Assembly (NCBI GenBank): GCA_017431625.1 | Contig: JAFRKQ010000031.1 | Location: forward strand, 1-52,770 | Length of the DNA: 52,770 nt | Reading direction: 5' to 3' | From: a bacterium | GTDB taxonomy: Bacteria > Patescibacteriota > Microgenomatia > UBA1400 > PJMF01 | Part shown: positions 1 to 52,770 of the stretch, piece after piece | How positions within the stretch are numbered: position 1 is the stretch's first letter | Layout: each line of letters starts with the position of its first letter | Program-made: the position numbers and the translations under genes | The notes under the pieces: generated by a model | Told to the model about the DNA's origin: nothing | The model's input: the letters and a program-made list of their open reading frames with translations, nothing else | The model's database searches: none

Positions 1-291
1 CAAAAAAAGAACTTCAATACTCGTCCTGAGAAAGGACGAAAATTCAATCTTGAGTTGTTGAGCTTGACTTAACTCAACTTGGAGACTTTCGTCTCCAGAA
101 TTAACGGATTTCACTGCTGTTCGTTAATAAACTGATAGTGAAACCCGTCATCAAACGACTTTCCAGCTACCAAATTTATTCCCGATCTCTTGATTTTTGA
201 CAATCAAAAATTTGCTACCTGTTAAAGACCAAAAAATCTTAAGTTGTTTTTAAGATAATTTGTATTTTACCACTAAAAACAAGATTGTCAA
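1..291 (-). promoter_or_regulatory. Strong sigma70 promoter with boxA-like element and structured leader; probable rRNA operon leader running off the left edge
   Basis: Minus strand TTGACA (286-291), 16-bp spacer, TGgTAAAAT (264-272). GTCTTTAACA at 220-229 resembles boxA. Several hairpins follow (e.g. GGAGAC-TTTC-GTCTCC) and there is no ORF. The rRNA itself is not in the window. Confidence 0.55.
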
Positions 292-311
292 GGGGCAATT
301 TGGACCAATTT

Positions 312-1463
312 TTACAAAATCGCTGCCTGCACGGAAAAATCAAGGACCAATCGGCCAAATTTCACGCGAGCATTTTCCAAATCATCCAAATTTCCCTCAA
401 TTACCTGCTGGCTGTCACCCATAATCTGACCCAAATACTCCTGAAATTGAATCACTTCCTCCACCAAATCACGCCAAAAACGACGATCTTCGGGTGGAAT
501 TTCCGCCCCTTCAAAGCGCTTGCCCACCTCAGTGATTAATACCTGAGCTACCTGTCGGTCAAAATCCAGCAAAAGCTCGGCGACTGTTTTTTGCAACTGC
601 CGGGTCTGCCAAACTTCATTTTCAGTCTTGAGGCCAAAAAGAATCTCTCTTGTCGTCTGGTTTTGCCCCACAATGGAACCCAAATGTATGTCAATCCGAT
701 GCAGTTGTTCAATCCCTTGATCTATCAAGTTATTTGTCTGATTGAGCAATGACGTACGCAAGACTGTTGTCGCTCGAATTTCGGCCAATAGTTCTTTATA
801 AGCCTGATTTTGCCGCACCAATTCCTCACCACCTTCATCATCACCACGACCTGCCTCGGCATGAATTTGTTCCAGTTCACGCTGCTCACGACGCTTAAGT
901 TTCGCCAACTTTTTGGTTTTTTCCGCAATTTGCTGCTGCAAAGCCCGCCCTTCATCGACCAAGCTTGACATTTTGTCAATGGTTGCCCGTACCACTTGAT
1001 CAAAAAACTTCGCGCCCGACTCCGGCAATCCTTGGACTTCCATCGAGTTAAACTGCGAAAAATGTTTGGTTAAATAATCAAAAATTTCCAACTGCTTGAG
1101 CTGATATTGACTTTGTTCTTCTTGCAAAGGAGCAAAATTTACCTTTTCCAAGGTTTCGGGATGAGCTGTCAATTGTCGTTCCAAGGCCACAAAACGGCTG
1201 CCCTCACGTGCCTGTTCGATCAAATCTTGCGCCTGCTGGGCCAACATATCGGTATAGGTTTTTTCTTGAAGGTGATTGATCAGCTTTTGTTCTTGAGCTA
1301 GTGTCTCGATATCCACTCGCCCACCAGGCACCGCCACGTCAGGTACGCTTAGACCAATCTCCCGCATGCGCCCCAAAACATTCTCCCGAGCTTGATTGAG
1401 AGTGGCAATCCGAATTTCCAGCTGTTTTTGTTTGGCTAGTTGGCGATAATCTAAAACTGTCAT
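312..1463 (-). CDS. Hypothetical coiled-coil protein
   Basis: 383-aa Q/E/L-rich helical ORF; ATGA overlap with the upstream gene suggests translational coupling. Confidence 0.8.
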   Translation of the reverse strand: MTVLDYRQLAKQKQLEIRIATLNQARENVLGRMREIGLSVPDVAVPGGRVDIETLAQEQKLINHLQEKTYTDMLAQQAQDLIEQAREGSRFVALERQLTAHPETLEKVNFAPLQEEQSQYQLKQLEIFDYLTKHFSQFNSMEVQGLPESGAKFFDQVVRATIDKMSSLVDEGRALQQQIAEKTKKLAKLKRREQRELEQIHAEAGRGDDEGGEELVRQNQAYKELLAEIRATTVLRTSLLNQTNNLIDQGIEQLHRIDIHLGSIVGQNQTTREILFGLKTENEVWQTRQLQKTVAELLLDFDRQVAQVLITEVGKRFEGAEIPPEDRRFWRDLVEEVIQFQEYLGQIMGDSQQVIEGNLDDLENARVKFGRLVLDFSVQAAIL

Positions 1464-3505
1464 GCGACCCTTTGTAATTCATCATGCAAACGCAATAAAG
1501 CCTCGGTTTGTCGGGTTAATTCCTTACTCAAACGTCCATAATCCGCGATAGCTTTGACCCGAGCGTCAGCATTGGCTTCTGCTGCCTGACGCTTCTGAAG
1601 CCACTCGATTTTGGTGTCATGTTTGCTCAAGCGCCGACTCGTGACGGCCTCCAAGCTCGCATAAAACTCTGAGTCCACCTGTCCAGGCGGCAAATCTGGT
1701 GTCTGCCCGTCATGCTTGTCGGCAGCAAATTGCTCCACCGCCAGCAATCTTTCATCAGTCACCGGCGCTTCACCAGCCAGATATTCACCCTGTGGGTCCA
1801 TGATTTGCTCGACCTGCTGGGTCATTACTGGAGTAAAATCTACTGTTTCCAAGCCCCTCAAGGATTCATCAGCGATGTTTTCCTCTGGTACAGACTCAGT
1901 CTCTTGATTAATATTATCACTATTTTCTTGATCAATCAATTCTTTTTTGGTATTTTGATCACTTTCTGTCTCTAAATCATAAATTTTTGGCCAACCATCA
2001 ATATTTTCTTCCACTTGTCCTTGTGACTCTCCAGTTATCTGACCAGAATTTTTTACTGATTCATCAGTATTTTCTGTGATTTCAAAACTATTGTCTATCT
2101 TTACCTCTGGTAACTTTGGCTCAGGCAAAGGTGGTTCACTCGCCACCGGCGCATTTTCTTGAGCCTCACCTACAATTTTCCCTTCATCATCCACCTCAAA
2201 AATTTGTGGTTTTGTGTCCGCGCCACCCTCCTGTACCCGCAGTTGCGACTGATATTGTTGGATGCCATCCACAGTTTCTTTGACAATGTCTTCGGTATCG
2301 GCCCATGATTGCAAGAAATTTTGTCGTTCCTCTTGTGACAAACGTGACAAGCGATCATTGAGCTGGTCAGGAGACAATTTAGAGGCTTCCTCTGGAGTTA
2401 AATGTTCTACCTCGGCCGCTAACCCTTCTTGATTATCAGCGGCATTTACCGTCACTTGACTATCGCTATCAGTTTCAAGCGGGGTAGTGGGTGTCTCCAT
2501 CGCAAAAGTCGGCACCGGAATACCCGTATCATTAACTTCAAAACCTGCCTCATCTTGACTCTGTTCTGGAAGGCGAGTAGTTGTCTCGCCTGTCGCCTCT
2601 GGCGTGACGGTTTCCAGACTAGTGTCGGTACTTTCTGCACTTGCCTCGCCTGGGGCTCCACTATCATTGGTCTCAACTGCAACGCCACCATCAGATACTC
2701 TACCAGCTGGGGCCAATTCCTGTTCACTCGTAGTGTCATTCGTATTTAGCTCAGGAGTTGTCAGCGACGACTCGGCCGGCACGGACTCCACTGCTATCTC
2801 TGGTACTGATTCGATGACCGTCTGCGCGGTATCATTCACCGGCTCAATTGCACTCACCTCTAGTGGCGTAGACGACTCCGGCTCGCTTGTTGCTGGTGCT
2901 GTCGCTTCCAAGGTGTTAAAAGGTGCGTCATCCAAACCATTTGGCAAATTTTGCTCCTGATCAAGCGTCCCAGAAGCTGGTGTCTTGACGGCTTCCAATG
3001 GCGTACCCGTAGACATATCAGCCTCGCCAACCACTGATGAGCCACCGACTGGTAACTCACCTAAGCCCATCGTCATCAAATTTTTGACTTGAGAAAGAGT
3101 TTTAGCTGGATTAACCGGGGCTTTTGGTGTCTCGCTGACCGCTCCTGCCAGCACGTCTGTTGGATTTTCAGCCTGCAAAGCGGCCAGCTTTTGGTCAAAA
3201 AGTGCCTCCAACTCTGGATTAATCTGTACTGGTGGCAAGTCATCAACCTCATTTGTCTGTGACTTATCAAAAAGAAAACCCTCACTCTGGCGCATAGTGT
3301 CGATCAAAGCCTGATTCTCTTCTTGCCCCCGGGTATCACGACCTCTGGTCACGCCGCCCATGATCTGCTTAAGCTGCGCAAAAGTTTTTTCTTTCATTCT
3401 GGGGAAGAAAACCGTCGCAGCCTCAGATTTGGGTAAAATCACTGGATCAGGAGCGTTACCCGCGGCAATGGTCTCTGGTAGGCTATATTCTGTATTCACC
3501 GGCAT
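1460..3505 (-). CDS. Large acidic, low-complexity (E/T/P/S-rich) hypothetical protein
   Basis: Long ORF; start moved to ATG 3505 (MPVNTEY), which follows a TGtTACAAT extended -10 at 3515-3523. Confidence 0.8.
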   Translation of the reverse strand: MPVNTEYSLPETIAAGNAPDPVILPKSEAATVFFPRMKEKTFAQLKQIMGGVTRGRDTRGQEENQALIDTMRQSEGFLFDKSQTNEVDDLPPVQINPELEALFDQKLAALQAENPTDVLAGAVSETPKAPVNPAKTLSQVKNLMTMGLGELPVGGSSVVGEADMSTGTPLEAVKTPASGTLDQEQNLPNGLDDAPFNTLEATAPATSEPESSTPLEVSAIEPVNDTAQTVIESVPEIAVESVPAESSLTTPELNTNDTTSEQELAPAGRVSDGGVAVETNDSGAPGEASAESTDTSLETVTPEATGETTTRLPEQSQDEAGFEVNDTGIPVPTFAMETPTTPLETDSDSQVTVNAADNQEGLAAEVEHLTPEEASKLSPDQLNDRLSRLSQEERQNFLQSWADTEDIVKETVDGIQQYQSQLRVQEGGADTKPQIFEVDDEGKIVGEAQENAPVASEPPLPEPKLPEVKIDNSFEITENTDESVKNSGQITGESQGQVEENIDGWPKIYDLETESDQNTKKELIDQENSDNINQETESVPEENIADESLRGLETVDFTPVMTQQVEQIMDPQGEYLAGEAPVTDERLLAVEQFAADKHDGQTPDLPPGQVDSEFYASLEAVTSRRLSKHDTKIEWLQKRQAAEANADARVKAIADYGRLSKELTRQTEALLRLHDELQRVA

Positions 3506-3819
3506 TAGACCCACATTGTAACATAAAAGCATTTTTTAGGCAATCACTCAAACTATACCAATTTAATCTGCAGAATATATTTTGTGTTTTTTCGTACGCC
3601 TGTTGTACTCACAATGACATTTTTTGTAAATTTTATTGTTAAATAAATTATTTTTTGTACTGACATTGTACTGACAAAAAATATTTTCGTATTTTAATCG
3701 TATTTTTTATTACCAAATAACCATTTTTGGGTTATCACTGGTTTCCAAACTTCATGCCAGCTCACAGCTGTAATTGATCACCTGGTAGCGCTGGCCGATC
3801 TGTGTTACAATATGGGTGC

Positions 3820-4848
3820 ATGTACAAATGGGTAATAAGCCTTATCATACTGGCAACACTGGGGATTGGTCGCGCCTTAGCGCAAGAAGTGAGACCGCCT
3901 GCTCTAGGAGTCCACATCCTTCATCCTGGCGAAATCACTGATGCGGCCGCCCTGATCAAAACCGAAGCCAATCGCGATCAATGGACTTATGTGACTCTCC
4001 CACTTTCACTTGATGACCTTGAGCGACACGATGAATGGCAAGCGGCTTTCACCGAGGCGAAAAAACACCGGATCAATCCTATTGTTCGGCTCACCTCGCG
4101 CTTTGACCCCCAACTCAATGCTTGGAGTGTACCCACCCGGGGTGAAATTATTCAGCTTTTCCACTTCCTTTCTAGGCTCGAATGGCCTCAAGACGCTAAA
4201 TTTATTATCGCGTTTAATGAACCCAATCATGCCAGCGAGTGGGGTGGTCAGCTTGATCCCGCGGGCTACGCGAAGGTCTTAAACTTTATTACTCACTGGG
4301 CCCACACCGAGCATTATGGTTATCGTGTCCTGCCAGCGGCCATGGACCTCGCTGCCCCCAATGGCCCTGACACCATGGAGGCTTTTGGCTTTTTGGACGG
4401 CATGCTCGCCGCCAATCCTCACGTTTTTGATAATATTGACTATTGGAATTCTCACTCTTACCCCAATCCTGCTTTTAGTGCCAGCCCTGAGCGCACGGGA
4501 CAAAACTCTTTGCGTGGCTACCAGTATGAGCTTGCCTGGCTGCAAGAAAAAACCGGCTTGACGCGCTTTGTTTTCATCACGGAGACCGGCTGGGATGACA
4601 ACCGCGCTACCAATAGTCATTTGGCTAGCTGGTACGCTATCGCTCGCGAGCAAATCTGGTCAGATACCAGGATCCTGGGCGTCACTCCCTTCGTCCTGCG
4701 TGGCGACCCCGGGCCATTTGCTGGTTTCACATTGATTGATCGCAATAATTTTGCTACAACGCAATACGAGGCCTACGCGGCCCAAATTGACCTCAATGCG
4801 CAAAATTATCGCCGATACATCGAGTCTTTCCAGGTACCGAAGTTTTAG
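3820..4848 (+). CDS. Secreted clan GH-A glycoside hydrolase (TIM barrel)
   Basis: Signal peptide (MYKWVISLIILATLGIGRALA); acid/base motif FNEPN, HSYP, nucleophile motif FITETGW. Confidence 0.8.
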   Translation: MYKWVISLIILATLGIGRALAQEVRPPALGVHILHPGEITDAAALIKTEANRDQWTYVTLPLSLDDLERHDEWQAAFTEAKKHRINPIVRLTSRFDPQLNAWSVPTRGEIIQLFHFLSRLEWPQDAKFIIAFNEPNHASEWGGQLDPAGYAKVLNFITHWAHTEHYGYRVLPAAMDLAAPNGPDTMEAFGFLDGMLAANPHVFDNIDYWNSHSYPNPAFSASPERTGQNSLRGYQYELAWLQEKTGLTRFVFITETGWDDNRATNSHLASWYAIAREQIWSDTRILGVTPFVLRGDPGPFAGFTLIDRNNFATTQYEAYAAQIDLNAQNYRRYIESFQVPKF

Positions 4849-4858
4849 GAAAGCGATC

Positions 4859-4887
4859 TTGACATAAATAGATAATTATGTTATAAT
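4859..4887 (+). promoter_or_regulatory. Consensus sigma70 promoter with palindromic operator of the TA operon
   Basis: TTGACA(4859-4864)-N17-TATAAT(4882-4887); inverted repeat ACATAA-N8-TTATGT at 4862-4881. Confidence 0.7.
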
Positions 4888-4895
4888 GTGACCGT

Positions 4896-5114
4896 ATGTC
4901 GTCAACTAAAAAATCATTACAAAAGCGCCGATCAGTGACATCTCTGGCTGAGAGTCGTTACTCCTCGGCAATAAAAACTCTTCATCTTGATAGTAAATTT
5001 AGCCGTGCTTTGGATGAGCTACGACATCAATATGCTGGTCGTGTACCCGGACTGGAAACCTACGAAGACGCTCTCCAAGCCGTCATGGAAATTCGTTACC
5101 CACATAATTCATGA
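4896..5114 (+). CDS. Putative antitoxin
   Basis: 72-aa ORF with ATGA overlap into a PIN-domain gene. Confidence 0.6.
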   Translation: MSSTKKSLQKRRSVTSLAESRYSSAIKTLHLDSKFSRALDELRHQYAGRVPGLETYEDALQAVMEIRYPHNS

Positions 5115-5530
5115 AAGTGTTAGTAGACACTAATATTTTGGTTTCTGCGGTTTTTAATCACCAGACCGCTCTTTCTGCAACTCTCAAATATGTGAATAAA
5201 TATCACCAAATATATTTAACTACACAAATCATAGAAGAACTCTTTGATGTCGTGTCCAGAAAATTACTCAATCGTCTTCAAACAGCAATTATTCTTTTAC
5301 ACAACTTAAATTACATTCTTTTAGATTCATCAAGTGCTGAAAACATACAAACTATTCGTGATGCAACTGACCAACCAATTATCAACGCTGCTATTGAGGC
5401 CAATGTTGATATTATTTTTACTGGTGATCAGGATTTTTTAAGTCTACAATTAGCTCAACCACAATGCTTAGATATTAAAGGTATGATCGCTATATTCCCA
5501 GAACTACAGATATTTTTACCCCAAGAATAG
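5111..5530 (+). CDS. PIN-domain (VapC-like) toxin
   Basis: MKVLVDTNILVSA...EEL...RDATDQPII..A..A..DIIFTGDQDFL motifs; AT-rich relative to neighbours. Confidence 0.9.
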   Translation: MKVLVDTNILVSAVFNHQTALSATLKYVNKYHQIYLTTQIIEELFDVVSRKLLNRLQTAIILLHNLNYILLDSSSAENIQTIRDATDQPIINAAIEANVDIIFTGDQDFLSLQLAQPQCLDIKGMIAIFPELQIFLPQE

Positions 5531-5571
5531 TTAAGTTGCGCACCCGCGTCATGCAAAATGACACAAAAAAA

Positions 5572-5641
5572 TCTTTGCCCGCGCTCGATAGAGCGCGGGC
5601 AAAGAACGAAACGAAATAAAAAAAGTATTAAGACTGCAAAG
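5572..5641 (-). terminator. Conserved cassette 3' trailer and 15-bp GC hairpin (copy A)
   Basis: After the stop: CTTTGCAGTCT..TTATTTCGTTTCGT, then TCTTTGCCCGCGCTC-4nt-GAGCGCGGGCAAAGA followed by a U tract. Confidence 0.8.
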
Positions 5642-6757
5642 TTAATTAAGCCGAGTGATGCGGGCAGCACCATGGCCAATTTTGGCACAATCAGCAGTAG
5701 GCACTTCTTGCGCACAAGTATTACTAATAGTGAGCGTGGCGCTGTCAGTTGACTCCGGACATTCATGACAAGTCATATGTTTAGTGACATCACCAAGACT
5801 AATAAGATTGGACGAGCCAATATACCCAGAGCCGCCACCACCGGAAGTATAAGCCGAGCCACCCCCACCATACCAACCACCACCGCCACCAGCGCCGTCT
5901 TCAGAAATAGGATAGCCATTGCCTCCTTGACCAAAGACACCTGATGGTTGACCAGCATTAGTGCAAGCATGCGGATTACCGGTCACCCCACCGGCCGTCT
6001 GGCTACCACCGATAGCACCGCATTCAGGTCTACCGGTCACAATCGGCGATACCCCCTGATAGCCACCACCGCTGGCACCGTAGCTAACATAAGAGATACC
6101 ATTGCCGGCGCCACCACCAGCAACAACAAGAATTTCCCGAGAAATATTCAAGCCAGCAGTATCTTTATATGCAGACAAAGTACTTAAAACTCCGGGTACA
6201 GTCGCGATGTGAGTCGCCCCACCACCAGAGCCTTCTTTTCTGGTTTTGTTTAAACTTGGAAAAGTATTGCCCCGACCATATGCCGCTCCACCACCATTGT
6301 AAGTAATCGGAGCAAAAAACTCGCTGCCAGGGATATTGCCGCCAACACCAATGCCAGCCTCACCCACTACTACCCAAAAAGCACTACTGTTCTCTGGCAC
6401 AAACACACCAGTAGCATAACCGCCATAGCCACCCCGACCAGCGCTACCAGGACCTCCCTGTGCACCCCACACCTCCAACTGATAAGTGCTCCCGGCGCAA
6501 GTGAAAAATTTTTGCTGGCCACCTGTATACTCAAATGTCTTGCTCTCGCCAATCTCTAACTCATCGCAGGCTGGTCGCATTGCTATGTACTGATTGGTAC
6601 CCACCTTCACAAACTGAAACTCCCCCAATTGGACGATTTTGCCAACCGGCACATCTTTAGGTTTCATGGTTTTATTGCCAGAAGCCGCTTGACTGACTGT
6701 CACCATCAGGATAAGAAAAATTGCCAGCAAAAAGATCCGCCCAAATACTCTGGACAT
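5642..6757 (-). CDS. Secreted glycine-rich domain protein (cassette A)
   Basis: Signal peptide; shared AASGNKT..FVKVGTNQY module; LEVWGAQGG, GGGATHIA, LVVAGGGAG, GGGGGWYGGG, GHGAARIT motifs; SD GAAAGG. Confidence 0.9.
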   Translation of the reverse strand: MSRVFGRIFLLAIFLILMVTVSQAASGNKTMKPKDVPVGKIVQLGEFQFVKVGTNQYIAMRPACDELEIGESKTFEYTGGQQKFFTCAGSTYQLEVWGAQGGPGSAGRGGYGGYATGVFVPENSSAFWVVVGEAGIGVGGNIPGSEFFAPITYNGGGAAYGRGNTFPSLNKTRKEGSGGGATHIATVPGVLSTLSAYKDTAGLNISREILVVAGGGAGNGISYVSYGASGGGYQGVSPIVTGRPECGAIGGSQTAGGVTGNPHACTNAGQPSGVFGQGGNGYPISEDGAGGGGGWYGGGGSAYTSGGGGSGYIGSSNLISLGDVTKHMTCHECPESTDSATLTISNTCAQEVPTADCAKIGHGAARITRLN

Positions 6758-7052
6758 GGTTTCCTTTCGTCTTGTCTATGTATTCCGGGTTGGTCGCCTC
6801 CACTTTTAGTAGCTACTAAAAGTGGGCGATACAAGAACTGTCGTTCTCCCGGTGACCTAACTAATACACAGAGGTAGAAAGGAAAAATTATGCACTAGAA
6901 CCGGGTAAAGTATCTCCCACTTTATCGCGTGCACAATTCCAAAGCTTCTTCATCTCTGCTCCGTTGTCCAAGGACTCAGCAACAACCAACTTGTCATTCA
7001 TCCTCAAAATTTCACTCAGACTCCTTTCTCTACTCCTGTATAAGTTAGGTCA
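6758..7052 (-). ncRNA. Putative structured 5' leader RNA of cassette A (~295 nt)
   Basis: ~31-nt imperfect inverted repeat 6853-6883 / 7022-7052 starting 6 nt after TATAAT (7059-7064); perfect 26-bp palindrome at 6800-6825; further hairpins. Confidence 0.6.
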
Positions 7053-7092
7053 ACAATCATTATATCATGGTTTTCACTTTTTGAGAAAGCAC

Positions 7093-7208
7093 TTTTACCG
7101 CATTTTTTGCGCGAATAATTGGTAATCACTTGTACGCCTCCTGGACTCACAAGATAAAATTACACCTATCAATCAAGATATTTTTGTACGCCTTTGAGGC
7201 TCACAAAA
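7093..7208. repeat. Dispersed repeat family 2, full 116-bp copy
   Basis: Aligns without gaps to 18864-18979; ends in TTTTGTACGCCTTTGAGGCTCACAAAA. Confidence 0.85.
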
Positions 7209-7211
7209 GAC

Positions 7212-8579
7212 TCACCCCACCAGCGTGCCGGCGGGTACACGCGCGTCCACCTCAAAACGTTGGGGCGCCGCTCCTGGCACTTCCACGGCCAAAATCATCC
7301 CCTCACTGACACTCTCGCCCATCTTGCGCGGCGGAATATTGGTGACGTAGACCAAATTCTTGCCGGTGAAGTCCTCTGGCGTATACCAGGCGCGCAGCGC
7401 CGAACAAATCGTGCGCGTACCCAAGGGACCAAAGTCAATCGTCTGGACAATGAGTTTATTGCTCCACGCCGGCGCTTCAGCCTTGAGCACGTGACCCACT
7501 CGCAGCTCCAGCTTGAGAAAATCATCAAAACTCACCACCGGACGCGCCTCGCCCAACATCCTTTCGGGCGAGACAAAATCCGCGCTCAGCCCCAAGGCCG
7601 CTTTGGCTTTGGCTACGGTCATATTGGCGACCAGCCGTGCCCGCGCCGCGCCATCATTCAGGATTTTTTGCACCTCCAGCGGATGCGCTTGCAAATACGC
7701 ATACCGCTCCCGGATCGGGGCAAAAAACTTCTGATGCGCCGCCAGCAGCTTTTGTTTGACCTCCACGTCGCCCACCGTGCCCGCCTGATAGCGCGCTTTC
7801 AAAGCCTCCACTTCATCCTTGTCGTCATTCCACAGCTGGTGATAAAGAAAAATTGGGTTGCCCTCCACATGCCCGGGATCAGTCGCCTTTTGGCGTGTGG
7901 GATCAGTATAGCAGCTCATGATTTGCTTTTCAATGATTTTATAGTCGTCAAAAATCCCAATGATATTGCCCAAAGACTTACTCATTTTGCGCTCGCCATC
8001 AGTGCCAATAATTTTGCCAATACTTTTGTCAATCAGCGGTTGTGGCAGTTTAAAAACTTTTTTTCCAGTTTTTTTATTAAAATTCTCTGCGATGTCACGG
8101 GCTATTTCCAAATGTTGCTTTTGGTCTACCCCCACTGGCACTCCGTCAGCATTGTAAGCCAAAATGTCCGCTGCCATCAAAATCGGATAATTAAAAAGCC
8201 CCATGTTAATATTGTCGGTGTCCACGCCTTTTTCCAATTTGTCTTTGTAAGCGTGCATGCGCTTCATCTGTCCCAAACCCACAAAATTGGTCAAGATTGT
8301 CTCTAGCTCACAATGAGCCGACACCTGTGATTGACGAAAAAAAACGAAATTGTCGCCCTCAATCCCACAAGCCAAATACTGCAACACTACATTTTGGATA
8401 TTGTGAGCCAGTACCTTGGCGTCTTGGATCGTCGTGAGCGCGTGTAAATCCGAAACAAAACAATAAACCTGCACTTCTGCTTGTCCTTGCTGCACCAGTG
8501 GCCGCAGCGCCCCAAAATAATTACCAATGTGTAAGTTGTCACCGCTAGGCGTCACGCCCGTCAAAATCGTCTTGCTCAT
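7212..8579 (-). CDS. trpS: Tryptophanyl-tRNA synthetase with C-terminal OB-fold tRNA-binding domain
   Basis: TGVTPSG, HIGN, YPILMAADIL, PVGVDQKQH, KMSKS; C-terminal FDDFLKLELRVG...NIPPRKMG..SEGMILA. Confidence 0.95.
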   Translation of the reverse strand: MSKTILTGVTPSGDNLHIGNYFGALRPLVQQGQAEVQVYCFVSDLHALTTIQDAKVLAHNIQNVVLQYLACGIEGDNFVFFRQSQVSAHCELETILTNFVGLGQMKRMHAYKDKLEKGVDTDNINMGLFNYPILMAADILAYNADGVPVGVDQKQHLEIARDIAENFNKKTGKKVFKLPQPLIDKSIGKIIGTDGERKMSKSLGNIIGIFDDYKIIEKQIMSCYTDPTRQKATDPGHVEGNPIFLYHQLWNDDKDEVEALKARYQAGTVGDVEVKQKLLAAHQKFFAPIRERYAYLQAHPLEVQKILNDGAARARLVANMTVAKAKAALGLSADFVSPERMLGEARPVVSFDDFLKLELRVGHVLKAEAPAWSNKLIVQTIDFGPLGTRTICSALRAWYTPEDFTGKNLVYVTNIPPRKMGESVSEGMILAVEVPGAAPQRFEVDARVPAGTLVG

Positions 8580-8601
8580 ATGGGCTATTGTAACACAAAA
8601 A

Positions 8602-9747
8602 CTATCTGCTGGAGCCAGCAAATTGGGTGGAGTTTTGTGATCGCAAATATCGGTAAGAAACCAGCAATAATAACCCCAAATACCAATAAGTACCAGTAGA
8701 AATCAGCCACGCCGGTATTCGCTGACTCACTACATTGGCATTGTCAAAATGTAATTGCAATAGTAGCCAGGAAATTCCCAGCCACCACCACTGACGATCA
8801 AAACTTAAAATCGCCACCGGATACAGATACACCATATAATGCGGCCAAATCGGTGCGCGTGCCATCAAACCTATCACCAAAAGCATCAAAGGCGGTATAA
8901 CTGTCAATTTTCGCTCACGCCACGACCAAAAAAGCCACCATCCATACCACCAGCCGGCCCAGGCCAAAGCCACCCATTCCCACAGACTACTGGCCCCAGC
9001 CAATCTCGCCAAAGCCGATGACAATGATTGATCATAATAATTGTCCGCACTCACACCATAAATATTGAGCGTGGGTGCCACCCGTGTTGCGTATTGCCAA
9101 CTCAAAGCCGGGGTTAAAAGTGAGTACACCGCTGTCGCGACCATAAATGCACAAACTACTCGCCACTGTTTTTTGACCACAAAATAGGGCACCATAAAAA
9201 TCGGCATGACTTTCAGTCCTGTCGCCAAAGCCAAAAATATCCCCGCCAAAACGGACTTTTGCCGCCACTGCCAACAGTAAAGTGCTAGCATCACCAAAAA
9301 TATCACTAGCAGATTGATCTGCCCCATCCCCAGATTAAACTTAAAACTAAAAGTCTGCATCCCCAAGGCTGTCACTACCGCCCACCGTGCCCACGTGACC
9401 GGCCGATCAAGAAGGCTTAATGTCAAATAAATCATCGCGCCAAAAAAGACATAACCACTCAACACCCACACGCCGACTGCCACGTCACGAGGCACATAAG
9501 TCAAAGGTCGCATCAACACTAGCGCCAGTGGAGGATAAAAAAATGATAAAGCCGGCCCATAGCCCAAATCTTGATAAGGATCCCCACCCTCACGCCATAC
9601 CCGCGCCGCCTGCAAATAAATATCCACATCCAAGGGCCACTGAGTAGGTTTGAGGGTAGCAAAAACTTTAGTGGTCTGTCCAACACTCAGCACTAACAGA
9701 AAGGTTGCAATTATTTCTCGCCAGCTATTTTTGAGTCTTTGCCACAT
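8602..9747 (-). CDS. GT87/DUF2029-type membrane glycosyltransferase
   Basis: DVDIYLQAA...GGDPY...FFYPP, GQIN, LATGLKVMP, WPHY motifs; many TM segments; start reset to MWQRLK. Confidence 0.85.
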   Translation of the reverse strand: MWQRLKNSWREIIATFLLVLSVGQTTKVFATLKPTQWPLDVDIYLQAARVWREGGDPYQDLGYGPALSFFYPPLALVLMRPLTYVPRDVAVGVWVLSGYVFFGAMIYLTLSLLDRPVTWARWAVVTALGMQTFSFKFNLGMGQINLLVIFLVMLALYCWQWRQKSVLAGIFLALATGLKVMPIFMVPYFVVKKQWRVVCAFMVATAVYSLLTPALSWQYATRVAPTLNIYGVSADNYYDQSLSSALARLAGASSLWEWVALAWAGWWYGWWLFWSWRERKLTVIPPLMLLVIGLMARAPIWPHYMVYLYPVAILSFDRQWWWLGISWLLLQLHFDNANVVSQRIPAWLISTGTYWYLGLLLLVSYRYLRSQNSTQFAGSSR

Positions 9748-9880
9748 GACGCGTATTATATCACACGCAAATGAACCACACTCCAGCAATCACAATTATT
9801 TGTTCTCAAATTGTACAAATTTTTTATACAATAATTACCAGCCTTGTGTACACAATTTTTACTCAATATTTCGACTAATT

Positions 9881-9922
9881 TGTTAAACATTTGTTAAACG
9901 AATGTTTAACAAATATTAAACG
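9881..9922. repeat. 11-bp-phased TGTTWAACA array (4 units)
   Basis: Units start at 9881, 9892, 9903, 9914. Confidence 0.85.
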
Positions 9923-10053
9923 TCTATATCTGGTTTTAAATAACACACAAAATACACAAATTTACAGACAAAAAACATAAAATAATTTTACGAGTCTAAG
10001 CACAAAAAATAAAGTGCCTTTTGAGCACAAATTTTGTATAATTTTGACAAGAA

Positions 10054-10800
10054 TTAAGACGCCTCACTAGTGGCTGCTGGCGTCAAAATCGACATATAAC
10101 TTAGCGTCAGATCATCAATGTCCACACCCACCAAAATACCTAGCAATTCTCCGCGAGCATTAAAAACCGCCCCGCCCGAATCGCCCAAATTGGCCTCCAG
10201 ACGCACTGGCCAGACACTGATTTGCGGATAGCGGATATTACCCCAAGTCTCTTGCAGTGCCAGAGTGTGCAATCCCTTGATCACTCGTCCAGAGACAGGT
10301 TGGTCGTCGTCCAAATAGGCCAGCACGGCCTCGCCCGTGGCCACCCTTTGCGCTATCGGTAGCGCGGGTAATGTAGTGAGACTATTGATGTGGCCCCAAG
10401 CTAGATCATGAGCTAAATCGCTGCGTATCGGCAAAACTGGCCACAAGCCCAATTGCTCATGATAAAAAAACAGGTCTGGCCGACTCATCACGTGAGCCGC
10501 CGATACCACCGTCTGACCATCCAACATGACAGCACGACCCAAAATCCGCCAATGGCCATCAGCCAAAAGTGTTGATGCTGCGGCCGACTGGGCGTCATCA
10601 TCAGCCGCCACCACTATCCACCCCAAATATGATTGTTCCGACTCCGCCACAAAACTACTACCCGGAGTCCGCAACAGCCACTCTGGCAACTGCCCCGCAT
10701 CGTGAAGATGCGTTGCCAGCCACACCAAGCTCACTATCACCAACAACACCCCCAAAATCTGTCCGGTAAGCTGTAGGTAGCGACCTAAGTAGTTTGTCAT
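10054..10800 (-). CDS. Membrane-anchored trypsin-like serine protease
   Basis: SAAHV, HDLA, GDSGG catalytic-triad motifs; N-terminal TM helix. Confidence 0.85.
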   Translation of the reverse strand: MTNYLGRYLQLTGQILGVLLVIVSLVWLATHLHDAGQLPEWLLRTPGSSFVAESEQSYLGWIVVAADDDAQSAAASTLLADGHWRILGRAVMLDGQTVVSAAHVMSRPDLFFYHEQLGLWPVLPIRSDLAHDLAWGHINSLTTLPALPIAQRVATGEAVLAYLDDDQPVSGRVIKGLHTLALQETWGNIRYPQISVWPVRLEANLGDSGGAVFNARGELLGILVGVDIDDLTLSYMSILTPAATSEAS

Positions 10801-10807
10801 TACTCCT

Positions 10808-12088
10808 CTAAAAAAGCGTCAGCGCCCGCTCTAATATTTCGTCCGTTTCTGTTTCGTAATCTTGCTCCACCTCCACATCAGGCTCAATGCCTTCTTTATT
10901 CAGCCATTGCCCGCCAGGCAACATCCACTGGGCCACCGTGACATTGAGAGCCGCGTCATTGATTAAGTCAATGCGTTCTTGGATCAAGCCTTTGCCAAAA
11001 GTCTTTGTCCCAACAAGGGTGGTACGTTTATTATCGCGCAAAGCCCCGGCCACAATTTCCGAAGACGAAGCACTGCCACCATTGACCAGAGTGATTACTT
11101 TGGTCTTGGTCAAACGCCCCCCGCCACTGGCACGATAGTCATTACTGCGGGTTTTGCCTTTTTCGGTCACCACCACCCCATCATCAATAAACTCGCTGGC
11201 CACATGAATCGCCTCACTAAAATAGCCACCAGGATTATTACGCAAATCAAGAATCACTCCAGCCAGATTTTCCCGATTTACCAATTGATCCACGGCCAGA
11301 TTCCACTCAGTAAAGGTGCGCTCACTAAAGCGAGACAGCTTCAAGTGAGCTACTTGGCGGCCATCGGGCAAAGTCAAATATTCCAGTTTGACCGAATCCA
11401 CCTTGATTTCTTCACGAGTAATAGTGACCTCAAAAGGCTCACCATTGTTATAGTTTTCGCGGTAAATCATGATCGTGACCGTTGTGCCAATTTTGCCGCG
11501 CAAAACTTCTTGAGCGCGATTGAGCGTCCAGCCATAAGTGTCTTCATCAATACCAGCTTTTTCGTCTTTGACGTGAACAATGATGTCACCAGCCAGAAGG
11601 CCAGCGCGCTCTGCCGGTGTCCCATTCAAAGGCGCACCCACGCCGACCAGCGAGTCAATGTAACTCAACTCCACACCAATGCCGCCAAAACTCCCACTCA
11701 AGTCACCCTCGCTGATGGCATTACTCACTGGCGGAATGTACATGGTATAGGGATCACCCAATGAGGCCACCATGCCACCAATCGCCCCGTCTACCATTTG
11801 TTGGGCGTCCATTTCTTCCGACTTGTAGTAGCGACTTTCTAGTAATTCCCACACGCCCCAAAAAAGATTGAAGTCAACGGCTTTGTAGCGAGCCGGCTGC
11901 CCATCATAAGACAAAGTATAGACATCACGGTATTGCTTTTCCAAAAAAGGCACGTGCACACCAAAAAACGTACCCGTGCCCGCAAAATAATAACCGCCCA
12001 CGCCGCCAATAGCCAGCAACAAAATTGCGGTGATGATTTTTCCCAACAATTCTTTGCTTTTTATTGATCGATCCAGCGGCATATCCAT
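10808..12088 (-). CDS. ctpA: S41 family carboxyl-terminal processing protease
   Basis: LGDPYT, PDZ domain (GGIGVEL..PAERAGL..GD), LDLRNNPGG, SASSSEI, TFGKG, GIEPD. Confidence 0.92.
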   Translation of the reverse strand: MDMPLDRSIKSKELLGKIITAILLLAIGGVGGYYFAGTGTFFGVHVPFLEKQYRDVYTLSYDGQPARYKAVDFNLFWGVWELLESRYYKSEEMDAQQMVDGAIGGMVASLGDPYTMYIPPVSNAISEGDLSGSFGGIGVELSYIDSLVGVGAPLNGTPAERAGLLAGDIIVHVKDEKAGIDEDTYGWTLNRAQEVLRGKIGTTVTIMIYRENYNNGEPFEVTITREEIKVDSVKLEYLTLPDGRQVAHLKLSRFSERTFTEWNLAVDQLVNRENLAGVILDLRNNPGGYFSEAIHVASEFIDDGVVVTEKGKTRSNDYRASGGGRLTKTKVITLVNGGSASSSEIVAGALRDNKRTTLVGTKTFGKGLIQERIDLINDAALNVTVAQWMLPGGQWLNKEGIEPDVEVEQDYETETDEILERALTLF

Positions 12089-12133
12089 ATCTCTATTTTA
12101 CCAATCGACTGTCAAATCAACGTCAAAAAAAAC

Positions 12134-12373
12134 CTACGCGTTTTGCACAAATGGCAATAAAGCCAAATGGCGCGCGCGCTTGATCTCTATGGCCAGCTGA
12201 CGTTGCTGTTTTTGGGTCAAACCAGTTTTGACCCGAGGCATGATCATGCCCTGACCCGTGACGAAGTTTTTGAGCACCTCGACATTTTTGTAACTAAAAA
12301 CATATTTGTGATCAATTGCTGATTTAGCAGCTTTGGTCACTTTTGGAGTTAAATCTCTTTTGGCTTTTCTCAT
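12134..12373 (-). CDS. rpsR: 30S ribosomal protein S18
   Basis: [18 protein letters not shown]...[20 protein letters not shown]. Confidence 0.97.
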
Positions 12374-12413
12374 AAATTCTTTCTAAATTGGCCCTCATGG
12401 CCTCAAAAACGGT

Positions 12414-12884
12414 TTAAAAAGGGATATCGCTTTCATCGTCTGTCGGCAAATCTTCAGCCGGTTCTTGCCCCTCTGACGACTCCTCAGTGGGATTCTCACT
12501 ATTGGGCAAAGGTGGCACTTCATTGTTACTCGCGCCAGCATCTCCTTGACGAGACGAAAGAATAATCATATTCTCCACCACGATCTCTGTTGTTTTACGC
12601 TTGACACCGTCATTTCCTTGCCAGTCGCGTGTTTGTAGACGTCCCTCGGCGTAAATTTTGGTGCCTTTATGCAAAAAACTCTGACAAATGCCAGCTAACT
12701 TTGACCAGACGACCAGACTGTGATACTCAACACTGCTTTGTTTTTCGCCATTGCCATTGGCCCATTCCCTATTGGTCGCCAAACCAAAAGAACACACTTG
12801 AGTACCGCTAGGAGTATAACGACACTCAGGGTCGCGGGTGAGATTACCAATTAACTGCACTTTATTCAAAGATCTTACCGACAT
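12414..12884 (-). CDS. ssb: Single-stranded DNA-binding protein
   Basis: LNKVQLIGNLTRDPE, EGRLQTR, C-terminal DIPF; lies between rpsF and rpsR. Confidence 0.97.
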   Translation of the reverse strand: MSVRSLNKVQLIGNLTRDPECRYTPSGTQVCSFGLATNREWANGNGEKQSSVEYHSLVVWSKLAGICQSFLHKGTKIYAEGRLQTRDWQGNDGVKRKTTEIVVENMIILSSRQGDAGASNNEVPPLPNSENPTEESSEGQEPAEDLPTDDESDIPF

Positions 12885-12957
12885 GATTTTTTCCCTTTTT
12901 ACCGATTCTTTTTCTGACTATAAATTATAAATTACCTAATTTACAAAATTTTTATTG

Positions 12958-13314
12958 TTATTTGGCTGACGATTCTTCCATATTTGCCGCTTGTGGCGCC
13001 ACTTCCACCAGCAGACTGCGGATAACCTCGCGCTTAAGCTCAATACTACGGATCAAGTCACGCGCTTTTGAAGCCGGCATTTTGACAATCAAATGCGTGT
13101 AAAGTGCCTCATTGTAGCGTTTGCCATCTTTTTTGATCACATAGGCAAGCTCTTTTTTACCCCAGTCCACGGTCTCCACGATCTCACCTTCATGACGACC
13201 TACCAAGGAGACAATTTCATCCTTGAGCGAATTAACCTCAGCCGTAGTGTAGGCGGGACCAAGCAAATAAGTAATCTCATACTGACGGATTTCATCTTGC
13301 TTTTGTACCAGCAT
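12958..13314 (-). CDS. rpsF: 30S ribosomal protein S6
   Basis: RQYEITYLL, WGKKELAYVIKK, VIRSLLV; SD GAGG before ATG 13314; rpsF-ssb-rpsR synteny. Confidence 0.93.
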   Translation of the reverse strand: MLVQKQDEIRQYEITYLLGPAYTTAEVNSLKDEIVSLVGRHEGEIVETVDWGKKELAYVIKKDGKRYNEALYTHLIVKMPASKARDLIRSIELKREVIRSLLVEVAPQAANMEESSAK

Positions 13315-13431
13315 TTTTCCTCTCTCGAGAGCCAAACTCTCTACTTACTATTACTCTGCCAGTTCGTTTCTCTGGACCCGGCCAACGCCGAGCGAACAAG
13401 CTGACACTATTATACCACACAATTGACCAAA

Positions 13432-13462
13432 AACCCCGGCCAATTTGACCGGGGTTGATTTT
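13432..13462. terminator. Intrinsic terminator
   Basis: AACCCCGG-ccaatttga-CCGGGGTT hairpin with T tract downstream of the 517-aa gene. Confidence 0.7.
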
Positions 13463-13475
13463 TCAGGCTCTTTTT

Positions 13476-15029
13476 TTAAAGAGAAGCGGTGATGGTGTAG
13501 GTAATTTCGTTATCATACACACCAGCATTGTTTTGCGCATCGACCACTAAGCGGTAACAAAAGTCATAGTAGTCACCCTCGGCAATGAGGTCACTGGAGG
13601 CGGCCACCGGTGGCTCATTATCAGAGGTAGAAGGAATCAGACCGACAATACCCGTACGATCGCGAGTAGCGAGACGAGAATACTTGTTACCTTCAAAGAT
13701 AGAATTGACTGTAGGCTTATTCTTGATACCGCTTTCTTGTTGGCCAGTATAGCGATTGACGGCTACCGTATAACCAAGACCGGTTTGGTTGCCATCAGCC
13801 CAGGCAGCTGAGGTATAAGGGGTGACATTGGGCCAACCAAAATTGGGAATACAATCACGGTTAATAGTGGTGTTGTTAATCAAGCCTGCGTCCGCATAGC
13901 AAGTGCTATTGTAGTCATTAGTATTACTAATATCATTAAGCGTGTCCTCACGGCGCATATTGCGATTCTGTGTCACGGTCACTTTGTAGCCATGGGCCAC
14001 CGAGGAGCTGACGAAAAGTCGTTGATTGGCATCTACTGGCACACCAACTGTTGCGGCACCGTAATCAATCTTCAAAGGCGTTGTAGAGACTGTAGGTTTA
14101 TTGGCGCATTTGCTCTCAGGATCACCGGCCTCGACACCATCAATGCGGAACATTAGCTGGTATTCTACCTTAGCCTTCACCAACACGTCCTGCATGATCG
14201 TACTGATCAAAACGTCAATGTCACTCAACATATTGGCAGACATGGGATTGGTGCCATCGAACATCTGAATCTTACCAGGAATAGTGATCGCCTCATTAAG
14301 GCTGGCATTGATTTGAGCGGCTGGATTAATGAGATCCTTGATGACAATATTGTAACTGCTGTCATCATTATTTTGAGCATACTCTCCACCACGATTGGGA
14401 GTCCCCGTGTAGGTACACGTGTAAGCGAGGTAACGAATATATTTGCCCGCTTGACCATCAGGAGTCGTGTTATCCAAACTGCTTGCCAGATAGCGATCAT
14501 TTTCCACGTCATAAAGAACCACCGTCGGGTGACCATCATTGGCAGCCGTAAAGGCGGCCGTGCCATTGCTAGCCGTCGGGCAAGTGAAGGTTGATGAATT
14601 CACGCCATTCTTGACAGTAAAGACTTTTTCGTTCGCCCGACCATTGCTCGCGCTCGCTGACTCCGTCGCCGTCGCTACCAAAACACGGATCGAACCATTG
14701 GCCACCGCCGTCTCAATCGGGAAACCAACCGTCAAGTCAGTCGTCACCAAATTGGTACGATCATACTCGTCAGTCATCACGTTGTAAGTAGTCGAGATCG
14801 CCGTCGAGCCAGTGGTCGCCGAACCCGTAGCCGCTATCGAAGCACCGTTATTAGCAGTTGACGTCGGGCCAGTCGCCTGGATGCCATTCGTATTTGGCAA
14901 ACCGGTATTATTTTGCGCCCAAATTGGATGTGCACTTACCGCCGTCACGAGTGACAAGACAGCAATGGCGCCCAGCACGGACATTTTTTGCTTTGTCATT
15001 GTTTCTTTCATCTTCTTTCTCATTCCCAT
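13476..15029 (-). CDS. Secreted beta-rich surface protein
   Basis: Signal peptide, T/N/S-rich body, C-terminal AGVYDNEITYTITAS strand; exact start uncertain. Confidence 0.8.
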   Translation of the reverse strand: MGMRKKMKETMTKQKMSVLGAIAVLSLVTAVSAHPIWAQNNTGLPNTNGIQATGPTSTANNGASIAATGSATTGSTAISTTYNVMTDEYDRTNLVTTDLTVGFPIETAVANGSIRVLVATATESASASNGRANEKVFTVKNGVNSSTFTCPTASNGTAAFTAANDGHPTVVLYDVENDRYLASSLDNTTPDGQAGKYIRYLAYTCTYTGTPNRGGEYAQNNDDSSYNIVIKDLINPAAQINASLNEAITIPGKIQMFDGTNPMSANMLSDIDVLISTIMQDVLVKAKVEYQLMFRIDGVEAGDPESKCANKPTVSTTPLKIDYGAATVGVPVDANQRLFVSSSVAHGYKVTVTQNRNMRREDTLNDISNTNDYNSTCYADAGLINNTTINRDCIPNFGWPNVTPYTSAAWADGNQTGLGYTVAVNRYTGQQESGIKNKPTVNSIFEGNKYSRLATRDRTGIVGLIPSTSDNEPPVAASSDLIAEGDYYDFCYRLVVDAQNNAGVYDNEITYTITASL

Positions 15030-15042
15030 TCATTTGACTAAC

Positions 15043-16092
15043 TTATACGCGCGCTCGCACCAAGCCGATCAAATCTTTGATCTGAGCTTGACTCAAGCGG
15101 CCATCATCACGCAAGGTAATCTCGCGCAACAACTCGCCAGATTCCAAATAAGGATTCTCAATCATTTTTTGGATCTTGACTTCTTCTCTTTTTTGCACGC
15201 GGTCAATCAAGCGCTGACGTTGTGCTGTTGCCAGCCGACCATCAGAGCGGGCGGCCACGATATTAAGCAATTCTCTGGTATCCATGTACTGACTATCCAC
15301 GTAAGCACGCACAATTTCTTCTTCGCGTTGTTGTACCGCCCCAATCAGATCTTTACGCTGACTCTCAGACAACTCGCCGGTGGCAATTTTATCCAAAAGT
15401 TGTGAAGCTGACACCAAGCGATTGTCAATCATCTCGCGGATTTTGACTTCTTCACGATTTTGCAAAATTTCAATCAATTCTTTTTGCTGGCCAGGAGTAA
15501 TTTCGGCCATTGAGATCTGTCCCAAAAGATCAGGTGCTTGAGTGTTGGGGTTGGCGATCATTTTCTTGAGCTTTTCGTACTCGCGCTTTTGGACTTCACC
15601 TACCAAGGTGGCGATCTGATCAGGAGTCAAGCGACCATCAAAGCGCGCCCCAATTTGACGCAAAAGTTCACGCGAGGATAAGTACTCATTGGCAATCATC
15701 TTGCGCAACTTTTCCTCTTCTACCTTTTGCTCTTCAGTGGTGCGGAAAACATCTTTTTTGGGCTTACCTACAAAACTAGCTTGATCCCGTTTTTGATTGA
15801 TACCCATACCAAAATCTTTTTGCTTGGGCACAAAGTCCTGGTTGGGTTTACTCTCGGGCATCATGGGCGCTTGAGGACGTGGCACCACTTGTGTTGTCTG
15901 AGCGCTCTCGCGAGCGGACTCACTGCGAGCTGGGCGAGCACTGACTGGGGATTGGCTGGGACGAGCCGAGTTGTTAAATTGAGGTGGAGCCATCGGAGGC
16001 AAGAGATCATCACCTGCTCCGACAGGTCGACCCTGCATTGCTCCGGTGAAACTATTTGCTTTGAAATCATCAGCCATATATACTTTCTTCAA
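15043..16092 (-). CDS. Hypothetical protein with five 43-47-aa helical tandem repeats
   Basis: Disordered P/Q-rich N-terminus, then repeats EEEKxRKMIxNxYLxSxELLxxI..(DG)RL..Q..L...VQKR. Confidence 0.85.
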   Translation of the reverse strand: MKKVYMADDFKANSFTGAMQGRPVGAGDDLLPPMAPPQFNNSARPSQSPVSARPARSESARESAQTTQVVPRPQAPMMPESKPNQDFVPKQKDFGMGINQKRDQASFVGKPKKDVFRTTEEQKVEEEKLRKMIANEYLSSRELLRQIGARFDGRLTPDQIATLVGEVQKREYEKLKKMIANPNTQAPDLLGQISMAEITPGQQKELIEILQNREEVKIREMIDNRLVSASQLLDKIATGELSESQRKDLIGAVQQREEEIVRAYVDSQYMDTRELLNIVAARSDGRLATAQRQRLIDRVQKREEVKIQKMIENPYLESGELLREITLRDDGRLSQAQIKDLIGLVRARV

Positions 16093-16228
16093 TTTTACAT
16101 TAATTTTCTCTCATTATACACCCGCAAAATAAATTTTGCAAGTATCCGCATTGTAAACTATTATCTGCCAAAATGCAAGCGGCAATTTTTCTCCAGCTTT
16201 TACCTCTAGCGTGTGGTATAATACCCAC

Positions 16229-17329
16229 ATGTCACTCTCAATTGGAATTGTTGGTCTACCAAATGTGGGCAAATCCACCCTCTTTAACGCTTTGCTCAAA
16301 AGTGAACAAGCCCTTGCCGCCAATTATCCTTTTGCCACCATCGAACCCAATGTCGGCATCGCCGCCGTCCCCGATGAACGCCTGGCCGCTCTCGCTCCCA
16401 TTGTCCACACCACCACCATCAAACCCGCCACTATTGAATTTGTCGATATTGCTGGGCTTGTCAAAGGTGCCAGTCAAGGTGAAGGCCTCGGCAATAAATT
16501 CCTCTCTCATATCAAGGCCACCAGCGCCATCGCTCACGTTTTGCGCGTTTTTACTGACCCAGACATTATTCGCGACACCCCAGTCGATCCCTTAGCTGAT
16601 CTCGCTACTGTTCGCACCGAGCTCCAGCTGGCCGACCTCGAAATCTTAAGCCGTCAGACGCCACCCAAAGGAAGCGTCAGTCCCGCGGCCACACAACGTT
16701 TTGATTTGATCCAAAAATTCACTGCTACCCTCAATGAGGGCCACAATCTGAGCGACCGCATCAAGACTTTAAGCGACGACGAGCAGACGCTGGCCCGTCA
16801 AATCGCTACCGAGCTCAATCTGCTCACCCACAAAAGTGAACTTTTTGTCCTCAATGTTGATGAAAATGATCTGTCTCAAGCTGCTAACATTACTACCGAC
16901 TGGAGCCAAAAGTTACATGTTCCTGCCAAACAAATCATCGTCGTTTCCGCCAAAGTCGAGGCAGAGCTGGCGAGCCTGAGCGAACAGGAGGCTCGCGACT
17001 ATCTCCAGACACTGGGTCTGAGTGAATCAGGTCTTGATCGCCTCGCTCGTGCCGCTTATCAGACACTCCAGCTTCAATCCTTCTTGACTGCCGGCGAGCT
17101 CGAGGTCAAAGCGTGGACGATCCCTCAAGGGACCACCGCCGTCAATGCCGCTGGAGTCATTCACACTGATTTTATCAAGACTTTCATTAAGGCAAAGGTA
17201 GTCACCTTTGTGGACTTTGTCGCTTTAGGCGGCTGGAAAGCTGCCGCCGACGCGGGCAAAGTCCGCCTCGAGGGTCGCGACTATGTCATGCAGCCCGATG
17301 ACATTGTGGAGTTTGTTTTGGGCAAATAA
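16229..17329 (+). CDS. ychF: Redox-regulated ATPase YchF (Obg family)
   Basis: GIVGLPNVGKSTLFNAL, ANYPFATIEPN, DIAGLVKGAS, IHTDF, RLEGRDYVMQ. Confidence 0.97.
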   Translation: MSLSIGIVGLPNVGKSTLFNALLKSEQALAANYPFATIEPNVGIAAVPDERLAALAPIVHTTTIKPATIEFVDIAGLVKGASQGEGLGNKFLSHIKATSAIAHVLRVFTDPDIIRDTPVDPLADLATVRTELQLADLEILSRQTPPKGSVSPAATQRFDLIQKFTATLNEGHNLSDRIKTLSDDEQTLARQIATELNLLTHKSELFVLNVDENDLSQAANITTDWSQKLHVPAKQIIVVSAKVEAELASLSEQEARDYLQTLGLSESGLDRLARAAYQTLQLQSFLTAGELEVKAWTIPQGTTAVNAAGVIHTDFIKTFIKAKVVTFVDFVALGGWKAAADAGKVRLEGRDYVMQPDDIVEFVLGK

Positions 17330-17395
17330 TTTTGTGGTTTTGTCACGCGGCTGTAAATTTCTGTACTTTGTTTGTCACCAAAAACCAGGCGTTTT

Positions 17396-17437
17396 TGTTA
17401 AACGTTTGTTAAACAAATGTTAAACAGCTGTTTAACA
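17396..17437. repeat. 11-bp-phased TGTTWAACA array (4 units)
   Basis: Units at 17396, 17407, 17418, 17429; left flank matches the reverse complement of 25785-25842. Confidence 0.85.
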
Positions 17438-17445
17438 AGGCATAT

Positions 17446-17512
17446 TCTTTGCCCGCGCTCCAAGAGCGCGGGCAAAGACGAAACGAAATAAGAAACTTAC
17501 TAGACTACAAAC
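17446..17512 (-). terminator. Conserved cassette 3' trailer and 15-bp GC hairpin (copy B)
   Basis: Same stem sequence as copy A (TCTTTGCCCGCGCTC/GAGCGCGGGCAAAGA) preceded by TTATTTCGTTTCG. Confidence 0.8.
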
Positions 17513-18643
17513 TTAAATCCCCAAATAAACTGATAGTTGGGTAATCCGGGCAGCCCCATTACCAATTTTGGCACAATCAGCTATTGGAGTTTCGCTAGCA
17601 CAAGTGTTGGAAAATGTTAAAGTGGCACTACCAGTTGATTCTAGGCAATCATAACAGGTCATATGTTTGGAAAAATTCACAAGACTCAACAAGGCGGAAT
17701 TGCCTATATAACCAGAGCCGCCGCCACATGCACCTGACCAAGATGTGCCTCCGCCACCATACCAACCGCCGCCACCTCCGCAGCCGTAATCGCCGATGCT
17801 CTGAGAATATGCACCCCCTCCAAGTCCAAAGTCAGCCGCTGGATTATTGATCATTGTGTATGAACTATTACCAGATTTATTAGTTCCAGCGCTGGTCTGC
17901 GTGCCACCACTAGTACCAACACTAGCATTACTGTATTCATTTTTATGATAGCTGCTGCCAGCTGTACCTTGAACACCACCACCATTACCAGCATCGCCAC
18001 CCCACTCAATACCACCGCCACCACCGGCAACAATTAGAACCTCAGATTGATAGTTTTCATAATTGGCTAAGACTCCCCGACTGGTAACCGCAATATGAGT
18101 CGCCCCGCCTCCATTGGCAATAGCAGTTGTACTACTACCTCTACCGGCACCATTGCCCCCACCATTGTAACCATATGAATAATTACTAGTGCTAGTACGA
18201 CTGCCACCCACTTGGAGATATAGTTTCTCAGAAGACAGCAAGTTAGTCACTCCAATACCATAGCCACCCTTGCCACCACAATTGGTAGTTGTCGGTTTCA
18301 TCCAACCCATGCCATATCCCTGCGCACCCCAAACTTCCAATACATAATACCCGTCCGCTGGCGCCGTAAAAGTCTGCACATTGCCAGTGTAAGCAAAATC
18401 TGTAGTCTGGACCACACACCCCTTGTAAAAACTGGAGTAAGTACTCCCCTGTGGGCACAGACTGGTAGCCACCAATTGATTGCTAGCGGTTTTGACAAAA
18501 CTAACCCCACCAATTTTAACTACTTGACCGGTGGTGAGCTCATTGAGTTTTTTGGTCTTATTGCCAGTGGCGGCGTTAATTGATTGCCCTACCATGAGGA
18601 GAAAAATTGCCGCCAAAATGATCTGCCCACCACGTCTGGACAT
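17513..18643 (-). CDS. Secreted glycine-rich domain protein (cassette B)
   Basis: Paralog of 5642..6757: AATGNKT..FVK..NQ module, LEVWGAQG, GGGATHIA, KHMTC..C.EST.SATLT.SNTCA.E.P.ADCAKIG.GAARIT; SD GAAAGG before ATG 18643. Confidence 0.9.
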   Translation of the reverse strand: MSRRGGQIILAAIFLLMVGQSINAATGNKTKKLNELTTGQVVKIGGVSFVKTASNQLVATSLCPQGSTYSSFYKGCVVQTTDFAYTGNVQTFTAPADGYYVLEVWGAQGYGMGWMKPTTTNCGGKGGYGIGVTNLLSSEKLYLQVGGSRTSTSNYSYGYNGGGNGAGRGSSTTAIANGGGATHIAVTSRGVLANYENYQSEVLIVAGGGGGIEWGGDAGNGGGVQGTAGSSYHKNEYSNASVGTSGGTQTSAGTNKSGNSSYTMINNPAADFGLGGGAYSQSIGDYGCGGGGGWYGGGGTSWSGACGGGSGYIGNSALLSLVNFSKHMTCYDCLESTGSATLTFSNTCASETPIADCAKIGNGAARITQLSVYLGI

Positions 18644-18823
18644 ATTGCCTTTCGTTTTGTTTGTCTGTCTGCGGGCTTTTTCTCGATCCACGAGAGCGTC
18701 CCCGGCTTCACGCTGAGTCTAAGGGGAAACAGTAATGAAATTATACGAGAACACTCTCACCAGCATTACTGTACCACATTGTACTGCATTTCCCAGGCAG
18801 CGCTGTAAGTCCCCTTAGACTCA
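18644..18823 (-). ncRNA. Putative structured 5' leader RNA of cassette B (~180 nt)
   Basis: Perfect 14-bp inverted repeat 18714-18727 / 18810-18823 starting 6 nt after TATAAT (18830-18835); nested stem 18729-18737 / 18764-18772. Confidence 0.6.
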
Positions 18824-18863
18824 CTGATAATTATACCACAAGAAAGTCTTTATCAGCGAGCAG

Positions 18864-18979
18864 TTTTACCGCAATTTTTGCGTGAATAATTGACGGTTGT
18901 TTGTACGCCTTTTGTACGCACAAGATAAAATAACAGCCATACACCAAAATATTTTTGTACGCCTTTGAGGCTCACAAAA
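18864..18979. repeat. Dispersed repeat family 2, full 116-bp copy
   Basis: Ungapped homolog of 7093-7208. Confidence 0.85.
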
Positions 18980-19023
18980 ATATTATCCTCACACACCAAG
19001 ATTTTTTAGCAATATGTCTAGTA

Positions 19024-19629
19024 TCACAGCGCTCGCCGTCCTTCGAGTGCGCGCGCCAGGGTGAGACCATCAGCATACTCGATGTCCGCCCCAATAGGAA
19101 GCCCGTGACCGATGCGCGTGATTTTGATTTTCTCAGCCCAACCGCGCTTTTGCAATAACTCCTGGATATAAAGAGCGGTGGCCTCACCTTCCATCGTCAG
19201 ATTGGTGGCCAAAATCAGCTCCTCCACCCCCTCCAGGCGACCAAGCAAGTCATGAAGATAAAGTTCGTCCGGCCCAATGTGATTGAGCGGGTCGATACAG
19301 CCGTGCAAAACGTGATAAAGCCCGTGATACTTATCCGAGCGCTCCAGCGCCAGCAGATCTAGTGGTTGTTCCACCACGCACATGAGGGTACGGTCGCGAT
19401 TTTTGTCAGCACAAATATCGCACGGATCCGTCTCGGCGATCTGGTGACACTGGCCGCACAAACAGGTTTCTTTTTTCAGAGCCAAAAGCCGAGCCGCAAA
19501 GTCCTCCAACTCACTTTGAGGATTGTGTAGCAGATAAAAGACCAGTCTTTGGGCGCTGCGCGGACCAATGCCAGGTAAAGCCTCAAATTTTTCCGCCAGT
19601 CTAGTGATGACTTTAGGTAGACGCTGCAT
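19024..19629 (-). CDS. recR: Recombination mediator RecR
   Basis: LPGIGPRSAQRL, C4 zinc finger, YHVLHG, ELILATN, TRIGHGLPIG. Confidence 0.97.
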   Translation of the reverse strand: MQRLPKVITRLAEKFEALPGIGPRSAQRLVFYLLHNPQSELEDFAARLLALKKETCLCGQCHQIAETDPCDICADKNRDRTLMCVVEQPLDLLALERSDKYHGLYHVLHGCIDPLNHIGPDELYLHDLLGRLEGVEELILATNLTMEGEATALYIQELLQKRGWAEKIKITRIGHGLPIGADIEYADGLTLARALEGRRAL

Positions 19630-20248
19630 GGCTGTCCCATTCTTCTAGCAGTTTGACAATTTGCGCCGCGATGTGAGCAATTGGCTTGGTAGCATCAATT
19701 TTTTTGATCCGGCCAGTGGTATCTTCCTCATAAAGCTGTAGATAGCCGCGCCGGACTTTCTGGAAAAAAGAGTTTTTTTGCAACTCGATTAAATCGGGCT
19801 CCTCACCCTCACGCCGGAGTTTGCCAATTTTTACTGGTACATCAAGCAGAAATGTAATATCTGGTATTGTCTGGCGCGTGGAGACATCATTGAGCCGCTC
19901 GATCATCTCTCGTCCCATGCCCCCAGCAATGCCCTGATAAACAACACTGCTATCGCGCGAGCGGTCCATGATCACACTCGTGCCCCGCTCCAAAGCGGGC
20001 AAGACCACCTCACGGTAAATCTGCGCTCTGGCCGCCTGGAAAAGCAAGACTTGGGTGAGCTCATCCATACCTTTATTTTGGGGATCGAGCAAAATTTGGC
20101 GGATCTGCTCGGCAATGTAAGTACCACCTGGCTCACGCGTCAAAAGCACCTGCTCGCCACGTTTTTGCAAGTAATCTCGCAAAAGCTGCACTTGGGTGGT
20201 TTTACCTGCCCCATCTATACCCTCAAAAGAAATTAGTCGTCCACGCAT
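19613..20248 (-). CDS. tmk: Thymidylate kinase
   Basis: FEGIDGAGKTTQ, TREPGGT, MDR, YQG. Confidence 0.96.
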   Translation of the reverse strand: MRGRLISFEGIDGAGKTTQVQLLRDYLQKRGEQVLLTREPGGTYIAEQIRQILLDPQNKGMDELTQVLLFQAARAQIYREVVLPALERGTSVIMDRSRDSSVVYQGIAGGMGREMIERLNDVSTRQTIPDITFLLDVPVKIGKLRREGEEPDLIELQKNSFFQKVRRGYLQLYEEDTTGRIKKIDATKPIAHIAAQIVKLLEEWDSHAAST

Positions 20249-20554
20249 ACCGGCATTATACCAGAAGTTTGCCCAAATCAACATCGACTATTAACGCAGT
20301 TTTTGCAAGAATAATTTAAACCGAGCCATGAATATTTCCGCAAAATCTGCAATAATAAGCCAGTTTTGCCCTCACGGTGGAAAAAAATTATAGTTACTGT
20401 TTAGAGTCCTATAAGATTTTAATCACTATCCTATAAAAGTTATTTAGGGAAAGTGAGTAACTGTTTTCCAGTCTTGAAAATGCAAAAAGAGGTTGTCAGC
20501 CCCAAATTGTGTTGGCGGCGGTTTTGCTCTCCACTTGTGATATAATACCTATTG

Positions 20555-20992
20555 ATGCAACAAGTACCCGTCAAAATCAAACTTTTTGACCACAGCTTTC
20601 CTATGCCTGCCTACCAAACGGCCGGTGCCGCTGCTTTTGACCTCTATGCCCGCATTGATGCCACCCTCGCACCCGATCAAATCCTCCCCATGCCCACCAA
20701 TATCGCCGTGCAAATCCCAGAAGATTACTGGTTGCTAGTGGCCGCTCGCTCCAGCTTGTACAAACGAAGTCTCAATCTAGTCAATGATATTGGAATCATT
20801 GACACCGACTATTGCGGTGACAACGACGAAATTACCATTATTTTGCACAACTTTGGCCAGCAGACAGTCCATATCAAGGCTGGTGAGCGACTCGCCCAGG
20901 GTATTCTCGTGCCAAGACTGCAGGCTCAATTTACCCAAGTAGAACATCTAGAAAGTGCCAATCGTGGCGGCTTTGGTTCCACTGGTTTGTAA
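20555..20992 (+). CDS. dut: dUTP diphosphatase
   Basis: AAAFDL, RSS, GIIDTDYCG, GERLAQ, RGGFGSTG. Confidence 0.96.
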   Translation: MQQVPVKIKLFDHSFPMPAYQTAGAAAFDLYARIDATLAPDQILPMPTNIAVQIPEDYWLLVAARSSLYKRSLNLVNDIGIIDTDYCGDNDEITIILHNFGQQTVHIKAGERLAQGILVPRLQAQFTQVEHLESANRGGFGSTGL

Positions 20993-20996
20993 GCGA

Positions 20997-21076
20997 TTTT
21001 TTGTGCGTACATTGTACTCACAAAGTGAAATAATACCTATCCATCAAGATATTTTTGTGAGCCTCAAAGGCTCACA
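20997..21076. repeat. Dispersed repeat family 2 copy with bidirectional hairpin
   Basis: TGTACTCACA unit and TGTGAGCCT-caa-AGGCTCACA between convergent dut and folA; overlaps the folA stop codon. Confidence 0.8.
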
Positions 21077-21641
21077 CGGTTTCGTTGTCCATGGGCTTGA
21101 GATGCCAGACGGTAGTCTGGGTTGACAAATCAATTTTTTCCACAACTTCAAATCGCTGCAACGCCGACACCATCCCATCAGGCGTAAGCTTAATCCCACC
21201 CCCCAAAAACACTGGTTCGATGGTCACATACAATTCGTCCACTAAGTTTGCTGTCAAAAAAGACTGGTACACCCGGGCACCACCGCAAATGGCCACTTGC
21301 CGGAGTCCCTGAGACTCCAGCACCGCCAGCAAATCGGCCGGCGCGCGCGAGTCACTGCGCCAGACGGTATTTAACTGCACCTCTCGTTCGGTCACCTCTG
21401 GCAACTCAGAGCATTCGCCCGGACGGCACATGACAATGATCTGCCGCTCAGGCAAAGGCCGACCAATCGTCGCGTAAGTCGGCGCGCCCATGATCAAAAC
21501 ACCGATTTGTCGGGATATTTTGGCAAAAAACTGGCGATCTTCCCGACTTGTCCAGGCAGTGGACACTTGTTGCCGACTTTGGGCGATATAGCCATCCAGA
21601 CTCGAAGCCACAATCAAAATTTTTTGCATGTCCACCTCCAT
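21072..21641 (-). CDS. folA: Dihydrofolate reductase family protein
   Basis: ASSLDGYIA, IMG.PTY.TIGRPLPER, ICGGARVY, VDELYVT. Confidence 0.85.
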   Translation of the reverse strand: MEVDMQKILIVASSLDGYIAQSRQQVSTAWTSREDRQFFAKISRQIGVLIMGAPTYATIGRPLPERQIIVMCRPGECSELPEVTEREVQLNTVWRSDSRAPADLLAVLESQGLRQVAICGGARVYQSFLTANLVDELYVTIEPVFLGGGIKLTPDGMVSALQRFEVVEKIDLSTQTTVWHLKPMDNETV

Positions 21642-21650
21642 TTGTCAGCT

Positions 21651-22313
21651 TTAGTCGCCAAAAAAGCGCAAGTGCCAGCTGGTGCGCGGCGCTTGGCTGG
21701 CGCTCACCTCGGTCTCCAAAGCCTGCAGATATTCAGCCAAATAGGCCAACAAAGCCACTGGCTCGACTAGAGCCACCGTTGATGCTTCCACTGTCTCCTC
21801 TTGCTGACGCCAAAAAGCCCGCGCCAACAGGAGTGAGAGCCGCCCCGTCAATTGACTGCGTTCACTGAGTTTGTACTTGTCAGCGAGCAGCTTTTTGTAA
21901 CGTTTTTGGATAATAATTTCATCTGAATTATCAGTATTTTCTTCTGGTTCGTTCACATTTTCACTACTTGAAACTTCGCCATCATACAAGTCACGATAAG
22001 CGCCGTCAGCGGCCATAATTTCATAAGTAAGTTCATCAATGAACGCTTTTACCTCTTGACTAGCAGCCGCCCAATCCTCACGGCGCACCGAAATTTGTAA
22101 AATCAACTCAACATTGGTGCGTCGATCGTGAATCTCGCGCCAAAACTCATCCAACTCGCCACGCGACAGGCCACTGCCATGATATTTGCGCGCCAACTGT
22201 TGCCAACGAGCCAACTTTTCAGCGCAACGACTTAACATACTATCATGCACCGATGCCGCCCGACCATTCATAATCGAGCGCAATTCCTGGCCAATCCGTG
22301 TGTGATCACTCAT
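21651..22313 (-). CDS. Hypothetical helical protein
   Basis: 220-aa ORF in an operon, SD AAGGAG upstream. Confidence 0.7.
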   Translation of the reverse strand: MSDHTRIGQELRSIMNGRAASVHDSMLSRCAEKLARWQQLARKYHGSGLSRGELDEFWREIHDRRTNVELILQISVRREDWAAASQEVKAFIDELTYEIMAADGAYRDLYDGEVSSSENVNEPEENTDNSDEIIIQKRYKKLLADKYKLSERSQLTGRLSLLLARAFWRQQEETVEASTVALVEPVALLAYLAEYLQALETEVSASQAPRTSWHLRFFGD

Positions 22314-22749
22314 GTTTGCTTCTCCTTCGCCGCGCCCAGCCGCTCACAAAATGTCCAGCCAAGTCAACCCAGTATTTGGCCATTGTCAAATTGGGTTTGG
22401 TCTGAATCGACAGTGTTTTTTCAAAAAGTGCTTCCGTTTGCTCCTCCAGAGAGTGCAGTAAATCGTTGTAAAGACTCAAGTAATACCACACCCCGATCAA
22501 GCCACAAGCCAAAAGTCCACTCAAAACCCACAAAACAAAAATCCCACTGCTTAAAGAAAAACAAAAACTGATGGCCAAAATCAGCGACAAGCAAGTGGCC
22601 AAAAGCAAGTAGGCTTCGCGGTTTTTTTGAAAATAAGTCACCTGAAATTGGTGATACTGCAACCACATGCACCAACTCTCACCGCCTGCCGGCAAATCAG
22701 CCAAAACTTTTTCGATTTTTTTGTAGTGGACACGCATCTGACTAATCAT
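22306..22749 (-). CDS. Hypothetical two-TM membrane protein
   Basis: Two hydrophobic helices; start reset to the ATG 7 nt after TGaTATGAT. Confidence 0.65.
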   Translation of the reverse strand: MISQMRVHYKKIEKVLADLPAGGESWCMWLQYHQFQVTYFQKNREAYLLLATCLSLILAISFCFSLSSGIFVLWVLSGLLACGLIGVWYYLSLYNDLLHSLEEQTEALFEKTLSIQTKPNLTMAKYWVDLAGHFVSGWARRRRSKHE

Positions 22750-22795
22750 ATTGGGCATCATATCACAAATACCGCCAAAATGCAACTTTTGGAAA

Positions 22796-22876
22796 ATTTT
22801 TGTACTCACATTGTACACACGCAAGAAAATTATACCTATAAATCAATAAATATTTGTTAGCCTTAAAGACTCACAG
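22796..22876. repeat. Dispersed repeat family 2, degenerate copy
   Basis: TTTTGTACTCACATTGTACACAC...ACCTAT...ATATTTGTTAGCCTTAAAGACTCACA. Confidence 0.75.
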
Positions 22877-22921
22877 AAATTGCTCGCCCTTAAGTCGCCC
22901 ATTGGTGATATAATTGGGCTC

Positions 22922-23734
22922 ATGACAAATCAAAAAAATACAACCAATAATGCGTTTACTTTGGTGAGCACTATTTTGGGTGGCACCTTTTTTGGCGGGA
23001 TTTTACTCAGCCTCGGGATTGCTTTGGGCAATAAAATTACTGGCCTGCCGCTACTTACCAGCAGTGTCAACATGGTGACTACCAATCAAGTCAATCTTTT
23101 TACCGCCCAAGGTGAAGCGCAACTAACCGTGGTCCCCGATCAAGCCGAAATCAATCTAGGCGTTAATATCACGGCTGATAGTGTGAAAGCCGCTCAAGAT
23201 CAAGCTAATGCCATCAGCAATAAACTCCAGGCAGATTTGGCGACTTTGGGCATTGATGCGGCCAAAATCAAGACCCAAGATTATTCAGTCTATCCTGAAT
23301 ATGACTGGAGTGGCGACACTAGGCGTATTGTTGGCTACAATGTCAATACCAGTATTCGTGTCACTGTCACCGATTTTGCCCTCCTTAATAGCATTATTGA
23401 CGCCGCCGCCAATGACGGCATCAATGAAATTGGTAATATCCGTTTCACCCTCTCGAGTGACAAGCAAAATGAACTCCGCCAACAAGCCCGTCAAGAGGCG
23501 ATCAAGCAGGCCGAAAACAATGCTGCTGAGCTCGCCAGGCTTTCTGGCTTGCGCCTGGGCAAAGTCGTCAATGTCACCGAAAACACTGATCGTACCACTA
23601 ATAATTTGTATACCACCAATATGAAAATGGCCACCTTTGACGCTGCAGCCCAAGAAGAGAGCTTGGGTACCAATATTGAGGCCGGCGAGACCACCTACCA
23701 CTACTACGTCACTTTAAGTTACCAGACACTTTGA
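22922..23734 (+). CDS. SIMPL (DUF541) domain protein
   Basis: GEAQLTVVPDQAEINLGV, IKTQDYSVYPEYD, AREAI..A...A.ELA..SGLRLGKV, IEAGE. Confidence 0.9.
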   Translation: MTNQKNTTNNAFTLVSTILGGTFFGGILLSLGIALGNKITGLPLLTSSVNMVTTNQVNLFTAQGEAQLTVVPDQAEINLGVNITADSVKAAQDQANAISNKLQADLATLGIDAAKIKTQDYSVYPEYDWSGDTRRIVGYNVNTSIRVTVTDFALLNSIIDAAANDGINEIGNIRFTLSSDKQNELRQQARQEAIKQAENNAAELARLSGLRLGKVVNVTENTDRTTNNLYTTNMKMATFDAAAQEESLGTNIEAGETTYHYYVTLSYQTL

Positions 23735-23789
23735 TGACAGACTAGACTGTTACATCGCTTTATTTTCTCGTCAACAGGGGTCCTGCCAA

Positions 23790-24332
23790 TTAGCTTTTGG
23801 CTAGCAGTAATTTTTTACGCTCGTCATATTCTTCTTGAGTCAGCGCCCCATCTTTCACCAGTTGCCACAGCGATGCCAATTCCTCAGCAACAAAAGCACT
23901 ATCATGAGGTTTTCCTTGTGGACCGGCCAAAAACCGATCGCGGTAAGCATTGACGCATTCCAGCAAAATATTGACAAACCGGCGTAAATCACCATTAAGA
24001 GCATAATCATAGAAATTGCGCCCTGTCTGGTCTTCGATGATAATTTTGCCAAAAAACAAACGAGTATTGTAGTCTACGCCCGAGATTTGCATGTAGGAAA
24101 TATCCTTGTGATCGGTGCCATAAAAAGTAAAATCATCCATGATAATCAGTCGTTTATCCGTAGCCACCAACAAAACAATCGTCGATTGACTAAAAGCCCG
24201 ACACAACCCCTTGATGTGTTCATCTTTAAACATCTTGTACTGAAGACTTTTGATCTCCTTGCGCACCCCCCAAAGGCTCACTTTGTGAGGCAGGGCTCTG
24301 ATTTCCGCGTCAATTTCTTTTTTATCCTTCAT
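23790..24332 (-). CDS. Bacterial PH-domain protein with C-terminal SHOCT
   Basis: LLVATDKRLII core; EELASL..L.KDGALTQEEYDERKKLLL SHOCT motif. Confidence 0.8.
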   Translation of the reverse strand: MKDKKEIDAEIRALPHKVSLWGVRKEIKSLQYKMFKDEHIKGLCRAFSQSTIVLLVATDKRLIIMDDFTFYGTDHKDISYMQISGVDYNTRLFFGKIIIEDQTGRNFYDYALNGDLRRFVNILLECVNAYRDRFLAGPQGKPHDSAFVAEELASLWQLVKDGALTQEEYDERKKLLLAKS

Positions 24333-25656
24333 GGCTTTCCTGTCCGTTGGTTTTTACTGCTTGCAAGATTCTTTCTTGAATTGGTCGATAAATCGCTTGG
24401 CGACAAGATAATTTGGCTGCATCCGCCGGATCAGCCAGGAGACCTTCCACGATCGCCTCCAGGTGTCGACCTTGAGAGGCTTTAATCAAAAGTGTCTCGC
24501 CACCTTGCAGGTGATTATAAATCCAGGCGTAAGCCTGGGCCGCTTCATCAAAACACTGCACGCGCGCCGACCCCCAACGAGCCGAGAGCAGCGGATAAAC
24601 CCACTCGCGCATTTCTGGCGACACCAATACCACTTGCTCTACCATTGTCATTTGATCCAGAATAAATTGTGCCAGTTGCGTATGTTGGAGCTCTGCCTCG
24701 CGCCCAAGCTCACGAAATTCCCCTAACACCAACCATTTTTTGTCTGCAGGATAGTCACGGAAGGACTTGAGCATCGCCAGCGCCGAGCCAAGATTGGCAT
24801 TGTAGGTAGAGTCAATCAAAGTAGTCTCCCGAATGCCGGCAAAAAGACTACTGCGTCCAGGCTCTAGCTGATAATTATCAAAGTCGCGTCGCATCCGGAT
24901 ACCAAATTCCTCACACACGAGTCTGGTAATCTCAATCCCCATGGCTACCTCTTGTGGTAAGAAATAGGGGAAGTTAAAAGTCTGACCATTGATGACAAAT
25001 TGAGTGTGATCTGAGTAAATTTTATACTCACGCAGATAATCAGCTGCTTGCAAATACACCATACAATCACGAACTTCTTTTGGTAAATCAGTCTTTTCTA
25101 CCGTCTCAAAAAGAAGTTGATTGTCAGCATTAATAATCGCCCGCTTGGTAGCCCCACGCAAATACTTGACAAATTCCGCGGCCACCGCCTCAATAGCATA
25201 AAAATATTGCCCCTTGGTCACCAACTCATCAAAATAAGCTGAATGAGTCTGAAAAATATTGGTCACAATTACTGTTTTTGGCTGCAAAAGTCGCTGGATA
25301 AAATCAGCCTCGCCAGGTCGCTCTGCATCCGCCTCCACCACATAGAGTTTGGCGCGATTTTTGGCCACCCCAAAGCGAAAAGGCGCCAGCACAAAAAATT
25401 TGAGCCATTCCGCCAGCGAGTAAGTGTGACGCTCGAGCCCTAAGATATTGAAAGGAATGCCAAAAGCGGAATTGGAGTGATAAGCATACTCAGCCTTTGA
25501 TCCCAATTGCGCCTCCAACAAGCGAAAAACTGTAGTCTTGCCACTTGAACCCGTCACCAAAATCACCTCCGGCTGCCACGAGTGCAAAACCAACCGCGCC
25601 CAAAAAGCAAAATAACTAGCCACAATCAAGTAAAATTTTTTTTTCAAGCCTTCCAT
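24322..25656 (-). CDS. murF: Mur ligase, MurF-like
   Basis: VTGSSGKTT, PGR, IDSTYNAN, LVLGEFRELG, LIKASQ. Confidence 0.85.
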   Translation of the reverse strand: MEGLKKKFYLIVASYFAFWARLVLHSWQPEVILVTGSSGKTTVFRLLEAQLGSKAEYAYHSNSAFGIPFNILGLERHTYSLAEWLKFFVLAPFRFGVAKNRAKLYVVEADAERPGEADFIQRLLQPKTVIVTNIFQTHSAYFDELVTKGQYFYAIEAVAAEFVKYLRGATKRAIINADNQLLFETVEKTDLPKEVRDCMVYLQAADYLREYKIYSDHTQFVINGQTFNFPYFLPQEVAMGIEITRLVCEEFGIRMRRDFDNYQLEPGRSSLFAGIRETTLIDSTYNANLGSALAMLKSFRDYPADKKWLVLGEFRELGREAELQHTQLAQFILDQMTMVEQVVLVSPEMREWVYPLLSARWGSARVQCFDEAAQAYAWIYNHLQGGETLLIKASQGRHLEAIVEGLLADPADAAKLSCRQAIYRPIQERILQAVKTNGQESHEG

Positions 25657-25762
25657 TTAGATTTTACTCCTTTCAAGTATTATACCATAAATCTGGCACA
25701 TTCCTACACGCAATTTGTACCACCATTTTTGTCAATTTGTACACAAAAACTAAACACTACTT

Positions 25763-25793
25763 TGTTAAACACTTGTTAAACGTTTGTTTAACA
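25763..25793. repeat. 11-bp-phased TGTTWAACA array (3 units)
   Basis: Units at 25763, 25774, 25785. Confidence 0.85.
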
Positions 25794-25892
25794 AAAAAGC
25801 CTGGTTTTTCGTGACAAAAAATTACAGACCGAGTACAGAAATAATTTTCAGCACGTAATAAATGACTTGTATAATCTTAATTATCATTGTCC

Positions 25893-26948
25893 TTACTCCC
25901 ATTCATACAGTTGTAATAAATTCATCATTCTAATGGCCATACGGTCATAATAGTCATACTCAGTGTCGTTGGCGGCCCCAATTTTGTAAGTGACTTTGGC
26001 ATAATATTTACTCGTAGCCGCGTCTTGCAAATAATAATACATCGTCTCTGAATTATTTTGGTAAGCCACAAAAGAAAAACCTAGGTGCTCAGCAATACTC
26101 TCGCTGCGCTTACCCACATGCGTGACACCATTGGGCGCGTGCTCGTAGTCAGCATTGACGATCGTCTCCAAACTCCGACCATTGGTGGGCTGGACGGTAA
26201 TTATCATCACAAAACCAGAGACTGGTTCATCACCATTGACCTCGCCATAAGAAAGCCGAACATTTTGTTCATCGGCTGAGACTTTGAGACTGGGGATGTC
26301 TTTATAGATACTAAAGTTACCTTTTGGATCCACGTAAATAGGCAAATTGGCTGTATTGAGCTGATTTTCTTCTTGCAAGCCAGCAATCTGGACATAAAGC
26401 TGTTGGATCTGCTCTTGACTGCTTTCAGCCTGATAACGATAAGTCGCAATTTGCAAGTTGAGCTGATACCACATCCAATAAATCGCTACCCCCACGGCTA
26501 CCACCAGTAGCAAACACAAAATCGACCACACGAGCGCCGGGGTGCTTTTTTCTTTGGGGGCGGGGGGCGTGGACTCACTTGTATCAGTGATTTCTTGAGG
26601 CGGCAAAGCCGCCGGCTCTGGAGTGGGCACGCCAACAGCTGTCAAAACTCCATTTTGAAATTGAGGCAAAGGGGTATTATCTGGCTGCAGTGCTAGATCT
26701 TGCTGACTAATCGCTTGGCCAAAACTGTCACGACTATCATCTTGTGCTTCAGGATTGGGAGCAGTTTTTCCTGGCATCGGCCCGCCACGCAAACGCGCTG
26801 TCAATGATCCCAGACGATTATTGCCCACAGGCGCTGGCGCCGATGGCTGACCGCTTGTGGCCTGTAGCATCGCTGAGCGCGACATTTTACTGGCCACGGG
26901 CGTGGCCGGTGTTACGAGTGCGTCTGTAACCGCATTTTCATTTGGCAT
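25893..26948 (-). CDS. Bitopic membrane protein: Pro-rich N-terminus, TM, coiled coil, PsbP-like extracellular domain
   Basis: Single TM (LVWSILCLLLVVAVGVAIYWMWY) with flanking domain composition. Confidence 0.75.
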   Translation of the reverse strand: MPNENAVTDALVTPATPVASKMSRSAMLQATSGQPSAPAPVGNNRLGSLTARLRGGPMPGKTAPNPEAQDDSRDSFGQAISQQDLALQPDNTPLPQFQNGVLTAVGVPTPEPAALPPQEITDTSESTPPAPKEKSTPALVWSILCLLLVVAVGVAIYWMWYQLNLQIATYRYQAESSQEQIQQLYVQIAGLQEENQLNTANLPIYVDPKGNFSIYKDIPSLKVSADEQNVRLSYGEVNGDEPVSGFVMIITVQPTNGRSLETIVNADYEHAPNGVTHVGKRSESIAEHLGFSFVAYQNNSETMYYYLQDAATSKYYAKVTYKIGAANDTEYDYYDRMAIRMMNLLQLYEWE

Positions 26949-27065
26949 GAGCCTATTTTACCCAAAAAAACCTCGACCGTCAAGCAGGAATTTTGTATCA
27001 CTTGTCCTTGACAAAAAAACATTTTCGCGTTACAATTGTGGATATTATAAATCAATTGCAAAATT

Positions 27066-28076
27066 ATGTTGACAGGTTTACCGATTTCATTGTTAATTGT
27101 TATTTACATCATTGCCTTGATCGCTGGCTTTTTACTTTTGATCAAAGGCGCTGACATTTTTGTGGAGGGTGCTTCATCTATTGCTGGCAATCTCAAAGTC
27201 CCCAAAATGCTTATTGGCCTCACGATCGTGGCTTTTGGTACATCCGCTCCTGAGTTTGCTGTCAGCATTAGCTCTATTTTTGCCGGCAAGGGTGACATCG
27301 TCTTGGGTAATGTCATTGGCTCCAATATCCTCAATATTTTGCTGATTTTGGGCTGTGCTGCTATGGTTCACACTCTCAAGGTCAAACCCAATACCAGTAG
27401 CAAAGAGTTGCCAATGATGCTTTTGATGACCACTATTTTGGCGGTAACTATTGGCGATCACCTTTTTGACCCCACCGCCACTAATATGATTACTCGCGGC
27501 GAGGCAATTGTCATTTTGCTTTTCTTTAGTGTTTTTCTCTATTACCTTTTTGGCATGGCTAGAGGCGAAAAAGACAAATCCAAAGACAAATATATGCCGA
27601 TGAATAAAGCAATTATTTATACTGTTTTGGGTATTATTGGTATTGTCGCTGGTAGTCAATTTGCGGTCAATGGCGCCAGTGGTCTAGCTCAGCTTGCTCA
27701 TGTCAGTGAAGCCATGATCGCACTCACGATTGTGGCTTTGGGTACTTCACTGCCAGAACTCGTCACGAGTGTCATGGCTACCCGCAAAGGTGAATACGAT
27801 CTCGCCATTGGCAATGTGATTGGCTCCAATATTTTCAATATCGGCGTCGTCCTCGGGATTCCCATTGCTATTTTTGGCGGCGGCAGCGTCAATCACGTGG
27901 GTATCGCCGCGACCGGTTTTGAGTGGTACGATATTGCCGTCATGCTCCTATCGGCAATTTTACTTTTCATTTTTGGAGCCAATGATCGCCAGATCTCCAA
28001 AAAAGAAGGCATAGTTTTCTTGGTGTTGTTTGTCGTTTACTACGCTTACGTGATTGTCACGGGCATCAATGTTTAA
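27066..28076 (+). CDS. Calcium/sodium antiporter (CaCA family, YrbG-like)
   Basis: Two alpha-repeats GTSAPE/GTSLPE and GNVIGSNI; promoter TTGACA-N17-TACAAT upstream. Confidence 0.93.
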   Translation: MLTGLPISLLIVIYIIALIAGFLLLIKGADIFVEGASSIAGNLKVPKMLIGLTIVAFGTSAPEFAVSISSIFAGKGDIVLGNVIGSNILNILLILGCAAMVHTLKVKPNTSSKELPMMLLMTTILAVTIGDHLFDPTATNMITRGEAIVILLFFSVFLYYLFGMARGEKDKSKDKYMPMNKAIIYTVLGIIGIVAGSQFAVNGASGLAQLAHVSEAMIALTIVALGTSLPELVTSVMATRKGEYDLAIGNVIGSNIFNIGVVLGIPIAIFGGGSVNHVGIAATGFEWYDIAVMLLSAILLFIFGANDRQISKKEGIVFLVLFVVYYAYVIVTGINV

Positions 28077-28096
28077 GTTTGCTCTCAAGTGCATTT

Positions 28097-28123
28097 AATG
28101 CCACCCGTCAGGGTGGCATTTTT
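28097..28123 (+). terminator. Intrinsic terminator
   Basis: AATGCCACCC-gtca-GGGTGGCATT followed by T tract. Confidence 0.85.
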
Positions 28124-28208
28124 GTACTCACATTGTACGCCTCTTGTACTCACAGCCGCAAATCACAGCCATACACCAATATTTTTTTGTGAGCCTTTGA
28201 GGCTCACC
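28120..28208. repeat. Dispersed repeat family 2 copy
   Basis: Three 11-bp TGTACTCACA/TGTACGCCTC units, ACAGCCATACACCAA, and GTGAGCCT-ttg-AGGCTCAC hairpin next to the thrS stop. Confidence 0.85.
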
Positions 28209-28213
28209 GCTTG

Positions 28214-30025
28214 TTAGGCTTGCTCACGGATCAAAGCAATCACCTCAGCCACACTGGCAGTTTTTTGCTCTTTATCCTCGCGCTGGCGCAAGCTCACGGT
28301 CTGGTTTTCTGCCTCTTGATCCCCAATAATCAGCATCAAAGGCACTTGCTCCAGCTGGGCGTCCCGAATCTTGGCTGGCAGCCGTTCGCTACGTTCATCG
28401 AGTTCGCAGCGTACTTGAGCTGCTTCCAACTGCTGGCGCACTTGCTGTGCATACTCCAGATGACGATCTGCAATCGGCAGGATTTTCACTTGCACTGGCG
28501 AAAGCCACAAAGGGAGCCGACCCGCATGATGCTCCAAAAGCATGCCGATCATGCGTTCGTAACTGCCAAAAACGGCCGCGTGGATCATCACTGGAGTCCG
28601 CTCGCTACCGTCTTTTTCGGTGTAAACGGTACCAAAACGACCCGGAAGCTGGAAATCCAGCTGAATGGTCGCCACTTGCCAGCTGCGCCCCAAACTATCC
28701 TTAATATTGACATCGATCTTGGGTCCATAAAAAGCACCATCTTTGGGCTTGAGATCATATTGAATGCCCTTACCAGTCAAGACAGCGATCAGATCCGCCT
28801 CGGCCCGATTCCAGGTTTCGATCTCACCCATGAAGTCATCCGGACGAGTAGACAAAAAGTATTCAGGGGTGAGACCAAGTTTGGCGTAAAATTCTTTGAC
28901 CATTTCAATCAGACTCCCCACCTCTTGAGCGATTTGATCCTCGCGAATCAGCAAATGTGAGTCATCTTGGGTAAATTCGCGCAAACGAAAAAGACCATTT
29001 AGCTCGCCTGACTGTTCATTGCGAAAAACGTGCCCGATTTCCGTGTAACGGATTGGCAAATCACGATAGGAACGCTGACGCGTCTGAAAAATCTTGATAT
29101 TGAAGGGACAATCCATTGGTTTGAGACAAAAAGTTTCCTTATCAACATCAAAAACAAACATGTCATCATGATAGTGATCCCAATGTCCAGAGGTCTTCCA
29201 CAGCTCGCTTCTAGCAATTTCTGGCGTTTTTATCTTGATATATCCATATTTTTTGCGGATACTCTGGCCAAAACTCTCCAAAATATCCCAAATCACCATC
29301 CCCTTGGCATGCCAGAAAACTGCTCCCGGAGCCACCGGATCAAAAGAAAAGAGGTCTTGTTGTTTACCAATCCGCTTGTGATCGCGCTTTTTGGCCTCCT
29401 CGAGGAAATGCATATGGGCTTCCAGCTCCTCTTGAGAACCAAAAGCAGTCCCATAAATCCGAGTCAATTGTTTGTTGTTTTCATCAGCTAGCCAGTAAGC
29501 GCTCGAAACTCGCAAGAGTTTAAAAGCCTTGATTTCACCAGCTTTTTCCACATGCGGGCCTTTACACAAATCGATAAAATAACCACTCTCCCATGCCGAC
29601 TCAAAAGTCAGCGACTCAAGTTTTTCTACCGTCAACTGGTCATTTTTGTCCTTGGGGGCAAGCGAATAAAAAGTCACCACGAATGGATCATCATGACTCT
29701 CACTCTCCAGACGGTGGATAGTGTCCAATTTGTACTGATTACCAGCAAAAAATTTCGCCGCAAGCCCCAGTGAGACCTCCAGGCGTTTAAAGGTCCAGTT
29801 GGCCTTGATGATTTTGCTCATTTCTTTCTCGAGTGCCGGAAAATCTTTGTCAGAAATCGTCAACTCGTCCGCTTTGTCAAAATCAAAGTAAAAACCATCC
29901 TCAATCGCCGGCCCGTGCGCCATAGTAATGCTAGTTGTCCCGTACTTTTTGAGGGCAGCATATGTCAAAACATGCTCCGCTGAGTGTCTAATTTTCTCCA
30001 GTTGTACTAAGCGTTCGTCTTGCAT
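28214..30025 (-). CDS. thrS: Threonyl-tRNA synthetase
   Basis: RHSAEH, DLCKGPHV, RDHKRIG, KPMDCP, FTQDDSH, FYGPKID, TIQLDFQLP. Confidence 0.97.
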   Translation of the reverse strand: MQDERLVQLEKIRHSAEHVLTYAALKKYGTTSITMAHGPAIEDGFYFDFDKADELTISDKDFPALEKEMSKIIKANWTFKRLEVSLGLAAKFFAGNQYKLDTIHRLESESHDDPFVVTFYSLAPKDKNDQLTVEKLESLTFESAWESGYFIDLCKGPHVEKAGEIKAFKLLRVSSAYWLADENNKQLTRIYGTAFGSQEELEAHMHFLEEAKKRDHKRIGKQQDLFSFDPVAPGAVFWHAKGMVIWDILESFGQSIRKKYGYIKIKTPEIARSELWKTSGHWDHYHDDMFVFDVDKETFCLKPMDCPFNIKIFQTRQRSYRDLPIRYTEIGHVFRNEQSGELNGLFRLREFTQDDSHLLIREDQIAQEVGSLIEMVKEFYAKLGLTPEYFLSTRPDDFMGEIETWNRAEADLIAVLTGKGIQYDLKPKDGAFYGPKIDVNIKDSLGRSWQVATIQLDFQLPGRFGTVYTEKDGSERTPVMIHAAVFGSYERMIGMLLEHHAGRLPLWLSPVQVKILPIADRHLEYAQQVRQQLEAAQVRCELDERSERLPAKIRDAQLEQVPLMLIIGDQEAENQTVSLRQREDKEQKTASVAEVIALIREQA

Positions 30026-30135
30026 AATACTGGTTATTATACACCCAATTGTCAATAATGTCAGCGGCACTTGATATATCTAGCTTATTAATTTCGCCTG
30101 GGAAAATGCGTCCATTGACAAAATCTTGCTATGTC

Positions 30136-30297
30136 TTGACTTTTTTAATATTTTGTGTTACAATACATAACAGGATGTTCGCGAGACTCGCCAAATGCGG
30201 GTTCATCGCGGATCGCTCTGTAACATGCGCTTATTCACTATCCGACGCACCCCAAATGGGTGACATTTAAAACTCTCAACAGGAGGTAGTTTGTATC
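30136..30297 (+). promoter_or_regulatory. Promoter and boxA-like leader of orphan gene
   Basis: TTGACT-N17-TACAAT (30136-30164); GCTCTGTAACA at 30215-30225; SD AGGAGG. Confidence 0.6.
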
Positions 30298-31215
30298 ATG
30301 ATAGTCAACAACAGCTTCAGAAACGCGCTCGTGTCCGTCTGCTCAGCGCAGGCACAGGAAATCTTGGCCGCCAAAAGACACCTGGACAATGTCGTCTACA
30401 ACGTCCGGGCCCTCATCCTCAGCGACCTGAATGACCACCGCTTAACCACCTTCAAAATCAAGTGGGATCGCGGCACAGTCACAGTCAACAGCAATGAAGT
30501 GTTACTTTGCGGTATCATCGGCAAAGAAGAATTCGCCAAAACACTCGAACAGCTGCCGACAAAACTGAAAGATGTGCTCGGCCACGATGTGCTCCTCACC
30601 TATCACCAGCGCCACGAATTCAACGTCAAGCTTTTCCTTTCGACGCTAGAACTGGAGAAAGCCAAAAGGGCAGCTGGCATGCGCTCGGCCTTCGCCTACT
30701 GGAACCTCGATGACCCCGAGCTGCACGATGATGAAGTAATCGACAAAGTCGAGCTCGAGAAATTTGACGTTCAGCGCGGTGAACGCGGCTACAAAAAAAC
30801 GTGTCACATCAACAAGTGCGGCGAAATTGTTCGTGACAATAACACTGGTGGCAAAACTGATCGCGAACTCCTCGAAACTGAACGCCGACGCCTGGAAGCC
30901 AAGCGGCGACTCTTCGCTACAGCCAACGGCATCAGTGAACAGCACACTGTAGACGAGTACGGTCACATTCACCTGTGCGAGTCAAAGTCAACCGACAGCA
31001 GTCAGCATCAGTATGACACCAGGAGCACTTTGCGCGATGACGATGTTAATTCCGACACGCGCACAACGCTCAAAAACGACCAGCCGTCAAGCGAAGACGA
31101 AGAAGGCGTCCAGAAAATCATCCTGATCATCACCAACGACAAAGCCAACACCAGAATCAGGATGGTGACGCAGGGTGCAACCCAAATCAACCACAAGCCG
31201 GAAATCACCGACTAG
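30298..31215 (+). CDS. Orphan hypothetical protein
   Basis: 305-aa ORF with its own promoter, strong SD, C-ending codon bias and terminator (~31230-31260). Confidence 0.8.
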   Translation: MIVNNSFRNALVSVCSAQAQEILAAKRHLDNVVYNVRALILSDLNDHRLTTFKIKWDRGTVTVNSNEVLLCGIIGKEEFAKTLEQLPTKLKDVLGHDVLLTYHQRHEFNVKLFLSTLELEKAKRAAGMRSAFAYWNLDDPELHDDEVIDKVELEKFDVQRGERGYKKTCHINKCGEIVRDNNTGGKTDRELLETERRRLEAKRRLFATANGISEQHTVDEYGHIHLCESKSTDSSQHQYDTRSTLRDDDVNSDTRTTLKNDQPSSEDEEGVQKIILIITNDKANTRIRMVTQGATQINHKPEITD

Positions 31216-31287
31216 CGCATCATTTACTCACCCTCGGGCCACAAACCCGGGGGTCTTTTGGTCTTGAGACGTGATATAATCGGACAC

Positions 31288-31908
31288 ATGGACGTATTTT
31301 TGCATGTATGTTGTGCCGATTGTCTCTTGCGCTTCCTGGTGGGGATCGGTTATCCCTTACCAGCAACAGTCCAGCCTTGGGTGCGAAATTATCGTGATTT
31401 ACCAGTCAAAAATGAAAAAATGCCACGTTTTACGCTTATTTTTTACAATCCCAATATCTATCCCAAAGCCGAATATCAAGCCCGCCTACAAGCCGTCAAA
31501 AAACTTGCCGCCAATTGCCAGCTGCCACTTCATGTCCTCGACTATCGTCCCCAAGACTACTTTGCCCTACCCACCAGCCAACAGCAATTTACCCAAGCCG
31601 CCTATTTGCCCGCTCGCTGCCTGGCTTGTCAAGACCAGCGTCTGCAAACTACCCTTGAATATATCCAAACCAAAAGCACGTCAACCATCAATTTTTCTAC
31701 GACCATGTTGGCCAGTCGTTACCTAGATCACCAACAAATCCGCCGACTCGGGCTCCAATTAGCCCAAAATCAGCACGCACAATTTTGGCAGCCAGAATTC
31801 CTCACCCCGCCCGACTCGCTCCACACCAGTGGCTACTACAAACAAAATTACTGCGGTTGTTTTTTCTCGCTTGGTGAGCTGACCCGGCGTAAATATCAAT
31901 CACTCTAA
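31288..31908 (+). CDS. queH: Epoxyqueuosine reductase QueH
   Basis: LHVCCADC, FYNPNIYP.AEY..RL, RC.AC..RL, FSTTML, YKQNYCGC.FS. Confidence 0.85.
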   Translation: MDVFLHVCCADCLLRFLVGIGYPLPATVQPWVRNYRDLPVKNEKMPRFTLIFYNPNIYPKAEYQARLQAVKKLAANCQLPLHVLDYRPQDYFALPTSQQQFTQAAYLPARCLACQDQRLQTTLEYIQTKSTSTINFSTTMLASRYLDHQQIRRLGLQLAQNQHAQFWQPEFLTPPDSLHTSGYYKQNYCGCFFSLGELTRRKYQSL

Positions 31909-32096
31909 ATTGGTCACAAAAGTGTTTTTTGTTCATGATAAAATGTGCACAATCTTGTTTGCGCACCAGAAAGACCATCGCAATAATTAACAACTAATGT
32001 AATCAATAATTCGATAATATTTACATCAAAAACATTAAAATATTTTCCTCAACTTGTTTTTTTAGTAATTATTATGTCTCAATTTACATCTGGTTT

Positions 32097-32147
32097 TGTT
32101 AGACATTTGTTAAACGTTTGTTAAACACTGTATACATTTTGTCTACA
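32097..32147. repeat. 11-bp-phased TGTTWAACA array
   Basis: Units at 32097 (GTTAGAC), 32108, 32119, plus related TGTATAC/TGTCTAC. Confidence 0.8.
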
Positions 32148-32285
32148 TTTTTTCTAACTATTTTCCAGGCGAAAAAATAAACGCAAAAACTGCAATATTT
32201 ATACAGTGAATTAATACTGTAATCGACCCTTCGATATGGTATAATAACCTTTATCGTTTGCTCTGTAACACACATATCACCGCAT

Positions 32286-32796
32286 CGAAGGTTACTTGTT
32301 GGATACAATCTCCACCTCAATGTATTTATCAGCCATAAAATCCAATTGAATGGTTGCTCTTCAGGAGCAAATAATCAGCACCGTGACGCAGTCACCCAAA
32401 GAAGGGCTCGCGGCGTCAGACGGCTCCTTTTGTTCCTCTATCTTGAGGGGGAAGTAGATTTTATTATCAGTACCTTGGTGCCGCATGATGGTGAGAAGAC
32501 AATCACCTGGCGTTTTTTTGGACAAGGATACCACGCCAGCCATTACCAGACTTCTCTCCAACGTGACCCCATCGACCCTCAGCGCTACTTTGAGTTTCAA
32601 GAGTTTCTTCCCTCTTTTGACTCTCGCTGCCGATCTCATCGCTTACAGGACTGGTGTTTACCACATTTGATCAGTGGCCACCAGTGCGATGAAATCATCG
32701 GCTGTTTTGACGTCGATGCTCTACTCGTCACGTGCTTTTACATCCTGGAGATAAGTCAACACAGACGATACCCGCCGCTTTCAACGGCGGGCTTTT
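32286..32796 (+). pseudogene. Probable degraded orphan gene
   Basis: The frame of ORF 32346..32855 has coding-like codon usage, but no in-frame start follows the GAAGG SD and it reads through the terminator CCCGCCG-ctttcaa-CGGCGGG-CTTTT (32771-32795). Confidence 0.4.
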
Positions 32797-32869
32797 GCGT
32801 TTTGACCACCAATCACGTAAATTCGTACCGTGTTAAACTCACAAATGTGATATAATATGGCAGTTGTCT

Positions 32870-32943
32870 GGGTCAGTAGCTCAGTCGGTTAGAGCATCTG
32901 CCTCTTAAGCAGAGTGTCCCGGGTTCGAGTCCCGGCTGACCCA
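32870..32943 (+). tRNA. tRNA-Lys (CTT)
   Basis: GGGTCAG/CTGACCC acceptor stem, anticodon arm TCTGC-CT-CTT-AA-GCAGA, TTCGA loop; CCA not encoded. Confidence 0.95.
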
Positions 32944-33003
32944 CCGATTGTCGGCAACCATAGTTGTCGTATTGTTGGTTCTTTGTTTTTGATTAATACA
33001 GAC

Positions 33004-33079
33004 CGGAGCGTAGCGCAGATGGTAGCGCGCTGTGTTCGGAACGCAGAGGTCGCAGGTTCAAGTCCTGTCGCTCCGACCA
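33004..33079 (+). tRNA. tRNA-Pro (CGG)
   Basis: CGGAGCG/CGCTCCG acceptor, anticodon CGG, encoded CCA. Confidence 0.95.
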
Positions 33080-33119
33080 ATGGTCGTGGTAGACATTTAC
33101 ATTGATAAATAGTTATTTT

Positions 33120-35105
33120 TTAAGGATTGATGGGGATGATTGCTCCTGCCTCGCTTCGCCAGACAGCCTCACGACTCGCGATCGGCATCTCCCAGTTTTC
33201 ATGCATCAGATCCCAGTCGTCCAAAACCACATAGTCCACCCCCAAATCTCGCGCCAAACCAAAGGCAATATCGAGTCGGGTGTCGTGAAGGACATCGCGG
33301 GCGGCTTGTTCACGCTCGGGCAGCTTGAGATCATGAGTCTCCAGGACGATTTGCGAGGAGACATAAGTCCGCCGGCCGGCAAGCGCCGGGTACAAACTGC
33401 CCGCTCGTACACGATCATTATCTGGATTGACCAACAAAATATCGTCCCAAGTGGTATATTTTTGTAAGTTGGCCAAAAGCTCAAGCTCACTGCAATTGAC
33501 CACTCGCCCGTGACCATCTAGACTTTGACCCAAATACTCACTCCAATTGTAAGCCAGTCGCGGCAGAAAAGATGCCAAAAGTGCGATGACAAAGATTTTA
33601 CCACCAATTGTTCGCCACCAGACATGACAATTGACCCCCAAAGGAATCAGTAAGGCCACCGCGGCAATAATCAAAAAATTAAAAGAGTTGTAATTGCCCA
33701 CTCCTTGCAAAAAATTAAACCCCACAAAAGTCCAGCCGACAGCGGGCACCACCAAAAACACATAATTACGCCCACTCAAGTAGCGCCGGGTTTGCCGACT
33801 CGTCCACCCGCCGACCAGCCGCGCCCCAAAAACATAAATCAAAGCGACCAGAGTGAGCAAGACATAGTCCCAAGTTTGGCGCTTCCAGCTTGGTACCTGC
33901 TGATAAACCTGCTGGCGCAAAGCCCATTCATCCCAGCCCAAATGTTCACTCGAGACCAAAAGTTTGGGCCACAAGAAGGGGACAAAAGCCATTTTGGCCG
34001 CTTGCCCGGTAGTGGCACTCGCCAAAAGCAGACCGCTACCTATACCCACCACCACTATCGCTACCAACTCAGACCACAAACTGGACATACGCCCTCGCCG
34101 CCACCAAGAGCGCCCCGCGCGCGCTAGCCACACCAAACACCAGCCACTGGCAAAAAGCACGCTCCAATAGACTTTAAAAAGGGTCAACGGGATCAACAAA
34201 CCCACCAGTAGCGCCAATACGCGCTTGTGGCGCGTCTGCCAAAAATGATTGAGTGTCACCCAGGCTAAAATAAATATGACCTTCGCCATTACGTAAGGCG
34301 GATTGAAAAACTGATCGGTGCCATTATCCAGACTCGCCATGTCCCAGCCTTGTCCGTGCGGAAAAAAGAATGTCAACCAAAACGCCCCATCACTAGCGAG
34401 CAAAAATACCAATGTCGTCCACCCAGCCACCCGGCGCGAGCGTGTCACTTCACGCACCCCCTCATAAATCACCCCCGTCATCACCAGTGACCACCACAAA
34501 GGGAAAAATTGGAAATACAGATGCAGACTCTTGACTCCCAAACGTACCAGTTGCGCTAGCACCAGATCGCTAAAGTAATGATAATTACTCAAAGGTAGAT
34601 TTATCTCTGGACGGATCGGGGGAAATTGATGACTCAAACTATTAATAAAGCCTATGTGCATCAAGCCATCGTGATAGTTACTCATGATAAAATTGAGACC
34701 AAACTGTCGCCGCAAGCCTGAACCAAAGACCGCTGGCAATTGCAATACCAAGCCAAAAAATAGTAAGTAGAGTAAAATTTTTTTGCCAGACAGCGTTGCC
34801 TGGAAACGTGCCCATGACCACCATGCCTGAGCCCGCCAAGCACTGTAAATAAAAGTAATCAAACAATAAATAAAATATGGATATACAAGCCAATAGACTC
34901 CAAGAAATCCACTGGTAGCAGCGATAATAGCCAACCACACTGTACCCACCACATTCCCAGCCCAAAAGCAAAAGGCTCGCGAGCAACGAGTCAACCGCCT
35001 GAGACACCACCAACCCGGCCACCAAAGACCGATAATCACCAAAATCGCCGTATAACATCCCTGCCACCACCACTGCCAGTCTGCCACGCCATAAAAACCA
35101 TCCAT
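33120..35105 (-). CDS. Large polytopic membrane protein, GT-C glycosyltransferase-like
   Basis: Many TM helices; DGLMH..FPP..NYHYFSD loop; PALAGRRTY and GVDYVVL C-terminal motifs. Confidence 0.75.
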   Translation of the reverse strand: MDGFYGVADWQWWWQGCYTAILVIIGLWWPGWWCLRRLTRCSRAFCFWAGNVVGTVWLAIIAATSGFLGVYWLVYPYFIYCLITFIYSAWRAQAWWSWARFQATLSGKKILLYLLFFGLVLQLPAVFGSGLRRQFGLNFIMSNYHDGLMHIGFINSLSHQFPPIRPEINLPLSNYHYFSDLVLAQLVRLGVKSLHLYFQFFPLWWSLVMTGVIYEGVREVTRSRRVAGWTTLVFLLASDGAFWLTFFFPHGQGWDMASLDNGTDQFFNPPYVMAKVIFILAWVTLNHFWQTRHKRVLALLVGLLIPLTLFKVYWSVLFASGWCLVWLARAGRSWWRRGRMSSLWSELVAIVVVGIGSGLLLASATTGQAAKMAFVPFLWPKLLVSSEHLGWDEWALRQQVYQQVPSWKRQTWDYVLLTLVALIYVFGARLVGGWTSRQTRRYLSGRNYVFLVVPAVGWTFVGFNFLQGVGNYNSFNFLIIAAVALLIPLGVNCHVWWRTIGGKIFVIALLASFLPRLAYNWSEYLGQSLDGHGRVVNCSELELLANLQKYTTWDDILLVNPDNDRVRAGSLYPALAGRRTYVSSQIVLETHDLKLPEREQAARDVLHDTRLDIAFGLARDLGVDYVVLDDWDLMHENWEMPIASREAVWRSEAGAIIPINP

Positions 35106-35167
35106 ACCACCCTATTGTACCACGCCTCACGCCTGATTGGCAGTCAAAATTAAGCAGTTTGGCTCAA

Positions 35168-35218
35168 TGTTCACATTTTGTACTCAGCGTTTAACAGTTG
35201 TTAAACGTTTGTTAAACA
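35168..35218. repeat. 11-bp-phased TGTTWAACA array
   Basis: Units at 35188, 35199, 35210 preceded by TGTTCAC/TGTACTCAG. Confidence 0.85.
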
Positions 35219-35405
35219 CTTATTAGATTAAAAGCAAGCCAAATTTTACCAAACAAAAGACAAAAACACTTTATTGTTCACAAAATATCTACAAAATAAT
35301 GTCACTAATGCACAAAGTTATAGCCCTCATTAAGCTTGATCTGAGTGAGTTAAAATAATTACTCAAGATCATAGTTTTTTCCCAATACAACCCAAAAATT
35401 TCCTC

Positions 35406-35607
35406 TTGACAAAAATAAACATAAATGTTATAATAGTGTCTGTTTTGAGATACTCAAGCTGAAATTGCGTCACTGCAAGTGTCTCTAGACGTTCTTTAAC
35501 AGTTAGTTTTTATCAAAGCTAGCTGGTGGTCAAAATCCATCCGTTAGTCGCGCTCAAATGGCAATCCGACACACAAACTTTAACTAACACAAAGGAGAGT
35601 AATATTC
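35406..35607 (+). promoter_or_regulatory. Consensus promoter and boxA-like leader of orphan gene
   Basis: TTGACA-N17-TATAAT (35406-35434); GTTCTTTAACA at 35491-35501; SD AAGGAG. Confidence 0.65.
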
Positions 35608-36459
35608 ATGAAATACATTATGAAGTACGTTTGCAAACACGTTCGTCTCGTCACCATCGTAGTCGGCGCCCTCGCGTTGTTCGGTGTCTACCTCAGCTAC
35701 CTCAACACAGACACTCACTTGAAACAGGCCTTCTACACTCGCGCCAGTATCGCCAGAGTTCTCACCCCGTGTTCCAATGATTCTCTGGAAGCTGTCAGCA
35801 AAGACTTAACTGTCATCAAAAGAATTATTGACAGCGACGCCTTTATCAAGACAGCCCACGCCGCAGTGCAAGAAACCAGCGCCGATCAGTCTAAAGACAT
35901 CGATGTCAACATCATCGCCATCTGCGATATTGTCTTGGTCGATGAAAGCAACGACATTAAAGTCGGTGCTAGCACGGGCCAGCTGACCATCGAAATGATG
36001 GCGCTAAGCGATGCCGCTTTTGCTTTCCTACCCACCTACATCACCGAAGGCAAAGGCACCTACCGCAACATCATCCTGCCAGCAGACGGCGAAAAATACT
36101 TTGCTATTGGTGAGGACGCCTATCAACTCTATAGACGCGCACACCGTTGGCAGAGCCCCATTGCCAGAATAATCGCCAGAAAGCTGCTTGACGAGGGTTA
36201 TCTCGATCATTGTCAGGCGGCAGTCGTCTACCTCCCCTTTCAGTTTGGACTTCACTTTCCTCATCCAAAAGAGAGTGGTCGTCCCTACGCCACCCACGTT
36301 GACGGAAAGCTGGTAATTTTTGCTAGTGCTATGAGCAAACTCGATATGATCGGCAGTCGGCTGTATCATGCCGGCATCATTGAAAGACCAGAGCTTGAGC
36401 ACGAGTACAGCGATGATGTCACAATCGAAGAAGTGATCAGAACTCATACCGGCAAATAA
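35608..36459 (+). CDS. Orphan protein with N-terminal membrane anchor
   Basis: 283-aa ORF, one N-terminal TM, own promoter and terminator (ACCCCGC-tttcac-GCGGGGT-TTTT, 36497-36520). Confidence 0.8.
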   Translation: MKYIMKYVCKHVRLVTIVVGALALFGVYLSYLNTDTHLKQAFYTRASIARVLTPCSNDSLEAVSKDLTVIKRIIDSDAFIKTAHAAVQETSADQSKDIDVNIIAICDIVLVDESNDIKVGASTGQLTIEMMALSDAAFAFLPTYITEGKGTYRNIILPADGEKYFAIGEDAYQLYRRAHRWQSPIARIIARKLLDEGYLDHCQAAVVYLPFQFGLHFPHPKESGRPYATHVDGKLVIFASAMSKLDMIGSRLYHAGIIERPELEHEYSDDVTIEEVIRTHTGK

Positions 36460-36556
36460 CCTCGCCACCTACACACATGATAAAAACTACTGTTTAGACC
36501 CCGCTTTCACGCGGGGTTTTGACTATCTGGCAGTCTCAGAATATTGTTCACAAAAT

Positions 36557-36630
36557 TTACTCAGCGTTTAACAGTTGTTAGACAAATGTTTAACCAATCC
36601 AGGTCAAAATGTGCACAAAAATTGACAGCC
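36557..36630. repeat. 11-bp-phased array within a ~75-bp direct repeat
   Basis: Units at 36565, 36576, 36587; close copy at 37841-37913. Confidence 0.85.
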
Positions 36631-36711
36631 AAGTGACACCAACTCAAAAATATCTTTTGGCCATAAATTGCCCCTTGCATTTTTCCCCAAGTGTGATATA
36701 ATAGGCTCAAT

Positions 36712-36826
36712 TGTTCCAAAGACAGCGCGTTTTGGGTTCATTCCCATATAATTCACGCCGAGGACACGAGAGTGTAGACTTGATGACTTTGGGACAACCA
36801 AAGTTTTTTTAATAAAGGAAAAAACC
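36712..36826 (+). promoter_or_regulatory. Ribosomal protein L10 leader RNA
   Basis: CCAAAGACAGC...TAA...CGCCGAGG...CTTTGG pattern directly upstream of rplJ. Confidence 0.75.
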
Positions 36827-37336
36827 ATGCCAAGCAGCAAAAACGAGCAAAACTTACAACTCACCAAGGACAAAATCGGTCAGGCAAAATCTGTCCTCAT
36901 TGTTGATTATGCCGGCACCCCCGTCAACGACCTCACTCAATTGCGCCGCGACCTCAAGCAAAATGGTGGTGAGTTTTTCGTCACCAAAAATACTTTGATC
37001 AATTTGAGTTTTGACAAAAAACCAGAAGTAGCCGATGCCCTCAATGGTATGAACGCTTTGATCCTCTCTTATGATGATGAGGTGGGGGCGGTCAAAGTCA
37101 CCTATGATTTTATCAAAGATAAAGAAAAAATGACCGTCAAAGTCGGCTACTTGGACGGCAAATTTTTGACGGCCAGCGAGGCTGAGGCCTTAAGTAAAAT
37201 ACCTGGCAAGAAAGAAATGTTGGCTACCCTCTTGCGCACGGTCCAAAAACCAGGCAACGACTTGGCCGGTGTCCTCCAGGCGCCAGTGCGCGATTTGGTT
37301 TATGCCTTGCAGGCTATTGTTGATAAGAAAGAATAA
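36827..37336 (+). CDS. rplJ: 50S ribosomal protein L10
   Basis: VDYAG..V.DLTQLRRDL, VTKNTL, LSKIPGK; precedes rplL. Confidence 0.95.
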   Translation: MPSSKNEQNLQLTKDKIGQAKSVLIVDYAGTPVNDLTQLRRDLKQNGGEFFVTKNTLINLSFDKKPEVADALNGMNALILSYDDEVGAVKVTYDFIKDKEKMTVKVGYLDGKFLTASEAEALSKIPGKKEMLATLLRTVQKPGNDLAGVLQAPVRDLVYALQAIVDKKE

Positions 37337-37379
37337 AAGTTACAAAGTAGCAAAAGAGTAATCAAGCAGAAAGGAAATT

Positions 37380-37757
37380 ATGGCAAATATTGATGATATC
37401 GTCGCCAGCATTGAGAAACTGTCACTCATGGAAGTGTCTGAGCTGGTTAAAGCCCTTGAAGACAAATTTGGTGTCTCGGCTGCCGCTCCTGTAATGATGG
37501 GGGCCGCTATGCCAGGTGCCGCCGCTGCTCCTGCTGAGGAGAAGACAGAATTTACTGTCGTCCTCAAAGATGCTGGTAGCAACAAAATTGCGGCCATTAA
37601 AGCCGTCCGCACTCTCAAACCAGATTTGGGTTTGGGTGATGCCAAGAAATTTGTTGAGGAAGCTCCCAAGAACGTCCTCGAAGATGTCAAAAAAGAAGAG
37701 GCTGAAGCTGCCAAGAAGACTCTTGAAGACGCTGGTTGTGTCGTGGAACTCAAATAA
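37380..37757 (+). CDS. rplL: 50S ribosomal protein L7/L12
   Basis: [41 protein letters not shown]. Confidence 0.98.
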
Positions 37758-37775
37758 TTTTCTCGACAGCAGTCA

Positions 37776-37805
37776 AAAAATCCCCGCCCACTGGCGGGGA
37801 TTTTT
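37776..37805 (+). terminator. Intrinsic terminator of rplJL
   Basis: AAAAATCCCCGCC-cact-GGCGGGGATTTTT. Confidence 0.9.
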
Positions 37806-37840
37806 GTTGGTTGCTCGACCTTAATTAATGTATACATTTT

Positions 37841-37913
37841 GTACTCAGTGTTTAACAATTGTTAGACAAACGTTGAACACATCCAGGCCAAAATGTGCAC
37901 AAAAATTGACAGC
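37841..37913. repeat. 11-bp-phased array within a ~75-bp direct repeat
   Basis: Units at 37849, 37860, 37871; shares CAAAATGTGCACAAAAATTGACAGC with 36605-36629. Confidence 0.85.
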
Positions 37914-38019
37914 AGTAATACAGACTGACAAAAAAATAATTCTTGTCCCTGCTTGCCGATTGTCTCGCCATCAGTTTTAAACTCTTCACAAATGCCCCCC
38001 GATATGCTACAATGACCTC

Positions 38020-39453
38020 GTGCACAAAAAACTATTCGCAATGAGCTTTGTGATTGCCTGGGCTAGCATTGGCCTGACACATTCGGTACATGCGGCCACT
38101 TACACCACACCCGCGATCCCTACTACTACCTATCCGGTAGAACAGCTGTCGTGGATTGTGACCAACCTCACGGATGTATCGCTCATCGTTCCTGAATATC
38201 AGACCAAAGCCACCAGCGATGAATCTGACCACTGGCAAGTGTTGTCGGATTTCAACTGTCAAGAGGACGAGCAGCTACTTAAATGTCGGGCCGCTATTCC
38301 CCCGTTACTTCAAGATATTTTGCAAGTACGCCTCACCTATCCCGACACTGCTTATCTGCAAACTTTCAATCTCACCCTCAGCCAAGACCAAAGCGAGATG
38401 CCCACTCACGAGCACGAACAGATTTATTACTCAGATTTCAAAATTCTTGATCCTAACTTGGAAGCAACAACTCTCTCTTGGCGTGAACAAGCCTTGACCT
38501 CAACTCCGCGCGATCGCTTAATTGTCCAAACCAGAGCCAGTCATGACGGCGTTTCCTGGACACCCTGGCAGGGCAATGCGAAGGCGCTAACGCTCACCGA
38601 TCTCAATCCCGAGGCTACCGCGGGGAGTCGCCCAGGACACTTGGATCTTTATGGCGTACCCACCAGTGGTTATGACTACCTACTGGCGACTTATCCCGAT
38701 GACAGCCGCCTCTACACCCTCGCTAGTCCTGCCGCCTTTGGCGCCGATGAAGCCGCGGCTTTTGCCCAATTGACACTTGCCCTAGAGAGCGTGGCCGATT
38801 TGCACCTCGGACAAGAAATCATGATCAGTGAAACTGTTGGTGCCGATACTTATCATCTCCGTGGCCTTATAAGCGACAAAAAAGACTCTACCAACGAAAT
38901 CTCAGTCTTCTCGTGGCAAGGAGCCATTCCGATCCAAAATGAGGCCATTTGCGGGACAGGAATGACCTTTTGTTACTCGCCGACCGCAACTATTCAGCCC
39001 CTGGTGACCAGTGTTTTCCCCACTCCCGAGACAAATGACGAGACTGATTACCCACAGCTGACTTTGGCTATCACTAGCAGTCGTGACGACCCCACTCCTG
39101 TCACCTACACGCCAGTACTAGAATCACTGGAGTTTTATCGTTATCTGGCTCCTACTTGTCTGGAATACTATCAGGACACTGCTGACAGTGCCACGAGCTC
39201 GGCCTCTCTCGCCTCCAGTTGTAAGACCCAAGCTATTGCTCTGCCAAACTCTCAAGAACACCAACCCCAGCAACTCCAATATCGGATCATTTATGGTTTT
39301 GCGGGTGATGTGGAGATCAGCGAGGTCTTTCTTCACCAAAACACCCCTGCCAATTACGCTTCCAGTAGCAATATTATGACCAATAGTAGCTATCGCTTGC
39401 GCGGCGGCAAAACCTTCCAGGCTGGCAATTCTCGGCCGTATTTCTGGCACTAA
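38020..39453 (+). CDS. Secreted hypothetical protein
   Basis: Signal peptide ending VHA; beta-rich body; C-terminus YRLRGGKTFQAGNSRPYFWH; hairpin ATGCTCTGACC-tcttg-GGTCAGAGCAT follows. Confidence 0.8.
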   Translation: MHKKLFAMSFVIAWASIGLTHSVHAATYTTPAIPTTTYPVEQLSWIVTNLTDVSLIVPEYQTKATSDESDHWQVLSDFNCQEDEQLLKCRAAIPPLLQDILQVRLTYPDTAYLQTFNLTLSQDQSEMPTHEHEQIYYSDFKILDPNLEATTLSWREQALTSTPRDRLIVQTRASHDGVSWTPWQGNAKALTLTDLNPEATAGSRPGHLDLYGVPTSGYDYLLATYPDDSRLYTLASPAAFGADEAAAFAQLTLALESVADLHLGQEIMISETVGADTYHLRGLISDKKDSTNEISVFSWQGAIPIQNEAICGTGMTFCYSPTATIQPLVTSVFPTPETNDETDYPQLTLAITSSRDDPTPVTYTPVLESLEFYRYLAPTCLEYYQDTADSATSSASLASSCKTQAIALPNSQEHQPQQLQYRIIYGFAGDVEISEVFLHQNTPANYASSSNIMTNSSYRLRGGKTFQAGNSRPYFWH

Positions 39454-39495
39454 AAATGCTCTGACCTCTTGGGTCAGAGCATAATCTACTCACCA

Positions 39496-39762
39496 CTAGC
39501 AGTCAACGTGGGTTTTGCGACTCACCACCTGTAGACGATGGGTATCCCCCAGCTGGATGCCACCCATCACCTTTGACACCTCTTTGGGTCGGCAATAACG
39601 AGCCTCTTGTGAGCGTTGGAGACTGCGACGCAAAAATTTGCGGATCTCTTTGCTCAGGTCACTGCCACGCGAGGCAAACAGCTCTTCAGCTGCCTTTTTC
39701 AGGCCTCCATCCACCCGGACACCAATTGTTTCCACCGTGTTGGTTTTCTTTTTTGCTTTCAT
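39496..39762 (-). CDS. RelB/DinJ-like ribbon-helix-helix protein (orphan antitoxin-like)
   Basis: TIGVRVDGGLKKAAEELFASRGSDLSKEIRKFL matches the RelB/DinJ N-terminal pattern. Confidence 0.7.
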   Translation of the reverse strand: MKAKKKTNTVETIGVRVDGGLKKAAEELFASRGSDLSKEIRKFLRRSLQRSQEARYCRPKEVSKVMGGIQLGDTHRLQVVSRKTHVDC

Positions 39763-39816
39763 ATACTTATATCCTATCAAATTTTATTATCACCGTCAAG
39801 AGGCAATTTCTCTTTT

Positions 39817-39869
39817 TGTTAAACACACGTTTAACAAACGCTGAACAGTCATTTAACAAATGTTTAACA
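39817..39869. repeat. 11-bp-phased TGTTWAACA array (5 units)
   Basis: Units at 39817, 39828, 39839, 39850, 39861. Confidence 0.85.
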
Positions 39870-40343
39870 TACATATCAAGAATAATTAAACAAAATGAGT
39901 ACAAAATTTGACAAAAATTTCCAGCGCTAAAACGAGATTTTGATTGACATGATCACTAAACTCGCAAGCGAAAGCCTCTAAGCCTGGTACTCTTCACGGC
40001 AAAAAGCACCAATATCTCATTAAAGCTAAATTGTATCGTCTGTACTACTAATCAATCAAGACTTTTTATTAATCCTATAAATAGTGAAAAAATTATTTAA
40101 GAAAAACCACGACTAAAAACTCCCAACCGCAAAAAATGCGAATGAACGGCATTTTTCGGGTAATCTTTCGGTAGCAATTTTACAAAATTTCGCATAAGCT
40201 TCGTTTTTAGGCCATTTTACCCCTTGACAATTGCTTGGTTTTTTGTTAAGTTACTATCAATCACGCACACACTCTGGCAAACAGATTGAAACGCGAGACA
40301 TATAGTATAAAATAAGTGAAAGAAAATAATATAGGAAGGAAAA

Positions 40344-40619
40344 ATGACTGACGCCATCAAAATGGACGAAAATGCCCTCAAAATCAAGAAATCGGGTTCA
40401 GCAGCGGAGGCCGCCAAACTTGATATCAACAACCTCCCCGATTTACTCACCGTCAAGGAAGTAGCCACGCTCTTGCGGGTTTCACCTTTGACAGTCAAGC
40501 GCTGGGGGGCGCGCGGCAAATTACCCGCTATTCGCATCAATTCTCGCGGTGATCGCCGCTACAAAAAAGAGGCTGTCATGTGGCTTTTGGGTATTGATCC
40601 TGAGGAGCGTGACGAATAA
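40344..40619 (+). CDS. MerR-like/excisionase-type HTH protein (BldC-like)
   Basis: LLTVKEVATLLRVSPLTVKRWGARGKLPAIRINSRGDRRY; strong SD GGAAGG. Confidence 0.88.
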   Translation: MTDAIKMDENALKIKKSGSAAEAAKLDINNLPDLLTVKEVATLLRVSPLTVKRWGARGKLPAIRINSRGDRRYKKEAVMWLLGIDPEERDE

Positions 40620-40643
40620 AAGACACCTTTTCTTATTCATGTT

Positions 40644-41396
40644 TCACTGGTCAATGGTCCGCCACTGGCCAGTGATTTTTTTGTAGACAAAAACCGGCAA
40701 AGCCAGTTGTCGGCGCCAACGGTGAGGCTCTTGCCACAAGCGATACAGCCACTCAAGATGAAATTTTTGCCAGAGAGTGGGAGCGCGCCGCAATCGACCA
40801 GTCAAAAAGTCAAAACTGCCGCCCACAGCCATAGCTAGACGCACTCGTGATTGGCGCAAAAGCTCACGATGATCAATTAACCACTGTTCTTGGGTGGGCG
40901 CGCCCAAAGCCACCAAGACAATTTCTGGCCGCAGATGGGCAATTAAAGCCCGAATCGCCTGCTCTTCTTGATCAGTCGGTTGGCGTGCTTGTTGGTAGCC
41001 AGGGGCATAAGCTAGATCGTAAGTCTGGCCGTTGGCGACAACACGCAAGCGTCCGTCTGGCGCTTGGTAGCGACCGCCCACGAGCAAAATTTTAAGATTT
41101 TGCTTGTGGGCAAGCGCCAAAAGCGCCAAACAAGTATCGGCTCCCGTCAGGCGCGCGGCCGCACCGCTGGCCCAGACGAGGCCCTGCCCGTCTGGGAGCA
41201 GGTAGTCGGCCGCGCGCAGGCAGTCATGAAAAGCCTCATCGCGCGCCGCCAAGACAATTTGCTCTGGATTGGGTGTCATTATGATGGTAGTCGACGCTGA
41301 TTGACGCGCCAAAAGTACGTGTAGCAACTCACCCCACTCTTGCCAGCTGACATCCACCAGTCGCAAATCCCAAAAGGCTTTAGTTTTGATTGACAT
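40644..41396 (-). CDS. WecB/TagA/CpsF family glycosyltransferase
   Basis: TPNPE, LPDGQG, RLTGAD, VALGAPTQE, VGGSFDF, RAP..Q..LEWLYRL.QEP.RWRRQ. Confidence 0.93.
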   Translation of the reverse strand: MSIKTKAFWDLRLVDVSWQEWGELLHVLLARQSASTTIIMTPNPEQIVLAARDEAFHDCLRAADYLLPDGQGLVWASGAAARLTGADTCLALLALAHKQNLKILLVGGRYQAPDGRLRVVANGQTYDLAYAPGYQQARQPTDQEEQAIRALIAHLRPEIVLVALGAPTQEQWLIDHRELLRQSRVRLAMAVGGSFDFLTGRLRRAPTLWQKFHLEWLYRLWQEPHRWRRQLALPVFVYKKITGQWRTIDQ

Positions 41397-41424
41397 AAGA
41401 GGTATTATACCACGGCCCGCAAAT

Positions 41425-41622
41425 CACTACTTTTTGGCACGAGTTTTTGCGCAAAAACACTATTTTTCCATAGGAGTTTTGTGGCAAATTCACTACTTTT
41501 TGGTAGGAGTTTTTGGAGTAAAACACTATTTTTCCATAGGAGTTTGTTGACAAAAATGCATCAAATTGTCAGCAGTTTTGATAGCAATATTCATCAAATT
41601 AGCAGGAGTTGGTCAAATTAAA
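41425..41622. repeat. 33-bp tandem array (6 units), left flank of the AAA ATPase gene
   Basis: Units at 41425, 41458, 41491, 41524 (CACTAYTTTT..YAGGAGTTT) and divergent units at 41557, 41590. Confidence 0.9.
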
Positions 41623-41624
41623 GG

Positions 41625-42944
41625 CTATTCGCCTGGAAAAGCATCATGATTTTTGAGCATAAAGGCGGCATACAAGGGCACAGCCTTGACACCATTTTCC
41701 AGACCAAAATTGCGCGCGGAGACACGGATGGAATACCTTGGCTGGTATTTTTCCCGATATACCCGTAAACTTTTGGACTGTTTATTACTTGATGCTTTGA
41801 CCTCCACGGGCACAATTTCGTCACCCCAAGTCAAGAGAAAATCTATCTCGGCGGTGTTATTGGACTTCCAGTAGTGCAAAGGCACGCCATTGGCGACCAG
41901 ATGTTGAGCGACATAGTTTTCGGCCAGAGCGCCTTTAGCCAAAAAATCCCGATCCAGCATGATGTCTTGGATTGGCACTTCAACCAGCGTGGACAACAAG
42001 CCTGTATCACTCAAATATAGCTTAAAAATATTGTTCTGTCGAAAAAACTTTAGCGGTCTTTTGACATTATTAACTAAAAAACATTGATATATCAAATTGC
42101 TAGACGCCAACCAATCAACAGCTGAGTATAATTCTCGCTTCCCTGCGCCCGCCTTTACTTGTCGATACTGAAAACGTTTGAGCTCGCTCGCCAACATTGA
42201 GGGAATTGCTTGATATACGCTTTCAATCCAGACCGACTCAGCCTTACTAGTGACAAATTTGTTCATATCTGACAAATATTGTTGAATCAAAGATTGGGAA
42301 AAGTGATTATTAAAGGCCATAATATCCTTGTCAGCAGCAATAAAATCATTTACTGCCTCTGGCATACCGCCAACCAATAAATATTCATGATACAACCGCA
42401 TTAATTTGTCATGAACCACACACTTTTGATTGGCAACAAAACAACGATGTATTTCCTCTGACCACATAGAATGATCGAGTGCCCACAAAAACTCTTCAAA
42501 ATCCAACGGATACATCTGGTAAATATCTACCTTCCCTACCGGAAATGACTTATTAAAATTCCTCAATTTGACACCAAGAAGGCTACCGGCACATAAAACC
42601 CGATACTTAGGCAACATTTCATCAAAATATTTTAATGAAATTATTGCTTGATCTGACTCTTGAATTTCATCCAAAAAAATTACCGTTTTCCCCGGAAGGA
42701 TGCGATGCTGACTTTCCAGCGAAAGTTCTTTTATTTTATCCTCAAATGACATTTTGCTCTCAAAAATATCACGAACTCTTTCTTGTTTCATCAAGTTAAA
42801 ATACACATAATCATTGAAGTACTCACGGCAATATTGCGTGAGTAAATAAGTCTTGCCCACCTGGCGCACACCAATAACCATTAGTGGTTTAGCGTTATTT
42901 TGATGTCGCCAATTTTCTAGTACTCGATAAAATTTTCTCTTCAT
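41625..42944 (-). CDS. AAA+ ATPase (AAA_14-like) with DUF4143 and C-terminal PD-(D/E)XK-like domain
   Basis: Walker A GVRQVGKT, Walker B IFLDEIQ, GGMPE, KLYLSDTGLL, EIDF...PVEVK. Confidence 0.92.
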   Translation of the reverse strand: MKRKFYRVLENWRHQNNAKPLMVIGVRQVGKTYLLTQYCREYFNDYVYFNLMKQERVRDIFESKMSFEDKIKELSLESQHRILPGKTVIFLDEIQESDQAIISLKYFDEMLPKYRVLCAGSLLGVKLRNFNKSFPVGKVDIYQMYPLDFEEFLWALDHSMWSEEIHRCFVANQKCVVHDKLMRLYHEYLLVGGMPEAVNDFIAADKDIMAFNNHFSQSLIQQYLSDMNKFVTSKAESVWIESVYQAIPSMLASELKRFQYRQVKAGAGKRELYSAVDWLASSNLIYQCFLVNNVKRPLKFFRQNNIFKLYLSDTGLLSTLVEVPIQDIMLDRDFLAKGALAENYVAQHLVANGVPLHYWKSNNTAEIDFLLTWGDEIVPVEVKASSNKQSKSLRVYREKYQPRYSIRVSARNFGLENGVKAVPLYAAFMLKNHDAFPGE

Positions 42945-42966
42945 AATCGATATTATACAACAGATT

Positions 42967-43088
42967 CACTACTTTTTGGCACGAGTTTTTTGGTGAAAAC
43001 ACTACTTTTTGGTAGGAGTTTTTTGAGTAAAACACTACTTTTCCATAGGAGTTTTTTGACAAAAATGCATCAAATTGGTAGAAATTTT
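42967..43088. repeat. 33-bp tandem array (~4 units), right flank of the AAA ATPase gene
   Basis: Units at 42967, 43000, 43033, 43066; same orientation as the left array. Confidence 0.9.
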
Positions 43089-43190
43089 AATAATGGGTGT
43101 AATTATATTGATAGATACAGGTTTTTAATATTTGTTTACTTGTAGAAAAACTCCTACTTGCAGCTGGCAAAAATGTGGTATAATAGACAA

Positions 43191-43439
43191 CGAAACCAAC
43201 AATAATTAGTTGCAGAAGGGAGAAGCTGAGAGATAAGGATGAAGTTGCCAAACCAATAAAAACATAGTTTAGATGGGAATCGAATGCAAAAAGAAGCGGG
43301 GGACGCAATTTGGCTCTTAGCAAAGCATTTGATTTAGGTAGCCTTATAGGCTTCTCTTCAGACTAGTTTTGTTGGTTTCGGGTCAGAAAGTCGCCCGTTT
43401 CTTTTTGCCTCAAACCGCTTGCAACCACAGAAAGGTGCT
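43191..43439 (+). ncRNA. Putative structured 5' leader RNA of cassette C (~250 nt)
   Basis: Arms 43191-43238 / 43342-43380 pair with G-U wobbles and start 6 nt after TATAAT (43179-43184); second pairing ~43287-43303 with 43392-43409. Confidence 0.6.
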
Positions 43440-44417
43440 ATGACGAACTGGTCACGATGGCTTATCTTTTTGGTAATGCTAACAACATATGTCTCTCCCA
43501 TCTGCATGAAAATAGGCGCGCACAGTGTCATCCACGCTGCCAAGGGCAACACATCCATGAAGCTCAAAGATGTGGCGCTGGGCAAAGTGGTACAGGTGGG
43601 AGAACTCAAATTCGTCAAGGTAGGAGATAATCAATATTTGGCCACCAATACATGTCCGCCTGGAAAAATGCTCGCTCCATTAGCTCACGATTGTGTAACG
43701 ATTCAGGAGTATGGTTGTAGCCAGCCAATTGGTACCATGCAAACTTGGAATGGTTGTACTAGCGCGAGTACACCAACAGGCACTAATTATTCCCTAGATA
43801 TCTGTCTAATGGATGAGCGCGACGGCAAGACTTATCAAGTGCGCAAATTTGCCGATGGTCATTGCTGGATGGTAACTAATTTAGCCTATGGACCTGGGTG
43901 TCAAAAAACCTCATTTAATAAAAGCAATGTAAGTCAAGTAGATGTAGTTGGCCCTGGACTTTATGGTGAATGTCGTTGGGATGAAACCAAGTCACTCAGC
44001 CTTACCTATAAATATGGCTATATGTACAATTGGCAAGCGCTGATACAAGATCCTCAAGCTTATTATGGTAATAATTATCAGCCATCAGAACCAGTACAAG
44101 GCATTTGCCCACATGGCTGGCATGTACCGCGAGGCAATACTAACAGCGAATATAAAGCTTTATATGAAGCTATTGGTCAACAAATATCATTCTTCTCTAC
44201 CGGTGGCAATTTTTTAATCGCTTTAGCCGGTCAAATTAGAGACACTAATGGGAACATTATAAGTCAAGACGCAAATGTTCAATTGTTCACTTCTACTCAG
44301 GGCAGTGGTAATAAAACCAATGCTGCTTATTATTGGTGGTTGCCACAAAGAAATTATGAATACTTAGACGATGGTAAATATTTTGGCGGTGCCCTGCGTT
44401 GTATTCAGGATTATTAA
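43440..44417 (+). CDS. Secreted FISUMP (Fib_succ_major) domain protein (cassette C)
   Basis: Shared AAKGN..FVKVGDNQY module; DERDGKTY, CWMVTNL, YGYMYNW, GICPHGWHVP, ALRCI; SD GAAAGG. Confidence 0.88.
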   Translation: MTNWSRWLIFLVMLTTYVSPICMKIGAHSVIHAAKGNTSMKLKDVALGKVVQVGELKFVKVGDNQYLATNTCPPGKMLAPLAHDCVTIQEYGCSQPIGTMQTWNGCTSASTPTGTNYSLDICLMDERDGKTYQVRKFADGHCWMVTNLAYGPGCQKTSFNKSNVSQVDVVGPGLYGECRWDETKSLSLTYKYGYMYNWQALIQDPQAYYGNNYQPSEPVQGICPHGWHVPRGNTNSEYKALYEAIGQQISFFSTGGNFLIALAGQIRDTNGNIISQDANVQLFTSTQGSGNKTNAAYYWWLPQRNYEYLDDGKYFGGALRCIQDY

Positions 44418-44488
44418 CTTTGCAGTCTAACAACTTTTCTTATTTCGTTTCGTTCGCTCCCACACTCAGGTGTAGGAGCGAAAATTTT
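44418..44488 (+). terminator. Conserved cassette 3' trailer and hairpin (copy C)
   Basis: CTTTGCAGTCT..TTTCTTATTTCGTTTCG then TTCGCTCC..GGAGCGAA hairpin. Confidence 0.75.
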
Positions 44489-44522
44489 ATTGTATAAATT
44501 TCTGTACATATTTTTTGATCAG

Positions 44523-44542
44523 TGTTTAACAAATGTTAAACG
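44523..44542. repeat. 11-bp-phased TGTTWAACA array (2 units)
   Basis: Units at 44523 and 44534 after TCAG. Confidence 0.7.
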
Positions 44543-44695
44543 TTTTTATCATATTTTAAGATACAAACAAAATACAAAAATAAAAAATTATTGATCTAAA
44601 ATCTGTACACAAAATTTACTCAATAGCCTTCATCACCCGAAAGTTTAGATAAGATTTATTTTCGGGTTCTTTACAGGTGTGGTATAATAATACAG

Positions 44696-46261
44696 ATGCC
44701 AAAAAAAGCCAAATATACGAGTGAACAGCTACGAGCCCAATACCCCATCTTCACTTATCTTAAGTATAACTGGCAATTGATTGATCATGATGACGGCCAG
44801 TGCGACCTTGAACTTACTTTTGTTTACACTCTGGGAGACAGTTATACTTTTACACATCACGTTACCTTATACCAGGTGGAGCGCCAGCATCTTGAAAGGC
44901 AGCAAGCAGGATTAATAGACAATCTCGCCTTTCATCTCGGGATTGTGGAAGGATTTTCTTACTGGAAACTAACAGCTTCACCTCAGTATGTTATCGCCGC
45001 TGGCAGCCTGAGCTCAAGACAACTGCAATACTGGCATGAATGGCTCATCAATGGCATGAGTGAATACTTTTATGTCAATCAAATTGATTTCACCGCTCCG
45101 GATTTTGTGACTATCACGAATGCTCAACCAAAGCCAGAGGAACGTGGCTGGACCACCTATCATTTGCGTCCTTCACATCAAGGCAGACACAGTCTGGTCA
45201 ATCTTGGCGGCGGTAAGGACTCGGCAGTGATGCTCGATTTACTAGGAAAAGCCGGCGAAAAATGTGGTGCTTTCATTATTGCCCCCAATTCGCCCGCCGC
45301 CGAGACTCAAGCGACCTTAGCATCCTTACCAATTCATCGTGCTCGACGAGTATTTGATCCTCAATTGCGACAACTTAACGATCAAGGATTTCTCAATGGT
45401 CACGTACCCTTTAGCGCCAGCGTCGCTTTTATCGACTTACTAGCAATGGTGGCTTACGACTATAATTACGCCCTTGTGGGCAATGAGGCTAGTGCCGATG
45501 AGGTGAGTCTCACTTGGCTGGATCAACCAATCAATCATCAATATTCAAAGAGCACAAAATTTGAACGGTCATTTTTTGAATACCGTAGAGAATATTTGAT
45601 CAATAGAGTTGAATATTTCTCATTTTTACGTATTTTTAATGAGTTTCAGATTGCGCACATTTTTTGTTCAAACCCCAAATACTGGACAGTAACCCGCTCT
45701 TGCAATCGTGGCCAAAGGCAAAATATCTGGTGTCATCAGTGTGCTAAGTGTCTTTTCGTTTATTTGCTACTAGCTGCTCACTTGCCACTAAAAACTGTGG
45801 CTAGCGACATCTTTGACCACGATCTTTTGGACGACGAGCGGCTAGCACCACTATTAGAAGAGCTTTTGGGCCTGCGTCCTAGCAAGCCACTGGAATGTGT
45901 GGGTACGCGCGAAGAGTGTCAAGTGGCTTTTTACCTTGTGTACACAAAATGTGTACAAGAGTCTCAGCCATTACCAAAATTAATTGCTCGCTATTATAGG
46001 CAGATTTTACTACTGCACAATGATTGGCTCTCTTTAGTAGACAAATTGTATACATTTTTTAACTACCAGGCTTTTAAGCAATCAGAAATGGCCCAGTTGC
46101 GCACCGTCCCAGCACCGTGCCATTTTCTTATGGCTGATTGGGCCGTACCTATCGTCTTAGCCGCACACGAACAAGTGCTGCACGACTCCTACGAAATCTT
46201 GAAAAATCTATATGAAGAACAATTACCAAAAGTCAAGAGTAAAAAGGACGGGGACGTATGA
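44696..46261 (+). CDS. murL: UDP-MurNAc-L-Ala-L-Glu epimerase MurL
   Basis: SYWK, GGGKDS, NGHVPFS, NEASA, NHQYSKS, SCN..WC..C.KC, KPLECVG; ATGA-coupled to a MurD-type ligase. Confidence 0.8.
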   Translation: MPKKAKYTSEQLRAQYPIFTYLKYNWQLIDHDDGQCDLELTFVYTLGDSYTFTHHVTLYQVERQHLERQQAGLIDNLAFHLGIVEGFSYWKLTASPQYVIAAGSLSSRQLQYWHEWLINGMSEYFYVNQIDFTAPDFVTITNAQPKPEERGWTTYHLRPSHQGRHSLVNLGGGKDSAVMLDLLGKAGEKCGAFIIAPNSPAAETQATLASLPIHRARRVFDPQLRQLNDQGFLNGHVPFSASVAFIDLLAMVAYDYNYALVGNEASADEVSLTWLDQPINHQYSKSTKFERSFFEYRREYLINRVEYFSFLRIFNEFQIAHIFCSNPKYWTVTRSCNRGQRQNIWCHQCAKCLFVYLLLAAHLPLKTVASDIFDHDLLDDERLAPLLEELLGLRPSKPLECVGTREECQVAFYLVYTKCVQESQPLPKLIARYYRQILLLHNDWLSLVDKLYTFFNYQAFKQSEMAQLRTVPAPCHFLMADWAVPIVLAAHEQVLHDSYEILKNLYEEQLPKVKSKKDGDV

Positions 46262-47691
46262 GCGTTACATTCACCAAGACTCAACAAAAGCAACTAGCAA
46301 TACTCACCAACAAAAAAATTGTCATTTTGGGTGGCGGGCGTGAAGGCGTCTCCACCTATAAATTTTTGCGCTCAGTCTTCCCAGAAATGCTCTTGACTAT
46401 TGCCGATCGTAACGAAGACCTCATGGAGACTGACCCTTGGCGAGAAATCCTCACTAATGACGGTATGCTTCAGCATGTTTGCGGCCAGCACTATTTGCGT
46501 TGTTTGTCGCGTTTTGACACAGTCTTTAAGACTCCTGGTCTCCCCCTCTCCACCCCAGAAATTCAAGAGGCCATAGCCCAAAAGATCACTATCACTTCCA
46601 ATATGGAGTGGTTTTTTCGCCTCGCCCGCGGCCAGATTATTGGCATTACTGGCACCAAAGGCAAATCGACCACAAGCTCTTTAATTGCCCACGTCTTGCA
46701 GCAAGGCGGCCTGACGGCTTTTCTCCTGGGCAATATCGGCACCGCACCACTGTCATATGTCAGCCAGACCAATAGCAAAACTATCACGGTTCTCGAGATG
46801 TCAGCCCATCAACTCCAAGAGCTTCATGTCAGCCCCCATATCAGCGTGGTGCAAAATATCACCAGTGAGCACCTGGATTATTATCACTCGACCAGCGAGT
46901 ACGTGGAAGCCAAAACGTCCATTGTCCGCTATCAGAAAAAAACCGACACGATTATCTATTGTGATGAGTTTGACAACTCTCGCTACTTTGCCAGTCTCAC
47001 ACCCGCCCGCCGACTTACGTATGGGCTCAAAAACGGCTCCGGACATCGTGCCTTTATCCACGGCCACGGGCTCTTTTACTACGACCCACAAACAGGCCGT
47101 AGCGAGTCCGTCCTCAACTTACGCCTAACCAAATTACTCGGTCGACATAACTATTACAACATTATGCCTGCGGTCATTTTGGGTAAGTTATTTGGACTCA
47201 CAAATGAACAGATAAGTACAGCTATATATAGCTTTACACCTTTACGCCATCGTTTGGAATATGTCGCAACAGTAAATCACACCAATTACTACAATGATTC
47301 ACTTTCAACAACTCCAGAGGCGACCATTGCCGCCATCAAGACTTTCGCCAAGAAAAATATTCACCTAATTGCTGGTGGCTATGAAAGGCATCAGAATTAT
47401 ACAGCTCTAGCCACAACGATCCTAAAAAATCCAGTTCGATCAGTTATCCTCTTACCAGAGACTGGCCGTCGCCTACAACAGAATCTTCTTGAGATCGCTG
47501 AGCAAAAAAAGCTGGATTTGCCAACTATTCAATCTGTCTCTAATCTAGAAGAAGCAGTGGCTTTTGCCCAAAAAACCGCTCAGCCGGAAGACGTCGTCTT
47601 AATGAGTCCTGCGGCTGCTAGTTTTGGTCACTTCAAGGATTACGCTGAGCGTGGCGATCGCTTTTGTCAGCTTGTCAAAAATCTGTTATAA
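46258..47691 (+). CDS. murD: MurD-type ligase (MurD2, predicted L-Glu-adding given murL linkage)
   Basis: ITGTKGKSTTS, GNIG, EMSAHQL, EHLDY, HRLE, NDSLST, LIAGG, MSPAAASF..F..Y.ERG. Confidence 0.92.
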   Translation: MSVTFTKTQQKQLAILTNKKIVILGGGREGVSTYKFLRSVFPEMLLTIADRNEDLMETDPWREILTNDGMLQHVCGQHYLRCLSRFDTVFKTPGLPLSTPEIQEAIAQKITITSNMEWFFRLARGQIIGITGTKGKSTTSSLIAHVLQQGGLTAFLLGNIGTAPLSYVSQTNSKTITVLEMSAHQLQELHVSPHISVVQNITSEHLDYYHSTSEYVEAKTSIVRYQKKTDTIIYCDEFDNSRYFASLTPARRLTYGLKNGSGHRAFIHGHGLFYYDPQTGRSESVLNLRLTKLLGRHNYYNIMPAVILGKLFGLTNEQISTAIYSFTPLRHRLEYVATVNHTNYYNDSLSTTPEATIAAIKTFAKKNIHLIAGGYERHQNYTALATTILKNPVRSVILLPETGRRLQQNLLEIAEQKKLDLPTIQSVSNLEEAVAFAQKTAQPEDVVLMSPAAASFGHFKDYAERGDRFCQLVKNLL

Positions 47692-47699
47692 TACCAACT

Positions 47700-49100
47700 A
47701 TGGCCCAAAAACACACCACACCAGCAACATCAAAGCAAGATGTACAAAAAAATGTCCATACACCAATAAAAAATTGGGGTGGTCTCATTTACACCCTGAT
47801 TTCCGCCGTGATTATCATCTCTGGGACCTACTTTGCCATTCGCTGGGCTCAAGGCGATTTTCGCGTTGATGAGAGCTCTAGTCTACTGGCTCGCGAGACT
47901 GGACTACTCCACGCTACCTCCAATCCCAAAGGGGCCGAGGTTTACATTGATGGTAAGCTCGCTTCAGTCACTGACAACACCATTTATTTATCACCCGGAG
48001 AATATGACGTCAAAATCAGTAAAGATGGCTATAGCTCCTGGAATAAGCATATTATTATTGAAAAATCACTGGTAGCTCAGACCGGAGCTACGCTTTACCC
48101 CTACTCGCCCAATATCACCAGTATTACTTACACCGGTGTTAAAAACCCACTCGCCTCACCCGATGGCTCCAAAATTCTTTTCTACACCGATGCCGCCTCA
48201 GTCCGCACCAAAAATGGACTTTATGTACTCGACACTACAAATTTAAGCCATTCACCGCAACAAATTTGCGATGATGATCCTGACTATGACTTAGAAAACG
48301 CCCGCTTCGTCTGGTCTCCAGATAGCAATGAAATTTTGATTGTCACGCCAGTAAAAACGCTCTTGCTTAATGCCAATCGCTTTGTCAATCTCCAAGCAAG
48401 TCCAGACGTAAGTTTTCAGTTAGCAGCTACTTGGCCAGCCTGGGAATCAGACATTGCCGCTCGCGAACAACAATTTGCCAACAAAATACCGCCAAAAGCC
48501 CTACAAATCATTCAAAGTAACGCCAAAAACCTTTTTCTCTCACCTGATCAAACCAAATTGCTCTACACTGCCACCGCCAGTGCCACTATCCCTGAAGGCT
48601 TGATTGCTGCCCTCCCAGCTCCCAATTCTCAGCCGGAAGTGCGTGACATTGAGGCTAACAGACTCTACGTCTACGATTCTTATGAGGATAGAAATTACCT
48701 AATTGGCAATGTAGAAGCTACTAGTAGTGCAAAATATTTGCTCACAGTGCCTGAGCCTTTGTCTACCAGTCATCGGCTAGCTCAAAATACTGTTACCCCA
48801 GTTTTGTGTCACTTGCAAACTGACGACTTGACACATACAATGAAAAATTTCACTGAATACTACGGCTCAGCTACCACTCGCGACTGGATTTGGATGCCTG
48901 ACTCAACTCACCTGGTGGCTGTCGGCGACGGACAAATTAACATCATCACCTATGATGGCACCAATCAGACGGCTATTTATTCTGGCCCGTTTGTTGATCA
49001 CTTTTTGTTGCCAGCAGCCAACAACACCTCTATCCTGACACTAGCCAATTTTAACCCTGGTACACCAGATAATATCTACGCTATCGAGCTCACTAAGTAA
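47700..49100 (+). CDS. PEGA-domain membrane-anchored protein with beta-propeller-like C-terminal region
   Basis: TM then TGLLHATSNPKGAEVYIDG..PGEYDVKISKDGY..W; SPDG/WSPD repeats. Confidence 0.85.
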   Translation: MAQKHTTPATSKQDVQKNVHTPIKNWGGLIYTLISAVIIISGTYFAIRWAQGDFRVDESSSLLARETGLLHATSNPKGAEVYIDGKLASVTDNTIYLSPGEYDVKISKDGYSSWNKHIIIEKSLVAQTGATLYPYSPNITSITYTGVKNPLASPDGSKILFYTDAASVRTKNGLYVLDTTNLSHSPQQICDDDPDYDLENARFVWSPDSNEILIVTPVKTLLLNANRFVNLQASPDVSFQLAATWPAWESDIAAREQQFANKIPPKALQIIQSNAKNLFLSPDQTKLLYTATASATIPEGLIAALPAPNSQPEVRDIEANRLYVYDSYEDRNYLIGNVEATSSAKYLLTVPEPLSTSHRLAQNTVTPVLCHLQTDDLTHTMKNFTEYYGSATTRDWIWMPDSTHLVAVGDGQINIITYDGTNQTAIYSGPFVDHFLLPAANNTSILTLANFNPGTPDNIYAIELTK

Positions 49101-49173
49101 GAGTTGAGATACTTGCATTTCCTCGCGCATTGCGCTATTTTTGTGGTATAATACCAAGTATTAACATTACAGT

Positions 49174-49247
49174 GGGTCCGTAGCTCAGTCGGTTAGAGCG
49201 ACAGCCTTTTAAGCTGTGCGTCCTGGGTTCGAGTCCCAGCGGACTCA
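49174..49247 (+). tRNA. tRNA-Lys (TTT)
   Basis: GGGTCCG/CGGACTC acceptor; ACAGC-CT-TTT-AA-GCTGT anticodon arm. Confidence 0.95.
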
Positions 49248-49269
49248 CTGAAATTGTTGGCTTATCCAG

Positions 49270-49512
49270 TTATTTTTGTTTTGATTTATCTTTAATTCGT
49301 TTGTTTAGGTCTTTGAGGGCCTTTTTACCTAGGCTATCAATGCCGATGGTTGTCCGATAATAAATACGGTTATAAAGGGCTTTTTTCGGATTGGTAATCC
49401 AACCCCAACCTCGTGGCATTTTCAAGCCGAGACGATGACGCAAAAAGCGTTTCCACGACAAACGCGCAGCGAGTCTCTTTTTGAGCGAAAATTTGCGAAT
49501 TCCCACTTTCAT
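49270..49512 (-). CDS. Small, very basic hypothetical protein
   Basis: 80 aa, K/R-rich with GWGWITNPKKALYNRIY; TGgTAAAAT 6 nt before ATG. Confidence 0.7.
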   Translation of the reverse strand: MKVGIRKFSLKKRLAARLSWKRFLRHRLGLKMPRGWGWITNPKKALYNRIYYRTTIGIDSLGKKALKDLNKRIKDKSKQK

Positions 49513-49574
49513 GTGGCTATTTTACCACAAACTGCCTCAACAAAAAAGACATTTTTGCGGTATAATACCAGCAT

Positions 49575-49646
49575 CGGAGTGTAGCGCAGTGGTAGCGCGC
49601 GCGCTTTGGGAGCGTGAGGTCGCAGGTTCAAATCCTGTCACTCCGA
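49575..49646 (+). tRNA. tRNA-Pro (TGG)
   Basis: CGGAGTG/CACTCCG acceptor; anticodon TGG; own -10 box at 49561. Confidence 0.95.
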
Positions 49647-49765
49647 CAGAAAAATGATATTGTTTGTCACCACTATCACCAAATTGATTTAATTTGTTTC
49701 TGGAGTTTTTTACCCCTAGACAAGCGGCTTACACTTGTGCTAAAATGTCTTTCAGAAAGGCAACT

Positions 49766-51169
49766 ATGGAAAACTTGGCAATCGACCCATCTGTAGCACA
49801 GGAATTTAGTGCCCAGGTCAATCGTCTCCCAACACAAGAAAACGACCCTTTAAGTGGCCTTAATCCTGAACAAACACCCACTGATCCAACTGTGCCAGAA
49901 ACTGCGACAGAGAATCCTCCCGATCTTGATCCAGCCGCTTTACTTGAACAAAAATATCATCTTGACCCGAATGGCTTGAGCGAACTTGAACGGCGCAATT
50001 TAGAAACAGCAGTTAGAATTAACCTTGACACCGCCGAATTTGGCCTAATGGGTGATAAAATCATTGCTTATGACTCACAAGGGAACCAAACTGCGATCAG
50101 CCTAGAGCAGGCCGCCAAGATCTGGGGCGTGAGCGGCAAATTTCGAGAAGAAATGCGACGTATGGCTGATTTGCAGCGCGAGCAAGGCGGCGGCACCACC
50201 CCTGAAGACCAAGAACATTCACCAATCGCTCCAGATGAATCGTTCATCGACCATTTGAATGAGTACACACCAGGCAACATTGATCGCGCGATCCATGACC
50301 AAATTGCCGGCGGTAGTTACGATATTGCGGTAGATTTTAATCTTCTAGGCAAACAGCTGGCCGCGCTCCCTCCAGAACAACAAGATCGTATTATTGCTGG
50401 TTTGCCGCTAGAAATGCAAAATTTCATCCACTCAGAGCGTTTTGATCAAATTTTGCGCGCGCAAACACCAGGGGATTTGGGAATGGTACTAGCCCCTGGC
50501 AACGGCGAAATAGCACGCATTGCCACCAGCCCCGAATACCAGCAAGCCACTCGCTTGGCCGACAGTCAAACACCAACAGAATTTCTTGATCAAGTAGTCG
50601 CCAATAATCCAGACGCTGCCCGCGAGGCAGGCATCACCCCTGAGACAATCAACACTATGGATCAAATCAGACACGCCGAGTCTATGAGTGACGTTGTTCG
50701 GACAGTGGCGGAACACTCCAATATTCCTGGTGCCCAAGAAATGCTCAATTCAGACGAGTTTCGCGGCCTCGCCACTTTTCTTGACAATACTGATCTTACC
50801 AGATTTGTTGATATCATCAATAGCCCGATGGTACCAGACTTTGTCAAACAGTTTTTGAAGGAAATCAATGCTGGCCTCGACAAAATTGGCGCCGACTATC
50901 AACAATTGGACCAAATGACTGGCGGTCAATTGGGCATTCTCAAACAATTTAAGCATCTCATCTCTGATCTTCTTACCAAACAAGGAAGGATGTGGGGAGG
51001 CATGTTTGGGCCCTCTTACTTTTTCAATATGGGGATACCTGGCTATGGACAAAATGGAGGCAACTTCATGGGTAGTTATTATCCAGGCTATAATCCGGGC
51101 TACAATCCGGGATTTACCCAATATGGCAATACCAATCCAGAAAGGATAAATGACAGCCAACAGCACTAG
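49766..51169 (+). CDS. Acidic helical hypothetical protein with G/Y/N/P-rich tail
   Basis: Long ORF; SD GAAAGG before ATG 49766; tail YYPGYNPGYNPGF. Confidence 0.8.
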   Translation: MENLAIDPSVAQEFSAQVNRLPTQENDPLSGLNPEQTPTDPTVPETATENPPDLDPAALLEQKYHLDPNGLSELERRNLETAVRINLDTAEFGLMGDKIIAYDSQGNQTAISLEQAAKIWGVSGKFREEMRRMADLQREQGGGTTPEDQEHSPIAPDESFIDHLNEYTPGNIDRAIHDQIAGGSYDIAVDFNLLGKQLAALPPEQQDRIIAGLPLEMQNFIHSERFDQILRAQTPGDLGMVLAPGNGEIARIATSPEYQQATRLADSQTPTEFLDQVVANNPDAAREAGITPETINTMDQIRHAESMSDVVRTVAEHSNIPGAQEMLNSDEFRGLATFLDNTDLTRFVDIINSPMVPDFVKQFLKEINAGLDKIGADYQQLDQMTGGQLGILKQFKHLISDLLTKQGRMWGGMFGPSYFFNMGIPGYGQNGGNFMGSYYPGYNPGYNPGFTQYGNTNPERINDSQQH

Positions 51170-51389
51170 TCCCATTAACTATGATACGCTTCAATATGCC
51201 CAAAGGACTTGTCAGATCTTGGATAGTTTCGATACTACCGACAGTCCCGTCAAATGGGAATGTTTTGACACTCAAGCCTCAGGCGAAAGTGTCTGGGACA
51301 TGATCATGACAGCTTTCAAAAACAAGAAAAATCCGCCTGGAGTTTCCAAACAAGCATTGTCAATTAACAATCATCAAAAAGGTGCGTGA
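51150..51389 (+). CDS. Small hypothetical protein
   Basis: SD AAAGGA before ATG; overlaps the upstream gene end. Confidence 0.55.
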   Translation: MTANSTSPINYDTLQYAQRTCQILDSFDTTDSPVKWECFDTQASGESVWDMIMTAFKNKKNPPGVSKQALSINNHQKGA

Positions 51390-51474
51390 AAGATAATTTA
51401 CAAGTGCTGAGCAAAGAGGTTACACACCACCATCAGAGATACAGCCAAGAAATGCAATGATTGATGCTGTTGTG

Positions 51475-51546
51475 TGTCCGCGCCGGGAATCGAACCCGGA
51501 TTTGCCGCTTAGGAGGCAGCCGTTCTCTCCATTGAACTACGCAGAC
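51475..51546 (-). tRNA. tRNA-Arg (CCT)
   Basis: Minus strand GTCTGCG/CGCGGAC acceptor; GCTGC-CT-CCT-AA-GCGGC anticodon arm; TTCGA loop. Confidence 0.93.
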
Positions 51547-52018
51547 GCTTTAAAGCAACCAAGTCAGGCGGCACCTCACCGTAAAAATCAGTCCACGCCT
51601 GAGTTAGTGAACAAAAATCTTCCTCAAACTTCGAGTGCATATTAAGAGGCAATTGATCGATGGCAAACCAACCCACTTGATCAAATTTTGTTGGCTCACC
51701 ATTACGAGCTTGTGTGCGCTCAATTTGCACCAAATAGGTCAAAATCAGCCAGTGCGACTTTATCCCATTATTTATGCGAATTGCGTTCACAGGAGCCCCT
51801 TTTTGCCATTTAATAGGACTACAGCCATATTCTTCACGCAACTCACGGATCATGCACTCTTCAGGCGTTTCGCCAAACTCCACCTTACCCCCACTATTGT
51901 CCCAACGCCCCCACTCATCACGACAGTTCTTCCCACGCAGGTTCAAAAACAAATTCTTCTGGCCGTCATGACAGACAGCGCATGTACCCACACCAATGTA
52001 ATCAATTCCCGGTTGCAT
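51509..52018 (-). CDS. NUDIX hydrolase
   Basis: Nudix box GGKVEFGETPEECMIRELREEYG; 3' end overlaps tRNA-Arg. Confidence 0.9.
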   Translation of the reverse strand: MQPGIDYIGVGTCAVCHDGQKNLFLNLRGKNCRDEWGRWDNSGGKVEFGETPEECMIRELREEYGCSPIKWQKGAPVNAIRINNGIKSHWLILTYLVQIERTQARNGEPTKFDQVGWFAIDQLPLNMHSKFEEDFCSLTQAWTDFYGEVPPDLVALKRLRSSMERTAAS

Positions 52019-52113
52019 ACCTTGTATTATAAATCAAAATTCCCTCAAAACCGAGGCAATTTAAGCTCAATTTGTGGTATAATACGCCCAAGTTAGAAAG
52101 AAAGGCGTACCTT

Positions 52114-52593
52114 ATGAACATGCAACGTACAGCTGTCCTCGTCAAGCCAGATGGCCTTCAACGTGGACTTATCGGGGAAATTATCTCACGCTTCGAACGC
52201 AAAGGTCTCAAACTCGTCGGTATGAAAATGATCCAGATGAGCGATGAAATGCTTTCTGACTGGTATGCCGAGCACAAAGACAAGAGTTTTTTCAATGATC
52301 TCAAGGAATTTATGGCTGAGTTACCAATTATCGCCATGGTCTGGGAAGGCATTGATGCTGTCATGGTTGTGCGCCGTCTGGTAGGTACTACTCTCGGTCG
52401 TGAAGCCGAAGGTGGTTCCATTCGCGGCGACTTTGGTATGAGTCAACAATACAATCTCATTCATGCCTCAGCTAAGGAAGAAGACGCCAAACGCGAAATC
52501 GCCATCGTTTTTAATAGCAACGAATTATTCTCATATCACAGCGTTATCGACAGTGTCATCTACGCCCAATATGAGGTTAAAGAGTGTTCTTAA
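52114..52593 (+). CDS. ndk: Nucleoside diphosphate kinase
   Basis: VKPDGLQRGLIGEIISRFERKG, GSIRGDF, NLIHAS. Confidence 0.96.
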   Translation: MNMQRTAVLVKPDGLQRGLIGEIISRFERKGLKLVGMKMIQMSDEMLSDWYAEHKDKSFFNDLKEFMAELPIIAMVWEGIDAVMVVRRLVGTTLGREAEGGSIRGDFGMSQQYNLIHASAKEEDAKREIAIVFNSNELFSYHSVIDSVIYAQYEVKECS

Positions 52594-52606
52594 ACACTCT
52601 TTTTAG

Positions 52607-52678
52607 GCTTTCGTAGTGCAACGGATAGCACGTGAGTTTCCGGAACTTAAAATGTGGGTTCGATTCCCGCCGAAAGCA
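52607..52678 (+). tRNA. tRNA-Arg (CCG)
   Basis: GCTTTCG/CGAAAGC acceptor; TGAGT-TT-CCG-GA-ACTTA anticodon arm. Confidence 0.93.
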
Positions 52679-52735
52679 CCCAAAGGTTTTTCTCCATCTG
52701 CTTTTGTTAAATGAGTGCGTTTTTTGCTCTGGGAT

Positions 52736-52768
52736 TTTTTTGTGAGCCTTTAAGGCTCACAAAAAAAT
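52736..52768. repeat. Family 2 hairpin acting as probable bidirectional terminator
   Basis: TTTTTTGTGAGCCT-tta-AGGCTCACAAAAAA. Confidence 0.8.
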
Positions 52769-52770
52769 CC

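Follow-up and report, generated by a model that had tools for sequence, protein, structure and literature searches.

What keeps the two ends of a gene alike when the protein domain between them differs? Three genes that lie far apart, A, B and C, pose this question in the window, the whole 52,770-nt stretch of DNA analysed here, on a contig of a 1.14-Mb Patescibacteria genome from a gut bacterium of the candidate phyla radiation. A sequence-only reading had described them as a dispersed modular family in which a signal peptide and the same constant N-terminal module precede differing passengers, and had proposed that conserved ends allow passenger exchange or dispersal. The module peptides it quoted were all located and aligned, and the family proved larger than the three genes first noted: 15 of the 12,493 six-frame ORFs of the genome bear the module, A, B and C included. 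Judged from sequence comparison, the fairly likely answer is that these genes form a lineage-specific surface-adhesin family in a common expression and export cassette, reshuffled by recombination between copies, whose leader and trailer would act in the mRNA and whose module would serve for docking.

Gene A occupies the minus strand. A promoter-like site, TTCTCA-17-TATAAT with the TG of an extended -10 element (7059–7087; promoter scan and sequence), precedes a type I structured 5′ leader (6758–7052; folding, covariation and covariance model R1), in which a long closing helix, P1, surrounds internal helices and is followed by two 3′ hairpins, the GAAAGG Shine-Dalgarno sequence remaining unpaired. 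The coding sequence (5642–6757, 371 aa) comprises a signal peptide, the module (AASGNKTMKPKDV...NQYIA plus the first Cys; 6560–6688, by alignment), a Cys-containing linker and an ALK/LTK-like glycine-rich domain (GRD) of the KHMTC subtype, which matches Pfam PF12810 (ALK_LTK_GRD) at E 2.3e-27 and 97.0 bits against a gathering cut-off of 24.5. Behind it lie the conserved 3′ trailer (5606–5641, by sequence comparison) and a terminator hairpin with a 15-bp stem followed by a T run (5572–5605; terminator scan). The neighbours, PIN and a class I W/Y aminoacyl-tRNA synthetase (PF00579), are unrelated to A.

Gene B, also on the minus strand, repeats this layout. Its extended -10 element, TGTGGTATAAT (18830–18840), was read by eye, was not called by the scan and has no -35 match; the leader (18644–18822, by folding) is closed by a 13-bp 5′ helix (GAGUCUAAGGGGA / UCCCCUUAGACUC) and resembles that of a paralog at locus L008. 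The longest frame begins at a GTG at 18691, while the start shared by the family is an ATG at 18643 that GAAAGG precedes by 6 nt. From there the 376-aa product (17513–18643) runs through a signal peptide, the module (18449–18574), a C-x13-C loop, a GRD of the KHMTC subtype (PF12810, E 2.5e-30, 106.7 bits against the same Pfam cut-off of 24.5) and the tail QLSVYLGI. The trailer (17478–17512, by sequence comparison) is followed by a GC hairpin (17447–17477; sequence and terminator scan) with the same arms as in A and no T run behind it. RecR and an ORF that we take to be the GTPase YchF flank B and are unrelated to it.

On the plus strand, gene C carries the same ends around a different passenger. 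The TGTGGTATAAT element (43174–43184), again read by eye and not called by the scan, stands ahead of a type II leader (43188–43439, by folding) closed by a long helix (CGAAACCAACAA... / ...UUGUUGGUUUCG), a leader type common to a paralog at L003 and a passenger-less relic on contig C19. The 325-aa product (43440–44417) consists of a signal peptide with a 16-aa insert, the module (43536–43661), a C-x12-C loop and a FISUMP domain (PF09603, E 1.8e-10, 41.8 bits against 33.9; TIGR02145, 62.9 bits against a cut-off of 41.65). The trailer (44418–44453, by sequence comparison) precedes a GC hairpin (44455–44481, from the sequence) whose arms are unlike those of A and B yet still pair. The neighbours of C, AAA_14/DUF4143 and a weak DUF6395 match, are unrelated to it, and the profile scan of neighbours agrees with the earlier view that each of the three genes stands alone among unrelated genes.

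The family loci are spread over 12 contigs among housekeeping genes and make up ~1.9% of the genome, measured stop-to-stop. The module is present in 4 of 41 genomes, every one of the same genus, and in none of the 37 genomes of other genera; the three other genomes of the genus, a sample of four in which two are <90% complete, hold 27, 5 and 1 copies. Throughout, the architecture is a Sec signal peptide or signal anchor, a 36-aa beta module, a C-x12-14-C loop and a passenger, which may be an ALK/LTK-type TNF-like/glycine-rich domain, a FISUMP/C-type-lectin-like domain, or both. A count of passenger types, which the sequence-only reading had called for, gave three GRD subtypes, FISUMP (in C and four other members), a FISUMP+GRD fusion and a triple-GRD protein (1446–1481 aa). 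In the structure prediction, which that reading had also asked for, the module of A forms three beta strands (pLDDT about 80); no oligomer was detectable. When 15 modules were scanned against Pfam at E <= 10, two gave one chance-level match each, to different families, and an Atlas search returned no usable match. By analogy, the module may be a secretion, anchoring or assembly tag, and the family is best read as genus-restricted, exported and probably surface-displayed binding proteins of a gut Patescibacterium.

The upstream ends were then compared. The extended -10 motif TGnTATAAT that had been reported is legible upstream of A, B and C, although the scan called it in A only and found no -35 match in B or C; a promoter-like -10 element and a leader occur at every family copy inspected upstream. 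The long stem-closed leader was borne out in that A, B and C all fold with a long 5′-end helix and an unpaired Shine-Dalgarno sequence (shuffle z-scores of -5.7, -2.7 and -2.3, respectively), and the GAAAGG motif lies 6–7 nt ahead of the ATG in each. Across the family, leaders measure 180–300 nt, are closed by a long helix and lead into GAAAGG-N6-ATG. In the type I alignment, 93.3% of the cells in 71 pairs are paired, and 25 pairs have both sides changed; shuffles gave 11.8 +/- 2.3, with none of 500 reaching that number, and slid controls gave 3–9. This is strong covariation, in which the type I leader resembles a structured cis-regulatory RNA. Covariance model R1 matched 3 of 61 genomes, all of the same genus. 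Known cis-regulatory RNAs in Rfam are likewise structured and covarying, whereas no Rfam family matches the leader: at gathering thresholds only 6 tRNAs were found in the whole window, with no match to leader or trailer, and E-value mode gave two chance-level matches in the A leader region. The conservation continues into the coding sequence, where synonymous-site identity in the first 13 codons exceeds that in the module (0.73 vs 0.42 in the source genome, 0.91 vs 0.47 in the sister species, G003). These codons are under nucleotide-level selection.

Downstream, the stop codons of A, B and C are all followed by TTTGCAGTCT, about 7 nt, TTTCTTATTTCGTTTCGT and a GC hairpin, the shared trailer of the earlier description. 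Across the 1.14-Mb genome there are 7 exact copies of the 14-mer TTATTTCGTTTCGT, all of them directly behind the stop codons of family genes, against a chance expectation of ~0.01 by our arithmetic. An nhmmer profile of the trailer gave 16 genome matches at E <= 0.0017, of which 13 lie behind module genes, and the genome-wide co-occurrence of module and trailer that had been put up for checking holds in 13 of 13 module genes with their 3′ end on the contig. A module-less GRD gene (contig C17, 57967–59274) has a transmembrane N-terminus and neither leader nor trailer. In the sister species, a 20-mer of that species' own trailer occurs 22 times (reversed control, 0), 20 times directly after family genes and twice at contig starts, and of the 26 family genes whose 3′ end is complete, 24 are followed by the trailer. 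The trailer is ~31 nt long; mean pairwise identity of its core is 0.84 (66 pairs, 31 columns), while fourfold sites of the module agree between copies at 0.41 (444/1075); a trailer 84% identical beside module synonymous sites 41% identical is thus selected as nucleotides. The trailer also ends an operon behind a reverse transcriptase gene, and these two observations together favour a function in the transcript over one as a recombination site. Among A, B and C, the T run needed by the terminator scan is present in A's hairpin only, so the label 'terminator' is secure for A and some paralogs, the hairpins of B and C having no clear T tail.

A role in the transcript could take the form of a riboregulator, the trailer pairing in cis with the GAAAGG region as an anti-Shine-Dalgarno element or giving rise to a trans-acting small RNA derived from the 3′ UTR. 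Several Shine-Dalgarno sites of the family contain AAACGAAA, to which the trailer segment UUUCGUUU is complementary; the L012 leader holds a 13/14 reverse complement of the trailer core, a CUUUC-type pyrimidine core is kept in the trailers of all three species, and a lone trailer with a promoter-like site would yield a predicted RNA of about 95 nt. Against this, predicted duplex energies average -11.6 kcal/mol at family starts and -10.4 kcal/mol at 573 other starts, which is not better (Mann-Whitney p = 0.11); ACGAAAGG is not confined to the family, which accounts for 6 of its 22 genomic sites; and across species the Shine-Dalgarno context does not evidently covary with the trailer. We regard this pairing mechanism as quite improbable.

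The reverse transcriptase gene raises a further reading, in which trailer and hairpin are recognition elements of a retroelement (like an IMH with a downstream hairpin) and the whole family its targets. A retroelement is indeed present and targets a family member. The reverse transcriptase (PF00078, E 2.6e-8) adjoins the target region of the FISUMP member at L010, whose variable region matches the template repeat apart from 15 mismatches and 1 gap, and in a second variable-region copy, which opens contig C7, 16 of 17 differences from the template repeat fall at template adenines. One FISUMP family member is therefore a target of hypermutation by a diversity-generating retroelement; the C7 copy bears the marks of such a target, and the L010 end shows them less cleanly. 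The trailer, however, does not follow the variable region, where a separate inverted repeat occurs; apart from these two variable-region copies, each at the end of a contig, the template-repeat search found none, GRD genes and C included; and a second reverse transcriptase gene has no trailer. Despite the trailer behind the first reverse transcriptase gene, recognition by the retroelement is largely refuted and, as an account of the trailer, extremely improbable. A, B and C were also considered as targets and rejected, since the window contig contains nothing that matches template repeat 1, and the one likeness between the window and the template-repeat-2 region is an unrelated dispersed repeat. 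FISUMP/DUF1566 'CLec2' proteins such as Legionella LdtA are known retroelement targets, like L010 with its variable region and akin to C and the four other members in their FISUMP domain; C differs in having no matching template repeat and in that its N-terminus consists of the family module and lacks a lipoprotein signal. Wu et al. (2018; PMC5758913) give the DUF1566/DUF823/Fib_succ_major target category as 14% of diversity-generating retroelements.

How the ends came to be shared was addressed with trees of 33 of the 48 family records, FISUMP, frameshifted, multi-GRD and truncated members and all members of one genome (G001) being set aside. Within each genome the ends show concerted evolution, and the passenger subtypes predate the species split. 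In the GRD-core tree, the clades KHMTC (support 99) and ISGHTGC (support 98) both contain genes of the source genome and of the sister species, and a single clade of all source-genome genes is rejected (p-AU 4.7e-12). In the module tree (44 columns), the source-genome genes form one clade (support 98), and the subtype clades are rejected (AU p 3.4e-4 and 4.2e-7). Plain duplication and divergence, with selection alone keeping the ends alike and no exchange between copies, would fit the diverged synonymous sites of the module and C-terminal tail, and also the clustering of source-genome genes as their own clade inside each GRD subtype. It is already hard to hold, and to us rather improbable, given these conflicting trees and three further observations. 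The module, tail and trailer specific to the source genome span three GRD subtypes older than the species split, the tail QLSVYLGI being found in that genome only and in all three subtypes there. One leader type occurs with different passenger subtypes. Finally, the L005 gene is a clear leader/body mosaic: from -290 to +20 it is 80–98% identical to L004 and 25–50% identical to B, while over +120..+260 and +812..+1030 it is 87–92% and 78–87% identical to B, respectively.

Comparison of orthologous loci, another of the checks proposed, showed that leader or passenger differs in the same neighbourhood of the sister species; it covers two neighbourhoods, both rearranged. RecR is followed by a family gene in both species, and the leader types differ. 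Near the synthetase (PF00579), the source genome has a type I leader with a GRD, and the sister species has a type-I-like leader with a FISUMP-like passenger (a motif label only). Relics comprise a leader and signal-peptide start joined straight to a trailer with no passenger, two C-terminal fragments with trailers, and a lone trailer 25 nt behind a promoter-like site. Discordant trees, mosaic, relics and sister-species loci uphold the earlier claim to the extent that ends were exchanged or homogenised.

The same relics, the L005 mosaic, the excess of synonymous conservation exactly at the crossover and contig breaks that fall at family genes would also suit programmed variation, in which the signal-peptide start and trailer are sites for a dedicated recombinase or frequent gene conversion and passengers move between expression cassettes at present, as in antigenic or phase variation. 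We consider this unlikely. A promoter-like -10 element and leader stand at every copy inspected; there are no arrays of silent cassettes, the GRD pieces outside module genes being the C17 gene and one 55-aa fragment; no recombinase lies among the scanned window neighbours; the trailer also stands behind the reverse transcriptase gene; and public contigs compared with the window gave nothing distinguishable from paralog cross-matching. Because synonymous sites between copies are near saturation, the exchange is old and not ongoing switching. It would date far back or have happened seldom, and selection, more than conversion, could explain why the ends are so uniform today. Of the overall interpretation in the sequence-only reading, the modular family, the co-occurrence of module and trailer and the exchange or homogenisation of ends thus stand, while silent cassettes were not found, nor was dedicated exchange machinery among the window neighbours scanned.

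In the reading we prefer, a family reshuffled by inter-copy recombination, homologous recombination or gene conversion between copies would place crossovers in the conserved 5′ coding end and the 3′ end, and leaders, modules and passengers would be repeatedly re-paired into a varied adhesin repertoire. In the mRNA, the helix of the leader and the trailer–hairpin unit may serve stability or common post-transcriptional control, and one trans factor reading them could co-regulate the whole family. The module and Cys loop would together dock or anchor every member at the cell surface, perhaps co-evolving with a species-specific partner. A more tentative, rather doubtful extension is that the leader, the coding sequence of the signal-peptide start and the trailer form a genus-private RNA 'address', read by one trans factor that chooses among 15–28 adhesin genes, the same blocks serving as crossover points. 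If true, one system would combine regulation with variation by recombination, a kind that is not known to have been described from the candidate phyla radiation.

Several known systems share parts of this design. Helicobacter pylori Hop/Bab and Mycoplasma vsp/vlp/vsa are paralogous surface proteins with conserved ends and exchange between copies, the Mycoplasma genes having a conserved 5′ UTR and signal peptide. The present family resembles them in its conserved 5′ region and signal peptide, variable body, concerted ends and mosaic genes. It differs in that no invertible segments or single expression site were found in it, in its conserved 3′-UTR element and covarying 200–300-nt leader, and in its Patescibacterium host. 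Phase-variable lipoprotein loci of the Mycoplasma type were rejected as a match, since the loci are dispersed, each has a promoter-like -10 element and the signal peptides have no lipobox Cys. Integron gene cassettes, which form a tandem array beside an integrase with attC at every 3′ end, were rejected as well: the genes are scattered over the 12 contigs with a promoter-like -10 element each, and the conserved part of the trailer is not an imperfect palindrome. Clostridioides difficile Cwp/CWB2 and Bacillus SLH proteins combine one anchoring module with many functional domains, and S-layer mRNAs have long stabilising 5′ UTRs. Common to these and our family are a constant module beside the signal peptide with unrelated passengers and, for S-layer mRNAs, a long structured leader with a free Shine-Dalgarno sequence; the module here is about 36 aa plus a Cys loop, has no Pfam family, and its envelope binding is putative.

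Patescibacteria live attached to other cells, have tiny genomes, and little is known of how they recognise partners. One genus devotes about 2% of a 1.1-Mb genome to a single exported binding-protein family, a concrete candidate set of host-recognition molecules that would vary by three routes: domain types, inter-copy recombination and retroelement hypermutation. The covarying leader and the 3′-UTR tag are two new conserved RNA elements and candidate post-transcriptional control signals in a phylum from which, to our knowledge, hardly any regulatory RNA is known, with a reach limited by a distribution of one genus so far. The ALK/LTK glycine-rich fold also gains a bacterial setting. The likeness lies in the PF12810 matches of A and B and in a Foldseek search with the AlphaFold2 model of A (pLDDT 78), in which 21 of 21 matches at E <= 0.001 were ALK/LTK ligand-binding regions (best E 5e-8, probability 1.0); at TM 0.30–0.43, the bacterial protein is by contrast small and exported, has no kinase or EGF module, and carries a lineage-specific beta module ahead of the domain.

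The three genes of the contig belong to a larger family in which a conserved cassette surrounds interchangeable binding domains. Open reading frames fit the coordinates proposed by a sequence-only reading for genes A (5642-6757, minus strand), B (17513-18643, minus strand), and C (43440-44417, plus strand), and each encodes, in order, a hydrophobic signal sequence, the shared module that it had described (here about 36 residues), and a Cys-bounded loop. The passengers had likewise been recognized correctly: the Gly-rich region of A and B is the ALK/LTK glycine-rich domain (GRD; PF12810, E = 2.3e-27 and 2.5e-30, respectively), and C carries a FISUMP domain that matches PF09603 and TIGR02145, each above its cut-off. 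An AlphaFold2 model of A, built from a 34-sequence family alignment, has a mean pLDDT of 78, and every one of the 21 Foldseek matches to the PDB at E ≤ 0.001 is a ligand-binding region of ALK or LTK. The module forms three short strands in this model (residues 41-44, 47-53, and 56-59; pLDDT about 80), and a two-copy complex prediction for residues 24-90 of A scored 0.01.

The flanks of the three genes are shared as well. Folding closes the 5′ end of each leader with a long helix and leaves the Shine-Dalgarno sequence free, GAAAGG stands 6-7 nt upstream of the ATG, and the common trailer starts directly after the stop codon, all in line with the sequence-only reading. The extended promoters that it proposed fared less evenly; TGnTATAAT boxes are readable at A, B, and C, but our scan tool passes the promoter of A only, and A is also the only one of the three with a passing terminator. 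The surrounding genes are indeed unrelated: a PIN protein and a class I W/Y aminoacyl-tRNA synthetase (PF00579) flank A, RecR and an ORF that we take to encode the putative GTPase YchF flank B, and C has as neighbours an AAA_14/DUF4143 ATPase and an ORF that weakly matches DUF6395.

Across the genome that holds the contig (G000; 1.137 Mb, 32 contigs, 96% complete), a module profile search finds 15 module-bearing ORFs. Nine are single-GRD members and a tenth GRD member is frameshifted; one is a 651-aa FISUMP+GRD fusion, one has three GRDs (1446-1481 aa), and three are FISUMP-type, two of them cut by contig ends. Summed stop-to-stop from ORF coordinates, the family takes up 21.2 kb, or 1.9% of the genome. 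A GRD gene without the module (contig C17 57967-59274, minus strand) has a transmembrane N terminus and neither the long leader nor the trailer, and the flanks thus accompany the module irrespective of the passenger. At L006 (contig C24 149570-150800), a frameshift splits a member into 206- and 263-aa ORFs, with leader and trailer retained.

The association of module and trailer holds genome-wide. A trailer profile gives 16 matches at E ≤ 0.0017, 13 of which follow all 13 module genes whose 3′ end lies on a contig; of the remaining three, two belong to C-terminal gene fragments and one is a lone trailer. Two further trailers, found by motif, end a reverse transcriptase operon and a passenger-less cassette (L134; contig C19 about 38590-38900, minus strand), in which a type II leader (the class found before C), Shine-Dalgarno sequence, and first ~14 signal-peptide codons run straight into the trailer and hairpin. 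The lone trailer (L131; contig C30 about 27140-27270) is intergenic, ends in a hairpin and T run, and lies 25 nt behind a promoter-like TGTGATATAAT; it may represent either a small RNA gene (about 95 nt) or what a deletion left behind.

Leader, start region, and trailer are constrained at the nucleotide level. Fourfold-degenerate module sites are 41% identical among the 15 paralogs (444/1075), and synonymous sites of the C-terminal tail codons likewise differ freely, whereas identity among paralogs reaches 84% in the non-coding trailer core; the trailer is therefore kept by nucleotide-level selection and not by recent copying. The arms of the hairpin behind it vary between copies with pairing retained. 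In G003, another genome of the genus, the trailer (...CTCTTTCTACTTTTTAGATG...) occurs in 22 exact copies against none for a reversed control, 20 after family genes and two at contig starts, and a trailer is present after 24 of 26 complete family genes. The trailer of G001, also of this genus, is a third variant, and a pyrimidine core of the CTTTCT-TTT type is common to the trailers of all three species. We regard a riboregulatory role of the trailer as improbable; its simplest prediction, trailer-Shine-Dalgarno pairing, did not exceed the genome background (p = 0.11; crude calls of 588 genes). Our own reading also rules out a coding extension, whose frame is broken by indels, and an antisense promoter, for which the letters resembling a -10 box belong to the variable portion of the trailer.

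In G000 the type I leader stands before A and three of its paralogs, and it is 71-89% identical to the other copies, including those of G003 and a further congeneric genome (G002). RNAalifold yields 71 pairs, of which 25 show changes on both sides, and 93% of cells pair; none of 500 shuffles scored as high, and slid controls gave 3-9 double-changed pairs. Of the 17 pairs in the long closing helix, 12 carry double changes. A covariance model of the type I core matches four sites in G000, three in G003, and one in G002, all within the genus, and none in 57 other genera; one G003 match precedes a gene with a passenger that is FISUMP-like by motif. No Rfam family matches the leader or trailer. An apparent 37-aa upstream ORF in the type I leader is explained away because its ‘synonymous’ changes are compensatory base pairs; its Shine-Dalgarno-like GAAAGGAG lies within the closing helix, and frame-breaking indels interrupt it in other leader types. 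These types, distinct in sequence, group C with L003, B with L008, L006 with L011, and L004 with L005 and L007; the closing 5′ helix was folded for A, B, and C and identified by eye for L007.

Constraint continues into the coding start. Synonymous-site identity in the first 13 codons is 0.73, against 0.42 in the module, for G000, and 0.91 against 0.47 for G003, and the start block GGGCGNNTCTTTTTGGCGGC, the first 39 nt of family coding sequences (e.g. 6719-6757, minus strand), is common to both genomes. Right after the AUG, G000 members have a small hairpin, GUCCAG..UUGGGC, whose loop is formed by the variable codons 4-5. G003 also has an element rich in hairpins, about 55-75 nt long (CTCCCC..GGGGAG and a further hairpin, followed by GGGGAGG), situated in frame between signal peptide and module and again between stop codon and trailer, at L014, L018, L024, L027, L028, L037, L041, L042, and other loci; the pattern has 18 matches in G003, nearly all of them at family loci or at the starts of contigs. 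A 16-aa insert in C (43480-43535) looks like a decayed copy of this element.

The module itself has a narrow distribution. Its profile is positive in four of 41 related genomes, all of one genus (15, 27, 5, and 1 matches), and the 37 genomes that represent 37 other genera within the order are all negative; a pattern scan restricted to one genome per species had no match, and Pfam at E ≤ 10 and an Atlas search gave nothing usable. A word-index search returned two proteins among five candidates. An exhaustive protein profile search gave 249 matches at E ≤ 0.001, a count inflated by WD40 repeats, since the first half of the module (ASGxxxTxKLxDVxxGxxV) matches the WD40 strand pair many times per protein. 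Among the 150 matches listed, 24 are single full-length module matches that look true, with module+GRD proteins of greater distance and one protein with a different passenger among them; the rest cover profile positions ~2-21 only, several times per protein. Of these, the three that we inspected (P0003, P0004, and P0008) are WD40-type repeat proteins and were taken as chance likeness.

Copies of the cassette have exchanged parts in the distant past, and copies have been born and have died. Passengers were sorted by C-terminal motif ahead of tree building, and the GRD-core tree comprised 33 genes, with FISUMP, frameshifted, multi-GRD, truncated, and G001 members left out. It resolves the subtypes KHMTC (support 99), ISGHTGC (support 98), and an AGDQ pair, each of which mixes genes of both species, and a constraint that unites the nine G000 genes is rejected (p-AU 4.7e-12). 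The module tree, of only 44 columns, places G000 in one clade (support 98) and rejects holding either subtype together (p = 3.4e-4 and 4.2e-7 on the same 44 columns). Similarly, the tail QLSVYLGI is found with all three subtypes in G000 and with none in G003. The gene on L005 is plainly mosaic: identity to L004 is 80-98% in the leader, identity to B is 78-92% in the module and the C-terminal third, and the mid-GRD is about 45% identical to B and L004 alike. Since module and passenger trees conflict, we hold duplication alone, without exchange, to be unlikely. A family gene follows RecR in G003 as B does, with a different leader type, and a synthetase plus conserved 348/356-aa gene neighbourhood holds a type I leader with a GRD in G000 and a type-I-like leader with a FISUMP-like passenger, labelled by motif, in G003. 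Both neighbourhoods are rearranged, and these cases are therefore suggestive and not strict orthology.

A cassette-switching system active at present would also re-pair leaders and passengers. Contigs of four public runs compared with positions 5000-19500 cover A and B without differences in two runs; no structural variant is distinguishable in the four, where A-B joints are partly matching paralog contigs. We consider ongoing switching rather unlikely. The A locus occurs in 12 listed public runs, labelled DNA (the label being guessed), mostly gut metagenomes and several from goat or sheep; no RNA run is among those listed.

One family member is hypermutated. A diversity-generating retroelement (L133; contig C7 1-2940) has its variable region at the contig start, ending ...GFSVRCLLGN, followed by a template repeat (655-800), accessory ORF (910-1842), PF00078 reverse transcriptase (1770-2867), and the family trailer; 16 of 17 differences between variable region and template repeat fall at template adenines. 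At L010 (contig C28 5-160), a module gene ends at the contig edge in a second version of this variable region, and contigs C28 and C7 probably adjoin, the assembly being broken there. A published report (PMC5758913) gives Fib_succ_major/DUF1566 proteins as a known target class of such retroelements. We judge it very improbable that trailer and hairpin serve in retroelement recognition. A second reverse transcriptase (L136; contig C15 172-1326, minus strand) comes with an accessory ORF, and its 7-kb contig contains at least six template-like or variable-like segments related to one another. The end of L012 (contig C4), considered as a possible target of this enzyme, shows 73% identity to the C15 segments, with mismatches not limited to adenines.

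We favor, as reasonably probable, a cassette family whose proteins would be exported by Sec and displayed, with flanks acting in the mRNA and recombination re-pairing the parts. The module and Cys loop may be a common docking piece co-evolving with a species-specific partner, and an anchoring role of the module is conceivable, if somewhat doubtful. Stability or shared control of the mRNA would be served by the 5′ helix and by the trailer plus hairpin, and homologous recombination at the conserved ends could re-pair leaders and passengers. Neither the domains nor the retroelement is new, and the concept of surface-protein families with conserved ends is likewise known; the module, the covarying leader, the species-specific 3′-UTR tag, and their strict association in a candidate phyla radiation genus are new, and the literature, mostly at title or abstract level, yielded no description of the family, its leader, or its trailer.

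Several smaller features accompany the genes. A block upstream of the promoter is common to A (7099-7200) and B (18870-18975), on the minus strand in each case; it contains two GGCGTACAA repeats and, about 45 nt ahead of the -10 box, the palindrome CGCAAAAA(A/T)TGCG. This palindrome, which may be an operator, recurs upstream of the L009 and L005 paralogs. Rfam matches in the window are six tRNA genes only (32870-33076, 49174-49646, 51475-51546, and 52607-52678). A dispersed intergenic palindromic repeat of about 45-57 nt, of the GTTTAACA..TGTTAAAC type, occurs at 17359-17415, 44522-44604, and 9868-9959 and in more than 40 other places in G000, with copies just past the hairpins of B and C.

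Follow-up and report, generated by a model that had tools for sequence, protein, structure and literature searches.

A new family of structured 5′ leaders, with a predicted pseudoknot, on secreted-protein genes of a Saccharibacteria genus

Three secreted-protein genes and their leaders

The DNA analysed here (hereafter the window, 52,770 nucleotides) is contig C2 of a 1.14-Mb genome (32 contigs, 96% complete, 45% GC) whose proteins have their closest named relatives in annotated Candidatus Saccharibacteria. The host is a small gut bacterium of the Saccharibacteria/CPR, and the family of PF12810 secreted proteins to which the genes described below belong is restricted to its genus. Three cassettes in the window (A, B and C) each consist of a promoter, a long structured leader and a gene of this family, and a signal peptide (MSRVFGRIFLAAIFLL-like) is common to the three proteins, as is an N-terminal module (AASGNKTMKLKDV...). 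Each leader contains a closing helix, P1, and a second long-range helix that joins an interior loop to the tail and is labelled here as a pseudoknot, in keeping with the reading favoured below. The parts are as follows:

Cassette A
5642..6757, minus strand: gene A, secreted, with a PF12810 glycine-rich domain, 371 aa
6758..7053, minus: leader A (class 1), running from the predicted +1 up to the last base ahead of the ATG, about 296 nt
7059..7087, minus: promoter TTCTCA-17-TATAAT with TG (extended −10), from consensus scan and sequence
7021..7052, minus: P1 5′ arm, with the SD-like box GAAAGGAG at its top (alignment A2, columns 2-33)
6853..6884, minus: P1 3′ arm, containing a CCUUUC anti-SD mimic (A2, columns 179-211)
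6888..7001, minus: uORF of 37 codons, MNDKLVV...PGSSA*, its stop abutting the P1 3′ arm
6885..6939, minus: inner hairpin Hx, 6939-6929 with 6895-6885, its loop holding the pseudoknot 5′ strands (helix 6: 11 pairs, 4 compensatory)
6912..6923, minus: pseudoknot 5′ strand AAAGUGGGAGAU (helix 7: 12 bp, 3 compensatory, 96.7% paired)
6819..6830, minus: pseudoknot 3′ strand AUCGCCCACUUU, in the tail
6763..6768, minus: Shine-Dalgarno (SD) sequence of the main gene, GAAAGG, complementary to the 16S 3′ end CCUCCUUUCU

Cassette B
17513..18643, minus: gene B, a PF12810 paralog of 376 aa, counted from the ATG at 18643
18644..18824, minus: leader B (class 3)
18810..18823, minus: P1 5′ arm
18714..18727, minus: P1 3′ arm (11 of 12 P1 pairs with compensatory change)
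18752..18758, minus: pseudoknot 5′ strand GAGAGUG
18692..18698, minus: pseudoknot 3′ strand CGCUCUC

Cassette C
43440..44417, plus: gene C, a secreted paralog that shares the N-terminal module and carries a Fib_succ_major domain
43190..43439, plus: leader C (class 4)
43193..43239, plus: P1 5′ arm, in three helical segments (alignment A4, columns 4-50)
43342..43379, plus: P1 3′ arm (A4, columns 164-204)
43277..43335, plus: inner hairpin Hx, 43277-43287 with 43325-43335 (helix 5: 11 pairs, 5 compensatory)
43288..43304, plus: pseudoknot 5′ strand AAAAAGAAGCGGGGGAC
43390..43406, plus: pseudoknot 3′ strand GUCGCCCGUUUCUUUUU (helix 6: 17 bp, 4 compensatory, 94% paired)

Promoters place the leaders at the predicted transcript 5′ end

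All three cassettes have an extended −10 box of the form TGnTATAAT (hexamers at 7064-7059, 18835-18830 and 43179-43184), the type that also precedes tRNA and other stable-RNA genes, and a consensus promoter scan returned a −35/−10 pair for A and none for B or C. From this promoter motif alone we infer where transcription of the leaders starts. An initial annotation of the window had reported that the 5′ arm of a long inverted repeat begins at a fixed offset from TATAAT, and it does so at the seventh nucleotide after the hexamer in each cassette (7052, 18823, 43191). In every leader examined, across all classes, P1 begins 6-9 nt after the extended −10 box and at most about 3 nt from the predicted 5′ end of the transcript.

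The same annotation had set these leaders against a background of mostly leaderless genes, which was an overstatement: by a crude count over 733 long ORFs, 267 have a −10-like box 4-9 nt before their start and 473 have an SD. We also scanned 1068 extended −10-like sites genome-wide for a long-range duplex proximal to the start, and the other top matches that were inspected proved to be tRNAs, stable-RNA-like loci or coding DNA, indicating that the leaders are specific to this gene family.

Five classes of leader in one genus

Leaders of 171-299 nt are carried by 13 of the 15 paralogs with the N-terminal module in the window's genome. A congener (G003) has 26 paralog matches, from which 24 upstream regions were taken; one is cut by a contig end, and 22 of the 23 usable regions hold the same kind of leader. 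A third genome of the genus contributes one leader (L085), which brings the total to 36 leaders in three genomes. Of these leaders, 35 fall into five sequence classes: class 1 (n=5, including A), class 2 (n=9), class 3 (n=7, including B), class 4 (n=5, including C) and class 5 (n=9). L085 lies outside all five, its interior-tail duplex being significant (z −3.2) and its P1 unsupported (z 0.0).

A DNA search with leader A found only its own genus (3 of 41 genomes, including the window's own). The protein family was matched in 5 of 61 genomes of the taxonomic family, with the small secreted paralogs only in the congener; in other genera PF12810 domains are parts of giant proteins, upstream of which nothing comparable was seen. 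A 20-nt pattern of the class-1 core gave eight matches in metagenome_contigs, all unrelated on reading, and three in genome_contigs, two of them with a class-1 leader and one unrelated, and protein-guided locus searches of both collections confirmed no locus. Among the genomes searched, the leader family is thus confined to one genus.

At gathering threshold, Rfam recognises only six tRNAs in the window and no leader family, and a search of 11 paralog loci against Rfam 15 (E ≤ 5) returned only four chance miRNA-type matches, with E-values of 1.5-3. No description of such leaders was found in the openly accessible literature. The leaders are members of one new RNA family with five sequence classes, although the kind to which they belong, the structured 5′ leader, is already known.

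A closing helix and a loop-to-tail helix, both covarying

The long inverted-repeat arms that the initial annotation had pointed out do pair: 7052-7021 with 6884-6853 in A, 18823-18810 with 18727-18714 in B, and 43193-43239 with 43342-43379 in C. One modelled topology accommodates all classes, in which P1 starts at about +1 and is followed by inner hairpins, a loop-to-tail pseudoknot, an A-rich linker and the SD GAAAGG. P1 is about 14-35 bp long overall, and the predicted pseudoknot, of 12-20 bp, joins the loop of the last inner hairpin to the tail just after P1. The second structured domain that had been proposed to precede the SD is present, but it consists largely of the pseudoknot 3′ strand, paired with the first domain. 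The claim that architecture is kept while sequence differs has stood up in every class: P1 sequences are unrelated between members and yet paired, and P1 drifts around inner cores of conserved sequence. The motif said to be common to A and C, CTGAG..AGGATGAA, is correct as well, with TGAG in all five class-1 leaders and CTGAG in four of the five of class 4.

Compared with dinucleotide shuffles, the folds have z-scores of −5.83 (A), −2.32 (B) and −2.36 (C). When the first 45 nt were tested for a duplex with the rest of the leader, z was −2.7 or lower in 28/28 leaders of classes 1, 2, 4 and 5. This test is unsuitable for the short class-3 leaders, to which a separate interior-tail test was applied: a GAGAGC/GCUCUC core lies in the best interior-tail duplex of all seven, with z from −0.7 to −3.6. 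The consensus structures and their long-range (loop-to-tail) helices are as follows:

Class 1 (alignment A2): 65 pairs, 94.4% of cells paired, 25 compensatory, 0/500 shuffles as high; long-range helix 12 bp + 5 bp, 3 + 1 compensatory, 96.7% and 100% of cells paired
Class 2 (A5): 49 pairs, 94.8% of cells paired, 26 compensatory, 0/500 shuffles as high; long-range helix 15 bp, 5 compensatory, 99.3% of cells paired
Class 3 (A3, RNAalifold): 29 pairs, 22 compensatory
Class 4 (A4): 68 pairs, 92.9% of cells paired, 25 compensatory, 0/500 shuffles as high; long-range helix 17 bp, 4 compensatory, 94% of cells paired
Class 5: long-range helix 13 bp + 7 bp, 5 + 1 compensatory, 100% and 96.8% of cells paired

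Covariation, which had been put forward as the check on the fold, is found in both P1 and the pseudoknot; in four classes none of 500 shuffles scored as high, a control that ignores relatedness and is applied to 5-9 related sequences per class from two genomes. In class 1 alone, 16 of 27 P1 pairs show compensatory change. When partners were slid out of register, pairing fell to 32-54% in the four alignments so tested. The 5-bp long-range piece of class 1 has a second possible partner downstream.

These observations favour an RNA fold over a DNA site, as had been proposed: in 35/36 leaders the sense strand folds more stably than the antisense strand, with a mean difference of −13 kcal/mol. G-U pairs also outnumber A-C mismatches (183 vs 23 of 1594 cells), a count that is biased toward the RNA reading because the structures were predicted on that same strand. 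Long inverted repeats around a segment of about 150 bp beside a promoter could instead mark a DNA-level element, whether an invertible or recombining segment or a MITE. We consider this extremely improbable, given that the arms differ between copies and carry G-U pairs, and given the strand preference just described. Contigs of four DNA runs, which can miss rare forms, show no inversion joints over 6300-7400, and, with the promoter situated outside the repeat, inverting the segment would not turn it on or off.

The dimensions of P1 bear on another possibility, that the leader is an RNase III processing module, in which P1 is cut to release a discrete RNA of about 150-200 nt and a processed mRNA, with the pseudoknot perhaps holding the pieces together. 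At 23-35 bp, P1 is long enough for RNase III in classes 1, 2, 4 and 5, the RNase III gene (rnc) is present in the genome, and a helix whose length is kept while its sequence is free is what a duplex-specific reader would be expected to select. However, P1 has just 12-16 bp in class 3 and is broken by internal loops and bulges, and we rate this explanation as improbable.

A static pseudoknot or a switch

Because its strands cross those of P1, the long-range helix must be a pseudoknot or else belong to a state alternative to P1. In class 1, the state with P1 is 14-24 kcal/mol more stable than the state with the pseudoknot only, and that the pseudoknot covaries nonetheless makes its coexistence with P1 most likely. 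In class 5, local tail hairpins that would compete with the pseudoknot were considered and rejected, as they show no covariation (358/500 shuffles as high), a result that favours a static fold. On these models, a static pseudoknot formed alongside P1 is the favoured interpretation of the loop-to-tail helix.

The same data bear on whether the leader is a regulatory switch that senses a ligand, a protein or the ribosome traffic on the uORF, and sets the translation or decay of its paralog by moving between the P1 state and the interior-tail helix. Loop-to-tail helices are typical of riboswitch platforms, and in these leaders the inner cores keep their sequence and P1 is free to drift; moreover, the two nested states are isoenergetic in three of the four class-4 leaders tested, and in classes 2 and 4 the interior-tail helix lies between an A-run and a U-run, in a terminator-like arrangement. 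The strong preference of class 1 for P1 and the lack of covariation in the class-5 alternative hairpins count against it. So does the absence from the genome of a detectable gene for CsrA, which had been entertained as the reader of the GGA-rich boxes and was discarded on these grounds. With the evidence from the start region and the uORFs given below, we regard a switch as possible but rather unlikely.

The start region is moderately open

A purine box of the GAAAGGAG type, at roughly +22 to +32, tops the P1 5′ arm in 28/28 leaders of classes 1, 2, 4 and 5 (by reading). It is absent in class 3, and elsewhere the nearest AUG is 17-25 nt downstream in most leaders. The box is complementary to the 16S 3′ end GGAUCACCUCCUUUCU, so that its partner in the P1 3′ arm mimics an anti-SD. 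In the consensus fold the box is paired with this arm, and it would hence lack the accessibility of a STAB-SD.

The start region itself has a mean unpaired probability of 0.48, as against 0.36 for the rest of the leader, and is the more open of the two in 29/35 leaders; it is best described as moderately open. The tail helix stops 35-60 nt short of the SD and masks neither it nor a terminator, and a scan of leaders A, B and C for intrinsic terminators found none. That the leaders are without a terminator is a further point against a switch. Sequestration of the SD by the conserved U-run of the signal-peptide region was tried as a mechanism and rejected: such duplexes exist, but pairing of the SD with the coding region is at chance level (mean z 0.06; 2/35 below −1.64), which also speaks against a switch acting on translation.

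uORFs are kept open in three classes

Each leader loop had been noted to contain a short uORF, possibly due to chance. Only part of this holds: the uORF of A is kept in frame in 5/5 class-1 leaders, but MQYNVVQ in B and MKLPNQ in C are not conserved, and within the window a long uORF is present in A only, C having a 6-codon remnant and B none. Nor can chance be the general explanation, as uORFs are non-random in three classes. All but one of the 19 leaders of classes 1, 4 and 5 have an ORF of 28-48 codons that begins with an ATG at nt 36-71, whereas per-sequence shuffles attain 27 codons with a probability of 0.05-0.19; these uORFs have no in-frame stops, compared to 57 and 44 in the other two frames. 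In most leaders of the three classes, the uORF stop is found where the P1 3′ arm begins. Leaders of classes 2 and 3 lack a consistent uORF (1/16 with an ORF).

What these frames are for is less apparent from their content. The reading frame varies among class-4 members and among class-5 members, and dN/dS over the 22 conserved class-1 uORF codons is 0.16-1.11, as against 0.15-0.39 for the main gene, a stretch too short to decide. A stop-free frame that nevertheless varies, with dN/dS values of this range, suggests that the open frame is selected and the peptide hardly constrained. We regard the uORF peptides as very improbable as a functional product that would make each cassette a two-gene operon. 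The near-universal ORF of classes 1, 4 and 5, its freedom from stops, and the indels between the conserved ATG and the core of class 1 (multiples of three in 5/5 leaders) would all agree with such an operon; the shifting frame, the lack of peptide similarity between classes, the absence of uORFs from classes 2 and 3 and the lack of an SD at proper spacing for most uORFs do not. For the switch, the uORFs cut both ways: the uORF encompasses the pseudoknot 5′ strand and its stop adjoins the P1 3′ arm, but classes 2 and 3 have no consistent uORF.

A possible protective 5′ module

We tentatively favour, by analogy, a reading in which the leader, a 5′ domain acting in cis, keeps the end of the transcript out of reach of RNase J-type decay and is thereby protective and expression-promoting. 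P1 would bury the 5′ end and the tail would be tied back, blocking both 5′-end-dependent decay by RNase J and the entry of RNase Y, and surface proteins made in abundance would be translated from mRNAs with long lives. Ribosome loading on the leader, a known second determinant of 5′ stabilisers in bacteria with RNases J and Y, may be added by the SD-like box GAAAGGAG in P1 and, in three classes, by the uORF of about 35 codons. The genome encodes RNase J (TIGR00649, 401.8 bits) and RNase Y (TIGR03319, 526.1 bits), both above cut-off, in addition to RNase III. In bacteria with RNases J and Y, whole mRNAs are stabilised by leaders that cover the 5′ end, have a strong SD or do both (PMC3997798), and in the S-layer gene slpA, which encodes an abundant surface protein, stem-loops of the 5′ UTR stabilise the mRNA and expose the RBS (PMC10221546). 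It is the presence of RNases J and Y, together with these known stabilising and S-layer leaders, that leads us to view the P1-pseudoknot domain as a protective module.

Conservation of the inner cores, the length of the pseudoknot and the presence of a uORF point to a more specific role than protection of the 5′ end, for which a short hairpin would be enough, and this complexity keeps the switch, the RNase III module and the uORF peptides alive as rivals to the protective module. Further points against the protective module are the modelled pairing of the SD-like box in P1, the moderate openness of the start region and the isoenergetic states of three class-4 leaders. One further proposal combines several of these elements: P1-pseudoknot leaders may be paralog-specific post-transcriptional gates, unlocked by uORF ribosomes, RNase III or some other factor. 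Although we hold this to be doubtful, it would mean that the cell picks which of its 13-26 surface-protein paralogs are made, and that ultra-small epibiotic bacteria possess an RNA-level system of surface variation or host adaptation, built on a new class of large pseudoknotted RNAs.

Comparison with known systems

Taken by analogy, the leaders could well work most like 5′ stabilisers and S-layer leaders while being members of no described RNA family, a placement we offer with some reserve. With 5′ stabilisers (B. subtilis aprE and ermC, the B. thuringiensis cryIIIA STAB-SD, the E. coli ompA hairpin), they share a structure at the 5′ end of the transcript, here predicted, an SD-like box matching the 16S 3′ end, ribosome loading on the leader, here proposed, a strong main SD, and a setting with RNases J and Y. 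Unlike these stabilisers, the leaders described here are 170-300 nt long, combine a closing helix of 14-35 bp with a pseudoknot of 12-20 bp, come in five classes on 13-22 paralogs per genome, and have their SD-like box paired. Lactobacillus slpA resembles them in having a strong promoter and a structured 5′ UTR on a gene for a secreted surface protein, abundant in the case of slpA (PMC10221546). There is no homology in sequence or structure, and the present leaders sit on a multigene family and have a pseudoknot and a uORF.

Other systems resemble the leaders in single respects. In ZTP and cobalamin riboswitches a loop reaches the 3′ tail by a pseudoknot or kissing loop, so that, as here, the loop of a folded domain pairs with the tail toward the start site; unlike them, the leaders match no Rfam aptamer, their platform overlaps neither terminator nor SD, and no conserved core of the ligand type was recognised. 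Leader-peptide attenuators (ermC/trp) differ in that no terminator or SD-hiding hairpin is found here and the alternative hairpins of class 5 show no covariation. The tests that define attenuators and riboswitches came out negative for the leaders because neither a terminator nor the SD is involved.

Flavivirus xrRNAs, which are resistant to exonucleases, combine a helix at the 5′ end with a multi-way junction and with pairing between a hairpin loop and the 3′ tail. The leaders are like them in topology, and in a proposed role that would be to block a 5′-to-3′ exonuclease, but they are 3-4 times larger, have far longer helices and belong to a bacterial mRNA leader rather than a viral 3′ UTR; the likeness is one of topology only and does not extend to the ring fold of xrRNAs. 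The rnc and pnp leaders and phage early RNAs are processed by RNase III and likewise present a long imperfect duplex of distant segments at the mRNA 5′ end, in contrast to which the class-3 duplexes are short.

We know of no described regulatory RNAs in CPR/Patescibacteria. The openly accessible full-text literature yielded nothing relevant on this subject, and a 2024 review mentions riboswitches just as future tools. In a group with tiny genomes, about 3 kb of a 1.14-Mb genome are spent on 13 large, covarying, pseudoknotted leaders of one secreted-protein family, whose proteins are probably located where the cell meets its host bacterium. Structural work gains from the leaders a new and well-defined RNA fold, and they provide a handle on how the output of surface proteins is controlled or boosted. 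Because covariation is rich among paralogs, the fold can be tested without cultivation; should the leaders prove to be potent stabilisers, they would make useful expression parts for the emerging genetics of Saccharibacteria.

Mosaic cassettes and neighbouring elements

Leader class and protein subfamily are shuffled relative to each other, and the cassettes are mosaics. Leader A (6758-7053) is 89% identical to the leader at G000:C17:98951-99252 (C17a), while the proteins that follow are 39% identical; A and B have upstream DNA in common and leaders of different classes. Modules seem to have been swapped by recombination at the conserved signal-peptide region. In this region, 29 of the 36 genes listed, from different paralogs and species, encode the Phe-Leu of the signal peptide by TTT TTG, within a fixed motif C-TTTTTG-G. 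The motif lies at these positions in the window, and the same codons recur in other paralogs:

6728-6735, minus: cassette A
18614-18621, minus: cassette B
43467-43474, plus: cassette C

Such fixation across paralogs and species indicates a constraint at the nucleotide level or gene conversion. A small hairpin is predicted across codons 1-9 in most G000 paralogs, and over the same codons a weak terminator-like hairpin with a U-run is found in gene A (6738-6756, minus) and gene B (18624-18642, minus).

Several further elements lie upstream of the promoters. About 70 nt of DNA upstream of the A and B promoters (7130-7200 and 18920-18990, both minus; TTTGTGAGCCTCAAAGGCGTACAAAAATAT...) are repeated at at least 10 other sites in the genome. 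A palindromic box, CGCAAAAA(A)TGCG, is situated some 30-50 nt upstream of the −10 in A (7098-7113, minus) and B (18869-18884, minus), as well as upstream of two more paralogs (C17 and C1), and could be a transcription-factor site. Cassette C has, ahead of its promoter, three direct repeats of about 33 nt (CACTACTTTTTGG.A.GAGTTTTTTG....AAA; 42968-43066, plus). Outside the window, at G000:C11:81500-81714 (minus), a structured RNA of about 200 nt directly follows a TGGTATAAT box and is itself followed by a tRNA gene.

Follow-up and report, generated by a model that had tools for sequence, protein, structure and literature searches.

Direct repeats at fixed spacing over a gene's own promoter, the arrangement reported here, are a feature of iteron initiators such as RctB, P1 RepA (with incC/incA) and F RepE; in P1 and F, iterons overlie the initiator promoter and a second set of control iterons is present. 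These initiators are built on a Rep winged-helix pair, whereas the protein described here is AAA+ of STAND/ORC-like type with an added nuclease, has boxes spaced at 33 bp and occurs as many paralogs. RctB is described as binding repeats at its own promoter, with further sites giving titration and handcuffing (PMC6090056). Orc1/Cdc6, which is described as reading repeated boxes through its winged helix and AAA+ domain (PDB 2qby), shares with our protein a nucleotide-binding domain (NBD), lid and winged helix that superpose, as do PABY2304 and SSO1545. In Orc1/Cdc6, however, the boxes are inverted around an unwinding element, whereas here they are direct, the protein carries an additional nuclease and the gene is present in multiple copies. 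Avs-type STAND NTPases likewise fuse an NBD-HD-WHD core to a nuclease, but the protein here has no repeat-type sensor domain and comprises only 439 aa, and to our knowledge no STAND defense protein has been described with a private DNA array beside the gene that encodes it. C proteins and C-boxes of restriction-modification systems restrain a mobile nuclease gene through operators at its own promoter; here the nuclease protein itself would be the reader, and three to six direct boxes take the place of a palindrome pair. Finally, CIME-like and insertion-duplication cassettes resemble our locus as single-gene units between direct repeats that are present or absent among relatives, but their repeat is host DNA, whereas here it is the cassette's own putative operator array.

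The gene belongs to PDC-S01 (COG1373), which is reported as the fourth most common defense candidate in prokaryotes, with neither function nor ligand known for it (PMC12988326). PADLOC candidates of this kind are described as untested for phage defense and as found embedded in other defense loci (Payne et al., bioRxiv 10.1101/2024.01.29.577857). The descriptions of PDC-S01 that we consulted say nothing of DNA repeats, operators or flanking duplications, and we found no published account of array-bracketed PDC-S01 genes; new here are the bracketing by arrays, the solo arrays placed ahead of Fic genes and the polymorphic insertion. We favor, at slightly better than even confidence, the explanation that the protein uses the arrays as docking sites to control itself, within a self-contained PDC-S01 cassette that carries a duplicated array.

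The locus and its protein

The window, the whole 52,770-nt stretch of DNA that was analyzed, carries 33-bp direct arrays on both sides of an ATPase-nuclease gene, an observation that proved correct and far from chance. The features of the locus are as follows.

41397..41412, minus strand: native leaderless promoter of WecG (TGGTATAAT, 7 nt, ATG)
41413..44695, no strand: insertion-specific DNA, comprising the ATPase cassette and a FISUMP gene (43419-44417) with a 230-nt leader
41425..41622, minus strand: downstream (left) array of six 33-bp units in the order a,b,a,b,c,c, beginning 2 nt past the stop codon
41625..42944, minus strand: PDC-S01 gene (439 aa; AAA_14 and DUF4143), stop codon at 41625-41627
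42945..42966, minus strand: ATPase core promoter of leaderless type, TATAAT at 42952-42957, 7 nt from ATG, without a -35 hexamer
42967..43100, minus strand: upstream (right) array, unit order a,a,b,c, right limit approximate
43140..43156, plus strand: inverted half-unit of 17 nt, 88% complementary to 43046-43062

The original prediction had given the coordinates of the arrays, their common orientation and the 2-nt gap to the stop codon, all of which were confirmed by TRF, which called period-33/66 arrays at 41419-41579 (scores 133-203) and 42967-43059 (scores 119-122), by a repeat search, which returned six in-register 126-nt copies stepped by 33 nt, and by script. The script also reproduced the predicted unit orders and the 3 differences in 78 positions between 41491-41568 and 43000-43077; over the longer comparison of 42967-43092 with 41458-41583, identity is 85%. 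The 25-nt identity between the first units holds if the T at 41424/42966 is counted and is otherwise 24 nt. A small correction concerns the right array, placed at 42967-43088, which does start there but extends to about 43100, with the c units of both arrays offset by +2 nt through TG at 41557-58 and 43066-67. All units are direct, and the box sequences are one-directional and gene-specific; the array DNA has no match in the 1.14-Mb genome beyond these two places. At gathering score, Rfam returned six tRNAs only for the whole window, with no match to the arrays or the FISUMP leader.

The protein matches PADLOC model PDLC04786 over its full length (E 4.8e-145, residues 1-433) and Pfam AAA_14 (E 4.7e-25) and DUF4143 (E 3.1e-31), in the order ORC/STAND-like AAA+, helical lid, winged helix (residues ~234-311) and PD-(D/E)XK nuclease. 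The predicted Walker motifs and PD-(D/E)XK C terminus were both found: Walker A spans G25-K31, Walker B is D92 E93, and the nuclease residues are E342, D368, E381 and K383. Across 74 sequences there is no variation at G25, G30, K31, D92, E93, E342, E366, E381 or K383, and at least 90% retain D368; judged by these residues, the PD-(D/E)XK site is intact. The predicted structure (pLDDT 94.5) can be superposed through residues 1-322 on two archaeal ATPases of AAA+/winged-helix type, 2qen (Z 16.3) and 2fna (Z 15.4), and on Orc1/Cdc6 1w5t (Z 11.4, 270 residues aligned). Its NBD-HD-WHD core resembles those of the STAND NTPases CED-4, plant NLRs and EfAvs5 (Z 11.5-14.7), and all structure matches lie within residues 1-336. 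A sequence search of the PDB returned a midasin AAA segment as its sole match (E 4.5e-6), and a homodimer prediction (two copies, alignment A2) scored 0.00 in both runs, which counts neither for nor against.

An ORC-like fold beside an array could suggest an integrated minimal plasmid-like replicon in which the protein is the initiator, and the order array, gene, array recalls the control iterons on both sides of the P1 and F initiator genes. Autoregulation, titration and handcuffing are described for RctB (PMC6090056). We regard such a replicon as extremely unlikely here. Over residues 1-322 the model matches AAA+/STAND/ORC folds and not a Rep-type initiator; it shares AAA+ and a C-terminal winged helix with Orc1/Cdc6, but the locus has no inverted origin boxes. 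Homologs occur on 59 of 72,556 plasmid records, the smallest among those listed being 24 kb, and are annotated there only as ATP-binding protein, none as a replication gene; moreover, a 1.14-Mb genome with 12 paralogs is hard to reconcile with such a replicon, and the nuclease domain would have no role in it.

Candidate self-control and arrays across the gene family

The original prediction placed an array at each of two minus-strand promoters, and this stood. The last box of the upstream array occupies the usual -35 place of the ATPase promoter, and the left array now adjoins the WecG promoter, ending 12 nt from its extended -10 TGGTATAAT (41404-41412). A two-hexamer sigma-70 scan did not call the promoter of either the ATPase or WecG; both were assigned by eye from TATAAT-N7-ATG and from conservation in the same-genus genomes G001 and G003.

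Under the explanation that we favor, the locus is a self-contained cassette that consists of a 33-bp box array, a leaderless TATAAT promoter, the ATPase-nuclease gene and a second copy of the array. The winged-helix domain would read one box of the protein's own array, and a one-way direct repeat of 33 bp, about three helical turns, would set AAA+ protomers head to tail on one face of the DNA. With the last box at the -35 place, occupancy would set the gene's own transcription, whether by repression or by activation, and may thereby keep the level of a potentially self-harming nuclease low and constant, and the private box sequences would prevent cross-talk among the 12 paralogs of the genome. 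Private phased arrays offer a cheap experimental handle, as they provide a defined candidate DNA ligand, a mutable spacing and a readable promoter.

The association of arrays with the gene extends well beyond this locus. Six of the 12 DUF4143 genes in the genome are of the same (P0001) type as this one, and all six have at least three in-phase boxes of period 33 upstream, four of them downstream as well; this core-in-phase test was devised because TRF by itself fails to detect arrays that are conserved in their cores alone. Scanning the genome (G000) for three in-phase units at periods of 16 to 47 gave 25 hits, 14 at period 33, and 10 of these 14 flank the six P0001-type genes. The 33-mer is not common elsewhere in the genome; had it been, this would have counted against the original prediction. 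Among distant homologs from many phyla (79 loci, 77 with testable upstream regions), a phased array of 32-34 bp lies upstream in 29 of 77 and downstream, as a control, in 1 of 77. The other 48 showed no upstream array by this test, so that arrays either do not occur throughout the family or have degenerated beyond detection. The proposed scan of homolog flanks thus found arrays upstream far more than downstream, and any flanking direct repeat was present at 4 of 77 distant loci (in relatives, at 7 of 28 loci and at 3 of 20). Iteron-like arrays with gene-specific boxes do belong to the gene family, but a one-gene element with two arrays is not its general form, the downstream array being rare outside this lineage.

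Several features suggest selection on the boxes. Within an array the box cores are conserved and the spacers vary, with unit-to-unit identity of 61-67%. An A4(N)GT sub-motif common to the arrays is oriented toward the gene in 21 of 35 and away from it in 2. A co-variation of repeat and protein had been anticipated, and it was obtained in part: box similarity correlates with protein similarity (Mantel rho 0.18-0.23, p 0.002-0.009), but with the nuclease domain rho is 0.07 (p 0.12), and the covariation is largely phylogenetic; the winged helix is not singled out, and the AAA+ part correlates equally. Loci L083 and L113, whose proteins share 50% identity, have almost the same box, and their recognition helices are 94% identical.

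It is very unlikely, in our view, that the arrays are unrelated to the ATPase and represent promoter modules of curved DNA with phased A-tracts, or sites for another host factor, copied along with promoters. A- and T-tracts are indeed in phase within every unit, and promoters that have no -35 might need an upstream element. However, the cores hold gene-specific parts outside the A-tracts that differ between paralogs in one cell, the arrays accompany the gene family across Bacillota, Bacteroidota, Actinomycetota and methanogens, and besides the arrays that flank the six genes, three of four solo arrays carry paralog-like boxes.

Insertion polymorphism and the downstream array

In G001 and G003, WecG is directly divergent from its neighbor, a DUF6395-type gene, across a gap of ~65-100 bp with two leaderless promoters, and the DNA from 41413 to 44695 is absent. 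Because two same-genus genomes are without it, the unit looks like a gene cassette inserted between WecG and the divergent neighbor, in keeping with the inserted element that had been proposed. The upstream and downstream arrays of bracketed genes are 85-95% identical, spacers included, and the downstream array is for this reason best read as a young copy of the upstream one. We propose that recombination accompanying the insertion of the cassette produced or preserved it, and that it would not be an old functional design; it may also act as a second operator through looping or titration, with an influence on the WecG promoter. Nine of the 12 DUF4143 genes have their own upstream control region repeated on both sides. 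At distant loci L116, L123, L023, L025, L032 and L049 the repeat that flanks the unit is external to the array and resembles host DNA, as would be expected if host recombination had inserted the unit through homology and the element supplied no enzyme of its own.

The same polymorphism could be explained by a self-mobilizing one-gene element whose recombinase would be the ATPase-nuclease, with the two arrays serving as attachment sites, such that array filaments pair, the nuclease cuts, and a 1.54-kb one-array circle leaves and re-enters a cognate solo array. We consider this unlikely, even though the unit's presence here and absence in the same genus, the young copies, the flanking direct repeats of paralogs, relatives and distant loci, the existence of solo arrays and the intact nuclease site would all suit it. 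Two further observations point the same way. At the site that follows an orthologous GT2 gene (69% identity), an array stands with an ATPase gene in G003 and with a Fic gene in G000. Among 12 sequencing runs examined as contigs (the locus being partly covered in X5-X7), one 151-nt contig of run X6 joins 42965 back to 41424, as would the junction of the predicted ~1.5-kb circle; yet its depth of 3 equals that of the flanks, so that the joint is probably the main form there, and a strain whose right array has the left unit order explains it equally. The host-like repeats at distant loci also weigh against self-mobilization, and no circle, no close strain and no empty single-array site at the WecG promoter turned up in the contigs or in metagenome scans, where the two-unit array pattern gave 0 matches and none of the 38 pattern matches to the protein was confirmed. 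The empty sites with a single array expected in relatives were thus not recovered at the WecG promoter, G001 and G003 being without arrays. Flanking-repeat lengths run from 27 to 174 nt and are not quantized in multiples of 33, which we had sought as a sign of staggered cuts. The sole inverted pair around the unit (41331-41349/43161-43179, 16 of 19 nt, one arm within WecG) was judged to be chance, and Pfam found no transposase domain. That PDC-S01 genes represent a novel class of single-gene mobile element, hopping as a small circle between cognate arrays, we hold to be distinctly unlikely; if true, one-gene mobility would explain both their abundance among defense candidates and their embedding in other loci.

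Neighboring genes and solo arrays

This gut Patescibacteria genome, with its 12 paralogs, solo arrays and insertion polymorphism, is a natural test system for the question of whether such units are selfish cassettes, regulators of neighboring toxin and cell-surface genes, or both. A small regulon, with the ATPase chiefly a transcription factor and the arrays as operators of itself, of WecG and FISUMP, and of Fic toxins elsewhere, would assign the "downstream" array to the next gene. The left array does abut the WecG -10, and the inverted half-unit lies at the same distance before the FISUMP promoter, 22 nt upstream of TATAAT 43179-43184 (within TGGTATAAT 43176-43184) at the start of the FISUMP leader. 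The arrays before Fic/DOC genes and a ParE module, described below, would also suit a regulon. Nonetheless, the WecG promoter is kept unchanged in the two same-genus genomes that have no array at all, and no co-directional gene start follows the downstream copies at L134 and L136 in G003 or at C24b, so that neighbor control is not a general role of these copies; invariant nuclease residues would also be unexpected in a plain regulator. On balance the regulon is improbable as the chief explanation, and self-control remains the reading that we prefer.

Four solo period-33 arrays occur in the genome, and the boxes in three of them resemble those of two paralogs. Boxes of the C7-paralog type precede three Fic/DOC genes, two of which have no ATPase gene alongside, indicating that arrays also serve, or remain beside, other genes, and a ParE module has an orphan 33-bp array ahead of it.

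A PDC-S01 gene bracketed by 33-bp arrays beside WecG

We lean, with slightly more confidence than doubt, towards reading this locus as a self-regulating PDC-S01 cassette that carries private docking arrays and was inserted next to WecG. The original prediction had described an ATPase gene bracketed by six and four direct 33-bp units, and this observation is confirmed: both arrays share one orientation, the figures given for them were re-computed and hold (3 differences in 78 positions, the first 24-25 nt identical), and the subtype orders a,b,a,b,c,c (left) and a,a,b,c (right) are valid. Nor is the 33-mer common genome-wide, the finding named as fatal to the idea; array DNA is confined to just these two sites in the whole 1.14-Mb, 32-contig genome. 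The protein is a full-length match to the PADLOC candidate PDC-S01 (E 4.8e-145).

Features of the locus
40644-41396, minus strand: WecG/TagA-type glycosyltransferase gene, the next minus-strand gene
41397-41412: leaderless-type promoter
41425-41622: left array, six 33-bp units, beginning 2 nt past the PDC-S01 gene stop codon
41625-42944, minus strand: PDC-S01 gene, ORF with a 439-aa product (Pfam AAA_14, residues 18-153; Pfam DUF4143, residues 235-385)
42945-42957: leaderless-type promoter
42952-42957, minus strand: TATAAT of the PDC-S01 gene, 7 nt from ATG
42967 to ~43100: right array, four units, upstream of this TATAAT
43140-43156: inverted half-unit on the right side, ahead of the TGGTATAAT of the FISUMP leader
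43176-43184: leaderless-type promoter

Between the left array and the WecG promoter (TGGTATAAT-N7-ATG) there are 12 nt, and on the other side a FISUMP-domain gene is preceded by a 230-nt leader with its own TGGTATAAT. Of 1002 ORFs of at least 150 aa in the genome, 240 have a leaderless-type promoter (TAnAAT, 6-8 nt, start codon) ahead of a possible start; the count is rough, spurious ORFs being among those counted.

The protein model is confident (pLDDT 94.5, pTM 0.93, from a 74-sequence alignment). Its residues 1-322 superpose on two archaeal ATPases of AAA+/winged-helix architecture, 2qen (Z 16.3, rmsd 4.6, 271 residues aligned) and 2fna (Z 15.4), as well as on STAND NTPases (CED-4, plant NLRs and an Avs) and on Orc1/Cdc6 (1w5t, Z 11.4). 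These matches predict a nucleotide-binding domain followed by a helical lid and a winged helix (helices 234-281 and hairpin 285-311). C-terminal to the winged helix, the full-length model shows a nuclease core of the PD-(D/E)XK type (alpha-beta-beta-beta-alpha-beta); PMC3424549 counts DUF4143 among the PD-(D/E)XK families. Both Walker motifs and the nuclease residues E342, E381 and K383 are invariant across the 74 sequences, and D368 is nearly so.

Arrays within the genome and across phyla

The 33-bp array is a rule of the gene family, not a one-off. The genome carries 12 DUF4143 genes, six of them of the window gene's type (28-34% identity), and when paralog flanks were set out in rows of 33, all six had at least three boxes at exact 33-bp steps upstream, ending just before a TATAAT near the start codon, with the same array again 2-40 nt past the stop in four (the window gene and, by contig, C11:4141-5490, C7:3313-4665 and C24:29516-30868). 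Box sequence differs from gene to gene. The remaining six genes fall into other subfamilies; a perfect 23-bp x 3.7 array lies upstream of one, and in five an upstream control segment of 34-47 nt, palindromic in several cases, recurs directly past the stop. Local alignment of 300 nt upstream against 300 nt downstream showed 9 of the 12 to be bracketed by their own upstream repeat (score at least 40); 236 mismatched pairs had a 99th percentile of 35, the single high outlier being two adjacent genes with common DNA. Neighbours of the 12 genes include a reverse transcriptase, an Abi_2 protein, a CdiA_C-domain protein and an IS200 transposase.

Scanning the whole genome (three in-phase units, at least 10/14 columns, periods 16-47) returned 25 in-phase matches, 14 of them at period 33, of which ten flank the six same-type genes and four are solo. 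Boxes of the C7 paralog's type stand ahead of three Fic/DOC genes, one directly past the ATPase gene (C7:4857-5537), one 6 kb off (C7:9670-10530) and one on another contig (C28:1509-2150), the last reached from its array via a small ORF. The C11 paralog's array has an inverted copy 68 kb from that gene, and an orphan 33-bp x 3 array (C11:5680-5764), preceding a ParE toxin module and with an ATPase cassette on its other side, has a box that is unique in the genome.

A profile of the six paralogs retrieved 79 loci (31-46% identity to the window protein) across many phyla, from Bacillota, Bacteroidota, Actinomycetota, Fusobacteria, Kiritimatiellia, Elusimicrobia, one gammaproteobacterium and methanogens; one, with no stop codon, was left out, and 77 upstream regions were of testable length. 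Arrays had been predicted in the flanks of homologs, and they were found upstream, where 29/77 loci have three in-phase cores (at least 9/14 columns) at period 32-34 and one more at period 19, but hardly downstream, where 5/77 pass at any period and 1/77 at period 32-34. These distant arrays consist of 3-4 units, and 7-128 nt separate the end of the last core from the start, and an A-run then GT sub-motif in the conserved core is directed toward the gene in 21/35 arrays and away in 2/35. Flanking direct repeats are scarce in this many-phyla sample (4/77) and commoner among relatives of the window organism (7/28 loci, and 3/20 further loci); one of the further loci, L134, is a same-genus gene of the window gene's type and has a 33-bp array on both sides. 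Since this type is scarce in the class (3/300 other genomes at E <= 1e-40) and its best relatives are from gut Clostridia (45-46% identity), the six copies were probably acquired by transfer.

Boxes as candidate docking sites

Several lines of evidence suggest that the boxes are the protein's own docking sites: arrays accompany the gene type across phyla, each paralog of a cell has a box sequence of its own, boxes are polar relative to the gene, and cores are kept while spacers have decayed (unit-to-unit identity inside an array is 61-67%). Two Prevotella genes point the same way, having retained a near-identical box at 50% protein identity, with a putative recognition helix 94% identical. Box and protein similarity also correlate (Mantel rho 0.21 with the winged helix, 0.23 with the AAA+ part and 0.07 with the nuclease); this covariation, anticipated in the original prediction, mostly reflects shared ancestry and does not single out the winged helix. 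A direct repeat at three helical turns would suit head-to-tail AAA+ assembly along one DNA face.

Insertion, array duplication and strain variation

In two same-genus genomes (G001 and G003), WecG is directly divergent from a homolog (50% identity) of the window gene 44696-46261 across a gap of ~65-100 bp with two back-to-back leaderless promoters, and the ATPase gene, FISUMP gene and array are absent between WecG and this neighbour in both. The array-less arrangement indicates that ~3.3 kb (41413-44695) is extra in the window and that the array was set against a pre-existing WecG promoter. Upstream and downstream arrays are 85-95% identical, spacers included, far above units within one array, which argues that the duplication is young or that recombination keeps the copies alike. 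At distant loci with flanking repeats (L116, 161 nt, 86%; L123, L023, L025, L032, L049), the repeat lies outside array, promoter and gene and resembles host DNA. Behind a GT2 gene whose orthologs are 69% identical, G003 has an array and ATPase gene and the window organism an array and Fic gene. The two flanks of each of the G003 cassettes L134 and L136 match different contigs of the window organism, placing these cassettes at synteny breaks.

The original prediction of a mobile one-gene element is partly supported, as regards an inserted unit with gene-family-linked arrays; self-catalysed mobility is an attractive minority reading that we consider improbable. Among assembled contigs of gut metagenomes, a joint of the kind expected from a 1.5-kb circle was found in one 151-nt contig (run X6, depth 3), which joins 42915-42965 straight to 41424-41523 (back-step 1542, 25 nt shared). 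A circle junction, a tandem copy, or a strain with left-type unit order (a,b,a) in its right array would each give this joint, but it is covered at the same depth as the contigs on either side, which favours a strain variant, and we count it only as evidence for array variation between strains. In one contig of a ruminant gut run (X7), 43056-43155, between the right array and the FISUMP promoter, is swapped for a diverged stretch of equal length.

Two other identities were considered. A replicon is unlikely, with homologs on 59 of 72,556 plasmid records and none small among the matches listed, and an insertion sequence is ruled out, repeat and Pfam searches having found neither terminal inverted repeats nor a transposase. 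In abstracts on DUF4143, COG1373 and PDC-S01 and in passages of PMC12988326, PMC3424549, 10.64898/2026.10.19.760177 and 10.1101/2024.01.29.577857, we found no mention of repeats or operators at these genes. We regard as new the second array past the stop codon, how often it occurs in this lineage, the solo arrays ahead of Fic genes, the site-level presence/absence of the cassette, and the array contact with the WecG promoter.

The FISUMP leader (43185-43418) recurs at 74-79% identity on a second contig (C30:3795-4038), its conserved blocks form a long hairpin (-63.4 kcal/mol, z -2.33) ending in a U-run, and it matched no Rfam family at gathering score; it may be a cis-regulatory leader of a new kind. 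An 11-bp phased motif (TGTTAAACA and complement) occurs in intergenic tandem runs at 13 window sites (9881-9922, 17394-17438, 25761-25793 and 32095-32127, among others) and at 54 in the genome against ~14 expected. A CRISPR-looking array (period 66, ~11.5 copies, C12:115350-116113) has another DUF4143 gene 2 kb away, and one family of GC-rich 32-bp tandem repeats (GCCGAGCTCCGC-like) occupies five places (C1:15651, C6:6696, C12:70998, C12:93794 and C24:113001).
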